This document shows, piece after piece, positions 1 to 64,000 of a stretch of DNA of 64,000 bases. The notes under the pieces are model-generated. The model saw only the letters and a program-made list of their open reading frames with translations, had not been told where the DNA came from and did no database searches. Numbering within the stretch: position 1 is the stretch's first letter; each line of letters starts with the position of its first letter. This stretch comes from an uncultured Gammaproteobacteria bacterium (lineage in GTDB: Bacteria > Pseudomonadota > Gammaproteobacteria > UBA9214), in assembly GCA_963748215.1 (NCBI GenBank), contig CAVVHS010000006.1, positions 640,001 to 704,000 of the forward strand, written 5' to 3'. The position numbers and the translations under genes were made by a program.

Positions 1-52
1 GCGAAACCAGCACGACCGCACCGACCAGCCTTTGCTTGAGTTGCTGCTCCAT
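1..52 (-). CDS. dedD: DedD/SPOR-domain cell division protein, 5' end only (runs off window)
   Basis: Minus strand reads MEQQLKQRLVGAVVLVS, a typical DedD N-terminus, and lies directly downstream of folC as in the conserved accD-folC-dedD order. Confidence 0.8.
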   Translation of the reverse strand, partial: MEQQLKQRLVGAVVLVS

Positions 53-119
53 GGATACCCCGTAAAGAAGTGATTACCGTGTCTCCGCTGTGCGCGGACC
101 GGAAACTATACCTGACTGG

Positions 120-157
120 CCCGCATTTCTCACCGGGCTGTCGGCGGAAAATACGGG
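120..157. mobile_element. 38-bp internally deleted copy of the CCCGCATTTCTCACCGGG MITE overlapping the folC 3' end
   Basis: Perfect 18-bp terminal repeat at 120-137; degenerate inverted end GGCGGAAAATACGGG; flanked by CTGG on both sides (116-119, 158-161). Confidence 0.6.
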
Positions 158-1413
158 CTGGCCAGCGCCTCTCCCACGGTGATAAAGGAACCGCTTACCA
201 CGATGCGGTCCGCCGGCGCGGCCAGCTCCAGCGCCTGCGCCAGGGCCGCCGCGACAGTGTCGAACAGCCGGATTTCCCGGTGCGTGCCCGGTATGGCAAT
301 ACGCTGCGCCAGTGCCTCGGCCGGGAGGCCACGCGCCACGGCCAGACTGGCCAGGCACCAGCGATCGATACGGCCGTCCAGTGCGGCGGCAAAGGCCGCG
401 GCGTCCTTGTCCGCGAGCATGCCCAGCACCAGCCAGGTTCGGCCGGCCACGGGGCTGGCATGCAGCTGTCTGGCCAGCATGCCGGCACTGTCCGGGTTGT
501 GCGCCACGTCGAGGATGACCTGCGGCGTACCGGGAAATACCTGGAAACGGCCGGCCAGCCGGACCGTGCGCAACGCCTGCTCAAGCGCGTCGCGGCTGAC
601 CGGTAAATGCGCATCGAGCAATTCAACGACTGCCAGCACCCCGGCTGCATTATTCAGCTGACATTCTCCAGACAGTGCGGGCAACGGCAGCGCGTCATGC
701 CCTCCGTGCCAGCCGCGCCAGCTCCAGTACTGGCCGGCGCGGGTGCGGGTGAATTGCCCGCCCAGCGCATACCAGTGCGCACCGATGCCGGCAGCGTGCT
801 GCCGCAGGCTGGTCGGCGGTGACGGGTCGGAACAGACTGCCGGGCGGCCAGCGCGAAAGATCCCCGCCTTCTCCCGGCCGATGGTTTCACGATCATTGCC
901 CAGCCAGGCGCTGTGGTCGATGCCGATTGACGTGACCAGCGCGACATCGGCGTCGATGATATTCACGGCATCCAGGCGTCCGCCCAGGCCTACTTCCAGC
1001 AGCGCGATATCGAGTCCGGCACCGTCGAACAGCAGCAGGGCGGCGAGCGTGCCGAATTCGAAATAGGTCAGCGACACCCCGTCACGTGCCTGGTCGACAC
1101 GCTCGAATGCCGCACACAGCGCGGCATCATCGACCTCGCGGCCGTCGATGCGGATGCGTTCGTTGTAACGCAGCAGGTGCGGCGAGGTGTAGCTGCCGGT
1201 GCGATACCCGGCATTACGGTAGATTGCCTCCAGCAGGGCGACGCTGGATCCCTTGCCGTTGGTGCCCGCGACGGTGACGATCCGGTAGCCGGGTTGCAGC
1301 ACCTCCAGGCGCCGCGCCACGGCGACCACCCGTTCCAGGCCGAGGTCGATCTTGCGCGGATGCAGGCTGTCCTGCCAGGTCAGCCAGTCGGCAAGGGTTT
1401 GGAAACGTGGCAT
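130..1413 (-). CDS. folC: bifunctional folylpolyglutamate synthase/dihydrofolate synthase
   Basis: IDLGLER, GTNGKGS P-loop, YTSPHL, EVGLGGRLDAVN, DVAHNP. Confidence 0.97.
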   Translation of the reverse strand: MPRFQTLADWLTWQDSLHPRKIDLGLERVVAVARRLEVLQPGYRIVTVAGTNGKGSSVALLEAIYRNAGYRTGSYTSPHLLRYNERIRIDGREVDDAALCAAFERVDQARDGVSLTYFEFGTLAALLLFDGAGLDIALLEVGLGGRLDAVNIIDADVALVTSIGIDHSAWLGNDRETIGREKAGIFRAGRPAVCSDPSPPTSLRQHAAGIGAHWYALGGQFTRTRAGQYWSWRGWHGGHDALPLPALSGECQLNNAAGVLAVVELLDAHLPVSRDALEQALRTVRLAGRFQVFPGTPQVILDVAHNPDSAGMLARQLHASPVAGRTWLVLGMLADKDAAAFAAALDGRIDRWCLASLAVARGLPAEALAQRIAIPGTHREIRLFDTVAAALAQALELAAPADRIVVSGSFITVGEALASPYFPPTAR

Positions 1414-1496
1414 GGTATGCGTGCCTGGCGGGCGGCGACCGGTTGCAGTGATGTGTTGCCGGTCAGTCAGCGCGGCACAGGTGCGGCGGTAATGAA

Positions 1497-2363
1497 TCAG
1501 TCGGCCGGGACCGGCTGTCTCGTAAGGATTTTCAGGATGCCGGCAATACGATCGCTCATTTCACGGCGGTCGATGATCATGTCGATGGCACCGTGCTCAA
1601 GCAGGAATTCACTGCGCTGGAAACCTTCCGGAAGGGTTTCGCGCACGGTCTGCTCGATGACGCGCGGACCGGCGAAGCCGATCAGGGCGCGCGGTTCCGC
1701 AACATTGATATCGCCAAGCATGGCAAAACTGGCCGACACGCCGCCCATGGTCGGGTCGGTGAGTACGGAAATGTAGGGAATACCCGCTTCCGCGAGCCGG
1801 GCCAGTGCCGCGCTGGTTTTTGCCATCTGCATAAGCGAGAACAGCGCCTCCTGCATGCGTGCCCCGCCACTGGCGGAAAAGCAGATCAACGGCCGCTTCT
1901 CCTTGATGCACAGTTCAACGGCACGGACGAAGCGTTCGCCGACCACCGCGCCCATGGAACCGCCCATGAACCTGAACTCAAAGGCCACGGCTACCACCGG
2001 CAGGCTGCGCAGCGTGCCTTGCATTGCGATCAGGGCATCGGTCTCGCCGGTCTCCTTCTGCGCGGCGTTCAGGCGATCACGGTATTTTTTGCTGTCCTTG
2101 AACTTGAGCACATCCACGGGTTCGATGGACTTGCCGATTTCCTTGCCGGAATCGTCATCCAGGAACATTTTCAGGCGCAGCCGGGCGCCGATGCGTATGT
2201 GATGACTGCACTTGGGGCAGACGTCGAAGTTTCGCTCCAGCTCGGAGCGGTACAGTACCGCACTGCAGCCGTTGCACTTGATCCAGAGGCCTTCCGGCAC
2301 GGTGCGCTTGTTGCCACCGACGGTGCGGATCTTGGACGGGACGAGTTTACTGAACCAGCTCAT
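1497..2363 (-). CDS. accD: acetyl-CoA carboxylase carboxyltransferase beta subunit
   Basis: C4 zinc finger (CNGC...CPKC), [24 protein letters not shown]. Confidence 0.98.
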
Positions 2364-2413
2364 GACATGAATTGTACATGGCGTGAAGTCAGGATGTCAT
2401 TCCGCTGTATCTT

Positions 2414-3219
2414 TCAGGCACCGGCATCGATGGCGGCACGCATCTCGCCGACAATGGCCGCCAGCTGTCCGGGAATGCTTTCCGGCTGCTCGAGCAGTTC
2501 CGGAATCCGCCCGACCAGGGCGCTGCCGACCACGACGGCATCGGCAATGGCGGCCACCTGTGCGGCCGATGCAGCATCGCGAATACCGAAGCCGACCCCG
2601 ATCGGCAGTTGCGTGTGCCGGCGCAGTTCCTGCAGCTTGCCCTTCACTGCACCGACGTCAAGCCGGTTGGCACCGGTGACGCCCTTGAACGAGACGTAGT
2701 ACAGGAATCCGCTCGCCAGCTCGCTGACCAGCCGCATGCGCTCTACATTACTGGTCGGGGCCAGCAGGAAGATGGTGTCAATCTCATGCTTGCGCAAGGC
2801 GTCCACCAGCCCGCCCGCCTCTTCCGGCGGCATATCCACCGTCAGCACGCCATCCACGCCGGCCGCCGCGGCCGCGGCCGCGAAATCCACGTACCCCCAC
2901 ACCTCGATCGGGTTGAGATAGCCCATCAGGATGACCGGCGTGGACATGTCCTGGCGACGGAATTCCCTGACCATGTCGAGCACCTGGTGCAGTGTGACAT
3001 GGTGTTCCAGTGCCCGCTCGCAGGCGGCCTGGATGACCGGCCCGTCGGCCATCGGGTCGGAAAACGGCACCCCGACCTCGAGCAAATCGGCACCGGCGCC
3101 GACCAGTGCATGCAGCAGCGGCACGGTAACAGTCGGCAGCGGGTCGCCGGCGGTGATATAGGGGATCAGTGCCTTGCGCCGCTGTTGCCGCAGCCGGGTA
3201 AAGCACTCTGCGATGCGGC

Positions 3220-3223
<4 letters not shown>
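2414..3223 (-). CDS. trpA: tryptophan synthase alpha chain
   Basis: [22 protein letters not shown]. Confidence 0.98.
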
Positions 3224-4426
<1,203 letters not shown>

Positions 4427-4449
<23 letters not shown>

Positions 4450-5062
4450 TGTTAGCCACTCCTTTCATGAATGCAGCGATCTTGCCGGCGGACTTGATGC
4501 CCCGCGCCTGTTCGACGCCGCTGCTGACGTCCACCGCGTATGGCCGGGTCGCGCGAATCGCCGCCGCCACGTTCTCCGGCGTCAGGCCACCGGCGAGAAT
4601 CAGCGGTGCCGGTATGCCGGTCGGCACCCGATCCCAGTCGAAGGTCTCGCCACCACCACCGTGGGTGGCCGGTTGCCAGGCATCAAGCAGGAAACCCGCG
4701 GCGTCCGGATACTGATCCATCGTCGCAACGACATCGGTCCCCGGTTGCATGGCGATGGACTTGATGAACGGCAGTCCAAAACGTTTGCAGTCCGGATTGG
4801 TCTCCTGTCCGTGAAATTGCAACAGACCCAGCGGCACTTGCGCAAGCACCGCACGGATTGCATCCTCGCTGGCATTCACGAACAGGCCGGTGACGGTGAC
4901 AAACGGCGCCACCGACATGGCAATAGCACGCGCCGTCGCCGTGCTGACACAACGCGGGCTGCGCGGAAAGAACACCAGACCCAGGGCATCGGCCCCGCTG
5001 TCCACCACCACGGCCGCGTCTTCCGTCCGGGTAATGCCACATATTTTAACGCGCGTGCGCAT
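4427..5062 (-). CDS. trpF: phosphoribosylanthranilate isomerase
   Basis: [26 protein letters not shown]; start placed at MRTRVK. Confidence 0.96.
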
Positions 5063-5133
5063 AGTTACCATCGATCTTGTCATCCAGCCTGATGAATGTA
5101 ACAGAATTCCTTACCTGGCAGTGACTTATCGCA

Positions 5134-5919
5134 TCAGGCCTGGTCAAACACCGGCCACCAGCCGGTCGCCGGGATCTGGAAATGACCGTCATAGACAACC
5201 CTGACCAGGTATAGCCCCTCCGCCGGGGCGTTGACCCCGCCCGCCGTGCGGTCGCGCGCCGCGAGCAGTTGCGCGGACCAGCCCGGCGCCTGATCGCCCC
5301 GCCCGACCGCGATCAGCACACCGGCGATACCGCGTACCATGTGATGCAGGAAGGCATTGGCGACCACATCGATATACAGGCACCGGCCGGCGCGCGTCAC
5401 ATCCAGCCGGTGAATCGTGCGTACCGGGCTTTTCGCCTGGCACGCCGCTGCGCGAAAGGAGGTGAAATCGTGCTCGCCGAGCAGGTGCCGGGCCGCCACC
5501 TGCATGCGTTCCACGTGGAGCGGCAATCGCTCCCGGCACACCCGGTTGCGCAACAGCGCCGTTGCCGCCGGACTGTTGAGGATAACGTAGCGGTAATGGC
5601 GCCGGCGCGCGGAAAAACGCGCATGAAAATCCGCAGCAACTTCAGCCGCCCACTGCACGCGAATATCGCCGGGCAGATTCGAATTTACACCACGTACCCA
5701 GTTATCGGGCGCACGCACGGCCGCGCTGTCGAAGTGAATCACCTGGCCGGTCGCGTGCACGCCGGTGTCGGTGCGCCCGGCGCAGACCACGCTGACGTCC
5801 TCGTTCGCCACGCTGGACAGTGCCTGCTCAACGCAGCCCTGCACCGTGCGCCCGTCAAGCTGGCGCTGCCAGCCGATAAAGGCGGCCCCGTCATACTCGA
5901 TACCCAACGCGGTACGCAT
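5134..5919 (-). CDS. truA: tRNA pseudouridine(38-40) synthase
   Basis: AGRTDTGVHA, FHARFSA, HDFTSFRA, AFLHHMVR; start placed at MRTALGIEYDG. Confidence 0.97.
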   Translation of the reverse strand: MRTALGIEYDGAAFIGWQRQLDGRTVQGCVEQALSSVANEDVSVVCAGRTDTGVHATGQVIHFDSAAVRAPDNWVRGVNSNLPGDIRVQWAAEVAADFHARFSARRRHYRYVILNSPAATALLRNRVCRERLPLHVERMQVAARHLLGEHDFTSFRAAACQAKSPVRTIHRLDVTRAGRCLYIDVVANAFLHHMVRGIAGVLIAVGRGDQAPGWSAQLLAARDRTAGGVNAPAEGLYLVRVVYDGHFQIPATGWWPVFDQA

Positions 5920-6051
5920 GTGTGTGGTGGCTGTGAAAGCTTGCGTCAACAGTTGGCAGCGACCCGGATGCGGTCGCGATGTGCGCCTGACCACATGGCC
6001 GCGCAGCTATCACGGCATGCTGTTACAGGCGCATGGCTGTGCGTCAGGACC

Positions 6052-8277
6052 TCAGGCAATTTGCGAATATATTTTTTCTGCTTCCTGCTTCTGTTCCGAG
6101 TTACCCTCTTCCATGACCTCGCCGAGGATACTGCGCGCACTGTCCTTGTCATCCATGTCGATATAGGCACGGGCAAGATCGAGCTTGGTGGTCACCTCGT
6201 CCTCGCTGGCCAGCGTGCCATCGAAGCTGTCCTCGTCTTCCAGTTGATCGAGACCGTACTCGATTGTCCCGGGCAGATCCTGGTCGCGATTCGGCGACTC
6301 GCCGAGATCGAGACCGAAGTCGTCCTCGGCCGCGGTGCCGGATACGCTGTCCATGCCGGACAGATCCATGTCGAATTCGATGCTGTTGTCCTGCCGCTCG
6401 CCGCTGTCCGGTGACTCCCCGGCGTGGTCACTGGCCTCCTGCGCCGGGGCGCCGGCACGGTAGAGGTCGTTCTGCGGCGCCATGGTATAGCCCATGGTCG
6501 CGACCTTGATCCAGCGCTCGTCGTCTTCCGCGACGCCATCCCGGAAATCGCTGGCCGCCTGTTCAAACGCCGCCGTGTTACCGGCAATGTGATAGACCTC
6601 CAGCAACTTGAGCCTGACGGCATCGTCGTCCGGATCACGCTGCAGAGCCGCCTGCAGCACGTCCTCGGCCTGCTGGATCCTGCCGTAGGCGAGATAGACC
6701 TCGGACTCCGTAACCGGATTATTATCGGTAGCCTCCTGCGTGACCTGCTCTTCCTGGCGTGGCTCGGACTCATCGACATCGACATCGAACATCGGCTGCG
6801 GCCAACTGCGCTCCGCTTTGGCGGCGTCACTGGCAAGCTGACTGGACAGGGTCATTTCTTCGTCGAACATGTCGGAGGTGTCTTTCTGGCGATTCGCCAG
6901 CCACAGGAAACCACCGAGCAACAGCGCCACCAGGACACCCGCACCGGCCAGGATCGGGTTGTCCAGGACCTTGTTCATGATGGCCGACGGTATCCCTGCC
7001 GATTCGCCGGGTTCCGGCGTCGCGGCAGCCGCTTCCTCGATTTCTGCCTCTGTGGTTGTTGCGGCCGCCATCGCCTCATCCGTCGCTTCGGGGAATGCTG
7101 CGCCATCTGCGGCCGCCGGGTCCCCGGCCGTTGCCACGCCGTTTTGCAGGTTCGCCAGGGCATCGTCTTTCAATACCAGCAGCCGCTTCATGGTCTCGAT
7201 CTGCTGTTCGAGCTCGTCGACGCGGGATTGCAGTTCGCGCGACTGCGCCTTGCCGGCCTCCACCTCTTCCGTGGCCAGCGCGAGCTGCTGGTTCAGGTCC
7301 GCGTCACCACCGGTTTCGGCCGTGATGGTCTCAGGGTCGCCGGGCATGGCCGCACCCTCGACGGCATCGCCTTCGGGCGCCACCAGCTGCAGGCGAGCAC
7401 TGCCGGCGGATTCTGCCTGCGCAGCTGCCCCGGGCATTGCCGGCGTTTCCGCGCCGGGAGCGTCGGCGACCGTATCGCCGTCGGATTTCCATTCACTGTA
7501 CTGGCGTCGCGTCTCGGCCAGCGCCTCGCGGGCGCTTAACGCAACGACTTCATCACGCGCCGGCACCTTGAGTGTCGCGCCGGCCTTGAGCAGGTTCATG
7601 TTGCCGTTGACGAAGGCATCCGGATTGGCACGCAGCAGTGCCAGCATCATCTGATGCATGGAGATACTGTCATCGGGCCGGACCCGCTCGGCAATCGACC
7701 AGAGCGTTTCACTGCGCCGGATCGGGCCGTACTCGCCGGCCGCGGTCGGCGCCACCGACACGGTGGCCGGGGCCGATGCAGCGCGAGTCGCCGGCGCGCG
7801 CACCTGGCGCACCGGTTGCGGTGTAACAGGCCGGGTGGCCGCCTGCGACACCGGTGCGGGCGGCACCGAGGGCGTGGCCGGCATGGTGACAGGCGGGTCG
7901 ACCAGCACGGTGTACTGGCGCAGCAGGCGCCCGTTCGGCCATTCCAGCTCCAGCATGAATTCCAGGTATGGCTCGCGCACCGGGTCCGCGCTGGTCACAC
8001 GTACCACGGCATTGCCGGTGCGTCCCGGCTCCACCGTGAACTTGAAATTGGCCAGCAGCGCTGACTTGGTCAGCCCGGCGCGCCGATGTGCCTCGAGCGA
8101 GGCCAGGGATACCTTGATGGTGTCGACAGGAGTGCCGGCCGAGGATGTCAGATCTATGACGGCCTGCATCGGCTGATTGAGTGCCGACGTCATGTTGATC
8201 TCGCCAAGCCCGAGGGCAAATAAACGGGGCGATGTCACTATCAGCAAGGCCGCGGCGACAGCCATTTTTCTGAGCAT
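6052..8277 (-). CDS. fimV: FimV/HubP polar landmark protein
   Basis: LGLGEI..SALNQP N-terminus, LysM-like ETLWSIA...NPDAF, coiled coil, TM helix, acidic region, C-terminal TKLDLARAYIDMDD; asd-fimV-truA synteny. Confidence 0.93.
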   Translation of the reverse strand: MLRKMAVAAALLIVTSPRLFALGLGEINMTSALNQPMQAVIDLTSSAGTPVDTIKVSLASLEAHRRAGLTKSALLANFKFTVEPGRTGNAVVRVTSADPVREPYLEFMLELEWPNGRLLRQYTVLVDPPVTMPATPSVPPAPVSQAATRPVTPQPVRQVRAPATRAASAPATVSVAPTAAGEYGPIRRSETLWSIAERVRPDDSISMHQMMLALLRANPDAFVNGNMNLLKAGATLKVPARDEVVALSAREALAETRRQYSEWKSDGDTVADAPGAETPAMPGAAAQAESAGSARLQLVAPEGDAVEGAAMPGDPETITAETGGDADLNQQLALATEEVEAGKAQSRELQSRVDELEQQIETMKRLLVLKDDALANLQNGVATAGDPAAADGAAFPEATDEAMAAATTTEAEIEEAAAATPEPGESAGIPSAIMNKVLDNPILAGAGVLVALLLGGFLWLANRQKDTSDMFDEEMTLSSQLASDAAKAERSWPQPMFDVDVDESEPRQEEQVTQEATDNNPVTESEVYLAYGRIQQAEDVLQAALQRDPDDDAVRLKLLEVYHIAGNTAAFEQAASDFRDGVAEDDERWIKVATMGYTMAPQNDLYRAGAPAQEASDHAGESPDSGERQDNSIEFDMDLSGMDSVSGTAAEDDFGLDLGESPNRDQDLPGTIEYGLDQLEDEDSFDGTLASEDEVTTKLDLARAYIDMDDKDSARSILGEVMEEGNSEQKQEAEKIYSQIA

Positions 8278-8358
8278 TCCGGAATCCCCTTTTGGTTGAC
8301 TCATCCTGAGAAGCCACTCCCAAATCAACAGCTTGTTGGCATGGTGGCAGACTATAAC

Positions 8359-9381
<1,023 letters not shown>

Positions 9382-9411
9382 GATTGTTGAACCTGTTCGG
9401 TTGCTTCGTGT

Positions 9412-10488
9412 TTAAACCCGCAATGCCGCTACCACGGCATCACCCATTTCCTGCGTGCCCACCGTGCGCGTGCCCGGCGAAGCGATATCCGGCGTGCGCA
9501 GACCCTTGTCCAGCACGCGTCCGACTGCCTGCTCGATGCGCTCCGCCTGCGCCGGCAGTTCGAGGCTGTAGCGCAGCATCATCGCCACCGACAGGATCGT
9601 TGCCAGCGGGTTGGCCACGCCCTGGCCGGCAATATCCGGTGCCGAGCCGTGAATCGGCTCGTACATGCCCTTGCCGGCTTTGTCCAGCGAGGCCGATGGC
9701 AGCATGCCGATCGAGCCGGTCAGCATGGCCGCGGCATCCGACAGGATGTCGCCGAACATGTTTGACGTCACCATGACGTCGAACTGCTTCGGCGCGCGCA
9801 CCAGCTGCATGGCGGCATTATCAACGTACATGTGGCTCAGCTCGACGTCCGGATATTCCTGCGCGGTCCGCACCACCACCTCGCGCCACAGCTCGCTGCA
9901 TTCCAGCACATTGGCCTTGTCGACCGAGCACAGCCGCTTCGAGCGCTTGCGCGCAATCTCGAACGCCACCCGCGCGATTCGCTCGATCTCGGACTCGCTG
10001 TACACCAGGGTGTTGAAGCCCTCGCGCTGGCCGTCTTCGCGGATTCGGATGCCGCGCGGCTTGCCAAAATAGATGCCGCCGGTCAGCTCGCGCACGATCA
10101 TGATATCCAGGCCGCTGACGATTTCCGCCTTCAGCGTCGACGCCTCGGCCAGCTGCGGGTAGAGCATCGCCGGCCGCAGGTTGGCGAACAGACCGAGTTC
10201 GCTGCGCAGACCGAGCAGGCCCTGTTCCGGCCGCAGCGAGCGTTCCAGTTTTTCCCAGCGCGGGCCGCCGACTGCGCCCAGCAGGATGGCGTCCGCCGCA
10301 CGCACCAGCTCCAGCGTCGCGGCCGGCAGCGGGTGGCCGTGGGCGTCGTAGGCCGCGCCGCCCACCGGCGCGTGCTCGATTTCCGCATCCAGACCGTATT
10401 CTGAACCCAGCACGGCCAGTACTTTTTCCGCCTCGGCCACGATCTCCGGGCCGATACCGTCACCGGCTAATATTGCTATTTTATACAT
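9412..10488 (-). CDS. leuB: 3-isopropylmalate dehydrogenase
   Basis: [38 protein letters not shown]. Confidence 0.98.
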
Positions 10489-10511
10489 ATTTCATTTAGT
10501 TACACGTTTTT

Positions 10512-11159
10512 TCAGGAATCAGTATTAAATAACCAGGGCGCCTGCTCGCGCCGCTGGGCCTCGAACACGCGTATCGCGTCGGCATGCTGCAGGGTCAGGC
10601 CGATATCATCCAGCCCGCGGATCAGGCAGTCCTTGCGGAAACCGTCCACTTCGAAAGTGATCTCTCCCTGGTCCGGCGTGCGGATCGTCTGTGCGGGCAG
10701 ATCGACTTCCAGCGCATAGCCCGGCGTCGCCTCGGTCGCATGGAACAGCCGGCTGACCGTGTCAGCCGCCAGCACGATGGGCAGCACGCCGTTCTTGAAA
10801 CAGTTGTTGAAAAAGATGTCGGCAAAGCTCGGCGCGATCACCACGCGCAGACCGTAATCCAGCAACGCCCATACCGCGTGCTCACGCGATGAACCGCAGC
10901 CGAAGTTTTCCCTGGCCAGCAGTATACGCGCACCCTGGTAGCGCGGGTGATTCAACACGAAATCCGGATTCAGCGGTCGGGTGCTGTTATCCCCGCCCGG
11001 TTCGCCATGATCCAGGTAGCGCCATTCGTCGAACAGGTTCGGCCCGAAACCGCTGCGCCGGATCGACTTCAGGAACTGCTTGGGGATGATGGCATCGGTA
11101 TCGACATTGGGCCGGTCAAGCGGCGCCACGATTCCTGCTACGACGTTAAATTTCTCCAT
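10512..11159 (-). CDS. leuD: 3-isopropylmalate dehydratase small subunit
   Basis: [30 protein letters not shown]. Confidence 0.98.
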
Positions 11160-11173
11160 GGCTCGGTCCCGGG

Positions 11174-12583
11174 CTAGTCGGTGTCGGTGCAAACGTTGGC
11201 AAAATGGCCGGTCACGGCAGCCAGCGCGGCCATGGCCGGGCTGACCAGGTGCGTGCGTCCACCCTGCCCCTGGCGCCCCTCGAAATTACGGTTCGAGGTC
11301 GACGCGCAGCGCTCACCGGGCTCCAGGCGGTCGGCATTCATCGCCAGGCACATCGAGCAGCCCGGCTCGCGCCACTCGAAGCCTGCCGCCCTGAAGATGG
11401 CGTCCAGCCCCTCGGCCTCGGCCTGGCGCTTCACCAGGCCGGAACCCGGCACCACCAGCGCCTGCTTGACGCCCTCCGCCACCCGGCGGCCACGAATGAC
11501 GCTTGCTGCGGCACGCAGGTCTTCGATGCGCGCGTTGGTACAGGACCCGATGAACACGTGATCGGGGCGGATAGCGGTGATCGGCATGCCAGGCAGCAGG
11601 TCCATGTAGGCCAGCGCCTTGCGCATGCTCTCGGCCTTGACACCGTCAGGTTCGCTCTCGGGATCAGGGACGACACCGTCGACGGACGCTACCATTTCCG
11701 GCGAGGTACCCCAGGTCACCTGAGGGGCGATTGCGGCGGCATCCAGCACCACGGTCTGGTCGAACACCGCGTCGGCATCGCTGTGCAGGTCGCGCCAGGC
11801 CGCCACGGCCTGGTCCCACTGTGCACCCCGGGGGGCGTACGGGCGGTTCTTCAGGTAGTCGATGGTGGTGTCATCCACTGCCACCATGCCGGCACGCGCA
11901 CCGGCCTCGATGGCCATGTTGCAGACCGTCATGCGGCCCTCCATCGACAAATCCCGAATGACGCTGCCGCCGAACTCGATGGAATAACCGGTGCCGCCGG
12001 CAGTGCCGATGCGGCCGATGATGGCCAGCACGACGTCCTTGGCGGACACACCCGGCGCGAGGGTGCCGTCAACGCGCACCAGCAGCGTCTTCGTCTTGCG
12101 CAGTATCAGGCACTGGGTGGCCAGCACGTGCTCGACATCGGAGGTACCGATGCCGAACGCCAGCGCGCCGAACGCACCGTGTGTCGAGGTATGCGAGTCA
12201 CCGCACACCACGGTCATGCCCGGCAGCGTGGCACCCTGCTCCGGTCCGATCACGTGCACAATGCCCTGGCGCGGATCATTCATGGTGAATTCGGTGATGC
12301 CGAACTCCGTGCAGTTGCGGTCCAGTGTCTCCACCTGCAGGCGCGATACCGGGTCGGCGATACCCGCGCTGCGATCGGTAGTGGGCACATTGTGGTCGGG
12401 CACCGCGAGAATCGAGCGGATGCGCCACGGCACGCGCCCGGCCAGGCGCAGCCCCTCGAAGGCCTGCGGTGAGGTGACCTCGTGCACCAGGTGCCGATCG
12501 ATGTATATCAGCGCCGTGCCATCGGCCTCCTGGCGCACGCAGTGCGCATTCCAGAGCTTGTCGTACAGGGTGTTGCCGGACAT
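11174..12583 (-). CDS. leuC: 3-isopropylmalate dehydratase large subunit
   Basis: [42 protein letters not shown]. Confidence 0.98.
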
Positions 12584-12658
12584 CACATCATTACCGCAGT
12601 CGGGACCAGTTAAAGCGCTGGATTATATTAGGATAGACCGGTGGAAGTCATCCATGCG

Positions 12659-13798
12659 CTACAGCTGCTCTCCGGGACGCATGCCGAACAGCACCACGAA
12701 CACGCTCGCCAGGCTGACGCCCGCCGCCAGCAGGTACATGGATTGCGCGCCCATGCCGGTCCACAGATAGCCGCTGATCAGGCTGCCGATCGCCCCGCCG
12801 GCACCGAAACTGATACTGCTGTACAGCGCCTGGCCACGCCCCTGGTGAGCGCCGGTAAACAGCCGGTGCACCATGTAGATGGCCACGGCGTGGTACAGGC
12901 CGAAACTCGCGGCATGCAGGGTCTGCGCCAGCAACATAACCGGCAGCCGGTCGGCAAAGCCGGCGATCAGCAACCAGCGCAGCGTGGTCAGCGAGACAGC
13001 GGCCAGCAGCAGGCGGCGCGCGCCGAAGCGCGGCAACAGGCGCGGCATGATCAGGAAAACGCCGATTTCCGCCACTACACCCAGCGCCCAGAGCTGGCCG
13101 ATCACGGCCGTCGAGTAGCCGTAGCTCTCCAGGTAGATGCTGAAGAAGGCATAGTACGGGCCGTGGCTGGCCTGCACCAGGAAACAGACCGCGAGCAGTG
13201 CCAGCACCACCGGGCGGCGCAGCACGTCACGCAGGCGCGCCTGGTCCAGCGGCAGATGGCCGGCGGCGGATTCCGGCACGACCAGGCTGCTCAGCCAGAT
13301 CAGGATGAACACCACGGCCAGCACCTGCGGCAAGCGGTGGGTGCCGTACATATCGAGCATCGGACCCAGCGCCGCCACCGTGATAATGAAACCGACCGAT
13401 CCCCATAGACGGATGCCGCTGTAGCGATGCGTTTCACCGCCCAGGTGATTCATGGTGGTGGCCTCGAACTGCGGCAGCGCGGCGTTCCAGAAAAAACTGA
13501 ACGCGATCATGACCAGCGCCATCCACCAGAAACCACTAGCGAAGAACACACCCGTGAAGCTCAGTGCCGCCAGCAGCGAGGCACCGCGCACGATGGTCAT
13601 GCGATGGCCGGTCGTATCGGCGATCCAGCCCCAGACGTTGGGCGCCACGATCTTGGTCGCCATGAGGATGGCGATCAGCTGACCGATCTGGGTGACGGAA
13701 AAATCCAGCGACTTGAGGTACAGCCCCCAGTACGGCACCAGGGCACCGAGCGAGGCGAAATAAAACAGGTAGAAACCGGACAGCCGCCAGTAGATCAT
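12659..13798 (-). CDS. MFS transporter (MFS_1-like, HcaT/LacY-related)
   Basis: About 12 hydrophobic segments, IRLWGSVGF motif; commonly follows aroC. Confidence 0.85.
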   Translation of the reverse strand: MIYWRLSGFYLFYFASLGALVPYWGLYLKSLDFSVTQIGQLIAILMATKIVAPNVWGWIADTTGHRMTIVRGASLLAALSFTGVFFASGFWWMALVMIAFSFFWNAALPQFEATTMNHLGGETHRYSGIRLWGSVGFIITVAALGPMLDMYGTHRLPQVLAVVFILIWLSSLVVPESAAGHLPLDQARLRDVLRRPVVLALLAVCFLVQASHGPYYAFFSIYLESYGYSTAVIGQLWALGVVAEIGVFLIMPRLLPRFGARRLLLAAVSLTTLRWLLIAGFADRLPVMLLAQTLHAASFGLYHAVAIYMVHRLFTGAHQGRGQALYSSISFGAGGAIGSLISGYLWTGMGAQSMYLLAAGVSLASVFVVLFGMRPGEQL

Positions 13799-13839
13799 GG
13801 CACGGGGTAATACAGTCCTGTCACCCGCCGTGGTGGCCG

Positions 13840-14002
13840 GGAATCCGCCGGATTCGGTACTGATCTACTGCGCCGGCGGGACAGCGGTCCGTATTCCGGA
13901 TGCGCCGCGTTAAACAGCGGCAGCTGTTCTCCTCGAACGATTCGAAAAATGACCTCACGCTCCCGCCCGGCTCGCTACGATCCCCCAAATCCGGCCAACT
14001 CC
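13840..14002. mobile_element. probable MITE-like element between aroC and the MFS gene
   Basis: Imperfect terminal inverted repeats GGAATCCGCCGGATTCGG / CCAAATCCGGCCAACTCC (14 of 18 match), abutting CTAG at the aroC stop. Confidence 0.4.
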
Positions 14003-15105
14003 TAGTCGGCCGCGCTGGCAGGCACCGCCGGCGTGGTCGAGGTCACATCCGGGTTCTGCGCACGGTGCCTCAGGACATGGTCCATCAGCACAATGGCCAG
14101 CATGGCCTCCGCAATCGGCGTGGCGCGAATACCGACACAGGGGTCATGCCGCCCCGTGGTAACCACCTCGACCGGCCGGCCCTCGACATCGACCGTGCGA
14201 CCCGGGATGCGGATACTCGAGGTCGGCTTGAGGGCGATGCTGGCGAGGATGTCCTGGCCGCTGGAGATGCCACCCAGCACACCGCCGGCATGATTGGAGA
14301 GAAAGCCGTGCGGCGTGATTTCGTCACGGTGTGCGGTCCCTTTCTGCTCGACGCAGTCGAAACCGGCGCCGATTTCGACGCCCTTCACGGCATTGATGCT
14401 CATCATGGCGTGGGCGATATCGGCTTCCAGGCGATCGAAGATCGGCTCGCCCAGGCCGGCCGGGACCCCGCTCGCGACCACGTTGATCCGCGCGCCGATC
14501 GAGTTGCCCTCCTTGCGCAGGGCATCCATGTAGTCTTCCAGTTCACCGACCCGCGCGGGATCCGGCGCAAAGAACGGGTTCTGCCCGACCGCCTCCCAGT
14601 CCTTCAGTTCGAGGCGGATGGGCCCGAGCTGGGCCAGGTAGCCACGGATCCTGATGCCATAGCGCTCGCGCAGGTATTTTTTCGCGATCGACCCGGCCGC
14701 CACGCGCATCGCGGTTTCGCGCGCCGAGGAACGGCCGCCGCCGCGGTAATCGCGCAGGCCGTATTTCTGCTGGTAGGTATAGTCGGCATGGCCGGGCCGG
14801 AAGCGGTCCATGATGCCGGTATAGTCCTTGGACTTCTGGTCGGTATTGTGAATGAGCAGGCCGATCGGCGTGCCGGTGGTGCGGCCCTCGAACACGCCGG
14901 AGAGGATCTGCACGGCATCGGCCTCGCGACGCTGGGTGGTATGGCGGGACTTGCCCGGCTTGCGGCGGTCGAGGTCGGTCTGCAGGTCCGCCTCGGACAG
15001 CTCCAGCCCCGGCGGGCAGCCATCGACGATGCAGCCCAGCGCCGGTCCGTGACTTTCGCCAAACCCGGTTACGACAAACAGTTTTCCGAAGCTGTTACCA
15101 GACAT
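14002..15105 (-). CDS. aroC: chorismate synthase
   Basis: [27 protein letters not shown]. Confidence 0.98.
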
Positions 15106-15199
15106 CGCGATATTGTAGCGAGTCTTGTCGCGGGCGTCGCCACTTTCTTGTCCAGCGTGATATGCGCAGGCCTGCGGCCGACCCCAACAAGCGACGGGT

Positions 15200-15226
15200 T
15201 AAAGCCCTGTACGGCGCGACCGATAG
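15200..15226 (+). promoter_or_regulatory. putative sigma28 (FliA) promoter
   Basis: TAAA-N15-ACCGATAG versus consensus TAAA-N15-GCCGATAA, about 40 nt before the ORF at 15268. Confidence 0.6.
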
Positions 15227-15267
15227 GGTTTGTGTCCTTGCCTTTAATTGAACTTCAGGAGCACACC

Positions 15268-15468
15268 GTGGCACAACCGAACACACTCAGGGGCTCGCAG
15301 GTGGGCAACTATCTCGGCCAGCCGATCTTCGAAACCATCACCTCGCGGAACGGGACCTACATTTTCGACCGTATCGCGGAAAATATCGATGGCGAATTCC
15401 CGCTCGATCAGCTGAAAGAAGACGAGTTGCTGATCAGGCCGGGACTGATCTACCGTCCCGCACGCTGA
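15268..15468 (+). CDS. small hypothetical protein (66 aa)
   Basis: AGGAG RBS then GTG; MAQPNTLRGSQVGNYLGQPIFETI...LIRPGLIYRPAR; globular-looking sequence filling the intergenic gap. Confidence 0.75.
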   Translation: MAQPNTLRGSQVGNYLGQPIFETITSRNGTYIFDRIAENIDGEFPLDQLKEDELLIRPGLIYRPAR

Positions 15469-15470
15469 CT

Positions 15471-15788
15471 TCAGTCCGCACTGACATCCAGGCCCTCCCG
15501 GTGGGTCTGGTTGATCGTGTACAGCAGGCGGATGCACGGCAGTTCCTTGTCCGTGTATTTCTTCACCACGCGCATGAATGGCAGGTCGTGCCGGCCGAAC
15601 TGGTAACTGCCGTCCGCCATTGCTGCGCGCATACCGCGCAACTCCTTCAGCAACACCTCGACGTAACCGAGATGGTGCTCGACCTCGTCGATGTCGAAGC
15701 CCGCCGCTTCCAGAATATCCTCGAGCTCGAGGATCGCCTGCCTGACCAGCGCGGCATACGCCTGCGCTGTACCGGGTCGTGTGCTCAT
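15471..15788 (-). CDS. conserved hypothetical helical protein
   Basis: GAGG RBS, MSTRPG start directly after prmB; amphipathic helices, DGSYQF..DLPFM. Confidence 0.7.
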   Translation of the reverse strand: MSTRPGTAQAYAALVRQAILELEDILEAAGFDIDEVEHHLGYVEVLLKELRGMRAAMADGSYQFGRHDLPFMRVVKKYTDKELPCIRLLYTINQTHREGLDVSAD

Positions 15789-15801
15789 GATGTTCTCTTC
15801 C

Positions 15802-16779
15802 TCACTGTTTGTCCCGGTCACTCCCGCGCCCGGCGACTGCCTGATCGAATACCGTCCGGTAGTGTTCCAGCTGCTTGCGCTCCAGCAGAAATACCCCCTC
15901 ACCGCCAAAGGCGAAATCCAGCCACATGAACGGAACATCCGGGAACCGCGCCGCCAGGATGTCCTGGGTATTGCCGACCTCGACGACCAGGATGCCAGTC
16001 GTCGTCAGGTGAGACACCGCGTCGCGCAGGATACGTACTACGATATCAAGCCCGTCGTCCCCGGCCACCAGTCCGAGTGCCGGCTCGTGAAGAAATTCCG
16101 CGGCCAGTCCCTGCATCTCACCGCGCGGCACGTAGGGCGGGTTGGAGACTATGATGTCATAGTGCCGGCCATCAAGGGCCGAGAACACATCGGACCGCAG
16201 CACATCGATACGCCGCCCCAGGTCATGCCGATCGACATTGCATCGCGCCACCGCCAGCGCATCGATTGACAGGTCGGTCAGGGTAACGTGCGCCTGTGGA
16301 AAATAATGCGCGCAGGCAATGCCGATACAACCGCTGCCGGTGCACAGGTCCAGGATCTGCCCCACCCCGGCCGGATCCACCCAGGGCGTGAACTGCGCCT
16401 CGATCAGCTCGGCGAGCGGCGAGCGTGGCACCAGCACCCGTTCATCGACATGGAACGGCAGCCCGGCGAACCAGGCCTCTCCGGTGAGGTAGGCCGCCGG
16501 CTTGCGGCTCGCGACGCGCTGTTCCAGCAGGTCGATGGCCCGGGTCCGCTCGCCAGTGCCCAGCTCGCGATCGAGCACGTCATCGGGCTGCTCGTAGCCT
16601 ATCTGTAGCGCATACAGCACCAGGCACGCGGCCTCGTCCAGTGCATTGTCGGTGCCGTGATAAAAACCGAGGTCCGACGCCTCGAAATAAGCGGCGCCGC
16701 GCTGAATAAGATCACGCGCGGTCTGTGCGGTATTCAGGGCGTTGTGGCTGACGGATACGCGAAAATCGGCTGCTGTCAT
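15802..16779 (-). CDS. prmB: ribosomal protein L3 glutamine methyltransferase
   Basis: HGTDNALDEA, VDERVLVPRSP, DLCTGSGCI, NPPY; prmB-aroC synteny. Confidence 0.95.
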   Translation of the reverse strand: MTAADFRVSVSHNALNTAQTARDLIQRGAAYFEASDLGFYHGTDNALDEAACLVLYALQIGYEQPDDVLDRELGTGERTRAIDLLEQRVASRKPAAYLTGEAWFAGLPFHVDERVLVPRSPLAELIEAQFTPWVDPAGVGQILDLCTGSGCIGIACAHYFPQAHVTLTDLSIDALAVARCNVDRHDLGRRIDVLRSDVFSALDGRHYDIIVSNPPYVPRGEMQGLAAEFLHEPALGLVAGDDGLDIVVRILRDAVSHLTTTGILVVEVGNTQDILAARFPDVPFMWLDFAFGGEGVFLLERKQLEHYRTVFDQAVAGRGSDRDKQ

Positions 16780-16817
16780 GATGTATCGCTGCTGGCTATG
16801 TGGAATAATCGCGGCCC

Positions 16818-17456
16818 ATGAACAACTTCAGCAATCCGGGCCGCATCCTGATGGCGGTGATTATAGCCGCAATTGCCGTTGGCGCCGGCATCTGGGCGGC
16901 ACGCGTCTTGCTCGAGCCAGCGGCGCAGGTCGGCACCCTGTCAGCGACCCGCTTTCCGGTCGCGCGCCCCTTGCAGGCGTTTAAGCTGGTCGATCATAAC
17001 GGCCAGCGCTTCGACAACCAGGCCCTGCAGGGGCACTGGACGTTCCTGTTCTTCGGCTACACCCATTGCCCGGATGTCTGCCCGACCACCCTGTCGGTGC
17101 TCAACACGGTCGCGCACCGGCTGGCCGACAGCGGCGCCAGCGCGCGTTTCGCCTTTATCACGGTCGACCCGCAACGCGACACACCGGAACAACTGGCCCG
17201 CTTCGTTACCTATTTCAATGGCGATTTCATCGGCGTCACCGGCGAGCCGGGCGCCATCGAGCAACTCACCAAACAGCTCGGCGTGCTGTTCATGCAGGTC
17301 AGTAGCGACCCCGACCCGGACAGCTACCTGGTCGATCATACCGCCAGCGTGTTCCTGATCGACCCGGACGGACGCTACCAGGCGGTATTCACGCCACCAC
17401 TGGACGCCGCTGCCATCAGCGCTGATTTCAACACCATGCTCAAGGCCTACCCGTGA
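16818..17456 (+). CDS. SCO1/SenC family copper chaperone
   Basis: N-terminal TM, FGYTHCPDVCP (CxxxC), Y.VDH. Confidence 0.93.
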   Translation: MNNFSNPGRILMAVIIAAIAVGAGIWAARVLLEPAAQVGTLSATRFPVARPLQAFKLVDHNGQRFDNQALQGHWTFLFFGYTHCPDVCPTTLSVLNTVAHRLADSGASARFAFITVDPQRDTPEQLARFVTYFNGDFIGVTGEPGAIEQLTKQLGVLFMQVSSDPDPDSYLVDHTASVFLIDPDGRYQAVFTPPLDAAAISADFNTMLKAYP

Positions 17457-17920
17457 ACGCAATCCGCCCCGCGCGAGAGCTTGCCAGACTCGTATTGTGC
17501 TGGTGTCTGGCCGGCATGGCACATGCCGATACCACCTTGCAGGTAGCCGATCCCTGGATCCGGGAAGCACCGCCCGCGGCCAGCGTGCATGCGGGCTACA
17601 TGACCCTCGTGAATACCGGCACCGAGGCCATACTGATCGATTCGGTCAGCAGTCCGGACTTCGAGGGCGCGGAAATCCACCGCAGCTGGGTCGAGGAGGG
17701 TGTCGCGCGCATGCAGCCGGTGCGGCAGCTCGAGGTGCCGGCAACCGCGACGCTGGCACTGGAGCCCGGCAGTTATCACCTGATGCTGTTCGACGCCCGG
17801 CGTGCATTGCAGGAAGGTGACAGCGCCACCCTGTTGCTGCACCTGGCCGATGGCACCTGCATCCGCGTGACCGCCCCGGTCAGGCGCAGCACAGGCAGTG
17901 AACATCATCATCACCACTAG
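17453..17920 (+). CDS. PCu(A)C copper chaperone
   Basis: Signal peptide, WIRE..P, EIH...M...PGSYHLML, C-terminal His5; overlaps sco stop (GTGA). Confidence 0.9.
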   Translation: MNAIRPARELARLVLCWCLAGMAHADTTLQVADPWIREAPPAASVHAGYMTLVNTGTEAILIDSVSSPDFEGAEIHRSWVEEGVARMQPVRQLEVPATATLALEPGSYHLMLFDARRALQEGDSATLLLHLADGTCIRVTAPVRRSTGSEHHHHH

Positions 17921-17935
17921 CCGGAGTTTCGCTGC

Positions 17936-18823
17936 ATGACTGACCGCAAGGCCAGCCTGCCGGACAAGCTCAAGTCCTGGCCGCTGGCACTGCTACCCCA
18001 CCAGCTGCTGTCGCACGCGGTTCGCCGTGCCACGCGCTGGCGCACGCCGTGGTGGAAAAACCTGCTGATCCGCACTTTTATCCGCCACTTCCATGTTGAC
18101 ATGAGTGAGGCGGAACAGCCGGATCCCGGCGCCTATGCAGACTTCAACAGCTTTTTCACGCGTGCCCTGCGCCCCGGCGTGCGTTCGCAGCCGGACGATA
18201 TGGCCGCCATCGCCTGCCCGGTTGACGGTCGGGTCAGCCAGGCCGGCGCGATCACGGGTGACCGGGTACTGCAGGCCAAGGGACATGACTACTCGCTGAC
18301 GGCCCTGCTCGGCGGCGATCCGGCCCGCGCCGCAGCGTTTGCCGAGGGTCAGTTCGCCACGCTTTATCTCTCGCCGCGGGACTACCACCGCATTCACATG
18401 CCCTGCTCCGGCACGCTGCTCTCGACCACCTACGTGCCGGGGCGCCTGTACAGCGTGGCGCCACATACCACGCGTGCCATCCCCGGGCTGTTTGCACGCA
18501 ACGAACGCCTGGTCGCACTGTACGACACGCCCACCGGCCCGATGGCCATGGTGCTGGTCGGGGCGATCTTCGTGTCCTGCATGGAAACCGTGTGGGGTGG
18601 TATCGTCAACCCGCGGCACGGCATGGCGATGCAAACCACGCATTTCGATGCACCCGGCAGCACGCCGGTCAGGCTCGGGCGCGGCGCCGAAATGGGGCGT
18701 TTCAACATGGGTTCCACCGTGATCCTGGTCTACGGCCCGGGACAGGTGGCCTGGGCGGAGTCCCTGTCGCCCGGACAGGCCGTCCGGACAGGCCAGGTTA
18801 TCGGTCACGGCCTGCCCGGATAA
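17936..18823 (+). CDS. psd: phosphatidylserine decarboxylase proenzyme
   Basis: FNSFFTR, PVDG, YLSPRDYHRIHMP, FNMGSTVI cleavage motif. Confidence 0.95.
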   Translation: MTDRKASLPDKLKSWPLALLPHQLLSHAVRRATRWRTPWWKNLLIRTFIRHFHVDMSEAEQPDPGAYADFNSFFTRALRPGVRSQPDDMAAIACPVDGRVSQAGAITGDRVLQAKGHDYSLTALLGGDPARAAAFAEGQFATLYLSPRDYHRIHMPCSGTLLSTTYVPGRLYSVAPHTTRAIPGLFARNERLVALYDTPTGPMAMVLVGAIFVSCMETVWGGIVNPRHGMAMQTTHFDAPGSTPVRLGRGAEMGRFNMGSTVILVYGPGQVAWAESLSPGQAVRTGQVIGHGLPG

Positions 18824-18834
18824 CATCACTTCCT

Positions 18835-18861
18835 GTTAACCAAATCCGCGGTTCCGCGTTA
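18835..18861 (+). promoter_or_regulatory. putative ECF sigma promoter
   Basis: GTTAAC-N16-CGTTA (AAC/CGT ECF pattern) upstream of the gene cluster containing an ECF sigma. Confidence 0.45.
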
Positions 18862-18896
18862 GCTGTCATTGAGACAACCAACACAGGAGCTGCATC

Positions 18897-19247
18897 ATGA
18901 AAATCCGGTCACTCATCAGTTCGACTCTGCTGGCCGCCAGTCTGGGCCTTGGCATCAATGCCCCGGCACAGGCGGATCACGGTAAATTCTCGCAACGGTT
19001 GCATGATCGGCATGATTCATGCCCGATATATTCCCGCAACCGGCACGACGGCAAGCATAATCAACACAGGTATCTGAAAACCAACTGGAGGTTGCATAGC
19101 TGGCGCCATCACGACAACGACGGCCACGACCGGCGCCATGATGGCCGGGGTCGCGATTATGACAGGCACCATGACGACCGGTACCGTGCTGACCGGGGTC
19201 GCGATTATGACAGACACGATGACCATGACAGGCAGCGCCGTCACTGA
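18897..19247 (+). CDS. exported His/Asp/Arg-rich small protein
   Basis: AGGAG RBS, signal peptide (AQA), repeated RGRDYDRH. Confidence 0.75.
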   Translation: MKIRSLISSTLLAASLGLGINAPAQADHGKFSQRLHDRHDSCPIYSRNRHDGKHNQHRYLKTNWRLHSWRHHDNDGHDRRHDGRGRDYDRHHDDRYRADRGRDYDRHDDHDRQRRH

Positions 19248-19401
19248 GACTCGCACCCGTCGTGCTTCGGGTATACTCGATGCCAAACGCGGCCATACGT
19301 CGATGCAGGGACGCATTGGCGGACCGGCCGTTACCTGGCCGGTGCTGACGCGCACCTACAGTCTGCACGAAACCGGCAGACCCACCACCCCGGGGACAGC
19401 C

Positions 19402-20004
19402 TTGGACAGATCGGCCAATAATAACCAGGCACTGGAGACATTCTTTGTCGAGCAGGAGGACAAGGCATTCTATGTTGCCTACGCGGCGCTCTGGGACAGG
19501 GAAGCGGCCATGGATGCCGTCCAGGACAGCATGCTGCGCCTGGTCCAGTATTACCGGCACAAGCCGGCAGAGGAATGGCCGGCCCTGTTTCGCACCATCC
19601 TCAACAGCCGGATCAACGATGTGCGTCGCAAGCGGCTGCTCGAGCAGGGCAAACACAAGCTGGTATCACTGACCGGCCTGTTTCGCGGCAAACGCGAGGA
19701 TGAGCACGACAACACTGAATTCGAGTTACCGGCGCAGGAACGCGATGACGGGGTTAGCGCCCCGGAGGTCGAATACATCGCGCAGGAACTCAGGCAGCAG
19801 ATCGCGCAGGCCCTGCAAGCCTTGTCAGAAAGACAGCGCCAGGTCTTCATTCTGCGCGAATGGCGTGGTATGAGTATTAACGAAACGGCCACGACGCTGG
19901 GCTGCTCGGAAAACACCATCAAGCAGCACCACTTTCGGGCCATGCGTGAACTGCGCAAACAACTGGCGGAGGTATGGGATTATGCACAGCCAACAACATC
20001 CTGA
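19402..20004 (+). CDS. ECF RNA polymerase sigma factor
   Basis: DAVQDSMLRL region 2 and LSERQRQVFILRE..GMSINETA..LGCSENTIK region 4; start (TTG) uncertain. Confidence 0.9.
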   Translation: MDRSANNNQALETFFVEQEDKAFYVAYAALWDREAAMDAVQDSMLRLVQYYRHKPAEEWPALFRTILNSRINDVRRKRLLEQGKHKLVSLTGLFRGKREDEHDNTEFELPAQERDDGVSAPEVEYIAQELRQQIAQALQALSERQRQVFILREWRGMSINETATTLGCSENTIKQHHFRAMRELRKQLAEVWDYAQPTTS

Positions 20005-20455
20005 CCGGGAACAACTGGATCGCCTGCGTGCCGGCCTGCTGGATGATTCGCCACAGGACAAGGCCCTGCTGGAAGCACATCTCGCAGCGTGTGACACCTG
20101 CCAGGCCCAATTCGGCAGCTGGGAACAGCTCGGGCCCGGCTCACTGGGCCCGGACCTCGAACCGGCCGCGCTCGGACGTGACCTGCGTGCGGCCAGGATG
20201 CTCGCCCTGGACAGCGGCACGCCGCGCCAGCGCCATGCCTTCGCACCCTACGCGACGGCCGCCCTGCTGCTGATCGCCGTCACGGTCGGGATCTGGACAG
20301 GCCAGCACTGGCTGCAGCCACAACAGCCACAGCTAACCGCCCAGGCGCCGCATGAAGTGCCCGATATCTACGAGGACCTGGACTTCTATCTCTGGCTGGC
20401 GGGCCAGCATGACTCCGAATCCGAGACACACAGTGACAACCCGAACAACACCTGA
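19982..20455 (+). CDS. zinc-binding anti-sigma factor (ZAS) with TM helix
   Basis: HLAACDTC (HxxxCxxC), TM segment, EDLDFYLWL. Confidence 0.85.
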   Translation: MHSQQHPDREQLDRLRAGLLDDSPQDKALLEAHLAACDTCQAQFGSWEQLGPGSLGPDLEPAALGRDLRAARMLALDSGTPRQRHAFAPYATAALLLIAVTVGIWTGQHWLQPQQPQLTAQAPHEVPDIYEDLDFYLWLAGQHDSESETHSDNPNNT

Positions 20456-20456
20456 C

Positions 20457-20780
20457 ATGAAAGCACGCAACATCATCAGCGCCGCAATCCTCGCCGTGTA
20501 TCTCGCCGGCGGGATGCAACCCGTACACGCCGACAACGACATTCCCTGGAACAGCCTGAGTCGGAGCGAACAATCCCTGCTCATGAAACACCAGGGTGGA
20601 TGGACGAGCCTGAGCGGCAAGGAACAGCGCCGGCTGGTAAGTGGTGCAAGAAAGTACCTGGAGTTGCCGCCCGACCAGCGCAAGGCGGTCGAGGACAAGC
20701 GCAACCAGTACAAACGCATGTCCCCTGAAGAGCGGGAGCAACTGCGCGACAGATACAGCAAGCAGAAGAAATACCGCTAG
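20457..20780 (+). CDS. DUF3106-like periplasmic helical-repeat protein
   Basis: Signal peptide; W.SLS..EQ and LPP.QR / MSPEER repeats; usual third gene of such ECF clusters. Confidence 0.75.
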   Translation: MKARNIISAAILAVYLAGGMQPVHADNDIPWNSLSRSEQSLLMKHQGGWTSLSGKEQRRLVSGARKYLELPPDQRKAVEDKRNQYKRMSPEEREQLRDRYSKQKKYR

Positions 20781-21275
20781 CCCGCATTTCTCACCGGGAT
20801 CCCGGAAGCTGGCGCACGACTGAAAGGACGCAGGAGGTAGAGCAACGCAGGGAGCAGTTGCCGAGGGCTCGTGTGACCGGGCGCCGCTCTGGAATGAAGG
20901 ACCCGCTCGAGGCGCAGAGCAGGGGCCCCGGCGTAGCCGGGGATGCGACCGCCGGTGGGCGGAAGATCGCTTCGAACACCACCGCGGGTCTTCGCTCCAC
21001 CGGGGGTCAGATCCCCACCGCTGCGCGGCGGGGCCCCTCTTCCGCCCCTCGAAGCGATGCAGCCGTAGCAACCACTTGAATGAAGAGGCCGCTCCCGGCT
21101 TCCTGCCTCCCGCGGCACTTGCACTTCCCTGTACATCGCAAGTACGGGTGCACGAGAACCAGTCAGGGCCGGGATAGGCGCCGCCCGATGACACACTGTT
21201 TGTTACTGAATGGGCATCACTTTCATGATGTAAATTCAGTATGTCCGTCAACAGCCGCCCGGTGAGAAATGCGGG
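20781..21275. mobile_element. MITE (18-bp TIR CCCGCATTTCTCACCGGG, CTAG flanks) carrying a 368-bp nested insertion
   Basis: Perfect TIRs, CTAG at 20777-80 and 21276-79; homologous to the 119-bp copy at 30587-30705; insert 20801-21168 flanked by duplicated CCGGGAT. Confidence 0.85.
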
Positions 21276-21384
21276 CTAGGCCCGGCAGCGCCCGCACCGG
21301 GGACCGGGCCGGCGATACCGCGGGCCGACCATCTCTGGTATGCTTCGCTGCCATTTTCACGGGCACGCAGGCGACGCCATCATC

Positions 21385-22206
21385 ATGCAACCCATGCTCA
21401 ACATCGCGGTTCGCGCCGCACGCAATGCAGGCAATATCATCGTCAGGAGCCTGGACCGTCTCGACAGCCTTGCCATACATACCAAGGACCGCAACGATTT
21501 CGTGACCGAGATCGACCAGCATGCGGAACGCGAAATCATCGGCACCCTGCGCAAGGCCTTTCCCCGACACAGCATCCTGGCCGAGGAAAGCGGTACGCAC
21601 GACGGTGACGAATACCAGTGGATCATCGACCCGCTCGACGGGACGACCAATTTCCTGCACGGATTCCCTCATTTCGCCGTCTCGATCGCCCTCCGCCACC
21701 GCGGCAGGCTGGAGCAGGCGGTGATCTACAATCCACTGAGCCAGGAACTGTTCACGGCCTCGCGCGGAGCAGGCGCACAGCTCAATGACCGGCGGATTCG
21801 CGTCAGTTCCCGCAAAAGCCTGGACGGTGCCCTGCTGGGTACCGGCTTCCCCTTCAAGACCCAGCAGTATCTCGACCCCTACCTCGATATGTTCCGTGCC
21901 CTGTTTCCGGAAACTGCCGGCATTCGACGTGCCGGCTCGGCGGCACTCGACCTGGCATTTGTTGCCGCCGGCAGGCTCGACGGTTTCTGGGAGATCGGCC
22001 TGAATATCTGGGACATGGCGGCCGGTGTCCTGCTGATCCAGGAAGCCGGCGGGCTGTGCAGCGATTTTGTCGCCGGTCACGACTACCTGGAGAACGGCAA
22101 TCTGGTAGTTGGCAATCCGAAAGTGTTCGCCGAAATCCTCAAGGCCATCCGGCCGCACGTAACGCCCGAACTCGCCGCCCGTCACCTGCCCCTGCACCCG
22201 ACCTGA
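21385..22206 (+). CDS. suhB: inositol monophosphatase SuhB
   Basis: MQPMLNIAVRAAR, WIIDPLDGTTNF, GSAALDL, WDMAAG. Confidence 0.96.
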   Translation: MQPMLNIAVRAARNAGNIIVRSLDRLDSLAIHTKDRNDFVTEIDQHAEREIIGTLRKAFPRHSILAEESGTHDGDEYQWIIDPLDGTTNFLHGFPHFAVSIALRHRGRLEQAVIYNPLSQELFTASRGAGAQLNDRRIRVSSRKSLDGALLGTGFPFKTQQYLDPYLDMFRALFPETAGIRRAGSAALDLAFVAAGRLDGFWEIGLNIWDMAAGVLLIQEAGGLCSDFVAGHDYLENGNLVVGNPKVFAEILKAIRPHVTPELAARHLPLHPT

Positions 22207-22236
22207 CGCAGGTCACGCTGCCTGCAGCCGTCCTAC

Positions 22237-22263
22237 TCAAGCACCACATGCCGGTGCCGATGC
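22237..22263 (+). promoter_or_regulatory. putative sigma28 promoter
   Basis: TCAAG-N14-GCCGATG, matching the Pseudomonas-type FliA consensus TCAAG-N14-GCCGATA. Confidence 0.55.
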
Positions 22264-22328
22264 CTTCAGGAAGGGGCCGATGTTGTGGCTGAACCTGAAG
22301 CGGTATCGGACCGAGCGAGGAACCCGGC

Positions 22329-22550
22329 ATGCAGAACAGACAACAGGACAGAAGAATCAACGGCGCGGCACTGGAAATGATCATGCAGGATGTGCTGAGG
22401 GGCATGCAGGACTTTACCCGCGACGCCTGTTGCGGATGTCCTGCGACAAGCCTGGAAATTCTCGGTGTGGAGGACGCTGGCAATGCAGCGGTCCGGACCG
22501 CACAGGTGCTGCCGTTCCCGGCAGCACGCGGCAATATCTCCGGGGACTGA
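22329..22550 (+). CDS. small hypothetical protein (73 aa)
   Basis: GAGG RBS, upstream sigma28-like promoter, fills the suhB-secF gap; QDRR and VLPFP motifs. Confidence 0.55.
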   Translation: MQNRQQDRRINGAALEMIMQDVLRGMQDFTRDACCGCPATSLEILGVEDAGNAAVRTAQVLPFPAARGNISGD

Positions 22551-22575
22551 ACCGCTTACCCGGCTGCCTGCCCGA

Positions 22576-23514
22576 TCAGGGTTCCGCTCCGGTACTGCCC
22601 TCCTCCTGCGGCTTGCTGACCATCAGGTCCGCCTTGCTCACACCCAGCGCCAGGGCGATCGCGCTTGCCACGTATACCGACGAATAGGTGCCGACCAGGA
22701 TGCCCAGGATCAGCGCCAGGGAGAAATTATGGATCGTTTCTCCGCCAAAATAGTACAGCGCCACCAGCACCAGCAACGTCGTCAGGCCCGTCATGATAGT
22801 GCGCGACATGGTCTGGTTGATGGCGGTATTTATGATATCGTATGAGCTGGCCTTGCGGATGCGGCGGAAATTCTCTCGAATACGGTCATAGACCACGATG
22901 GTGTCATTGAGCGAATAACCGATCACCGCCAGTATGGCCGCCAGGACCGTCAGGTCGAATTCGTACTGTAAGAACGAGAAGATCCCCAGAATAATAACCA
23001 CGTCGTGCGCGGTGGCTATGATGGCCCCCGGGGCAAAACGCCACTGGAAGCGCACGATAATATAGATAAAGATGCCGATCAGGGCATAGAGCATCGCCAG
23101 GCCGCCCTGCTCTGCCAGTTCCTTGCCGACCTGCGGACCGACGAATTCCACGCGGCGCATTTCGACGGCCGGGTTCTGTACCCGCAGGGCCTGCATGGCG
23201 GTCTCACTGAGTTGCGCGCTTTCCTTGCCGGGTTCCGGGGCGAGCCGGATCAGCACATCGGTGGAGGTACCGAAATGCTGCGCCTCGGCCTGCGGGAATC
23301 CGCCTTCGGCCAGCGTTGTGCGTATATCCTCGAGCACCACCGCTTCCGGATAACTGACCTCGAGCAGGGTGCCACCGGTGAAGTCGATACCGAAGTTCAG
23401 CCCGCGCGTGGCCAGCGACCAGACCGTCAGCAGCACCAGCAGGATGGATGTCGCGCCAACGATATAGCGTATCTTCAGGAAATCGACGTGATAGGTTTTC
23501 TTGAACATTTCCAT
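22576..23514 (-). CDS. secF: protein translocase subunit SecF
   Basis: GIDFTGG, VGPQVGKEL, GYSLNDTIVVYDRIRE, GTYSS. Confidence 0.97.
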   Translation of the reverse strand: MEMFKKTYHVDFLKIRYIVGATSILLVLLTVWSLATRGLNFGIDFTGGTLLEVSYPEAVVLEDIRTTLAEGGFPQAEAQHFGTSTDVLIRLAPEPGKESAQLSETAMQALRVQNPAVEMRRVEFVGPQVGKELAEQGGLAMLYALIGIFIYIIVRFQWRFAPGAIIATAHDVVIILGIFSFLQYEFDLTVLAAILAVIGYSLNDTIVVYDRIRENFRRIRKASSYDIINTAINQTMSRTIMTGLTTLLVLVALYYFGGETIHNFSLALILGILVGTYSSVYVASAIALALGVSKADLMVSKPQEEGSTGAEP

Positions 23515-23533
23515 GATGGTCGTCCTCGCGCCG

Positions 23534-25387
23534 CTAGATCATGAGCCGGGCGTTGCGGCGCCCGCCGTACAACAGGTTGATGACCGCGCGCGTTCCCATG
23601 ATCGCGGTGAACATGGATGTGAGAATGCCGATGGAGAGCGTCACGGCGAAGCCCTTGACCGGGCCGGTACCGAAACTGAGCAACACGACAGCGGCGATCA
23701 GGGTGGTGATATTGGCATCGGCAATGGTCGAGAAGGCCTTCTCGTAGCCGGCCTGGATACTGGCCTGCGGGCTGTTGCCGTTGCGCAGTTCCTCCCGGAT
23801 GCGCTCGAAGATGAGCACGTTTGCATCGACCGCCATACCCACGGTAAGCACGATACCGGCGATACCCGGCAGCGTAAGCGTTGCCTGCAGCATCGACAGC
23901 ACTGCCACGGTGAGTATCACGTTCAGGGCCAGCGCCAGGTTCGCGACCACGCCGAACACACGGTAGTACGCCGCCATGAATACCAGCACCAGACAGAAGC
24001 CGATCAGCACCGACTTGAAGCCCTGCTCGATGTTGTCCTTGCCCAGGCTCGGTCCAATGGTACGTTCCTCGATGATCTCGATCGGCGCAGCCAGTGCACC
24101 TGACCGGAGTACCAGCGCCAGCTCATGCGCCTCTTTCGGACTGTCCAGCCCCGTGGTCTGGAAACGCTTGCTGAACACTTCGCGGATGGTCGCAACACTG
24201 ACGACCTCCTCGACCTTGACGGCCTTCTTGACCGGCACACCGTCGACCAGCACGGTTTCCGTGCGGTTCTCGATAAATACCACGGCCATGGGCTTGCCGA
24301 CGCTCTCCTTGGTGAACTTCAGCATGCTCCTGGCACCCTTGGCGTCCAGGGTGACCGACACCATCGGTGACCCGCTTTGCGGATCGAAGCCGGAGCGGGC
24401 ATTGATGATCTGGTTGCCGGTCGCGATGACCGATTTCTTCAGCAATACCGGGGTGCCATCGCGCTCGTAGTACAATCGCGATCCCGCCGGCACCTTGCCG
24501 GCCACGGCCCGCTCGACGTCATGTTCGATGTCCACGGCACGGTATTCCAGTGTTGCCGTGGCACCGAGAATACGCTTGGCCTGGGCGGTATCCTGCACGC
24601 CGGGCAACTGCACGACGATACGCTGGCTGCCCTGCTGCTGGATCACGGGCTCGGCAACACCGAGCTCGTTTACGCGGTTGCGCAGGGTCAGGATATTCTG
24701 CTGCAGCGCAAAATCCTGGATCTCCCTGACCTCCTGCTCGGGCGGCCTGACCCTCAGGCCGGTCTTGCCTGCGTCGGCCAGAGGTTCGACGACCAGCGCG
24801 GGGAAATCCTTTTTGATGGCACTGCGCGCCGCATCGGCATCCTGCTGCTCCCTGAACTCGATACGTACCGAGGATTGCTCCGGGCGCAGCACGGTATAGC
24901 GCAACTTTGCCTCTCGCAGCAGGGTACGAAAGTCGTTCGCGTAACTTTCGAGTGCCTGCTTGAAGGCCGCGCCCATATCCACCTCGAGCAGGAAGTGCAC
25001 GCCGCCGCGCAGGTCCAGGCCCAGGTACATGGGCTGGGCATTCAGGCTTTGCAGCCAGGCAGGTGTCGTCGGCGCCAGATTGAGCGCCACGACATAGTCG
25101 TTGCCGAGGGTCGCCTTGACGAAATCAACCGCTTTCAGCTGGGTCTCGGTATCATCGAAGCGCACCAGTATCCGGCCGGCGTCGAGATCCGCCTGTTTCA
25201 CCGCAATGCCGGCCTTTTCCAGCGTGGCGGTCACACTGCGGATCACCGATTCATCGACCTCGGCCCTGCGCGTACCGGATATCTGCAGGGCAGGGTCCTC
25301 GCCAAACAGGTTGGGCAATGCATAGATCATACCCACCACCAGGACAAGGATGATGAGCAGGTATTTCCAGAGCGGGTACCGATTCAT
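23534..25387 (-). CDS. secD: protein translocase subunit SecD
   Basis: LGLDLRGG, RNRVNELGVAEP, GPSLG, GMAVDANVLIFERIRE. Confidence 0.98.
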   Translation of the reverse strand: MNRYPLWKYLLIILVLVVGMIYALPNLFGEDPALQISGTRRAEVDESVIRSVTATLEKAGIAVKQADLDAGRILVRFDDTETQLKAVDFVKATLGNDYVVALNLAPTTPAWLQSLNAQPMYLGLDLRGGVHFLLEVDMGAAFKQALESYANDFRTLLREAKLRYTVLRPEQSSVRIEFREQQDADAARSAIKKDFPALVVEPLADAGKTGLRVRPPEQEVREIQDFALQQNILTLRNRVNELGVAEPVIQQQGSQRIVVQLPGVQDTAQAKRILGATATLEYRAVDIEHDVERAVAGKVPAGSRLYYERDGTPVLLKKSVIATGNQIINARSGFDPQSGSPMVSVTLDAKGARSMLKFTKESVGKPMAVVFIENRTETVLVDGVPVKKAVKVEEVVSVATIREVFSKRFQTTGLDSPKEAHELALVLRSGALAAPIEIIEERTIGPSLGKDNIEQGFKSVLIGFCLVLVFMAAYYRVFGVVANLALALNVILTVAVLSMLQATLTLPGIAGIVLTVGMAVDANVLIFERIREELRNGNSPQASIQAGYEKAFSTIADANITTLIAAVVLLSFGTGPVKGFAVTLSIGILTSMFTAIMGTRAVINLLYGGRRNARLMI

Positions 25388-25410
25388 AGTCTTCAGTTTC
25401 CTGTGCGGCC

Positions 25411-25737
25411 TTACAGCCCCTTGATGGTTCCCTTGGGCATGAGGTTTGCGACCGCATGACGCTGCACCTTGACGGTGACACCTTCGGTAACATCCAGTTC
25501 GATGAAATTGTCGCCCACTTTCGAAATACGGCCCAGCAGGCCGCCGTTGGTGACCACCTCGTCACCCTTGGCCAGAGCCTGGACCATCATCTTGTGCTCC
25601 TTCGCCTTCTTGGACTGCGGACGTATCAGCAGAAAGTAGAATACGACAAAGATAAAGATCAGCGGCAGAAAACTCATCAGGGCGTCACCCTGGCCCTGCG
25701 GCGCCGCCGCCAGTGCGTCATTAATAAAGAAATCCAT
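25411..25737 (-). CDS. yajC: preprotein translocase subunit YajC
   Basis: FYFLLIRPQ, KGDEVVT.GG. Confidence 0.96.
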   Translation of the reverse strand: MDFFINDALAAAPQGQGDALMSFLPLIFIFVVFYFLLIRPQSKKAKEHKMMVQALAKGDEVVTNGGLLGRISKVGDNFIELDVTEGVTVKVQRHAVANLMPKGTIKGL

Positions 25738-25816
25738 GTCTGCTCCTCAAAATCATGCGGTTCTGTTCGTCCGGAGGCGGCACCTGCTCATGCCGGCGAC
25801 CGGTCAAACCAGCGCA

Positions 25817-27973
<2,157 letters not shown>

Positions 27974-28073
27974 GGCGCGGCATGTTAGCACAGGATTTAG
28001 TGCCCGCCGCTTGCCCGTATGCCCGGATTCCCCGATACTAGCGGGCCTTGCCGGCAGCATGCCGGCACCCGAT

Positions 28074-28160
28074 GCCGAGGTGGTGAAACTGGTAGACGCA
28101 CTGGACTCAAAATCCAGCGGAGGCAACTCCATGCGGGTTCGATTCCCGCCCTCGGCACCA
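28074..28160 (+). tRNA. tRNA-Leu(CAA)
   Basis: Cloverleaf GCCGAGG...CTCGGCACCA, anticodon arm CTGGA CT CAA AA TCCAG, long variable arm. Confidence 0.96.
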
Positions 28161-28183
28161 CATCACCGGCCCGAAGCGGATAT

Positions 28184-28672
28184 TCAGCGCGACACGGGCA
28201 CCAGCCACGCAAACACGAGCGTCGCCAGCAACAGCGTCAGCAGCAGTGTTCGCGTGCGTCCGGATTTTGTGCTGTCATGCGGTTCGAGCCCCTGAAAACC
28301 GAACATGTAACTGTCGATCATGCGTAAGTTATCTTCGCGCCTGCGGTCAGTGCCGGCACGCCGTTCACTGGCAGCCGTATTGCACCGGGGACAGGTATCG
28401 CGCCGCCTGTCGGTGCTGCGTTCGTCGACCTGCATGCGTGCCTCGATGTAGCGCTGATAATCCTCCCAGCTGGACAGGTTCAGCATCTCGTGCGGCAGCA
28501 GCCCGGTCAGCACCCTGGCATCCGACCAGGACGAGCGGTCCCTGCTCAGCTCGTCCTCGAGACGTATGCGGCCGAGCAGGATGTGGCGGGTGACTTCTGC
28601 AGCCGGGAAAGGCCCGCGCACCACGCCTTCACGGCGTGTGTACCATTTGTCAGTGTCTCCCCGCCGTTTCAT
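28184..28672 (-). CDS. GYF_2/DUF4339-like domain protein with ERR/DRR motifs and a C-terminal TM helix
   Basis: WYTRREGVVRGPFP...LGRI..DELS.D...W; DERSTDRR, ERRAGTDRRR; hydrophobic C-terminus; 20 nt downstream of fliA. Confidence 0.7.
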   Translation of the reverse strand: MKRRGDTDKWYTRREGVVRGPFPAAEVTRHILLGRIRLEDELSRDRSSWSDARVLTGLLPHEMLNLSSWEDYQRYIEARMQVDERSTDRRRDTCPRCNTAASERRAGTDRRREDNLRMIDSYMFGFQGLEPHDSTKSGRTRTLLLTLLLATLVFAWLVPVSR

Positions 28673-28692
28673 GTGTGCGCCGCGTGCGGCCC

Positions 28693-29421
28693 TCAGTCAC
28701 TCAGCCATTCCCCCATGCGCGCGCGCAGGCGAATCAGCGCCTGGCCATGTATCTGGCAGACTCGCGATTCGCTGACGCCCAGGATTTCGCCGATCTCGCG
28801 CAGGTTCAGCTCCTCGTCGTAATACAGCGCCATCACCAGCCGCTCGCGTTCCGGCAAGCCCTTGATCTCGTCGGCAAGGCCCTGCTTGAAATCGCTCTTC
28901 TGCAGGTTTTCCAGGGGTTGATCGATATGCCGTCCGGACTGCGGCATCCCCTCTTCGCCCAGCATGCCGGGATCCTCGAAACTGAAAATACGGCAACCGG
29001 TCGAGTCCTGCAGGATCTTGTGATATTCCACGAGGCTGATGTCCATCACCTCGGCGACCTCGACATCACGCGCGTCCCGGCCCTTCTCGTTCTCTATCTT
29101 GCGCACTGCCTCGGCAACCTCCCGGGCCTTGCGATGTACCGAGCGGGGCGTCCAGTCGGTACGCCTGATCTCATCAAGCATGGCGCCGCGAATACGGATG
29201 CCGGCATAGGTTTCGAAGCTCGCACCCTGTTCGGGGTCGAATTTTCTGGAGGCCTCGATCAGCCCGATCATGCCGGCCTGGATCAGGTCGTCTGCCTGGA
29301 CACTGGCGGGCAACCGGCTCATCAAATGATAGGCGATCCGCTTGACCAGTGGTTCGTGCAATACAACCAGTTCGTTGCTTGATGCAAATTCAGCTGCCGC
29401 CTTAGCTGCGTTACCTTTCAT
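28693..29421 (-). CDS. fliA: RNA polymerase sigma28 FliA
   Basis: LVKRIAYHLMSRLPASVQADDLIQAG, RIRGAMLDE, DWTPRSVHR, GVSESRVCQIH. Confidence 0.96.
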   Translation of the reverse strand: MKGNAAKAAAEFASSNELVVLHEPLVKRIAYHLMSRLPASVQADDLIQAGMIGLIEASRKFDPEQGASFETYAGIRIRGAMLDEIRRTDWTPRSVHRKAREVAEAVRKIENEKGRDARDVEVAEVMDISLVEYHKILQDSTGCRIFSFEDPGMLGEEGMPQSGRHIDQPLENLQKSDFKQGLADEIKGLPERERLVMALYYDEELNLREIGEILGVSESRVCQIHGQALIRLRARMGEWLSD

Positions 29422-30305
29422 GACCTCACCTCCATATCCCTGTTTTCGTTCTGAATGAGACGTTCAACAAAAAACTCGAGATGGCCGCCCGCATACTGCT
29501 GGCGCGGCCATTTCATGATCTGCCTGGCAAGATTCTTCAGTGCCATGGCGGAGCGACTGCGGGGAAACGCACTCAGTACGGTCTGGCGCTGTGCGATCGC
29601 ACGCTGCAGGCATTCATCGCGCGGCACGTAGCCGCAACAGGACAGCACCATGTCGTGATTGTCGTTAAAATGCCCGAATAGCCATGCAAACAGCTCGCCA
29701 GCCTCGGTCGCGGATGCGACCATGTTCGGCAATACATGGAAACGTGCGATCCCGTGCGCCCTGTACAGCGTGTCGATCAGCGCCACCGCGTCCCTGATCG
29801 AGGCCGGTTCGTTGCAAATCACCACCACGATATCGGTCGCCGCGCGACAGAAACTGGTGACGATCTCGGAGATTCCGGTTGCCGTGTCTATAACGAGTGC
29901 ATCGATCGGTTCGTCGAGGTCGCTGAATGCGCGCATCAGGCCCGTGCATTCATTCATGCCGAGTTCGGCGAGTTGCTTTTCCCCGGATGCGGCGGGTATC
30001 AGCCGCAAGCCGCCCGGGCCATTCGTCAGGATATCCCCGAGCGACTTGTTGCCATTGAGCACGTCATGCAGGGTGAACTCGACTTCGAGACCGAGCAGCG
30101 CATCGATATTCGCCATGCCGAGATCGGCATCCAGCAACAGGGTCCGCTGTCCCTCGCTGCTCAGCGCCTGCGCGACATTGAGGGCAATGCTGGACTTGCC
30201 GATGCCGCCCTTGCCGCCGGTGAACGCGATAACCTGTACCGGCGGATGCATGGCAGGTTTGACGGGGTCACCGCTGCGGCCAAGTTTGATATCAGCGAAC
30301 TGCAT
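29418..30305 (-). CDS. fleN: FlhG/FleN MinD-like ATPase
   Basis: GGKGGIGKS, DADLGMANID, IDTATGIS, C-terminal GHLEFFVERL; overlaps fliA start. Confidence 0.9.
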   Translation of the reverse strand: MQFADIKLGRSGDPVKPAMHPPVQVIAFTGGKGGIGKSSIALNVAQALSSEGQRTLLLDADLGMANIDALLGLEVEFTLHDVLNGNKSLGDILTNGPGGLRLIPAASGEKQLAELGMNECTGLMRAFSDLDEPIDALVIDTATGISEIVTSFCRAATDIVVVICNEPASIRDAVALIDTLYRAHGIARFHVLPNMVASATEAGELFAWLFGHFNDNHDMVLSCCGYVPRDECLQRAIAQRQTVLSAFPRSRSAMALKNLARQIMKWPRQQYAGGHLEFFVERLIQNENRDMEVRS

Positions 30306-30398
30306 GGTGTTTCCCGCGGCGGGTCTGGATAGAAAAGGTCATTTGCATCTGCGCTACCTGTTGCTGATTCAGGGATGAGTTCTGCATGCAACAGTGAT

Positions 30399-30414
30399 AG
30401 CAACTTGCGTACCA
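30399..30414 (-). promoter_or_regulatory. sigma54 (-24/-12) promoter of fleN-fliA
   Basis: TGGTAC-GCAAG-TTGCT on the minus strand. Confidence 0.75.
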
Positions 30415-30514
30415 ACATCTCCGACAGACGACAAATGCGTCCGCTGTCGATATAACTACATGTATTAGAATGGAATTCTTTCTATCAGTTTGCGGGGGTA
30501 TTTTTCGGAATTAC

Positions 30515-30528
30515 GTCACATTTTTGAC
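30515..30528. promoter_or_regulatory. putative FleQ binding box
   Basis: GTCACATTTTTGAC resembles GTCANTAAATTGAC; about 100 bp upstream of the sigma54 promoter; weaker second box GACAGCAAAATGAC at 30544-30557. Confidence 0.55.
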
Positions 30529-30586
30529 TTTTTAGCCGGGAATGACAGCAAAATGACTTATTGACGCCGGCGGTGGGGATGTCTCG

Positions 30587-30705
30587 CCCGCATTTCTCAC
30601 CGGGCGGCTGTTGACGGACATAATGAATGAAATCATGAGAGTGATGCACATTCAGCAACAAACAATGTGTCATCGGGCGATGCCTATCCCGGTGAGAAAT
30701 GCGGA
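30587..30705. mobile_element. 119-bp MITE (same family as 20781-21275, opposite orientation)
   Basis: TIRs CCCGCATTTCTCACCGGG / CCCGGTGAGAAATGCGGA, flanks CTCG and CTAG, interior homologous to 21176-21257. Confidence 0.85.
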
Positions 30706-30757
30706 CTAGCTTGCCTGGACGGCAAGCAACGGGACGGGGCAACCCGCGCAGGCAGGA

Positions 30758-33019
30758 CTACAGCGGCAAGCGGTCCGTACCGGAGATAAGCGAGGTGAAC
30801 AGATCTTCCGCCAGGGGACGGCTGATGTGGAAACCCTGGGCTGCATCACAACCCAGGCTGATCAGCAGGTCCCAGGCCCTGACATTCTCGACACCCTCGG
30901 CAACCACCTTGAAACCCAGGTTATGCCCGAGATCGATGATGGTACGGACGATCGCAACGTCCTGCTCGTCGAAGGCAATGTCCATGATGAAGGACTGGTC
31001 TATCTTGAGCGTGTCGATCGGCAGGGTTTTCAGGTAGGACAACGACGAATAGCCGGTACCGAAATCATCGATGGCAATCGTGATACCCATGTCATTCAGC
31101 CGGTTCAGTACTTCCGACGCACGCTCTATATCCTGCATGAGCGTGGCCTCGGTGATTTCGATCTCGAGGCAGTCACCCTCGACATCCGCCTCGCGCAATG
31201 CCCATTTGATCTTGTCGAACAGGCGCGGATTCTGGAAAGACCGGGCTGAAACGTTCACTGACACCGGGATGTCCAGCCCCTCGTGCTTCCACTGCCGGCA
31301 CTGCCGCAGTGCGGTAACGAGCACCCAGTCGGTAATCGGGGTAATCATGCCCAGTTGCTCGGCGACCGGAATGATGCGTTTCGGCATGACCGTTCCCTCG
31401 ACCGGGTGATCCCAGCGCAGCAGCGCCTCGGCGCCGACAATCCTGGATGTCTGCAGTTCGACCTGTGGCTGGTAATGGAGTGTGAACTCGTTGTTGTCGA
31501 TCGCCGCCCTGATCTGTCCGGAGTAATGCAATTGCTGGGCGGCAGTGACGTCGTTCGCCGGATCGTAGTACTGGTATGGCAGGCCGTTGCGTTTCGCCCT
31601 CTGCATTGCGCTCTCGGCATGGAGGAGCAGCGTTTCCTCGTTATCGCCATCACCGGGAAAGCAGGAGATGCCCAGTGTCAGACTGACCCACAACTGCTTC
31701 TCCTTGTAGGCAAAGGGGATATCGAAGGAATCCAGTATCTTGGTGATTACCCGTTCGGTCGCTTCGTTGATATTGTGTACCGGCTGCAACAGGATGCCGA
31801 ACTGGTCACCCCCCAGTCTCGACAGTGAGTCGGACTCCCGCACGATGGATTTCAGGCGTTCGGAAATATTCCTCAGCAGGATATCGCCGACATTACGACC
31901 CAGCGTATCGTTGTACATCTTGAACTGGTTGATATCGATAGAAATCACGACCACCTGTGAACCGGGCGCGCGACGCGCGGTAGCCAGGGCCATATTCAGG
32001 TGATCGGTCCACAAGGCGCGATTCGGCAGACCGGTCAGATCATCGGCGGTAGCAAGCTGTTGCAGTTGCCTGCGCTCCGCCACCTGCTTGTGGATGTCCT
32101 CCAGCACGCAATGCACGATTGCCGGGCGCCCCTGGCTGCCGGCAGCCGGGTACAGCGCTACCCTGTGCCAGTGTGCCTCGGTACCGGCCAGGGAAATGCG
32201 CACCTCGACCTGGCGACTGCTGCCATTGACGGCATCCTGCCAGGCAGAGAGCAGCAGCTTTCCATCCTCGGCGTGTGTATCCGACAGGCACGGGAACGGG
32301 CAATCCATGACACTGTCGTAGAGCACACGCAGGGGATAGCTTGCATAGCTGACGGTGTTTGTACGTACATCCACGCTCCACAGGAAATGCGGGATCCCGG
32401 CCAGCAGGTCCTCAACACGTCCGAACCGGCCGGTTTCATGAACAAGCTCTCCTCGCAGTTCGTTGCCTGCACTGGTCCAGTACCCTTCGAGCGTCAATCC
32501 CAGGTCGTGCAGCAGCATGCGAATAAGCAGGGACTCCAGGGCCTTGCGTTCCTCATCCGGCATGACCAGCGTGGGCAACAGGCCGCGCAGGTAATCAATG
32601 AACAAATAATAGGCACCGATGACCCACGCCGGCTTGATGCGATGCTCCAGATGTACCCTGCCGTTCTCCAGCAGGGTGTCCACACGATCCCTGAGATCAG
32701 CCGAGGCGATGGAGTTCAGCAGATTCTGCAGCTCGCTACGGGCGAACAGGCCGACATCGCCGCCAGCCCGTTCATGCGCATAAAGCACATCCGCTATGTC
32801 GGGATTATCGAAAAGATAGTTGTAGAAATGTTCGGCAAAACCTGCAGCTGCCGCGACCAGCGTTGCATGATGGGCATGAAGCAGGCCGCGATCTTCGACT
32901 GTAAGGCGAAACAGGTAATTGTAATCCTTTGCCAGCAGGTCGCGAGCAGCACGCTGATGCAGGCTTGCTGCATCCTGCACACCGGTTCTGCGCCCCCTCT
33001 CTTTCTTCTTCACAGACAT
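30758..33019 (-). CDS. globin-coupled sensor-PAS-GGDEF-EAL protein
   Basis: N-terminal protoglobin-like domain (FYNYL, GRVH..RIKPAWVIGAY), PAS-like segment, DLTGLPNR...RLGGDQF, EAL...DDFGTGYSS...AEGVE. Confidence 0.88.
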   Translation of the reverse strand: MSVKKKERGRRTGVQDAASLHQRAARDLLAKDYNYLFRLTVEDRGLLHAHHATLVAAAAGFAEHFYNYLFDNPDIADVLYAHERAGGDVGLFARSELQNLLNSIASADLRDRVDTLLENGRVHLEHRIKPAWVIGAYYLFIDYLRGLLPTLVMPDEERKALESLLIRMLLHDLGLTLEGYWTSAGNELRGELVHETGRFGRVEDLLAGIPHFLWSVDVRTNTVSYASYPLRVLYDSVMDCPFPCLSDTHAEDGKLLLSAWQDAVNGSSRQVEVRISLAGTEAHWHRVALYPAAGSQGRPAIVHCVLEDIHKQVAERRQLQQLATADDLTGLPNRALWTDHLNMALATARRAPGSQVVVISIDINQFKMYNDTLGRNVGDILLRNISERLKSIVRESDSLSRLGGDQFGILLQPVHNINEATERVITKILDSFDIPFAYKEKQLWVSLTLGISCFPGDGDNEETLLLHAESAMQRAKRNGLPYQYYDPANDVTAAQQLHYSGQIRAAIDNNEFTLHYQPQVELQTSRIVGAEALLRWDHPVEGTVMPKRIIPVAEQLGMITPITDWVLVTALRQCRQWKHEGLDIPVSVNVSARSFQNPRLFDKIKWALREADVEGDCLEIEITEATLMQDIERASEVLNRLNDMGITIAIDDFGTGYSSLSYLKTLPIDTLKIDQSFIMDIAFDEQDVAIVRTIIDLGHNLGFKVVAEGVENVRAWDLLISLGCDAAQGFHISRPLAEDLFTSLISGTDRLPL

Positions 33020-33324
33020 CGTGTGATTGCGGTTGGTGTTATTATCCGGATGGCATCAAGACAGCACTGCCATCGACCGTTCCGTACGCAGGCGCACATC
33101 CTCGTCCGTACCCGGCAATGGCGGCCGGCCGGCAACAGGCAATTCCAGATGATGCGCGTGCTGCTGGACTTGTTATTCCAACGATGTTTTTATTGTTTCA
33201 AGCGTGCCTGAATCTAGCACAGGGTCGCGTGCAAATAAAGTGCGCCCGCTTGGGCGGGCCGCTACCAACGTCAATTCAGTCGGCGCGACAGGTGTGTTGC
33301 GAGACAGACCGGCCTGCGCGGTCG

Positions 33325-34746
33325 TCAGGCCTGTCTCTGCATGCCGTACTTGCGCAGTTTTTCGACCAGCGTGGTCCTGCGCATACCCAGCCGCTTGGCT
33401 GCATGTGCAACCACACCGCCGGTATCGGCAAGCGCCTGCTTGATGTAACTGACCTCGAGGTGGCTGAGGTGTTCCTTGAGATTCATTCCATTACGTGGCA
33501 GTCGTGGATCGAGATCATCCGCCGTCAACTGCGATCCGACCAGCGCATCCAGGAGCTGTTCGGACGGCTCGCCATCGCTGTTGCGGAACTTTTCCGGCAG
33601 ATCGCCGGCATCGACGACACCGAACGGATGCAGAATGGCCAGTCGCTCGACAAGATTCGCCAATTCCCTGACATTGCCCGGCCAGCTGTATTGGCAAAGC
33701 GCGTAGATCGCACCCGGCGACAGCCTGACCGAGCCGCGATTCTCGTACTCGATACGCCGCACCAGCTCGTTCACGAGCAGTGGAATGTCCTCCACCCGTG
33801 CCGACAGTGACGGCATCTCGATGGGAAACACATTCAGGCGATAGAAAAGGTCTTCGCGAAACTCGCCTTTGACAATCGCCTCTTCCAGATTCTTGTGAGT
33901 GGCGGCAATGATGCGTACATCGGACGTCAGCGAATGATTGGAACCTACGCGTTCGAAGGTGCGTTCCTGCAGCACGCGCAGGATCTTGACCTGCATCTGC
34001 AGGGTCATGTCGCCGATCTCGTCCAGAAACAGCGTGCCACCCTCGGCCATTTCAAAGCGACCCTGACGGTCGTTGATAGCACCGGTAAATGCGCCTTTCT
34101 GATGACCGAACAGTTCGGATTCCAGCAAGTCACCGGGAATAGCGCCGCAGTTGACCGGCACGAACGGCTTGTCACGCCGCGAGGAATAATAGTGAAGATT
34201 CCTGGCAACCACTTCCTTGCCGGTGCCGGACTCTCCCAGTATCAGGACGTTCGCATCGCTGTCGGCCACCTGCTCGATCAGCTTGCGCACATGCTGGATC
34301 GCCCGGCTGCTGCCAACGAGACTGCGGAACAGATCCACCGGACGCTGGCTGGAACCGGACGTGCGCTGTGAGTCAGCGAACACCTCAGCCTGGTGCAGCG
34401 CGCTGGTCAGCTGGGCATAATTCACCGGCAACTCGAGCCGGCCGAGAATGCAGGATCCCGTGTCGATGGTGACCGTGGGTTCCCTGCCCTTTCTTGACAG
34501 CAGATAGATAGGCAGGTGTTCGTCGTACTGGTGGATCTCGCCCAGCAGGCTGGAGAGCATCTGGTCGGAGCCGCAGGAACCTACCAGCACGGCGAGGATA
34601 TTCTCCTCGTCACCGGCGACCGATTGCCAGTCCGCGCAACTGGTCACCTGTAGCGGCGTGTAATTGATGAATTTCAGGACGGCTTGCAGCTCATTGCCGA
34701 TAGCTTCATCAGCATCAATAACAAGTACCTTGGGTTCTGTATGCAT
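33325..34746 (-). CDS. fleQ: sigma54 enhancer-binding flagellar master regulator FleQ/FlrA
   Basis: FleQ-type N-terminal domain, [22 protein letters not shown]-terminal [26 protein letters not shown]. Confidence 0.93.
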
Positions 34747-35234
34747 TCGATTTCCCGCTCGAATATCGTTATCGGCAGGGGATTATTATAAAAACCCGAG
34801 CATTATTAAAGTTATTTTTTCCCCCCTTCATATCATGTGGATGTTAACCATGGAAGCAAGGCATGTCAAAGCAATGTCGGGCGCATCGTATACGCGCCGC
34901 AGGAAACGCCTGAACTATCTGCACACGACTGATTTCATCCATGTTTTTTCTGTGAATCAGCGAATCGCACAGCGCCCGCGTAGCGGGTGCCGGCGCCCTG
35001 CCCCGGCGATAGGTCCTCCCGCCTGCGAATACCCCGCAACGGGGGCTTGCCCGTCGACTGGCTGCCGCGAGCGCTGGCGTTGCGTCGCGGAGACGGCAAT
35101 CATCCGCTTTGTGCGCGATGCCGCAAAAACCGCCTCAATTCGGGCAACTCCACGGACGATAGTCCTATTGAGTCAGGCAGCTCGTCCTGGCGCGGAACTG
35201 GAATACCGACAACAATATTTTGGATTAACCTTAA

Positions 35235-35402
35235 ATGATGCCAGATCAGCACTCCGTCACACCCGATATCGACGTCCGGCGCGTCCAGCTCCTGCGCACC
35301 CGGATCGAGGATGAAGCCTATACCGTTAACCCGCGGCAAATTGCAGACAAGATCATCGACCTGGAAGCTGCACTGTTTCGCCGCCGCACGCATCCCTCGT
35401 AA
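35235..35402 (+). CDS. flgM: short FlgM-like anti-sigma28 factor (55 aa, not in ORF track)
   Basis: PDIDVRRVQLLRTRIEDEAYTVNPRQIADKIIDLE matches the FlgM C-terminal sigma28-binding helices; in-frame TAA immediately upstream. Confidence 0.7.
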   Translation: MMPDQHSVTPDIDVRRVQLLRTRIEDEAYTVNPRQIADKIIDLEAALFRRRTHPS

Positions 35403-35453
35403 CACGCCGCCACACCCGGCAAGCAGCCACCGCACCAGGGGAAGGCAGGTGCA

Positions 35454-35479
35454 ACAACGCCCGCAGACGCGGGCGTTGT
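35454..35479. terminator. hairpin between flgM and tRNA-Arg
   Basis: 11-bp stem ACAACGCCCGC/GCGGGCGTTGT. Confidence 0.55.
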
Positions 35480-35483
35480 CGTT

Positions 35484-35560
35484 TGGTGCCCCGGAGACGA
35501 CTCGAACGTCCGACCTGGCGCTTAGGAGGCGCCTGCTCTATCCAGCTGAGCTACCGGGGC
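35484..35560 (-). tRNA. tRNA-Arg(CCT)
   Basis: GCCCCGGTAGCTCAGCTGGATAGAGC...GGCGC CT CCT AA GCGCC...GGGGCACCA. Confidence 0.96.
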
Positions 35561-35579
35561 GTGGGTGATGTCCTGAAAG

Positions 35580-35655
35580 TGGTGGAGCCGAGGAGGATCG
35601 AACTCCCGACCTCTTCATTGCGAACGAAGCGCTCTCCCAGCTGAGCTACGGCCCC
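35580..35655 (-). tRNA. tRNA-Ala(CGC)
   Basis: GGGGCCGTAGCTCAGCTGGGAGAGC...CTTCG TT CGC AA TGAAG...GGCTCCACCA; G3:U70 pair. Confidence 0.96.
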
Positions 35656-35801
35656 TCTGAATAATCTGGTGTCCGGTTATGAATCTACAGCAGCCGTCAC
35701 GCCCGGTGGTCCATTCTAGCACTGGTGCAGGGGCGGCTGCCAACGCTGCACATTCACCCGGCCCGCCGGCAAGTACCTGCCCCGGGGAGCCGTCAGCCGG
35801 G

Positions 35802-38009
35802 CTAGACCTTGCGCCGTGCGCTGATGACGTTGGGCAACTGGCTGATTTTGGTCAGTACCCGGCTGAGCTGGCTGATATCCCTGATTTCCAGGGTCAACAT
35901 CATGCGCGCGATGCCGTCATGTTCATCGGTCGACGTATTGGCACCGCTCAGGTTGATTTTCTCGTTGGACAGCAGCGCGGTGATGTCGCGCAGCAGGCCG
36001 GACCGGTCATACGCCTCGACCATGATATCGACCTGGTAGGCACGATCCGCTGACAGACCCCAGTCAACCTCGATCAGTCGTGCGCGATCATCGCCCTGCA
36101 AGCGCAGGATGTTGCCGCAATCCTGCCGGTGCACGGTCACACCACGACCGCGCGTGATATAGCCGACGACGGGATCGCTGGGTACCGGCCGGCAACAGCG
36201 CGCCATCGTGGTGAGCAGGTTACCCACACCCTGAATACTGATGCCTTCGTCGAGATTGTCATCCGTTCGCCTGGCGGCGCGCTGACTGCGTGGTCGCAGC
36301 ATTTCGCCCTGCGGCACCAGATCGTTGACGGCATTGGCCAGCTGGGCGGTGGAAACATCCCCGCTGCCGAACGCTGCGAGCATATCATCGGCCTTGCGAA
36401 AACCGAGTCGCTCGGCGATCCGGTCAACCGGCAGGCTGGACACGCCCAGCCGGTGCAGTTCGCGATCGAGGATGCCACGGCCGCCGCTGATGTTGTGTTC
36501 GTAGTCCTGGTGCTTGAACCAGGCGCGCACGCGCGATTTCGCGCGCGAAGTCACCAGGTAACCCTGATGTGTGTTCAGCCAGTCCCGGCTGGGCTTCCCC
36601 TGCCGCGTCGTGAGCACCTCGACCTGTTCACCGTTCCTGAGCTGGTAGGTCAGCGGTACGATGCGGCCGTTCACCTTGGCGCCCCGGCATCGATGACCGA
36701 TTTCGGTATGTACCGCATAGGCGAAATCGAGCGGCGTCGCGCCCTGCGGGAGATCGATAATCCTGCCCTGCGGTGTCAGCACATAGACCCGCTCCTGAAA
36801 GGCCTCGGACTTGAAACGGTCAACGAAATCGTGCGCGCTGTGCTCCTCGTCCTTCCACTCCAGCAACTGGCGCAGCCAGGCGATTTTTTCCTCGTAGCCG
36901 GCGTCGAATCCGCTGCCTTCCTTGTAGCGCCAGTGTGCCGCGACACCCAGCTCGGCATGCCGGTGCATGTCATAGGTCCGGATCTGCACTTCGAGGGTAC
37001 GGCCTTCCGGACCCACCACCGCGGTATGCAGTGACCGGTAGAGGTTCTCCTTGGGATTGGCGATGTAGTCATCGAACTCTCTGGGTATGTGACGCCAAAG
37101 GCCGTGCACGACTCCCAGCGCCGCGTAGCAGTCCTTTTCCTCATCGACCAGGATACGCACCGCCCGCATATCGAAAACCTGGTCGAAATCGATGTGCTTG
37201 CGCTGCATCTTGCGCCAGATGCTGTTGATATGTTTGGGACGGCCGGAGACCGTCGCCTTGATCCCCGCCTTTGCCAGCTCGGTACCCAGGGTATCGATCA
37301 CGCGCTGGATATAGCCTTCCCGGTCTGCGCGCTTCTCGGCCAGCTGCTTTGCCAGCGATTGATAGGCTTCCGGTTCGAGGTAGCGTAATGCCAGGTCCTC
37401 GAGCTCCCACTTGATTTGCCAGATACCCAGGCGATTCGCCAGTGGTGCATAGATCTCGCGGGTTTCGTGCGCGATCCGTTGCTGACGCGCACTGTCCAGA
37501 TGCTGCAGTGTACGCATGTTGTGCAGGCGGTCGGCGAGCTTGATCAGCACGACGCGCACATCGTCGGCCATCGCGAGCAACAGCTTGCGCAGGCTCTCGG
37601 CCTGTTGCTGCTGCTTGCTGTCGGACGAGATCGACTGCTGGAAATCACCGATCCGTTCCATCTTGGTGACGCCGTCGACCAGTTTCCCGATGACCGCACC
37701 GAAATCCCTGCCGATGTCGTCCAGGGTAATGTCGGTGTCCTCGACGACGTCGTGCAGGATCGCGGCTGCCAGCGTCTCGTAATCGAGGTTCAGGCCGTCG
37801 AGGATCTCGGCAACCGACAGCGAGTGCTGGTAGTAAGGTTCGCCGGAAACCCGTTGCTGCCCGTGATGGGCGTCGCGCGCCAGCTGTGCGGCCCTGGCGA
37901 GCACCTGCTGCTGCGGCCCGGGGCGATCCGCCAGCAACACGTCCAGTCGCTGCTGGAACTGCATGGCCTCAGCATGCCCGGGAGATTGATTCTGCACCTG
38001 TTCTGTCAT
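35802..38009 (-). CDS. relA: (p)ppGpp synthetase RelA (long RSH)
   Basis: APLANRLGIWQIKWELED, EFDD synthetase motif, TGS, CC zinc-finger, ACT; start placed at MTEQVQ. Confidence 0.9.
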   Translation of the reverse strand: MTEQVQNQSPGHAEAMQFQQRLDVLLADRPGPQQQVLARAAQLARDAHHGQQRVSGEPYYQHSLSVAEILDGLNLDYETLAAAILHDVVEDTDITLDDIGRDFGAVIGKLVDGVTKMERIGDFQQSISSDSKQQQQAESLRKLLLAMADDVRVVLIKLADRLHNMRTLQHLDSARQQRIAHETREIYAPLANRLGIWQIKWELEDLALRYLEPEAYQSLAKQLAEKRADREGYIQRVIDTLGTELAKAGIKATVSGRPKHINSIWRKMQRKHIDFDQVFDMRAVRILVDEEKDCYAALGVVHGLWRHIPREFDDYIANPKENLYRSLHTAVVGPEGRTLEVQIRTYDMHRHAELGVAAHWRYKEGSGFDAGYEEKIAWLRQLLEWKDEEHSAHDFVDRFKSEAFQERVYVLTPQGRIIDLPQGATPLDFAYAVHTEIGHRCRGAKVNGRIVPLTYQLRNGEQVEVLTTRQGKPSRDWLNTHQGYLVTSRAKSRVRAWFKHQDYEHNISGGRGILDRELHRLGVSSLPVDRIAERLGFRKADDMLAAFGSGDVSTAQLANAVNDLVPQGEMLRPRSQRAARRTDDNLDEGISIQGVGNLLTTMARCCRPVPSDPVVGYITRGRGVTVHRQDCGNILRLQGDDRARLIEVDWGLSADRAYQVDIMVEAYDRSGLLRDITALLSNEKINLSGANTSTDEHDGIARMMLTLEIRDISQLSRVLTKISQLPNVISARRKV

Positions 38010-38248
38010 GGGTGTTGTATTGCCAGCCGCCTCACACACAATGGATCGACGGCTTTCTGGCGTGATACGCGCCGGATCCGTAACGGCACGGCAATGCCGG
38101 CCCTTACAAAGGATATCCATAAGTATATGATTATTCAATATGTTTACAACAGGAAACCTGTTGACAGAACAATCCGGCAAGAAAAAAGGCTGCCCCTTGG
38201 CAGCCTGTATGGATGTTACCGCACCTGCCCGGGCGTGTTGACCGGCCG

Positions 38249-39796
38249 TCAGCGTTGCGCCGATCCGCGTGGGTCGGGTGACGCCTGCGGCGGGGTGGCC
38301 TTGCCGGATTCGACAACCGACAGCGACGCAACCGTGCCGGGCGGCACTGCCGCCACCTTGCCGGACGGGTCGGTGAACGCATCGTTCAGCGTCTGTACAT
38401 AGCGGTTGGCATCGGCGACGACGCGGTGCAGACGCTTGCGGCTGCCCTGCCCCCAACCGACCGGATGCTTCATGAATATACTCAGCCAGGGCCTGGTGTT
38501 GAACAGGAAGGCCCGCGTCAGGCGATTGCGGTAGAGTCCCGGGGCAACCTGCCTCGCGATCTGCTTTACGACATGACCGGCCGCAAGCTTGCGCACCTTG
38601 AAGTGCAACCAGGCAAACACACCGATAAACACCGCGATGAACACCACCATGCCAACCGAATTCGCGGTGGAGCCATGCCACCATTGCGGCCAGGCCCAGC
38701 GCCAGCCGTCACGGAAGCCCAGCACACCTGACATCAGCGTGATCGCGACCATTAGCAGGATTCCCAGTGCGACGTCACCCCACAGCGTCAACTTGCGCCA
38801 CCGTGACTTGTACACCGCCACCTGGGGGACCACCTTTTCCTCGATTTGATGGGCCAGTTTCTCCAGCGCACCGGTGATCCGGTAGGCACGCTCGACATTG
38901 ACACCCTCGATCCGCCGGTAGATTTCCGCAAGGTCGTGATCGCGTTTTGACTCGTAGCGATGGCGCAGCGCCTCGTTTTCAATGGTCACTGCGGCTTCCG
39001 GATTGTAGATACAGTAAAACCGGCCTGCTGAAAGCCCTTCCTGTGCCAGTGCGCGTTGCCAGGCCCCGACCACCTCCTCGGGGTTGTCATCCCGGGCCGT
39101 GGTGTCCATCTGGTTGAGAATGAACAGGAACTTGGTGGCATCGGGGCGGTGAATGGTCTGACCGACCAGATGCGTCAGTGTATCGCGCATCGCGCCGGGC
39201 TCCGGATGCCGGGCATCGAAAAACACCAGCACGAGATCGGACAGGTCGATGATGTGATCGGTCAGGCGCAGGGTTGCGTTGCGTTGCGAGTCCGCGTCGA
39301 AGCCGGGTGAATCAATGATAATGCGGCCGCGCAGTTTTTCGCTGGCGCTGGTTTTCAATTGCAGGTAGGTATCCACGCGGCGTCCTTCGCCACGTGCCAC
39401 GTGCTCGATTTCCTTGCTGATCTGGTAAAACGGGAAGCGCGGATCTGCATCCAGTGCCGTTCCGGGTATGGCCTGTGCGTGACGCTCGCTGCCGTAGCAA
39501 ATAACGGTGAACTTGTCGTCGACGGCCTGATTGCCGGTATTCTGCAACGACTCACCGAGGTAATGGTTGATGAAGGTCGACTTGCCTGCCGAGAACGTAC
39601 CAAGAACGGAAATCATCGGCCACCAGGAAATCTGCGTGGCGAACGACTGCTCGGTGCCGAGCAGGCCAAGCGCGCGGCCAACCCGGTCCAGCTGCTGATA
39701 ACTCTGTACCGATGCCACCAGCACCGGATTTTCCTTGGTCAGATGCTCTTCCAGACTCCTGAGCCGCTGTTTGATGGTTTTCCCCGCACTGGACAT
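38249..39796 (-). CDS. dynamin-like/EHD-like GTPase with two TM helices
   Basis: G1 GTFSAGKS, G3 DSPG, G4-like NQMD, helical stalk, two hydrophobic segments. Confidence 0.85.
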   Translation of the reverse strand: MSSAGKTIKQRLRSLEEHLTKENPVLVASVQSYQQLDRVGRALGLLGTEQSFATQISWWPMISVLGTFSAGKSTFINHYLGESLQNTGNQAVDDKFTVICYGSERHAQAIPGTALDADPRFPFYQISKEIEHVARGEGRRVDTYLQLKTSASEKLRGRIIIDSPGFDADSQRNATLRLTDHIIDLSDLVLVFFDARHPEPGAMRDTLTHLVGQTIHRPDATKFLFILNQMDTTARDDNPEEVVGAWQRALAQEGLSAGRFYCIYNPEAAVTIENEALRHRYESKRDHDLAEIYRRIEGVNVERAYRITGALEKLAHQIEEKVVPQVAVYKSRWRKLTLWGDVALGILLMVAITLMSGVLGFRDGWRWAWPQWWHGSTANSVGMVVFIAVFIGVFAWLHFKVRKLAAGHVVKQIARQVAPGLYRNRLTRAFLFNTRPWLSIFMKHPVGWGQGSRKRLHRVVADANRYVQTLNDAFTDPSGKVAAVPPGTVASLSVVESGKATPPQASPDPRGSAQR

Positions 39797-39823
39797 GGTT
39801 GCCTTCCTTAACTGCAGGTTGTT

Positions 39824-40102
39824 TTAACCCCGGCCGCTGTTCAAGGCCGCTTGCGGCACCTGATTCTCAAGCCGCTGCGCCATCCGTTCCTGCTGGTACG
39901 GGAAGTTGCCACTGACCATCATCATCGGTCCGGTGGTATCGTGCATGGTATGGTTCATGCACCCCGTATCGTTTCTTATGTGGTACATGGGAATCGTCAT
40001 GCCACCGACCCATTGGTTGATGTTCTCCAGCCTGACCGGCAAATGACCCATGTCCCGCGACCCGAAACCGGCATCCGTGGCAATCATGGACTCGCCGGAC
40101 AA
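39824..40102 (-). other. Met-rich short ORF or gene remnant
   Basis: NINQWVGGMTIPMYHIRNDTGCMNHTMHDTTGPMMMV shows periodic Met; co-oriented within the cluster; no clear start. Confidence 0.3.
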
Positions 40103-40178
40103 GCCTCATCAACACGTTGCCCCGGGATATCCGGGTTTCCTAACCTTCATGTTATGGACATTCGTCCGGAAATGCCGT

Positions 40179-40787
40179 TCAGAACTCGCCGTTCGCGCCA
40201 CGGTTCATGATATCGAGAATGATGTCCTTGACCTGATTCGCTTCTTCGAAGAGTTCCGGCGGAAGTTCCTTGCCACCGTGGATCATCATGTCCATGTTGA
40301 GCGTATAGATCCAGAATTTGCCTTCCTTGTCCTCTACCAGTGAAACACGGCATGGCAGGTAAGCAGAAAACGCATCCGAGTATTCGATCATCTTGGCCGC
40401 GGTCAGCGGATTGCAGAACATGTAGATTTTCCAGAAACGCTGCGGCTCACCGGTCATGGTTGCAACCTGCTCCGAGAGAGGCAGCTCGCCGACGTTCTTG
40501 ATGTTGTGCTCGTTGGCAACGAAACGCATGGTCTGTTCGACATCTTCCACGCTCAGTCCATCAGCCACGGGGATCTTCCAGACGGTCGCCTCTGCTGCAT
40601 TACCGCTTTCGAGCAGGTTCTTCGTCATGGTCAGGTACACTTCCGGCGCCTTGTCATCGAAATCGGAAAAGTTGCCGATTTGCTTCAGACCCTGTATTCC
40701 GAAACTGTCACTCATGGCAAGCCATACGACACCGGCAACAAGTGCAAGCCCGGCCAGCGCAAGAAGATTCCAGATTAGTCTGATCAT
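40179..40787 (-). CDS. DUF302 domain protein
   Basis: N-terminal TM, IYMFCNP...AYLPCRVSLVED. Confidence 0.85.
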   Translation of the reverse strand: MIRLIWNLLALAGLALVAGVVWLAMSDSFGIQGLKQIGNFSDFDDKAPEVYLTMTKNLLESGNAAEATVWKIPVADGLSVEDVEQTMRFVANEHNIKNVGELPLSEQVATMTGEPQRFWKIYMFCNPLTAAKMIEYSDAFSAYLPCRVSLVEDKEGKFWIYTLNMDMMIHGGKELPPELFEEANQVKDIILDIMNRGANGEF

Positions 40788-40817
40788 GTTTTTCTCCGGG
40801 TTTTGTATTGGTCAATG

Positions 40818-41795
40818 TCAGGGAGTAGCGGATTCCGCTGCATTGATCTGTTGTTCCAGATCTCCGGCCTGCTCCCCGTTCAGGCCGCGAATCACCTCGA
40901 CCAGCTGACGCGCCCTGTCATACATCCCCTGCGCTGCCAGCCGCGTCCCGGCCTCGTAATACGAGGCGGATGCCTTGTCCCAGTCACCCTGCGAAAAATA
41001 CATGTTGCCGAGTTCGCCATAACCATCCGGATTGCCGGGCTCCAGGGCGATAAGCTCCTGGTATTTCTGTTCGGCAGCCGCGTAGTCCCTGAGCCAGTAG
41101 GCCTCGCGCGCCGCTGCGAGAACCCGGTACGGCGTGACGGCAGGCGTTTTACGCGCAGGGACGGGGGGCGGCGGCACGTCGGGCTCGACAGGGCCTGCGC
41201 CGCCCGCGTCGTCTGGCAAGGGTGTCGCCACCGTTGCTGCAACAGCCGGCTCGGGTGCTGCAGCGTCGATTGCGGCCCTGGCGGCCGGTTCCGGGGCCAC
41301 AATGCCTGTCTCGTCAACCGCCGGCTGCTGTGGAATTTGCTGCGGTTCGGCAACCGGTGGAACGGGTGCTTGCGCTGCCTGCTGTGCAGTGGCCGCGCCC
41401 GCGGCTGCAGTCTCGTCGACCATTTCCGTCACCGCTTGCCCTGCGGCACCAGCATCCTCCGCCGGCATATTCGCTGCAGGTTCGGCGGACGACGGCAGTT
41501 CCGCCGTGCTGCTGTCGCTTGATGCGTAGGGCATGAATTCCGGTTCCGGTTCCGGTGTCGCAGATTCATCAGCAGTGACATCACTGCCAGCCGGCTGTGC
41601 CGGCACTGAGATCGCAGCCTTGCCGCTGTCTGCCTCCCGGCTTCCGGCGCTTTCGCCCGGCTTGTGCCCAAGCGACAGAAAATCCGGCAAATCATATTCC
41701 GAAAACAGTTCACCCCGGTAGATCAGCCCGATTGCCAGTAGCGCGACCACGACCAGCGCAAATCCATGGCTCAGGATACGTGCGAAGAGATTCAT
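40818..41795 (-). CDS. membrane-anchored Pro/Ala-rich protein with C-terminal TPR
   Basis: TM helix, low-complexity linker, AREAYW...PGNPDGYGELGNMY. Confidence 0.8.
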   Translation of the reverse strand: MNLFARILSHGFALVVVALLAIGLIYRGELFSEYDLPDFLSLGHKPGESAGSREADSGKAAISVPAQPAGSDVTADESATPEPEPEFMPYASSDSSTAELPSSAEPAANMPAEDAGAAGQAVTEMVDETAAAGAATAQQAAQAPVPPVAEPQQIPQQPAVDETGIVAPEPAARAAIDAAAPEPAVAATVATPLPDDAGGAGPVEPDVPPPPVPARKTPAVTPYRVLAAAREAYWLRDYAAAEQKYQELIALEPGNPDGYGELGNMYFSQGDWDKASASYYEAGTRLAAQGMYDRARQLVEVIRGLNGEQAGDLEQQINAAESATP

Positions 41796-41815
41796 TACCT
41801 TGCTCCTACTTCCGG

Positions 41816-42478
41816 TTAATTCAGTCTGCCGGCCACTTCGGGATAGAGTGCCGATGCGAGCACGCGAAATTCATTGGCGGCCTTGCTCTGCGGCCACATT
41901 TCAAACACAGCCAGACCTTCGCTCAATGAACGCCTGAAACTGGTGCGCATTTTCAGCCGCTGCGGCAGCACCTCATCGATTCCCGGCAACATGCGCAGCG
42001 CTGCTTCGGTTTCATGCGTCTCGCGTATCGACTTGTTGGTGTCCGCACGATTGACGAATGCCATGGTCCTCTGCCTGCCATTCATTTTTACCGCTTCCAG
42101 ATCGGGGCCGAGAATATGCAGGAATCGTTGCGTCGCCCAGACATCCGCCTGGCTGGGCGGCACCGGGATGAGAATCCTGTCAGCCGATGTCATGGCCTCC
42201 TTCATCGCCGCCATGTTCGCCGCGCCAACATCCACGAGGACTTCGCAATCCCGATGCGACATGAGCTGTTCACTGAGTACCGCACGGACCGAATGTATCG
42301 TCAGGTCCGGCCGGATACCGATTTCGCGCCGCAGGCCGCCCAGGTCGCTGAATGTGCATTGCGGGTCGAGATCATAGCCAACGACACGGCGGCCATTTCT
42401 CTCCAGCCACACCGCAAGATTGAATGCGACGGTACTCTTTCCCGAGCCACCTTTCAGATTTGCGATTACAGTGATCAT
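41816..42478 (-). CDS. small ParA/MinD-family ATPase
   Basis: NLKGGSGKST deviant Walker A, DLDPQ, ILIPVPPSQAD; no parB adjacent. Confidence 0.88.
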   Translation of the reverse strand: MITVIANLKGGSGKSTVAFNLAVWLERNGRRVVGYDLDPQCTFSDLGGLRREIGIRPDLTIHSVRAVLSEQLMSHRDCEVLVDVGAANMAAMKEAMTSADRILIPVPPSQADVWATQRFLHILGPDLEAVKMNGRQRTMAFVNRADTNKSIRETHETEAALRMLPGIDEVLPQRLKMRTSFRRSLSEGLAVFEMWPQSKAANEFRVLASALYPEVAGRLN

Positions 42479-42544
42479 TGCCCGAGTCCGAACCCTCCTG
42501 AAAAATGGTTTGACTGCAGGCTCAGCACCCGCGTCAACGCGACG

Positions 42545-43306
42545 CTAGTTCCCACTGCCTTGCGGCATGCTGATCTCCTTGTAGCCAGCGGGGACAGAGA
42601 ATAATTCAGCAGGCTGTGCCTGCTGCTTGATATTGATCAAATTCCGTGTGAATCCACCGGGCTGTTCCTCGCTGATAATCATCTGCAGTGCCGGATCATA
42701 CCACTGGTATGAAACCATGCTCTGGCCATTGGTATAGCTGGCGGACATTTCCCACTTCTCGGCGCTGCGGCCGTTGACCTGCTCGACGCCCAGCATGCGG
42801 GCCTCCATGGAAGAACCGTCCGGCATGACCTGGCGTACCGGTATCCGGCGCTCCTCGTCGAGCCAGAACTGCATACTGCCACCCTCACCGCTTGCGACGC
42901 TGCTCACTTCCCATTTCCTGGCCTTGCGACCGTTGACGACCTCGATACCGCCCTCTTTGCATGTCAGGTTCTGCATACCCGCGCAGGGATTCCCGTCGGA
43001 TTCTCCCGTGCCCTGCTGCATCATATCCTGCTCTCCCGCATGCCTGTGCATGTAGGACTTCTCGGCAGGATTGATAATCACCGCTTCCTGTCTGTCCAGG
43101 TCGATGATCTGGATAATATTCTGTCCATTCATATCATACTCTGTGCGGACCTTGTTCTTGCCGATATACAGTTTGCCTGTGTGCTCACCCTGCTGCGGGT
43201 GGGATTCGACAGTATCCGCTGAAAATTCGACAACCGGTTGTGCCGCCGATACAGGCTGAATCGACAACACCAGTACAGTAAACAATGAAAGCAAAATGGA
43301 TCGCAT
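42545..43306 (-). CDS. periplasmic DUF4412/LolA-like repeat protein
   Basis: Signal peptide; duplicated G.E.VNGR.A.KWE motif; ELFSVPAGYKE C-terminus. Confidence 0.7.
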   Translation of the reverse strand: MRSILLSLFTVLVLSIQPVSAAQPVVEFSADTVESHPQQGEHTGKLYIGKNKVRTEYDMNGQNIIQIIDLDRQEAVIINPAEKSYMHRHAGEQDMMQQGTGESDGNPCAGMQNLTCKEGGIEVVNGRKARKWEVSSVASGEGGSMQFWLDEERRIPVRQVMPDGSSMEARMLGVEQVNGRSAEKWEMSASYTNGQSMVSYQWYDPALQMIISEEQPGGFTRNLINIKQQAQPAELFSVPAGYKEISMPQGSGN

Positions 43307-43353
43307 TTCGTGTGCCCTCTGGTTCACTTTTTTACTGGCCGTGATTGTAAAAG

Positions 43354-43391
43354 AAACGAGCCAAAACACAGTAATGTGTTTTGGCTCGTTT
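43354..43391 (-). terminator. intrinsic terminator after the sgp genes
   Basis: 17-bp stem AAACGAGCCAAAACACA/TGTGTTTTGGCTCGTTT with a U-rich tail on the minus strand. Confidence 0.8.
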
Positions 43392-43404
43392 ACATGTCTA
43401 ACTA

Positions 43405-43812
43405 CTACCTGGCTTCGCCAGCGGGAGCTGCCGGGGCTGCCGGGGCACCGTAGCCATACGGTGCGCCACCACCATAGCCGCCGGGATAACCGCCATAGCC
43501 GCCAGGATAGCCGCCATAACCGCCATAACCGCCACCAGGATAGCCACCATAGCCATAGCCAGGATAGCCGTAGGGGCCATAGCCGCCGTAGCCATAGCCA
43601 CGACCATAGCCACGACCATGGCCACGACCGGAACCACCACCGCTCATGTTGAAGTCCATATCACCCCAACCATCACCGTCGAAGGGGCCCCAGTCGGAAC
43701 CCCAGTTGTCACCACCGCCCCATGGACCACCGCCCCAGGCATGGGCGGCCATAGGTGCAGCCATCAAGCCGGCAACGGCAGCGGCACACAGAGTTTTCGT
43801 TACTTTCTTCAT
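43405..43812 (-). CDS. sulfur globule protein (SgpA/SgpB, CV1/CV2-like)
   Basis: Signal peptide [12 protein letters not shown]...[17 protein letters not shown], then Gly/Tyr/Pro repeats. Confidence 0.85.
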
Positions 43813-43945
43813 TTCACTATCTCCTGATTATTGTGCTTACAAGTCATCTTGCAAACAATTCTCCCCTTTCAAATGAAACCAGCAGCCAAAGGGAGGAAGC
43901 ATTGCTGATCAACAAAAGACTTTGTTTACTGCGTGCAGGTCACCG

Positions 43946-44320
43946 TTACCAGCCGGGACCACCATAGCCACCGCCGGGATAGCCACCACCATAGCCACCG
44001 CCGGGATAGCCACCACCATAGCCACCGCCGGGATAGCCACCACCATAGCCACCGCCGGGATAGCCACCGTAACCGTAGGGGCCATAGCCGCCATAACCAT
44101 AGTTACGGCCATAGCCACGACCATAACCGGAACCACGACCACCGCCGCTCATGTTGAAGTCCATATCACCCCAACCATCGCCGTCGAAGGGGCCCCAGTC
44201 GGAACCCCAGTTGTCACCACCGCCCCAGGGGCCCCCACCCCAGGCATGGGCAGCGGAGAAGGGCAGCGAGATCAGGCCGGCAACGGCAACGACACGTAAA
44301 ACCTTGTTAACCACTTTCAT
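43946..44320 (-). CDS. sulfur globule protein paralogue
   Basis: Same WGGGPW...DFNMSGGG core; GGYPGGGYG repeats; GAGG RBS. Confidence 0.85.
   Translation of the reverse strand: MKVVNKVLRVVAVAGLISLPFSAAHAWGGGPWGGGDNWGSDWGPFDGDGWGDMDFNMSGGGRGSGYGRGYGRNYGYGGYGPYGYGGYPGGGYGGGYPGGGYGGGYPGGGYGGGYPGGGYGGPGW
43959..44066. repeat. 27-bp tandem repeat x4 in the second sgp gene
   Basis: CCACCATAGCCACCGCCGGGATAGCCA, four perfect copies. Confidence 0.95.
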
Positions 44321-44372
44321 CGGGTACAACCTCAATCTGTTGAGAAAAAACCGCAATATTCGATTGCGGGTG

Positions 44373-45062
44373 CTACCAATAATATCCGGGTGTTGCATTA
44401 TTCAGGGTTGTACCGGGCTGTCCTGAATTCTGTCCGGTATAGCCATTGTACGCAGGCGGATTCAAGCCCGGCTGCTGGCCGGGCATCTGCCAGGTATCCA
44501 TACTCTGACCTGCTGCGGCATTCCCGTCCCGGGAATTGCCCGGCACGCCCCACGGCCTCTGTACCGGCTGGTACTGCGGTTGCGCCGGGTAAGGCTGGTA
44601 CTGTGGCGCAGGCTGGTATGGCTGCTGGTATTGCGGCGCGGGCTGGTAGGGTTGTGGCTGCACGACCGGTTGCTGCATCGGGGTCTGTCCGTATCCGCCC
44701 CAGCCGCCGCTGACGGGATACTGCGGCATCCCCTGCTGTGCAGGATACGGTGCCGGCTGCCAGGCCTGGCCGGTGGGAGCGTAACCCTGTCCGTACTGTG
44801 CGGGGGGCGCAGCCGTTATCTGCTGTTGCTGCATACCCTGTCCTGGAGCCGGTGGAAATACGTAATACGGCGACTGCTGATGCTTGGGTGTCGGGTACCA
44901 TTCCCTGACCTGTATCGAAGCGTCCGGTTGCACGGACTTATCCTGTGTTGCCGGCATGTGTTCAGGCTCATCTGCTGCACAGGCGCTAACCAGTAAGACG
45001 GCGACACAAACAAGTAATCTTGATATTTTGCAATTGACAAATGGAACTGTCTCCTGATTCAT
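44373..45062 (-). CDS. Pro/Gln/Tyr-rich lipoprotein
   Basis: Lipobox LVSAC; QPYQPAPQY repeats; RPWG motif. Confidence 0.75.
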   Translation of the reverse strand: MNQETVPFVNCKISRLLVCVAVLLVSACAADEPEHMPATQDKSVQPDASIQVREWYPTPKHQQSPYYVFPPAPGQGMQQQQITAAPPAQYGQGYAPTGQAWQPAPYPAQQGMPQYPVSGGWGGYGQTPMQQPVVQPQPYQPAPQYQQPYQPAPQYQPYPAQPQYQPVQRPWGVPGNSRDGNAAAGQSMDTWQMPGQQPGLNPPAYNGYTGQNSGQPGTTLNNATPGYYW

Positions 45063-45095
45063 GTCATCACTGTTGACCGGAAAATCACACCCATA

Positions 45096-46364
45096 CTACC
45101 GGTAACCCTGCATTGGAGCCTGCGGATACTGCATCGAGTCATAGACAGGTGGGGGTGGCACGTTCAGCTCATCCGGCCTTGCCTGTCCGCGGGGATAGCC
45201 ATAGGCCGGCATATTCCTGTAGCCAGGCGCACCTGACTGGTAGGGATAACCGGGGGCCTGGTAATTGTATCCCGGACCCGCGGGTGGCATGGGACGGCCA
45301 TAATAGCCGGCCGCCGGTGCGCGATCGGCAGCCTGTCCCTGCAACGGTACCGCAGGACCTGGCGCTACCGGCGTTTCCGGTGCCATGCGGCCTGCGGCCG
45401 GCGGCATCATGTGATCGTAATCGCCCGGCATGGGCGGCTGGAACAATGGCTGTTCGCGGCTGGCTGTCGCAGGCTGTTCGCTAACCGGCAGTTCCGGCAT
45501 AGTGCCCGCCACCGGTGGCGCAGGAATCGCTTCCTGTCCTCGTGGCAGCTGGCCTGTCAGTGTATCAGCTGCTGCGGGAACTTGCTCTGTCAGGTGCGGT
45601 TGCGTGACCAGAGCTGGCGGCGACGCGGGCTGTACCGGGGTCTGTGGTTCTTCACTCACCGCCAGCGGTAACGTCGGCGCGTCGTGTCCCGGCATGGATG
45701 GCGTGCCGGCAGTGTCTTCAGTCGCCACCGCGGCAGCCGTTTCGGCAGACGGCTGTTCCATGTCTGTGCCGGCCGTTACCGGCATCCCAGGTACGTGCTC
45801 CGGCACTGCAGCCTTCGCCTGCCCGGCGGCAGTTTCCGCATCGCTGGCCGCGGCTGTCGCCGGCGCTTCGGGTGCGTCTGCTTCCATGGTCACTCCCGTC
45901 TCGACGGTTTGCTCCTGCTGTACAGTCATGGCCTCATCCTCGCTGCGGCTTTCAGCCGTGACTTCCTTCGCCGGCTGTGACATGTCCGACTGGTAATGAC
46001 CGGGCACGGGCGGCATGGTCCGAGTCTCGCCAGGTGTGGCGCTGGTCATGATTTCAGGCGCCGACTGTTCGGCTGCCCCACCGGGCACACCGCCAACCAT
46101 GGTGCCTTCAGGAAACAATTCCTGTTCAGCTTGTTGCCGCGGCATAGCCATTGGCACCTGGGTAATCGTAGCGGGCCCCGGTACGCGCGGATCGATATTG
46201 ACCGGCTGATAGGGACCGGCTGGTGGTGGTGCAGATACCAGCGACCATTCATCGCTGTACTTGAACGGTGTCTCCGGTTCCTCGGCATGTGATACTTGCA
46301 GCAGGAATACGGCAGCCAGCATCAGCAGCAGATGCGTTCCCCTGAGACGACGATTAGCGTTCAT
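45096..46364 (-). CDS. exported Pro/Ala/Glu-rich low-complexity protein
   Basis: Signal peptide SHA-E; PPPAGPY..VNIDPR N-terminal motif; Tyr/Pro-rich C-terminus. Confidence 0.75.
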   Translation of the reverse strand: MNANRRLRGTHLLLMLAAVFLLQVSHAEEPETPFKYSDEWSLVSAPPPAGPYQPVNIDPRVPGPATITQVPMAMPRQQAEQELFPEGTMVGGVPGGAAEQSAPEIMTSATPGETRTMPPVPGHYQSDMSQPAKEVTAESRSEDEAMTVQQEQTVETGVTMEADAPEAPATAAASDAETAAGQAKAAVPEHVPGMPVTAGTDMEQPSAETAAAVATEDTAGTPSMPGHDAPTLPLAVSEEPQTPVQPASPPALVTQPHLTEQVPAAADTLTGQLPRGQEAIPAPPVAGTMPELPVSEQPATASREQPLFQPPMPGDYDHMMPPAAGRMAPETPVAPGPAVPLQGQAADRAPAAGYYGRPMPPAGPGYNYQAPGYPYQSGAPGYRNMPAYGYPRGQARPDELNVPPPPVYDSMQYPQAPMQGYR

Positions 46365-46431
46365 ATCAATTCACCTTGATTCATATTGAGTAACAGCGTG
46401 GTTGTCGCCCTGGCCGATCCACATCCAAAGC

Positions 46432-49400
46432 TTAGTTCAAATCCTGTTTCAAGCGTATACCGCGCCGCTTTGACCCGACAGTATCCTGTACTTCCGCATC
46501 GGCATCATCATCCACATCCATGTCGGTCATATCGCGTGCCATCCTCACCGGTTCCGCTTCAGTTGCTGGCGGCTCGCTGATCGCGGCAGGCTCTGCTGGT
46601 GGTGGCGATGTCACTTCGGTGGCTGGCTCCTGAGTCCCGGCAGACAGGGCACTGGCAGTTTCGACCGGCGTATCGGCTGGCTCGACGGTTGCCGGAGTCT
46701 CCGCTACTGGCAACTCGCGCGGCGGCGGAGCACTGACTGGAGCGGCTGGTGCCTCGCGCGGTGGCGGAGCACTGACTGCAGTGGCAGGCGCCTCGCGCGG
46801 TGGTGGGGCACTGACTGGAGGAGCTGGTGCCTCGCGCGGTGGCGGAGCACTGACTGCGGTGGCGGGTACCTGGCGCGGTGGCGGAGCACTGACTGCAGTG
46901 GCTGGTACCTCGCGCGGCGGCGGTGGCGTACCAGCCGCGGCGGGCGCCGGCTTTTCACGCGGCGGTGGCGGCGTACCACCGGGCGGCGGTTGACGCGGCG
47001 GTGGCGGTGTACCTCCGCCTCGTGGCGGCGGCGGTGTACCGCCCCTGGGTGGAGGTGGTGTCCCGCCACCCGCCTTGCCAAATCTTCCGAAAATTCCCTT
47101 GAATCCCATACCGATCAGGGTAAAGACGGCCTTGATGATGATAAAGACCCAGGAGAATGCCGAGAAGATTCCACCCCAGAGACGCATCAGGAGCGGTGTG
47201 CGTGCCGCCTTCTCCGCGGCCTCGGCTTCATCATCGGTATGTTCGATGATCTGGAAGGCGCGGCTTATCGACACGGTGCCATCATCAGCCGTCTCAACAT
47301 AGAACTGCCGCTTCGCGCTGATACAGCCGAGCGGCACGATAATCAGTGCCATGACGGTCGCCACGCCGGCACCGAACAGCAGGCTGATTGCCATACCGTT
47401 AAAAATCGGGTCCTGCAGGATGGCAAATGCGCCCGCCATCAGGGTCAGCGAGGTAATGAAGATGGGACGCATACGCATTTCGGCGCCCCTGACGGCTGCC
47501 TCAGTGACCTCTTTCCCCTGGGCAACCTCGATCTTGACAAATTCCACGATCAGAATCGACTGGCGCACGATGATACCGCCCAGCGCAATCATGCCTATCA
47601 TGGAGGTGGCCGTGAATTCCGAACCCATTATCCAATGACCAGGGATAATGCCCATGAGCGTCACCGGGATCGGCGACATGATGATGCCGGCCAGGGCGAA
47701 GTTCTTGAACTCCCACACGATCAGTCCGTAGATCAGGATCAGTGCCGCCATGAAGGCGCCACCCATATCACGGAACGTTTCGTAGGTCACCGTCCACTCG
47801 CCGGTCCACTCGAAGTGAGATTGCGAATCATCCTTGATCAGTTCGAGCAGGGTGATCGGCATGGTGGGCATTTTCACCCCGTCAGGTGTCACATACTCCT
47901 TGACGTAATCATCGATAGCCAGCATGCCGTAGATCGGCGCACCCAGTCTGCCCTGCATCTCGCCGGTGACATACTCCACACCGCGCAGATCGATGGTGTA
48001 GATGGTTGGGTCTTCGTATTCTTTACTGAACGTCCCCAGCTCTGACAGGGGTACGGTCCGGCCATCCGCCGTCGGCACCGGCAGGTCGCCCAGCCGCGTG
48101 ACCTGCGAGCGTATCGCCAATGGAATCTGCATGACGATATAGGTCGGCTCCAGCACGGTGCCGCGCTTGATGTCGCCCAGCTTGTAGCTGCCCATGGCCA
48201 TCGCCAGCGTGCCGTTGATGGTATCGACCGATATTCCACGCCGGACGGCCTTTTCGGTATCGACATCGAAGCGCCAGAACTCGTAGGGATCGGCCATGTA
48301 AGTGTCGACATCGACAACATCCTCAACGGCTTCGAACATGGCTGTCAGGTCAGTCGCCACCTGGCGGCGTGTCTCGGCATCCGGTCCGTAGACCTCGGCA
48401 ACAACGGTTTGCAGTACGGGCGGACCTGGCGGCATTTCGACGACGGCTATCCGCGCGCCCAGGCGGTCGGCGATCGGTTTCAGTATCGAGCGCGCAACCA
48501 CGGCTATCTCGTGACTGCCACGCTCGCGATCGTTCTTGTCTTTCAGCATGACCAGCAGGTCACCTTCCCACGAACGCTGCCTGAGGTAGTAGTGCCTTAC
48601 CATGCCGTTGAAATTGAATGGCTGCGCCGTTCCCGCATAGGTAACGACCGCGGTGACTTCCGGTATTTCCTTGACTGCCTCCGCCAGCGACATGACGACA
48701 TTGGCAGTGTCCGGCATGGCCGTGCCTTCCGGCATATTCACGATGACGGAGAATTCCGGCTTGTTGTCGAACGGCAGCATCTTCACGGCCACCTGCTGGG
48801 TGTAGAACGTCACGCAGAGACCGGCGGTTATGCCGATGACCAGAAACAGGAACAGCAGTCCGAGTTTCCGGTTGTTGATGAGCGGCATGATAATCGGCCG
48901 GTAAAATCTGCTGATGCGCTCGTGGGCCCGCTTTTCCTTTTCTTCTGCACGTTTCAGTGCAGCATGTCTTGGCGCCAGCTTGACCGCCATCCAGGGCGTG
49001 AAGATGAACGCGGCGACCAGTGAAAAGAACATGGCAGAAGAACCCAGCACGGGTATCGGCCGCATATAGGGCCCCATCAGGCCGCTGACCCAGCCCATCG
49101 GCAACAGGGCCGCGATAATGGTGAATGTTGCCAGAATGGTAGGATTACCCACCTCGCGTACGGCATCGATCGCAACGGCGACACTGGTTTTGCCCTTGAG
49201 GAGCCAGTGCCGGAAAATATTCTCGACGACCACGGTCGCGTCGTCGACCAGGATACCGATCGCAAAGATCAGTGCGAACAGGCTGACACGGTCGACAGTG
49301 TAATCCACCATCATTGCCCACCAGATGGTGAGCAGAATCACCACGGGGATAACCGCGATAACCACGATCGCGGCACGCAGCCCCAGGCCGACCAGACACA

Positions 49401-50541
49401 GTATCGCAACGATGGCCGCTGCTTCCAGCATGGCCTGCAGCAACTCGTTTACCTTGTCATCGGCGGTCTTGCCATAGTTGCGCGTCACCGCGACATTGAC
49501 ATTGGCAGGTATCAGGTCGCGCTTCAGCGCCTCCACCTTGTCCAGGATTTTGTGCGCAACAGTGACGCCGTTGGTGCCTTCCTTTTTTGCAATGGCAACG
49601 GTAACCGCCGGATTACCAATTGACGGGCCGGTATCGCCGTCATAGGCCGGCCCGGTGTAATAGGTAACCATCTGGCTGGGATCCGCCGGCTCATCGACAA
49701 CCCTGGCAACATCCCGTACATAGACCGGCGCGCCCTGGCGGATACCGATAACCAGTCGGCCGATCTCCTTGGCACTGGTCAGAAAGGAACCGGTTCGTAC
49801 CGTAAAGGCCAGGCCACCTGACTCGACGCCGCCCGCCGTCTGCTCGGAATTGGCCGTCTGTATGGTCTGCGCGACCTGTTGCATGCTGATGCCATAGCCT
49901 GACAGGCGCTCCGGCATGACCTCGACCTTGACCTGGTCCTCGCGCCCGCCGACGATGAAGCCCTTGCCGGCGCCTTCCACCTCGCCGAGGCGTTGCAGCA
50001 GGTCCAGGGAGAGGAGGCGCAAGGCGCCATCATCGATATCTTTCGACCATAGCGTCAATGTCACAATCGGTACATCGTCGACCGCGACCGGCTTGATCAA
50101 TGGCTGTTGTACGTTGGGGGGTATCTTGTCCATATTGGACATGATCTTGTCGTGCACCTTGACGATGGACTGGCCCATGTCCTCGTTCACCTTGAACCGG
50201 ACGGTAACCATCGCACGCCCGCGTTCAGTGGCCGTGTAGGTATGACGTATTCCCTGGATTTCCTGCAACAGTCGTTCCAGTGGTTCCGTGACCAGACTGG
50301 CAACCTGTTCCGCGGAGGCGCCCGGATACTGGACGAACACGTCGATCATCGGCACCGAGATTTGCGGATCTTCCTGACGCGGGGTAAAGAACAGACCAAG
50401 CAAACCGACCAGCAGGGATACAATCAGTATCATGGGCGTGACCGGCGAGGTAATGAACAGCCGCGCCGTTCTGCCAGCGATACCCAGCGAATGGGCATCG
50501 TAGTTAACCGGTGTGGAGAATTGCTTTTCTTGATCAGCCAT
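46432..50541 (-). CDS. RND family permease with long Pro-rich C-terminal extension
   Basis: PRQEDPQI, GILVDDATVVVEN, KMLPFDNKPEF, RMRPIFITS; ~290 aa tail with tandem repeats. Confidence 0.93.
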   Translation of the reverse strand: MADQEKQFSTPVNYDAHSLGIAGRTARLFITSPVTPMILIVSLLVGLLGLFFTPRQEDPQISVPMIDVFVQYPGASAEQVASLVTEPLERLLQEIQGIRHTYTATERGRAMVTVRFKVNEDMGQSIVKVHDKIMSNMDKIPPNVQQPLIKPVAVDDVPIVTLTLWSKDIDDGALRLLSLDLLQRLGEVEGAGKGFIVGGREDQVKVEVMPERLSGYGISMQQVAQTIQTANSEQTAGGVESGGLAFTVRTGSFLTSAKEIGRLVIGIRQGAPVYVRDVARVVDEPADPSQMVTYYTGPAYDGDTGPSIGNPAVTVAIAKKEGTNGVTVAHKILDKVEALKRDLIPANVNVAVTRNYGKTADDKVNELLQAMLEAAAIVAILCLVGLGLRAAIVVIAVIPVVILLTIWWAMMVDYTVDRVSLFALIFAIGILVDDATVVVENIFRHWLLKGKTSVAVAIDAVREVGNPTILATFTIIAALLPMGWVSGLMGPYMRPIPVLGSSAMFFSLVAAFIFTPWMAVKLAPRHAALKRAEEKEKRAHERISRFYRPIIMPLINNRKLGLLFLFLVIGITAGLCVTFYTQQVAVKMLPFDNKPEFSVIVNMPEGTAMPDTANVVMSLAEAVKEIPEVTAVVTYAGTAQPFNFNGMVRHYYLRQRSWEGDLLVMLKDKNDRERGSHEIAVVARSILKPIADRLGARIAVVEMPPGPPVLQTVVAEVYGPDAETRRQVATDLTAMFEAVEDVVDVDTYMADPYEFWRFDVDTEKAVRRGISVDTINGTLAMAMGSYKLGDIKRGTVLEPTYIVMQIPLAIRSQVTRLGDLPVPTADGRTVPLSELGTFSKEYEDPTIYTIDLRGVEYVTGEMQGRLGAPIYGMLAIDDYVKEYVTPDGVKMPTMPITLLELIKDDSQSHFEWTGEWTVTYETFRDMGGAFMAALILIYGLIVWEFKNFALAGIIMSPIPVTLMGIIPGHWIMGSEFTATSMIGMIALGGIIVRQSILIVEFVKIEVAQGKEVTEAAVRGAEMRMRPIFITSLTLMAGAFAILQDPIFNGMAISLLFGAGVATVMALIIVPLGCISAKRQFYVETADDGTVSISRAFQIIEHTDDEAEAAEKAARTPLLMRLWGGIFSAFSWVFIIIKAVFTLIGMGFKGIFGRFGKAGGGTPPPPRGGTPPPPRGGGTPPPPRQPPPGGTPPPPREKPAPAAAGTPPPPREVPATAVSAPPPRQVPATAVSAPPPREAPAPPVSAPPPREAPATAVSAPPPREAPAAPVSAPPPRELPVAETPATVEPADTPVETASALSAGTQEPATEVTSPPPAEPAAISEPPATEAEPVRMARDMTDMDVDDDADAEVQDTVGSKRRGIRLKQDLN
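46714..46908. repeat. 39-bp tandem repeat x5 encoding (A/V)PAxxVSAPPPR(E/Q)
   Basis: CTCGCGCGGTGGCGGAGCACTGACTG... units at 46714, 46753, 46792, 46831, 46870. Confidence 0.9.
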
Positions 50542-50689
50542 ACTTATATTCCGCCTTCTAGCGTGCTTTTGTCAGTACCACATTCGAAGCTTGTTTCATG
50601 CCGGTACCGATTCGCTGCCTTATTATTCGGGTTAATCATCCAGTCCGGATAGCGCATACCGTTCCAGTCAGATTGCCCCCCTTGCCCGG

Positions 50690-51829
50690 CTAGTTCCAGG
50701 AACCCTTTCTGTCGCCGGATTCCGCTCCCGTGACGAAAACACGTTCACCGGCACGCAAACCGGAGAGAATTGCGACACCTTCGGCACCGACGTCGTCGCC
50801 GGTCCTGACCAGGCGCAACTCACGCTGGTTCTGCTCGTTCATCACGTAGATGCCCGGCAGACTGCCGCGCCAGACCAGTGCACTCTTGGGCACTACCGGT
50901 AATTCACGCACCTTGGCATTGATATCGTTGATCATGACGTCTGCATACATGCCTGCACCACCCGGCGCACCGGCAGGCAGGTCGAGCTTGACTGTCACCG
51001 TGTGCCGGTCCGGGTCGGCGATCGGGAAAATCGTGGCAACGCGGGCCTGCACATTGACATTACCGACGTCCAGCCGCGCCGGCACGATCATGCCTTTCTT
51101 GATGCCCGGCATCAGCCGCGCCGGCACCTCGATCTGAATCTGCAGTTGGGACATATCCGCAAACTTGAGCAATGGCTGGCCGGGTTGCACGGGATCACCC
51201 ACTTCCACCAGTTTTTTCGTAATCACGCCCTTGAACGGCGCAACGGACTTGGCATCACGAATCTTGGTATCGATTTCCTCGATACTGGCACGGGCACCCT
51301 CGAGCGAGGAGCGTGCCTGCTCGATCTGCGTACCGTACTGGTAAAGCTGTGCATGACGGTCCATGCCGGGCGAACTGCCACCGGAAAAACTCTGCATCGG
51401 GTTGGTGAAATTGCGCATGATGGAACTCATGCCGCCCATCATTTCGTTCTCCTGACCACCATAGGGTGAAATCCACTCGCGTGAGTACTGAACCCCGGCG
51501 TTGCGAAACGCCGCCTCGGCATTGGCCAGATTTGCCCAGGCCGCACGACGCTTTGCCAGCAGGTCATCGATGCCAATGGCGATCAATTCGGTGCCTTCCT
51601 CGAAGAAATCGCCTTCTTCACCGGCGATGCTGCTGATTCGTCCGGGAATCTGCGCCGAGAAGGTCACATCCTTGATCGGAACAACCGTGCCGCCCAGGCT
51701 GACGGTTGCGCCCACCGGGATACTCGGAACCGTAATGACAGAGTCACCGGGTCCCTGTGCATGGGCGATCTGCGCAACTGTAAAACAGGCAGTTAAAATT
51801 CCAGCCAGAGCATACTTTTTGATTAACAT
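50690..51829 (-). CDS. RND periplasmic adaptor (membrane fusion protein)
   Basis: Lipoyl-like halves (SAQIPGRI...GD; APFKGVI...VGDPVQPG), beta-barrel, GLRAGERV. Confidence 0.92.
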   Translation of the reverse strand: MLIKKYALAGILTACFTVAQIAHAQGPGDSVITVPSIPVGATVSLGGTVVPIKDVTFSAQIPGRISSIAGEEGDFFEEGTELIAIGIDDLLAKRRAAWANLANAEAAFRNAGVQYSREWISPYGGQENEMMGGMSSIMRNFTNPMQSFSGGSSPGMDRHAQLYQYGTQIEQARSSLEGARASIEEIDTKIRDAKSVAPFKGVITKKLVEVGDPVQPGQPLLKFADMSQLQIQIEVPARLMPGIKKGMIVPARLDVGNVNVQARVATIFPIADPDRHTVTVKLDLPAGAPGGAGMYADVMINDINAKVRELPVVPKSALVWRGSLPGIYVMNEQNQRELRLVRTGDDVGAEGVAILSGLRAGERVFVTGAESGDRKGSWN

Positions 51830-52020
51830 GGTTAATCCTCACACAACAAATAAAAAGGCACGGTCAGGTCCAGCAATGAAGCATGCGGCGCTGTCCGAAG
51901 ACAGCGCCAACCTTCCCAGGTTATTCATGACCGAAACGTGCCGTTCTGGTCACCATGAGGCTGCAGAACCCGATTAAATTTATTGTTATCTACACACCTG
52001 AAAAAAAGCGCCGGTACAAA

Positions 52021-52416
52021 TCAGGCGCGACCCATTACCGAAAAACTCTTGATGAACGGACCAGCCATGCGCGGATCCTTGATCATCGCACCGTAATCAC
52101 CGACATTGAACTTCAACTTGCGCGATGTATAGGCCATGCCCAGCCCCATCATTCCCGGCGGCTTGACCAGCCATTTGTTCCAGTTATCGAAGGTAGCGCG
52201 CAGGTCCCAGCTCAACTCCTCACCATTGAAGGTACCTGCCGAGGTTGCCTTGCCGTTTTCTATCTTGATGTAACCCCGCGGCGTGTCCTCACCGTCGAAT
52301 CCATACGCAATCGTGGAATTGAAGTTGATCTTCGCCAGAGCATCCGAAAGCTCCGGCTCAGCATTCCATTGCTCCATGAAGCTTTTCATCCACTCGTCAG
52401 AAAACAGATCAGCCAT
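52021..52416 (-). CDS. SCP2 sterol-carrier-like protein
   Basis: LFSDEW...WN, WDLRA...W, AYTSRKLKF..GD; GGAGG RBS. Confidence 0.8.
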   Translation of the reverse strand: MADLFSDEWMKSFMEQWNAEPELSDALAKINFNSTIAYGFDGEDTPRGYIKIENGKATSAGTFNGEELSWDLRATFDNWNKWLVKPPGMMGLGMAYTSRKLKFNVGDYGAMIKDPRMAGPFIKSFSVMGRA

Positions 52417-52938
52417 TTTTTTGTCTCCTCCAGGTTAATGGTATATTATCCAAGTATATTGCGAGTGTAACAAGCGAATCATACTAGATATGGGGTTCAA
52501 CCCAACACGCCTTTTACACAATTAGTGATCTTTGTGCCCATCCGGGGCACGTGCATCGTCGTCTATTGAGGACAAGTACAATACCCAATTCACATAATAT
52601 GTCTCAAAAGTCAATAAGAGAAGAAAATTATAGAGACTTTTGTATAAAGCTCCGCTTCGTTGCCCCTGCCTTTTCAGCCTGTTAGAAAACTGCAGCCAGA
52701 AAATTTATCACTCGGCTCAGGTACCCCTGCATGTATCCTCTTGATTGAACTGAGTGAATACGCCGCGTACTGTATCGCCGATGTGACGGAATGTTGACTA
52801 GATTAACATATTGGCATAAAAATAGGGTTGTGGCGTACCAGAAAAGTACAGCGTCCGTATAAGAAACAGTAGGTTATTGGATAGGGTATGTACTTTGCCT
52901 TGAAAACGATATCAAAAAGACAACAGGATGAGCGGAAA

Positions 52939-53409
52939 ATGAACCCTGGACAACAAAAATTCGACAGCAGAGCAATCGAGCAGCGCGATTCCAATCGCCG
53001 CAACCCGTCACTGTCCACGTTGCAGGGTGCGCTGTTTCTGAATCGACGTCGCCTGTTCCGGCGTGGCGAGGATCATGTTAATTCCTACAAGGATTGGCAT
53101 GGCCATTTACCGCTCGCTGCCACCCTGCTCATCATCCTGCTCTGTTTTGCGGACGCGTTTCTTACCACCGTGTTACTGGACAAGGGTGCGGTGGAAATGA
53201 ATGTGTTTATGAATTGGCTGATACAGAAAGACATCCATGCATTCACCATCGTCAAGATGGCACTCACCGGCACCGCACTCCTGGTGCTGGTGTTTCATTA
53301 CAACTTCATGATTTACCGCTATATTGCTGTCAAGTACGTCATGTTTGCACTGGTCCCGGCCTACATGCTGCTGATCTTGCATGAACTGAACATGCTAGCC
53401 AACTTCTAG
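52939..53409 (+). CDS. DUF5658-like membrane protein
   Basis: N-terminal EQR..NRR/RRR motifs, DAFLT..LL..GA.EMN..M..LI, three TM helices. Confidence 0.7.
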   Translation: MNPGQQKFDSRAIEQRDSNRRNPSLSTLQGALFLNRRRLFRRGEDHVNSYKDWHGHLPLAATLLIILLCFADAFLTTVLLDKGAVEMNVFMNWLIQKDIHAFTIVKMALTGTALLVLVFHYNFMIYRYIAVKYVMFALVPAYMLLILHELNMLANF

Positions 53410-53654
53410 CCGCACGGCGTCAGGCCTGCAATCCCGGCAGCACCCCGATATCTGGCTGCTGCGGCAATCAACCGACAACGTCGCCGCGAGCTGCACCACG
53501 TAAACACAACGACCCGCGTCCGGGCAGCGCTCGGCAATTCGGCACGAGGTTCAATATTTACTGTATTGCTGCCGGTATTACTGGTAACTTTGGCACACGC
53601 ATCGAGTTCCTTTCGACATGCAATCTCCACCCATCCAGACAACCGGGAGTCATC

Positions 53655-54350
53655 ATGTACACGCACGACTTGGACAAGAGCAACAGAACACGTATCGGAA
53701 AACCTGGCGCCACCCTCCTTGCTGCCGCAGTCGCAGTTGCACTTGGTGTCGCGGGCTGTACCACCAATCCCTATACCGGTGAACAGGAGGCCAGCAAGGC
53801 CGCAAAAGGAGCCGGCATTGGCGCTGTCAGTGGCGCGGTTATTTCGGCGATCACCGGCGGTAAACGCAAGAACGTCCTGCTCGGCGCAGGCATTGGCGCA
53901 CTGGCAGGCGGTGCGGTCGGCTATTACATGGACACGCAGGAGACAAAGCTGCGCCAGCAGCTGCAGAACACCGGCGTCAGCGTGACACGCAGTGGCGAAA
54001 ACATCATCCTCAACATGCCGGGCAATGTCACATTCGCCACGGACTCAAGCAATATATCGGCCGATTTCTACCAGGTACTCGATTCGGTTGCGCTCGTGAT
54101 CAATGAGTACGAAAAGACCTATGTCGATATCACGGGCCATACCGACAGCACCGGTGCCGATGACTACAACATGCAATTGTCGGTCGCGCGCGCCAACAGC
54201 GTTGCACGCTACCTCGAATCACGCAAGGTATTGCCGCAGCGCGTCTCCACCGTCGGCGCGGGCGAGACCAGCCCGATTGCCTCCAATGACACGGCCCAGG
54301 GCCGCGCCCTGAACCGGCGTGTCGAGATCCTGCTCACGCCGATTACCTGA
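53655..54350 (+). CDS. OmpA-family lipoprotein (YiaD-like)
   Basis: Lipobox VAGC, glycine zipper, GHTDSTG, LS..RA..V, NRRVEI. Confidence 0.92.
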   Translation: MYTHDLDKSNRTRIGKPGATLLAAAVAVALGVAGCTTNPYTGEQEASKAAKGAGIGAVSGAVISAITGGKRKNVLLGAGIGALAGGAVGYYMDTQETKLRQQLQNTGVSVTRSGENIILNMPGNVTFATDSSNISADFYQVLDSVALVINEYEKTYVDITGHTDSTGADDYNMQLSVARANSVARYLESRKVLPQRVSTVGAGETSPIASNDTAQGRALNRRVEILLTPIT

Positions 54351-54370
54351 GTACACGACATCTCACGGAC

Positions 54371-54405
54371 AACAAAGGCCCGCATCATGCGGGCCTTTGT
54401 TTATT
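54371..54405 (+). terminator. intrinsic (possibly bidirectional) terminator
   Basis: AACAAAGGCCCGCAT-C-ATGCGGGCCTTTGTT then TATT. Confidence 0.85.
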
Positions 54406-54423
54406 ACCGGCCCGCGGCGGACC

Positions 54424-54701
54424 CTGCCTTTAATTTGTCTTCCCTGAGACCCGGTTCGGACTTCCGTACTTCACGGAAGTCCCAGCAACGGGTCCGGCCA
54501 CCTGACTGTTCGGCTCCGGCCTGTCTGGTCAGGCTGGATTTGCCTGACGCCGAAAGCCTCCGCATGGGCGGACCCGGATCGCGACAACAGCAATCACCAG
54601 TGCGGCCGCCCCGGCAGCCGTTTTTTGTTGTTGTCTCGCCGGCAAGAGGCCTGGTACACGGACTTCCGATCACCTGACCGGGATCACGAATACAAAGGCA
54701 G
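54424..54701 (+). ncRNA. candidate structured non-coding RNA
   Basis: Terminal pairing CTGCCTTT/AAAGGCAG enclosing at least three hairpins; no credible ORF. Confidence 0.35.
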
Positions 54702-55069
54702 ATGCACCGCACGCCACCGGGACTCGGACTCGGGCAGGCACTCCTGAGCCTAAAATCCGTCGGCTACCCGCTAGAATCCCGGCCTCTTACTGCGCCAACG
54801 CATCCCGAGGCGGCAGGCGCATGTCACAACGCACCACGGCAAGCGCCCCAGGTGAAATCATTGCACCCCTGACGCCCGGACCACGCCATCATTCCGTATA
54901 CGATCATATTTTGTAGTATTTTCAGTGTGATAATAATCGGCACCCGGCCTGGTTGCCGCCTGAAGATGCAATAGCCGGTTGCATGCCCCGACTCACAGCC
55001 GCCCACAGACGCCTATTTCCCGGCCCGAAGCTACCCTGTGGAATCAGACAGATACGTACGCTACTCGCA

Positions 55070-55096
55070 TTAAGGAATCCCCCATACAGCCGATCA
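55070..55096 (+). promoter_or_regulatory. putative sigma28 promoter
   Basis: TTAAG-N14-GCCGATCA about 70 nt upstream of the DUF1631 gene. Confidence 0.55.
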
Positions 55097-55163
55097 AGAA
55101 CACGATATGCAAGGGCCTTGTCCTTCAGCCATCAACGAGCGATCCCGGAACAGGTAATCAGCA

Positions 55164-57601
55164 ATGGGTACCGACATGCAAGCCACACCCAGCACACACG
55201 CGTGGGCCTCTACCATCCTCGATGACTGCCATCGCCTGGTATTGACACACGTTCACGCCCTGATGAAAAGAATGTTTGAGAACAGCGATACCGCGTTCCA
55301 GGAGTTCGTCGACAAGGCACAGTCCAACGCCTCGCAGATTCGCTTCATGGAAGCCATGACCATTATCAACAAGAATCGCGCGCACGTTGAAGAAGTCTTC
55401 TACAGGCACCTGGGCAAGGGCTTCAAGGAATTCGGTCACCTGAAATATGCCGCCAAGCTGGGGGCCGCGCAGCGAAGCGAGCCGCTCAAGCTGGTCAGCA
55501 AGGAAGAATCCGACATCGATGTCGCGCTGCAAAACATGGCATCCAGCGCCGCCTCGGGATCCACGCATGTACTGTATGCCATTCGCCAGCGCCTGGCAGT
55601 CCTCAACAACGGGCGCAAGCTGGAGGAAGACCAGATTCCATCAGGACCGCATTGTCTTGCCGGTTCCTTTCACGAGGCCGCGCAGGAGCTGGTACTCGAT
55701 CACGAAACCAGGCTGATCGTCTACATGCTGTTCGACAAGTTCGTGTTGAGCAGGACGACGCTGCTGTACGACGAATATAACCAGCGATTGCTGAAAGCCG
55801 GTCTGCTGCCGAATCTCAAGTACGAAGTGCGCAAGCAGCCGGTCAAGGCAGAGCGGCGCGGTGGTCGCGGCAGTCCCGAAGCAGCCCGCGGCGACGCCGG
55901 AAACGGTAGCGATGCTAACGGTGGTGCAACGGGGCAGTCGCTGGGTGATGAGCTGTTCAGCAATATCCTGCAGCTGTTGTCCCGTCGTGACAGACAGGAT
56001 GGCGGCAATGCTTCCGGGGGGGGCGTAGCGTCCAATCCGCTGCCGCAGGAAGAAGTTGTCTCTGCCATTCACCAGTTGCAGCTGAGAAGGCATTCGGACC
56101 CGGCGGAGCCGGTCGGCGTTGCGACAGCCGCCAGCGGAGCACAGCGTGACCGGCACCTGGTCAAGACCATGCTCTCGCAGCTGTCCGATGAGCGCGATCG
56201 GCTGTTCACCGGCCTCGATCGCCGCAGACTGCCAAGCGCGGACACGCAGGTCATCGATCTTGTCGGGATGATGTTCGAATACCTGTTGAATGACCCGGAT
56301 CTGCCCAGCGTAGCGAAGGCCGAATTGTGCCGGCTGCACACGCCGTACCTCAAGGTCGCCATCATCGACAAAACACTGTTCACCAATGCCAGGCATCCCG
56401 CACACGAATTACTGAACATGCTGGCCGGTGCCGGCACGAAATGGGTATTCGAGAACGACCTGTCACGCGGCATCTTCCCGATGATGCGCATGATCATCCA
56501 GCGCATCATCGAGGATTTCGAGAACAATATCGAGATTTTTGGCGAACTGCTCGAACAGTGTCGTAACAGTATCCGCGACCTCGAGAACAAGGCCACGGCA
56601 ATCGAGCAACGCACACGTCAGGCTGCGGCCGGCAAGGAAAAACTGAATCTGGCCCGCAACTGCGCAGCCAGTGCCATCGAAACGCGGGTGACCGGGCGGA
56701 ATGTGCCCGGCGAACTGCGCAAGGTCATGGGTGATGCCTGGCTCGACAAGCTGATGTTCATATACCTGCGTGAGCCCGAATCCGAGTACAGCACCACGTG
56801 GAGCCTGGCGATCCAGACCATTGATAACATTGTCTGGAGTGTCGAACCACGATCCTCGGACAAATCACGCAAGGAATTGCGAGACAAACTCCCGGTTCTC
56901 CGCAGAAAGATTGAACGCGCATTCGAAATGCTCGACGCCTACGGCGCCAGCGACAATGCGGCACAACTGGCGCTGATCAGCAAGTTGCAGGATGCAGCGC
57001 TGGTCGCACCCGCCGAGGACGCCCCGGTTCCGGCCCAGGTAACCGGGCAACAGCTTCCCGACAAGTCGGAAGACGTTGCCGTACAGGCCACACCTGCCGC
57101 CGACGCTGCCGAAAAAGCCTCTGCAGACATCGCCGCAACCGAAACAGTCCCCGCTGACGCCGTCGCAACCGAAACAGTCCCTGCACTGATGCCGTCGCTG
57201 CCGAAAAAGCTGCACCGGACAGCCAACCCGCGGCTGAAAACAAACAGGATGCACCCGCCAAAGACAAGCCCGGCAAGAAAACAAAGCGGCTTTCACCCAG
57301 GATCAAGAAAGCCCTTGCACAGGTCGAGGAACTCGCGTTCGGCACCTGGTTCGCCTTCCAGGAAAACGAGGAAAGCCCACCGGTAAGGCTAAAACTGTCA
57401 TGGTTCTCGCAGATGTCGGGAAACTATATGTTCGTCGACAGCATGGGAATCAAGGCTGCAGTCAAAAATCGAGTCGAGCTGGCCACCCTGCTCGCAAATA
57501 ACAAGGTCAGGATCATCAAAAACGACAAACAGTCATTCGTAACACGCGCGATGGAATCGGTGCGTCGCATGTTAAGCAACAATGACAAGACAGTACACTA
57601 G
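55164..57601 (+). pseudogene. DUF1631 family protein, frameshifted near 57183 (real or assembly error)
   Basis: IDLVGMMFEYLL..L, LCRLHTPYLKVA, HPAHELL; the C-terminal GTWF...RLKLSWFS...YMFVD segment continues in another frame from 57185. Confidence 0.75.
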
Positions 57602-57625
57602 GCGATAGCCCGGGAGTAAACCAGG

Positions 57626-57973
57626 ATGAGTGGACAGAAAAAGTCACCGAGTGAAATGCGCAAGACCGTCCGGGTGGATGTCCCGGGTACCGTATGCGTG
57701 ACCGACGTGCAGGCCGATCGCGATTTCGGCCAGCTCGTCAATATCAGCGAGGAAGGCCTGATGATACTGGTATCGGAACCCGTGGCCGAGAATTCCATCT
57801 TCCAGCTGACCCTGGGGTTCTGCAACGAGGCCGGCGACAGCGAGCCCATCGAAATCGGCGTCGAATGCCTGTGGTGCAATCAGAGCAACAATGCAGACCA
57901 GTACTGGGCCGGCTTTTACATCATCGATATCTCGGAACAGGACCAGGAAAAAATGCGGCGGCTGATCGGCTAG
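57626..57973 (+). CDS. stand-alone PilZ domain protein
   Basis: RKTVR (RxxxR) and NISEEG (D/NxSxxG) c-di-GMP motifs. Confidence 0.88.
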   Translation: MSGQKKSPSEMRKTVRVDVPGTVCVTDVQADRDFGQLVNISEEGLMILVSEPVAENSIFQLTLGFCNEAGDSEPIEIGVECLWCNQSNNADQYWAGFYIIDISEQDQEKMRRLIG

Positions 57974-58320
57974 GCATTGCATTTCACGAGCTTGCCACGG
58001 ACTGAACCTGCCCGCCAGAATCTTCCAGCCACAGGGCAACCGGGCACAGCGACGGATCATTGAATCATCCAGAGACTACCCTCTCCCGGGCGAACGCCTG
58101 GCGATGTAGTACATGGCACCGCGCGGTGCCGCCCGAGACTCCCTGATCTTCTCGCGGCTTCGGCACTGACACGCACCGATCCGCAGTCAAGCACCGGCAA
58201 TGAATCGATGTCATGTACAGCCATCATCTCTGTGATTCGCTGCAGCAAGACCAACGACTGGGTTCATTCCCGGTCCTGCAGCCCCCTTGAAGCATTGCGT
58301 AAAATTTCGATGGAGAGCGA

Positions 58321-58620
58321 ATGCCCACCAGCACAAATAATGAAACCGGCCCACATATCCGATCCAGACTGCAGTATTACGACCTGCCTGCCTGCAACCC
58401 TGGCTGGCCAGCAGTCAGCGGGTGCCGGCGTTGCTGCATCCCGATCACCGCGCCGCACTGGCCAGCTATTCGCCCGGCGCCGCAACTCGATGCCGGCGCA
58501 TTGCACAACAGCCACCCGCTGGATCGCGCCCAGTACGTCTGGATCAAGACCATGCTGGAACGCCAGATCCTCACCTGGGGCGGCGATCACGTCGACATGG
58601 CCCGGCGCAAGGCGGCGTAA
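58321..58620 (+). CDS. possible small hypothetical protein
   Basis: GGAG RBS; plausible C-terminus YVWIKTMLERQILTW...RKAA; otherwise unrecognised. Confidence 0.35.
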   Translation: MPTSTNNETGPHIRSRLQYYDLPACNPGWPAVSGCRRCCIPITAPHWPAIRPAPQLDAGALHNSHPLDRAQYVWIKTMLERQILTWGGDHVDMARRKAA

Positions 58621-59128
58621 CTGGATTGGGTCGCATCAGCACGGCTCAACCGCGGGCCGCTGAACGATCCGGTCACCGCGTGCCGTTCGGCCAGTCATTG
58701 ACGACCCGGCATTGCAACATGCCGGCGCCGGTCGTGGCAATACCCAGGCCCGACGCGGGCCGGCTGCCGACAATTCGGGCAATCGTCGTCCTGGCAACGC
58801 CAGACCGCGACGCAAGCAGGGTTGATCAGGGGATCAGGCGCCACGACGACCTGCCAGGACGCGGGATGTCCCGTCCGGGCGCAATGGCGGGCACACCTGC
58901 CGCATAACAGTGTCGTGCGAACCCGTTGACCAGTGCAGGGTTACAGCTCGGCACGGCTCGTTTCTTACCAGGGATGGATTATGCCGCGCAGTATTCTGGT
59001 CCAGGGCTGATCGTGTGGTTTCGCCGAAGGCCCGGATCGATCCGTAGTCCAGTTCCGGATAGCCGCCAGGATGAGTTAATATACCGGATCGGGCACCCTT
59101 TCGCGTTGCCATTGTCTGGAGATGTCAG

Positions 59129-59554
59129 ATGAACAGCTGCAACATCAATCCTGTCTGGCGGGCAACGCTGCTCATCCTGTTGTTGACCGGGATCGTCGGT
59201 TGTACCGCGTATTACCGCGAAGGCCCGCCGGTCTACAGATCGGCCTACTACCAATACCCGTACCACTACTATTATTACCCCAGCAGCCGCGTCTACTTTA
59301 ATATTTCATCCGGTTATTACTACTACCCCGACGGTGACCGCTGGATCCGCATCAGGCAGCTACCACCGAAATACCGCCTGGACCATCATGATCGCGTGCC
59401 ACTCTGGATCGATGCCGACAAGCCGTATTCGAGGTACAGCCAGCATCGCGACAGGTACCGGCCGGACCCGCACTACAAGCCTGACCCGTCACGAGATCCC
59501 GAGGAGCGCCGGCACAATGAGCGGGAGCACGAACGGTATCGGAACCGCCGCTAG
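59129..59554 (+). CDS. Tyr-rich lipoprotein
   Basis: GGAG RBS, lipobox IVGC, YYYYP..VYF...YYY..W, charged tail. Confidence 0.75.
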   Translation: MNSCNINPVWRATLLILLLTGIVGCTAYYREGPPVYRSAYYQYPYHYYYYPSSRVYFNISSGYYYYPDGDRWIRIRQLPPKYRLDHHDRVPLWIDADKPYSRYSQHRDRYRPDPHYKPDPSRDPEERRHNEREHERYRNRR

Positions 59555-59685
59555 GTACTGACGCCAACACCTGTCGGGTTCAAATGGCGATCCGGGTGGA
59601 TTCCGTACCTGCTTGCAGCGAGGATGTGACACCGGTATGCCATGGCATGCAGCCGTGAGCACTACCCGATCCAACCACCCGTCTG

Positions 59686-61029
59686 TCAGAACTTTGCCTG
59701 GTAGCCAAGACTTACGAAATAGGATGAGTGGCTGTCATTGGCCGTGACATTCTCACCATTTGACAGGTTACCACCGGCCTCAATATGGAAGCCGAACTGT
59801 TTATTCGGGCGGTATTCCATTTTCACTTTCGGTGTGGCGGCCCAATGCTCACTGCCTTCGTCTGCGGGGCTATGGTAGTCGGCCCGCAGCTGGGAAATCA
59901 GGTTCCAGAACCGCTTGATGGCATATTTGGTATCGAAGGTCGCCGTGTAGGAACGGCCGGTTTCGGTAATGGAATGGCGCAGGTCGAGCTTGCTGCGGTC
60001 ACCCGGCACCATCAGGTCCTTGCCGGTGATCTTCACATGGTAATAGGTCTCGCTCGAATCGACCCTGCTCCCCGGGTCCGCATCGTTCGTGACATCGATC
60101 AGGACCACATCCCCCCTCAACCTGATGCGTCGGGAGAATGCGTATGACAGGTCAATGGCCAGGGTGCCTACTTCATTGGTACCGCCAGCAGTATGGACCG
60201 CCAGCCTGTCGGTGGGCAGGATCCAGTCCCAGCCATCTATCACGGTCATGGATTGTGTCAGGTACTTCTGCTGCAACCCGGGTATCGGGCGGCTCTGCAG
60301 GTCGAGTGTTGCACTGAGGGTCGTTTTGTAGGGCAGCTTGAGCGCGCCCGATGCCATGAGCGTCCCCACTGAACGTGAGGCGGGATCGTAATCGAGGTAA
60401 ATCAGCATCGACCGCCCCGGTTTCAGGTAGCGCATGGCACCGCCCATCGACCTGCCGACCACCCGCCCGCCTGCCTGCTGCTCGACCAGGTAGCTGTTCA
60501 GCTCCCAGGTATTGGCCAGATGCTCCGTGGTGGCGCTGATACCGAACATCTGCCGGTCGGGATTGAACACGTCCGCTGCAGCGAGTACGGGATAACCGGC
60601 AATGCCATTCAGGATCAGGCCGTCACCCAGACGGTAGTCCACGCGCACACCGTCGAAGTCGCCGAGAATGTTATCGTGGGTGCCGATGCGGCGACCCAGC
60701 TGAATCGTGAACGGCAGACGCGTATCAGTGGAGTTGATACACGGTTTTTCCGCAGCCGGCAAATCGGCATGCTCAGCACCCGCGATACCCTGCAAGCAGG
60801 CAGGATTGTCGAAGGCGATGCCACCCTGCTGTTCAGGCATGTCGTCGGTAACGACGTCTTGTTGAAATGACTGTGCCGCCTTTCCGGAGCGAAGGCCGGT
60901 CGCCGGTAATTCCGTAGCAACTTGAGGTCCCTGGTTGCCCGTATTGGCCCATGCATCCGCGGCACATAGCAGCGTGCCCGAACCCAGCAACAGTGCGCAT
61001 GCCAGTCGGATCACAGGCCGGAGTCTCAT
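59686..61029 (-). CDS. outer-membrane beta-barrel protein
   Basis: Signal peptide, alternating beta-strand pattern, C-terminal YFVSLGYQAKF (terminal Phe). Confidence 0.75.
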   Translation of the reverse strand: MRLRPVIRLACALLLGSGTLLCAADAWANTGNQGPQVATELPATGLRSGKAAQSFQQDVVTDDMPEQQGGIAFDNPACLQGIAGAEHADLPAAEKPCINSTDTRLPFTIQLGRRIGTHDNILGDFDGVRVDYRLGDGLILNGIAGYPVLAAADVFNPDRQMFGISATTEHLANTWELNSYLVEQQAGGRVVGRSMGGAMRYLKPGRSMLIYLDYDPASRSVGTLMASGALKLPYKTTLSATLDLQSRPIPGLQQKYLTQSMTVIDGWDWILPTDRLAVHTAGGTNEVGTLAIDLSYAFSRRIRLRGDVVLIDVTNDADPGSRVDSSETYYHVKITGKDLMVPGDRSKLDLRHSITETGRSYTATFDTKYAIKRFWNLISQLRADYHSPADEGSEHWAATPKVKMEYRPNKQFGFHIEAGGNLSNGENVTANDSHSSYFVSLGYQAKF

Positions 61030-61812
61030 CTCACGTCCGTCCCGGCCCGGCGCAAGCACCTCGGGTTTCCAGATCGTTTCATCTCGGGTTTCCGTTCCAC
61101 TGTCCAGTGAGGATGTCGGTCCCGCGGTGGGCAATCTTGAGACACGGGCCGAAAGACCACGTCCTGGCCGAAAAAATCCGGCATCGGACGAAAAGTCAAG
61201 ACACCCCCGCAGGGAATAGTGTGCATTGCGTCACAGACCGAAGAATCAATGCTTGCGAATTTACTTATCAGCTGATCGATTCGCTTGCCGATCCGATGCG
61301 CTGGGTAAGCGGTGATACTGCGCAGGGCGTACCATGGCGCACGGCGTCGCGGTCCGGAACGAATGCTGCGGTCGATGGGAGCACAGGAGGTACATGGAAG
61401 CTTGCAACGCACGACCGGAAACAACCGATGAACTTCGGCGAAAGGCTGTGAAGCGCCTGTGAGGACGAGGCCGGCCGGCGTCGCGGCACTGTTTTGTTCC
61501 ACTCGATCGCAGCACTAACGAACTCCCTTTCGTCAGATCCGGGACTGCAAACAACGGCAGAAAAAACTACCAGATTGCAGCCGTATTGGCCATCCCTGTC
61601 CGGCAGGGTTCGCAATCGTCACGAGCACAGCTTGTTCCGCCGCGCCCGACAGAACGCCATCACCTTCGAGTTACTGGATGTCGTCTCGGTCTTTGAAGCG
61701 ATTACGGGAGCGAAACATAATTGTCCTGCAGGCGGCCGCCGCGCAGCGACGTTCTACTCTCCCTACGGTCGCTTGGCGAACGCATAAATTATTGTTTTAT
61801 ACTGATGAATGC

Positions 61813-61828
61813 TGGTACGCCAGTTGCC
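61813..61828 (+). promoter_or_regulatory. putative sigma54 promoter
   Basis: TGGTAC-GCCAG-TTGCC with an AT-rich IHF-like site at 61785-61797. Confidence 0.5.
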
Positions 61829-61956
61829 TAAATTGCCTAACTATGCAGGATGATGCGGAATTGAATTCTGCAATAGTCCCGCACGCAATTCCACACCGTA
61901 TAGACGCCACCTCAGTCTTGTTCTTGATGACTTTTCAAGCCCGCTTGTCTACATGA

Positions 61957-62075
61957 TTAGGGAACCTCTGATTAATTCACTCATCGTCATCCCGGCGCAT
62001 GCCGGGAGCCAGATTTTTCAATGACCTGGATGCCGGCCTTCGCCGGCATGACGAATTAAGTCAGAGATTCCCTAA
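61957..62075. mobile_element. REP-containing MITE, copy 1
   Basis: Ends TTAGGGAACCTCTGA / TCAGAGATTCCCTAA; inner inverted REP pair CGTCATCCCGGCGCATGCCGGG ... GCCGGCCTTCGCCGGCATGACG. Confidence 0.8.
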
Positions 62076-62155
62076 AAAACGCGCATTGCGCGCAGCTATA
62101 GGAGCCCATCGTATGCGCGAACAATGTCGCCGACCCCACTCGCTACCGGTAAACC

Positions 62156-62271
62156 AGAGGAACCTCTCTTGAATTCGCTCATCGTCATCCCGGCGCATGC
62201 CGGGATCCAGTGTTTTCGATAACCGGGATGCCGGCCTTCGCCGGCATGACGAATTAATCAGAGATTCCTTA
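62156..62271. mobile_element. REP-containing MITE, copy 2
   Basis: Near-identical direct copy of 61957-62075. Confidence 0.8.
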
Positions 62272-62395
62272 GGATTCGCCATGCACAGGTACTGATAGCC
62301 ATCCTTTGCTGCCTTTGGCATGGACGTCATCGATGTGTCAGAACGTTCGATAGGGCCGCCTGGTGAGATAGTCGGGTTCGTCATTCGCGGCCCGA

Positions 62396-62938
62396 TCACG
62401 GCTCCGCTGCCAGCTGTTTCAGCAGCTCGATGATATCAGCCCTGCCCCACTCCACCGGGCCACGTCCGATGAAGCGAACCCGGCCGCTGCCATCCAGGAC
62501 GTAGGCCGTGGGGAGGACGCTAGCGCCCCAGCCCCTGAATGCCACACTGTCCTTGTCCAGCAGAACGGGGTACTCAATACCAAGCCGCTCAACCGCCGCT
62601 CGCACCCGTCGCCCGGCTTCACCGACGTTCACCCCGATCACCGCAAAGGGCGCGTCTGACATTGCCTCCATCAGTCGCTGGATGTCGGGCATCTCCTCGA
62701 TGCACGGCCTGCACCAGCTCGCCCAGAAGTTGACGAGCAGCACCTTGCCGGCGAACTCGTTCAGACTCCGTGCCCGCCCCGCAAGGTCCGGCAGTCTAAT
62801 AATTGGCGGCAGCACCGCAGGTACCTCGGTCAGCTCGCCGGCAGACGCGGGAAGCGGGAAAAGCCACAGGAGCGAAAGCATCAGAACCATCGTTGCGATA
62901 GCGCGAAGCGCCGTGTGTCGGCTTGTTGCGGCAGTCAT
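62396..62938 (-). CDS. TlpA/ResA-like thiol-disulfide oxidoreductase
   Basis: Signal/TM, LVNFWASWCRPC. Confidence 0.9.
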   Translation of the reverse strand: MTAATSRHTALRAIATMVLMLSLLWLFPLPASAGELTEVPAVLPPIIRLPDLAGRARSLNEFAGKVLLVNFWASWCRPCIEEMPDIQRLMEAMSDAPFAVIGVNVGEAGRRVRAAVERLGIEYPVLLDKDSVAFRGWGASVLPTAYVLDGSGRVRFIGRGPVEWGRADIIELLKQLAAEP

Positions 62939-63064
62939 GCGGGATTGTCCCGGGTTGCAGGGAATGCCTGTATTGACACACCTATCACGTCAAGTCGCAG
63001 TCCGCCATCGGCGGGCAAGGCCGGCAATCCACGCGATCGGGTGCGTCGGCCTCTGAATCGTAAT

Positions 63065-63098
63065 AAAAAAGGCCCCGCCGAGGAACCGGCGGGGCCTT
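63065..63098 (-). terminator. intrinsic terminator after the cytochrome gene
   Basis: GGCCCCGCCG/CGGCGGGGCC stem with a U6 tail on the minus strand. Confidence 0.85.
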
Positions 63099-63145
63099 CG
63101 ATGCGTGGCGGCATCCCTGCCGCCGGGTTTGCTTCCGTAGTACCG

Positions 63146-64000
63146 TTACAGCTCGTTGCCGTGGCACATGTTACAGCGGATCGGTGTGCCTTTAGCCACA
63201 AAACCAACATCCGGCAGGTTACGGTCGGCCGCGGTGCGCGACAGGACCGAACCTTCACCGTTCTGGCCATGGCAGGTCCGACAGGCATTGCGGTTGATGT
63301 TCTGCCGGTGCCCGCCGTCGGCGAAGCTGGTGTTGCCCACCACGTGCATGCCATGCGGTCCCTGCAGGCTCGCGGTCGAACCATTCGTGCCCAGCGCGTT
63401 GAGATTGGTGTGGCACGTATCGCACTCGGTGATGGCACCGGTGTGTCCCTGCAACTGGTCCGCCGTAACATTGTCGTTGGACGCCGGGTTGCCGTTCGGC
63501 CATTCCGCGTGGGTGGCACCATGACAGCCCTCACACATCACACCGCCATGGCCCGTGCTGACGCGATACAACTGCGGGTTGCCCGCACCCGGGTTAGCGA
63601 AGTTGCCGAAGCTCGCCGGTACTGCCGGCTCGGCGAAGCGTTTGTTGGTCGGCACGATAGGCGTCGCCTTGGCGTCGCCACTGCGGTAAGCCTGGCGTAA
63701 ACGCAGACCGTCCACGTTGCCGTCCACATCCCGCGTGTTGGTGATGGTGTTGGGCGTACCCGCCAGATTGCTGGTGGTATCACCCGTATGACAGGAACCG
63801 CAACCCGGTTCGTTGGCCCAGGGCACGCGCGGCTGCGGGTCGTTCGGATCGTAGAAATTGCCGCCCAGTACGAAGGCCCCCGGGTTCTGCGGCGAGACCC
63901 CTGCCGAGAAGTCCGCACCCACCTGCTGCATGTCACCGTGACAGTCGTTACAGAGCATGCCGCCGTTGAACATCGCACCGCGCAGACACTGCACGTTGGT
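63146..64000 (-). CDS. multiheme c-type cytochrome, 3' part (5' end outside window)
   Basis: Six CxxCH motifs in the visible part: CNDCH, CGSCH, CEGCH, CDTCH, CRTCH, CNMCH. Confidence 0.9.
   Translation of the reverse strand, partial: TNVQCLRGAMFNGGMLCNDCHGDMQQVGADFSAGVSPQNPGAFVLGGNFYDPNDPQPRVPWANEPGCGSCHTGDTTSNLAGTPNTITNTRDVDGNVDGLRLRQAYRSGDAKATPIVPTNKRFAEPAVPASFGNFANPGAGNPQLYRVSTGHGGVMCEGCHGATHAEWPNGNPASNDNVTADQLQGHTGAITECDTCHTNLNALGTNGSTASLQGPHGMHVVGNTSFADGGHRQNINRNACRTCHGQNGEGSVLSRTAADRNLPDVGFVAKGTPIRCNMCHGNEL

Follow-up and report, generated by a model that had tools for sequence, protein, structure and literature searches.

A conserved RND pump, ParA-type ATPase and dynamin-like gene module that most likely services sulfur globules in dsr-type Gammaproteobacteria

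AcrB-type RND pumps are exporters. In A. vinosum, as described in one report, the gene sgpD adjoins an exporter yet is transcribed separately, and sulfide does not regulate the gene downstream of it (PMC10386293). The locus analysed here, from an uncultured gammaproteobacterium, places an AcrB-type pump, Sgp-like proteins, a ParA-type ATPase and a dynamin-like protein (DLP) in a single array, and our search for a published description of such a module found none. Positions 38249-52416 of the window, by which we mean the whole 64,000-nucleotide stretch of DNA analysed, hold 13 co-directional minus-strand open reading frames with intergenic gaps of 20-191 nt. These and the associated sites are as follows.

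52445..52473, minus strand: promoter-like site 5' of g1 (consensus match only)
52021..52416, minus strand: g1, cytosolic SCP2-fold protein, 131 aa
50690..51829, minus strand: g2, RND periplasmic adaptor (MFP)
46432..50541, minus strand: g3, AcrB-type RND permease of 1369 aa whose cytoplasmic tail (~300 aa) is disordered and Pro-rich
46447..46467, minus strand: RRGIRLK motif near the g3 C-terminus, proposed ParA docking tag
45096..46364, minus strand: g4, exported low-complexity protein, 422 aa, occupying the coat-protein slot
44373..45062, minus strand: g5, Pro/Gln/Tyr-rich putative lipoprotein, 229 aa
44424-44397, minus strand: promoter-like site for g6
44351..44369, minus strand: terminator-like hairpin 3' of g5, immediately 5' of the sgp genes
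43946..44320, minus strand: g6, SgpA/B-like Gly/Tyr-rich exported protein
43855-43827, minus strand: promoter-like site for g7
43405..43812, minus strand: g7, SgpA/B-like Gly/Tyr-rich exported protein
42545..43306, minus strand: g8, periplasmic DUF4412 protein, LolA-superfamily fold, two invariant Cys
41816..42478, minus strand: g9, small ParA/MinD-type ATPase, 220 aa
40818..41795, minus strand: g10, TM protein whose C-terminal TPR follows a low-complexity linker
40179..40787, minus strand: g11, membrane-anchored DUF302 protein
39824..40102, minus strand: g12, remnant of a Met-rich TM protein family
38249..39796, minus strand: g13, DLP with two hydrophobic segments at ~residues 338-400
38187..38206, minus strand: terminator-like hairpin 3' of g13, GC-rich 8-bp stem preceding a T run

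All 13 genes that an earlier note had read in this region were present, and its family calls were borne out by Pfam or NCBIfam profiles or by fold (SCP2, LolA-like); 44320 and 43306 are the better start positions for g6 and g8. Two terminator-like sites in the window mark off three segments of the array: g1-g5, the sgp genes and g8-g13. Contigs from four sediment RNA libraries, 90-99% alike, map to g1-g5, g10 and g11 and span the g5/g4 and g11/g10 junctions; such contigs do not tell which strand was transcribed, how strongly, or whether as one transcript, and could stem from DNA carry-over.

The pump is accompanied by two carrier-like proteins. Searches of g1 with Pfam and NCBIfam profiles gave no match, and its predicted structure is a confident SCP2 fold (AF2 pLDDT 92.9) with T. 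thermophilus SCP2 2cx7 as the best Foldseek match (E 1.7e-7, TM 0.77), followed by UbiJ-SCP2; its identity between lineages is 62-88%. The g8 protein matches DUF4412 (44.2 bits), and its predicted fold (pLDDT 82.3) belongs with the LolA superfamily (Foldseek LolA3 9tp6, E 1.2e-8, TM 0.45, with further matches to RseB and LolA); C108 and C116 are invariant. The adaptor call for g2 comes from TIGR01730 (145.9 bits, cut-off 94.9) and HlyD_D23, with secondary matches to CzcB/NccB and a CusB-type barrel-sandwich domain. In g3, ACR_tran spans residues 27-1070 (E 9.5e-146) and the best solved relative is 6vej (231 bits). The pump looks active, because its proton-relay residues are retained (D407/D408, R971 and T978, with K940 changed to R).

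The g12 product, for which profile searches gave no named family, has 92 aa and matches just the C-terminal ~65 residues of the relatives' 167-182-aa open reading frames (L048: 78 aa); full-length forms of ~175-184 aa carry a TM segment and Met-rich repeats. These repeated Met residues and the secondary matches of the adaptor would fit heavy-metal efflux of the Cu/Ag type, with the Met-rich protein as metal chaperone. We consider this very improbable. Multidrug-type RND models score g3 at 439.8 bits versus 237.3 bits for CusA/CzcA, the Met-rich gene is decayed in the window and absent from several relatives that retain the pump, the distribution tracks dsr and sgp, and metal efflux has no place for the ParA, DLP, SCP2 and LolA-like parts.

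Within the window's own order, 19 of 20 fetched loci retain both halves of the array in order. A linked set comprising SCP2, MFP, RND, the exported low-complexity proteins, DUF4412, ParA, the Met-rich TM protein and the DLP persists in Chromatiaceae, Sedimenticola, Ca. Thiodiazotropha, a tubeworm symbiont, Thiohalomonadaceae and the uncultured order, and it survives although the DLP gene has been relocated and inverted relative to the pump. ParA adjoins the DUF4412 relative in 19 of 25 loci examined, which share 36-46% identity (Thiocapsa, Lamprocystis, Thiodictyon, Thioalkalicoccus and other MAGs) and also contain MFP, RND and a divergently placed DLP where the flank permits. The other six, more distant relatives (22-32% identity) had no cluster partner nearby; one of them, L118, lies near an unrelated RND match of 24% identity. 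Among the best 80 loci of at least 493 DLP relatives, 68 had at least one partner gene. Flanks of 8 kb or more on each side were available for 36 of the 80; 29 of these had partners and 25 had both RND and ParA. A chance juxtaposition kept solely by shared descent could explain why the unrelated flanks (SpoT, DUF5658, YiaD, DUF1631) are likewise syntenic within the window's order. Beyond that order, however, the flanks differ and the DLP gene has moved and inverted, while the core genes are still adjacent in dozens of lineages; this linkage already contradicts chance, which we find hardly credible and the least probable of all the readings weighed here. Because linkage outlasts rearrangement across orders, the array is a conserved multi-gene unit. 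Some parts are dispensable, as indicated by a cluster without DUF4412 and sgp (G045), by the decayed Met-rich gene of the window, and by a closed genome (G014) in which the RND protein consists of the first 303 residues only and the cluster halves are 250 kb apart.

The slot between the RND and ParA genes holds Sgp or exported coat-like low-complexity proteins in each lineage examined. In the window, g4 and g5 are exported and rich in Pro, Gln, Tyr and Ala, and profile searches found no family for either; g4 has a signal peptide read from the sequence and is conserved within the order only over its N-terminal ~60-80 aa, and g5 bears a lipobox-like LVSAC. The Gly/Tyr-rich g6 and g7 are 82% identical, with Sec-type signal peptides ending in AHA. 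On PF17228 (SGP), g7 scored 22.8 bits, under the 26.7 cut-off, and g6 had no Pfam match; the positional orthologue of g7 in the same genus (L044:6836-7219) passed with 58.7 bits.

Scoring 400 genomes of the class for SGP and DLP gave 41 with both, 6 with SGP only, 41 with DLP only and 312 with neither. DLP thus occurred in 41 of 47 SGP-positive versus 41 of 353 SGP-negative genomes, an association, like that with dsr, that is confounded by the relatedness of the sampled genomes and overstated by a Fisher test. DLP was undetected in six SGP-positive genomes, in one of which (G036) the contig with the pump half stops short of where the DLP would lie. Among SGP-negative, DLP-positive genomes, the full cluster was found in 7 of 10 with dsrB, and the DLP was solitary in 8 of 10 examined without it. 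There was no dsrB match in 26 of 82 DLP-positive genomes. The window's own genome counts among these 26, its dsr genes being split by frameshifts; it has soxB, a frameshift-split dsrA and five Sgp-like loci. DLP alone is therefore distributed more widely than sulfur storers. A PF17228 gene above the Pfam cut-off sits between RND and DUF4412/ParA in seven genomes (G400, G466, G499, G537, G551, G669 and G051) and 0.4 kb downstream of the DLP in another (G440), so that 8 of 41 genomes with both families, from 8 GTDB families, have sgp in or beside the cluster; chance would give 0.4-1.3. Pfam-level sgp genes lie outside the cluster in Thiococcus, Thiocapsa marina, a Sedimenticolaceae MAG and a Ca. 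Thiodiazotropha MAG, and elsewhere in the genome for most Chromatiaceae-type clusters. Co-occurrence of DLP and SGP, together with sgp genes in or beside the cluster, makes a link between the module and sulfur globules well supported.

A possible, less likely alternative is that bacteria exposed to sulfide use the module for envelope lipid/hydrophobe transport and for detoxification. The exported cargo would be a lipid, a quinone or a hopanoid-like molecule, or the module would expel membrane-dissolved sulfur or organic polysulfanes, with ParA and dynamin serving pump placement and membrane repair and sgp lying nearby only through shared induction by reduced sulfur. Such a role would suit an sgp gene that is a separate transcription unit beside an exporter, as sgpD is in the A. 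vinosum report (PMC10386293), and the window's sgp genes have promoter-like sites of their own and a terminator-like site 5' of them. SCP2 (UbiJ included) and LolA folds are lipid carriers, the pump is of the usual AcrB exporter type, its proton relay being intact, and most Chromatiaceae-type clusters have sgp elsewhere. Against this alternative, Sgp or coat-like proteins fill the RND-ParA slot throughout the lineages examined, and it is the full cluster, not the solitary DLP, that tracks dsrB.

The ATPase g9 matches CbiA, AAA_31 and MipZ profiles, has Soj and ParF as its nearest solved relatives and a deviant Walker A motif, KGGSGKST; no ParB-like gene adjoins it. Its presence co-varies with that of RRGIRLK, which is invariant near the end of the otherwise unalignable tail of the g3 family. 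At least 6 kb of downstream sequence followed RND in 51 loci, of which 50 could be assessed (L109 is masked by N); the motif occurred in 44 of 44 ParA-bearing clusters and in none of the 6 that lack ParA, with no discordant case, and the two ParA-less clusters retained in the RND tree fall on separate branches. A complex of ParA2·ATP with the RND tail was predicted with a score of 0.65, compared with 0.00 for the best of three controls. In the calibration of the tool, 58 of the 80 solved complexes scored at or above the mark used, as did 2 of the 110 mismatched pairs; these counts are approximate here since the calibration set had no riding ligand and we used our own alignments. Runs shared at least 56% of contacts, with a partner pLDDT of at least 45. 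In the predicted interface, tail residues 35-41 (RRGIRLK) and 44 face ParA residues 108-121, 152-164 and 186-188, which are mostly invariant in the alignment. On this model, the ATPase most likely binds the tag across its ATP dimer interface, lending support to the earlier idea that ParA positions a cargo.

Of the remaining proteins, g10 has an N-terminal TM segment and TPR families across residues 226-283, both ends being conserved and the middle variable among relatives' loci, and g11 combines a TM segment with DUF302 (47.8 bits). g13 matches Dynamin_N (55.6 bits, cut-off 27), with EHD4/EHD2 as nearest solved relatives over the G domain only; the G1 motif GTFSAGKST and DSPGFD are invariant. 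It could be argued that a unit for membrane remodelling, or one related to division, consists of the DLP with the ParA, TPR and Met-rich TM proteins, and that the pump operon and sgp are its mere long-standing neighbours, given that the DLP occurs alone in many genomes, that terminator-like sites split the window array in three, and that the halves are separated in G014. We think this improbable: co-variation of ParA with the RND tail and their predicted contact tie the two halves together, and the DLP-MFP-RND linkage persists despite inversion of the DLP.

Servicing periplasmic sulfur globules is, in our assessment, the most likely role of this conserved module of dsr-type sulfur-storing Gammaproteobacteria, by somewhat better than an even chance. 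Its core would be the AcrB-type pump and adaptor, flanked by cytosolic SCP2-fold and periplasmic LolA-fold carriers, with the adjacent slot supplying exported low-complexity proteins that are bona fide Sgp in several lineages. By gripping RRGIRLK on the pump tail, ParA would take the pump complex, and anything attached to it periplasmically, as cargo, keeping loading sites distributed along the cell. The pump would move hydrophobic cargo between inner membrane and globule, the membrane-inserted dynamin-like GTPase may handle the globule-wrapping membrane, and the TM-TPR, TM-DUF302 and Met-rich TM proteins (the last decayed in this genome) would complete the module. We infer the cargo, the direction of transport, globule attachment to the pump and the part played by the dynamin, as well as coat nucleation and membrane shaping. 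Export is what AcrB-type pumps do, and the cluster contains no gene for an outer-membrane factor, so more than one destination of the cargo is conceivable.

The earlier note had proposed that these genes form one globule machine, which would shuttle S8 or organic polysulfanes through the inner membrane, nucleate the coat, shape the surrounding membrane and space the globules. Of this proposal, the conserved unit and its tie to sgp stand, and homologues were not found mostly in genomes lacking both sgp and synteny, the pattern that the note itself had named as adverse. Its strict reading is weakened by the solitary DLPs of dsrB-negative genomes, the SGP-positive genomes without DLP, the frequent location of sgp elsewhere and the one truncated pump. 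The module, a block of about ten genes that stays together in many sulfur storers, may be undescribed machinery servicing sulfur stores. We know of no housekeeping efflux pump that carries a ParA tag, a point that also tells against the lipid/hydrophobe alternative. Known partners of A/D ATPases employ a disordered, positively charged peptide (PMC10241942); what is new here is a long disordered RND tail with an invariant RRGIRLK motif.

The array consists of 13 genes read from the minus strand, g1 to g13, and consensus scans, which give consensus matches only, suggest that it is divided into three putative transcription blocks:

38249-52416, minus strand: the whole array, 13 co-directional ORFs spaced by 20-191 nt
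g1-g5, minus strand: block 1, with a promoter-like site at 52473-52445 and a terminator-like site at 44369-44351
g6 and g7, minus strand: block 2, the two sgp genes, with a separate promoter-like site each
g8-g13, minus strand: block 3, with a terminator-like site at 38206-38187

Contigs of four sediment RNA libraries, 90-99% alike, match g1-g5, g10, and g11, and span the g5/g4 (44852-45435) and g11/g10 (40512-41051) junctions. These contigs are compatible with transcription, strand and level not being readable from them, and window parts with no such contig (e.g., 38284-38904) are no sign of silence. The bin over g7 (43252-43872) had by far the highest summed RNA-contig depth in all four runs (309, 204, 80, and 73), with the many joints and loose ends typical of repeats common to the sgp genes of several organisms. 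This depth may come from the sgp genes of many organisms, and no ranking of expression was drawn from it.

The window genome (3.5 Mb, 9 contigs) belongs to an uncultured gammaproteobacterial order of 54 species genomes, in one family and six genera. It encodes soxB (scoring above the cut-off), a frameshift-split dsrA (its contig C6, 353160-354375), and five Sgp-like loci in total, with one Pfam-level sgp gene, which lies outside the array. Housekeeping genes make up the remainder of the window: trp, leu, secDF, queA/tgt, flagellar regulators, and SpoT. Here tgt (25817-26921) is seemingly split into two overlapping ORFs, one matching just the first 120 of 357 profile positions. The tgt and dsrA breaks look like indel errors of assembly, and single frameshifts are therefore not to be over-read. 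A protoglobin-GGDEF-EAL protein (30758-33019, minus strand) adjoins FleQ-, FlhG-, and FliA-like flagellar regulators (28693-34746), the FlhG-like gene being the second ParA/MinD-type gene of the window (29418-30305). Long ORFs of 522, 482, 323, and 324 aa at 13900-15468 (plus), 59686-61134 (minus), and 20280-22197 (minus) had no Pfam match at E <= 1e-5; some of them may be non-genes, the DNA being high-GC.

The earlier note had named the families of the 13 genes, and every item of its list was borne out by Pfam, NCBIfam, or predicted fold. The RND adaptor (MFP) g2 scored 145.9 bits with NCBIfam TIGR01730 (cut-off 94.9). Its partner g3 is a full-length 12-TM permease of the AcrB type (PF00873 over residues 27-1070, model positions 3-1014 of 1021, 487.5 bits), which carries an additional Pro-rich tail of ~300 residues beyond ACR_tran. 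The overall identity of g3 to AcrB is 22%, and the AcrB proton-relay residues D407, D408, K940, R971, and T978 correspond to D, D, R, R, and T in g3 and four relatives. It scored under every NCBIfam subfamily cut-off (best NF033617, 439.8 vs 1250 bits), and a Pfam/NCBIfam scan of the cluster genes found no outer-membrane factor gene.

Two further products resemble carriers. No match of g1 to the Pfam SCP2 model or any other family was found; its predicted structure (pLDDT 92.9) has an SCP2 fold, with 2cx7 as the top Foldseek match (E 1.7e-7, TM 0.77) and UbiJ-SCP2 second. There were 20 PDB matches at E <= 0.001, and among the matches listed most are SCP2 or UbiJ-SCP2. The DUF4412 protein g8 (Pfam, 44.2 bits vs a cut-off of 21.6) is predicted to form a LolA-superfamily half-barrel (LolA3 9tp6, E 1.2e-8, with a moderate TM of 0.45), with further Foldseek matches to RseB, NE2245, and LolA. 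No useful match to a solved structure came from sequence searches with g1, DUF4412, and DUF302. We say only that these predicted folds would indicate a hydrophobic ligand, and nothing more specific. An RND pump with its adaptor could also form a metal efflux system, a reading to which we give a low probability; the cluster pairs this pump with the two putative hydrophobe carriers.

Among the remaining genes, g9 encodes a small ParA/MinD ATPase whose closest solved relatives are Soj and ParF. Its deviant Walker A motif LKGGSGKST occupies residues 8-16, with K9, G10, G11, G13, K14, S15, and T16 invariant in the ParA alignment, and it scored under the ParA_partition (NF041546) equivalog cut-off (120.7 vs 180 bits). 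g10 is a TM protein with a C-terminal TPR, and g11 a TM-anchored DUF302 protein (Pfam, 47.8 bits vs 23). The dynamin-like protein (DLP) g13 has a Dynamin_N domain (55.6 bits vs 27) with invariant G1 (GTFSAGKST) and G3 (DSPGFD) motifs and two hydrophobic segments at about residues 338-400; among solved sequences, EHD4 and EHD2 come closest, in a match that spans only part of the G domain, about 70 residues. g12 is a remnant that keeps the last ~65 residues of its relatives' 167-182-aa ORFs (78 aa in locus L048), and full-length forms in other lineages are ~175-184 aa with a TM segment.

The family of g12 (window 39824-40102; L112:11576-12121; L144:477-995) comprises Met-rich proteins of ~165-190 aa with a single RWELIVYPSLFAFIILAAYGFYL-like TM segment, Met/Asn/Ser-rich repeats, and the end ...FMPW, and in most lineages it is found with the cluster. 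No Pfam family covers it, and an Atlas search returned unnamed clusters only; assignment to DUF948 was rejected at 19.7 bits, below the Pfam cut-off of 37.2. In many Chromatiaceae-type clusters, the Met-rich gene is followed by a gene of ~306 aa (L112:12175-13098, L157, L176, L189-L194, L199, and L200; 60-81% identity), which we take to be 5'-nucleotidase-like.

Within the window's own order, both halves of the array were kept in order in 19 of the 20 loci fetched. The unrelated flanks SpoT, DUF5658, YiaD, and DUF1631 were likewise kept, and thus synteny within the order is by itself weak proof of a unit. The DUF5658 membrane-protein gene (52888-53409, plus strand) diverges from g1 in every own-order locus and in other lineages was not found beside the cluster. 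A profile search with g8 retrieved relatives 36-46% identical from outside the order, in Thiocapsa (including T. marina 5811 and sp. KS1), Lamprocystis purpurea, Thiodictyon, Thioalkalicoccus limnaeus, and other MAGs. ParA lies downstream of DUF4412 in 19 of the 25 loci examined there, and where the flank permits, MFP and RND lie upstream of DUF4412, with the DLP gene divergent upstream of the pump and not at the far end. Cluster partners were absent around six remote DUF4412 relatives (22-32% identity).

A DLP profile search gave at least 493 relatives. At least one partner gene was present in 68 of the best 80 of these loci; among the 36 of those 80 flanked by at least 8 kb on each side, partners were present in 29, both RND and ParA in 25, and 7 DLP genes were solitary. 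Bearers of the cluster include Ca. Thiodiazotropha, Sedimenticola, an Escarpia endosymbiont, Thiococcus pfennigii, Thiohalobacter, and Thiohalomonadaceae. The cluster occurs in two layouts, either colinear, as in the window, or with DLP divergent from SCP2-MFP-RND. Because linkage persists through relocation and inversion of the DLP gene, it argues for a functional unit. The proposal that the array is one unit is therefore upheld outside the order; we consider it very likely that the core genes belong to a single functional module, and chance synteny, which the flanks also conserved within the order would allow, has a low probability.

Two sets of loci depart from these layouts. In the closed 2.6-Mb genome G014, of the same family (L237, G014:C1:309000-328900; L050/L123), the RND match covers residues 1-303 only and the SCP2-MFP half lies ~250 kb away from the DUF4412...DLP half, an arrangement that reflects either natural loss or misassembly. 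Solitary DLP relatives of 53-55% identity occur in Vicinamibacterales MAGs (L181 and L184) and in a MAG labelled Deltaproteobacteria (L190); such relatives in records labelled outside Gammaproteobacteria could be due to transfer or mis-binning.

The place between the RND gene and the DUF4412/ParA genes, here called the slot, holds g4-g7 in the window. g4 and g5 are exported low-complexity proteins of no family, and g6 and g7 are SgpA/B-like Gly/Tyr proteins whose translations, read by eye, show a Sec-type signal ending in AHA followed by WGGGPWGGG and GYG repeats. Against the PF17228 (SGP) gathering cut-off of 26.7 bits, g7 falls short at 22.8 and g6 has no match; the same-slot gene of a same-genus genome (L044:6836-7219) reaches 58.7 bits, and the sgp paralogue on contig C9 of the window genome reaches 59. 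BLASTP gave no alignment between g7 and the Pfam-positive orthologue, probably because of the low-complexity filter, and BLAST without the filter scored 36.6 bits. In each lineage inspected, the slot is occupied by one or two exported low-complexity proteins, and those of Chromatiaceae, Sedimenticola, and Thiodiazotropha carry repeated [YF]R[FW]RP-type motifs, with zero copies in g4 and g5 of the window. Such proteins (L124:2920-3546, L127:1115-2155, L159:2865-3500, L200:3394-4080, and others) are Pro/Arg/Tyr/Gly-rich with 2-5 [YF]R[FW]RP-like copies against a shuffle mean of <=0.23, a test that is descriptive only, the motif having been defined post hoc.

The earlier note had tied the array to sulfur globules, and this link was followed by co-occurrence and synteny against the Sgp models in a stratified class sample of 401 genomes (SGP PF17228 at E <= 1e-5; DLP and dsrB at E <= 1e-60 each). 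One genome, G603, was unscorable for DLP and dsrB, so that the cross-table covers 400; four unpublished genomes (G395, G497, G651, and G663, all DLP+ and SGP-) were counted in the tallies, with no locus taken from them. We found 41 genomes with both SGP and DLP, 6 with SGP only, 41 with DLP only, and 312 with neither, which places DLP in 41 of 47 SGP+ genomes vs 41 of 353 SGP- genomes; a Fisher test on this table overstates the signal because the genomes are kin. Among dsrB+ genomes, DLP is found in 36 of 41 with SGP vs 20 of 79 without. For SGP- genomes with DLP, we compared DLP neighborhoods in ten that lack dsrB (DLP solitary in 8, cluster partners in 2, one of these genomes 72% complete) and ten that carry it (cluster in 7, DLP solitary in 3), indicating that the full module tracks dsr-type sulfur oxidizers and that the bare DLP is wider.

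The position of sgp within or beside the cluster is the strongest point in support of a globule link. A PF17228 gene lies within 5.5 kb of DLP in 8 of the 41 SGP+DLP+ genomes, where chance would give about 0.4-1.3 genomes; each of the 8 belongs to a different GTDB family. Loci were fetched from seven of these. Six of the seven (G400, G466, G499, G537, G551, and G669) have sgp inside the cluster, between RND and DUF4412/ParA; G440 has it 0.4 kb downstream of DLP, and the eighth, G051, is the same-genus case. The expected enrichment and synteny were thus both found. Against the link, however, Pfam-level sgp lies away from the cluster in Thiococcus, T. marina, one Sedimenticolaceae MAG, and one Thiodiazotropha MAG; no DLP was detected at E <= 1e-60 in six SGP+ genomes; DUF4412 and sgp are missing from the G045 cluster; and closed genome G014 has its RND reduced to 303 residues and its halves 250 kb apart. 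On balance we lean toward a module that serves sulfur globules. The chief alternative, a system for hydrophobe export or detoxification that is merely co-regulated with sgp, would suit the carrier folds and the clusters with sgp elsewhere; the sgp genes placed inside the cluster favor the globule reading. A purely division-related unit would take in the ParA and the dynamin, and it has a low probability.

The tail of g3 is unalignable across lineages apart from its end, [RK]RGIRL[KM] (RRGIRLK in g3), in which R35, R36, G37, I38, and L40 (numbered within the last 45 residues) are invariant in 21 RND tails. In 51 loci at least 6 kb follows RND, and 50 of them could be judged, the tail of L109 being N-masked. 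This tag was present in all 44 clusters that have ParA, counting the variants RRGIRLM (L093) and KRGIRLK (L243), recognized by eye, and in 0 of the 6 that lack ParA (L132, L163, L166, L217, L228, and L230); in L132 and L163, the whole RND tail is missing. A tree of 42 RND cores places the two filter-passing ParA-less clusters on separate branches and L132 as sister to L093, a cluster with both tag and ParA.

A complex of two ParA copies, two ATP, and the last 45 residues of g3 was predicted with a score of 0.65 (runs 0.62, 0.65, and 0.65) vs 0.00 for the best of 3 controls, giving the tool verdict "supports binding". When the tool was calibrated, 58 of 80 solved complexes attained its mark, as did 2 of 110 mismatched pairs; these figures apply only roughly here, with own alignments and ATP riding along. 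Contact agreement among the runs was at least 56% and partner pLDDT at least 45. On the tail, the confident contacts are residues 35-41, exactly RRGIRLK, and 44; they face residues 108-110, 113-114, 117-118, 121, 152-153, 156-157, 160, and 163-164 of the first ParA copy and 45, 49, 53, and 186-188 of the second. The contacted positions D45, P108, S109, Q110, W114, Q117, R118, E153, E156, A160, S186, E187, and G188 are invariant in the alignment. The predicted docking fits the rule, in the available text of PMC10241942, that partners of ParA/MinD ATPases dock via a positively charged disordered peptide. From the co-occurrence and the model, we think it likely that ParA acts on the pump via the tag.

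A fuller scheme, which we regard as tentative and rather doubtful, is that the module would be the apparatus still missing for periplasmic sulfur globules, responsible for trafficking and positioning, with a tagged pump, two carriers, ParA spacing, and a dynamin pocket. A ParA-tagged RND pump would dock beneath each globule and pass zero-valent sulfur or an organic chain-terminating component between the periplasmic LolA-like and the cytosolic SCP2 carriers, so that the globule would be loaded or stored sulfur supplied to the cytoplasmic rDsr pathway. The pump sites would be spread over the nucleoid by ParA, and a membrane pocket would be shaped by the dynamin. The cargo could be zero-valent sulfur, a lipid, or an organic component (chain-terminating or surfactant), and the direction could be either globule loading or return of sulfur to the cytoplasm.

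As far as the accessible text of PMC10386293 goes, the globule parts known so far are the Sgp coat proteins only, and the closest printed statement is that A. vinosum sgpD adjoins a gene for a hydrophobe/amphiphile exporter, sgpD being its own transcription unit and dispensable. A search for that locus with the sgpD terminator repeat, taken from the same text, gave as its sole match a chance one in a Bradyrhizobium MAG. Full-text searching, with supplements beyond its reach, found no paper joining sulfur globules with dynamin, RND, SCP2, or ParA; within the literature searchable, neither the module nor an RND pump with a ParA tag has been described, and A. vinosum omics data could bear on them. 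The proposal addresses two questions: how globules are constructed, separated, and wrapped in membrane, and how insoluble sulfur returns across the inner membrane to the Dsr enzymes. The sgp-interleaved pump, the two hydrophobe carriers, the positioning ATPase, and the dynamin make a short list of knock-out and localization targets, and among purple sulfur bacteria in culture, Thiocapsa marina, Thiococcus pfennigii, Lamprocystis purpurea, and Thioalkalicoccus limnaeus carry the module.

In comparison with known systems, g2 and g3 share with AcrAB-type tripartite pumps a full-length ACR_tran domain, the MFP adaptor, and the proton relay, but differ in the ~300-aa cytoplasmic RRGIRLK tail, the flanking SCP2-fold and LolA-fold carrier genes, and a cluster without an outer-membrane factor gene. 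NPC1/NPC2 sterol hand-over is a eukaryotic case of an RND protein with a soluble lumenal carrier. Both it and the LolCDE-LolA route resemble, by a working analogy, the arrangement proposed here, with a membrane transporter and soluble hydrophobe carriers on either side of the membrane. Like SgpA/B/C/D of A. vinosum, g6 and g7 are small Sec-exported Gly/Tyr-rich proteins, but unlike the bona fide SGP family, g7 is below the Pfam cut-off and g6 has no match, whereas the positional orthologue passes PF17228. g13 has in common with bacterial DLPs and eukaryotic EHD ATPases a Dynamin_N G domain with G1 and G3, but it is short (~500 aa), with two hydrophobic segments in place of the paddle. The earlier note's analogy was with magnetosome islands, which, as may be the case here, encode structural organelle proteins together with membrane-remodeling and positioning factors; unlike magnetosomes, sulfur globules are periplasmic inclusions, the common families are limited to a loose TPR/ATPase parallel, and the organelle link here is genomic only.

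The closest parallel to g9 is the positioning of cargo by ParA/MinD ATPases (McdAB carboxysomes, ParC/ParP chemoreceptor arrays, and PomXYZ), which likewise use a small deviant-Walker-A ATPase without ParB. As far as the accessible sources describe these systems, a disordered basic peptide borne by the cargo sits on the ATP dimer, and the same is predicted for the g3 tail and g9. In known systems, the peptide is the N-terminus of a soluble adaptor, whereas here the tag is the C-terminus of an integral RND permease and would carry the ParA "luggage-tag" principle over to a membrane transporter and a C-terminal position, independently of sulfur. The cargo would then be a trans-envelope pump, perhaps with a periplasmic inclusion, and if true this would be the first ParA system with a trans-envelope pump and attached extracytoplasmic inclusion as cargo.
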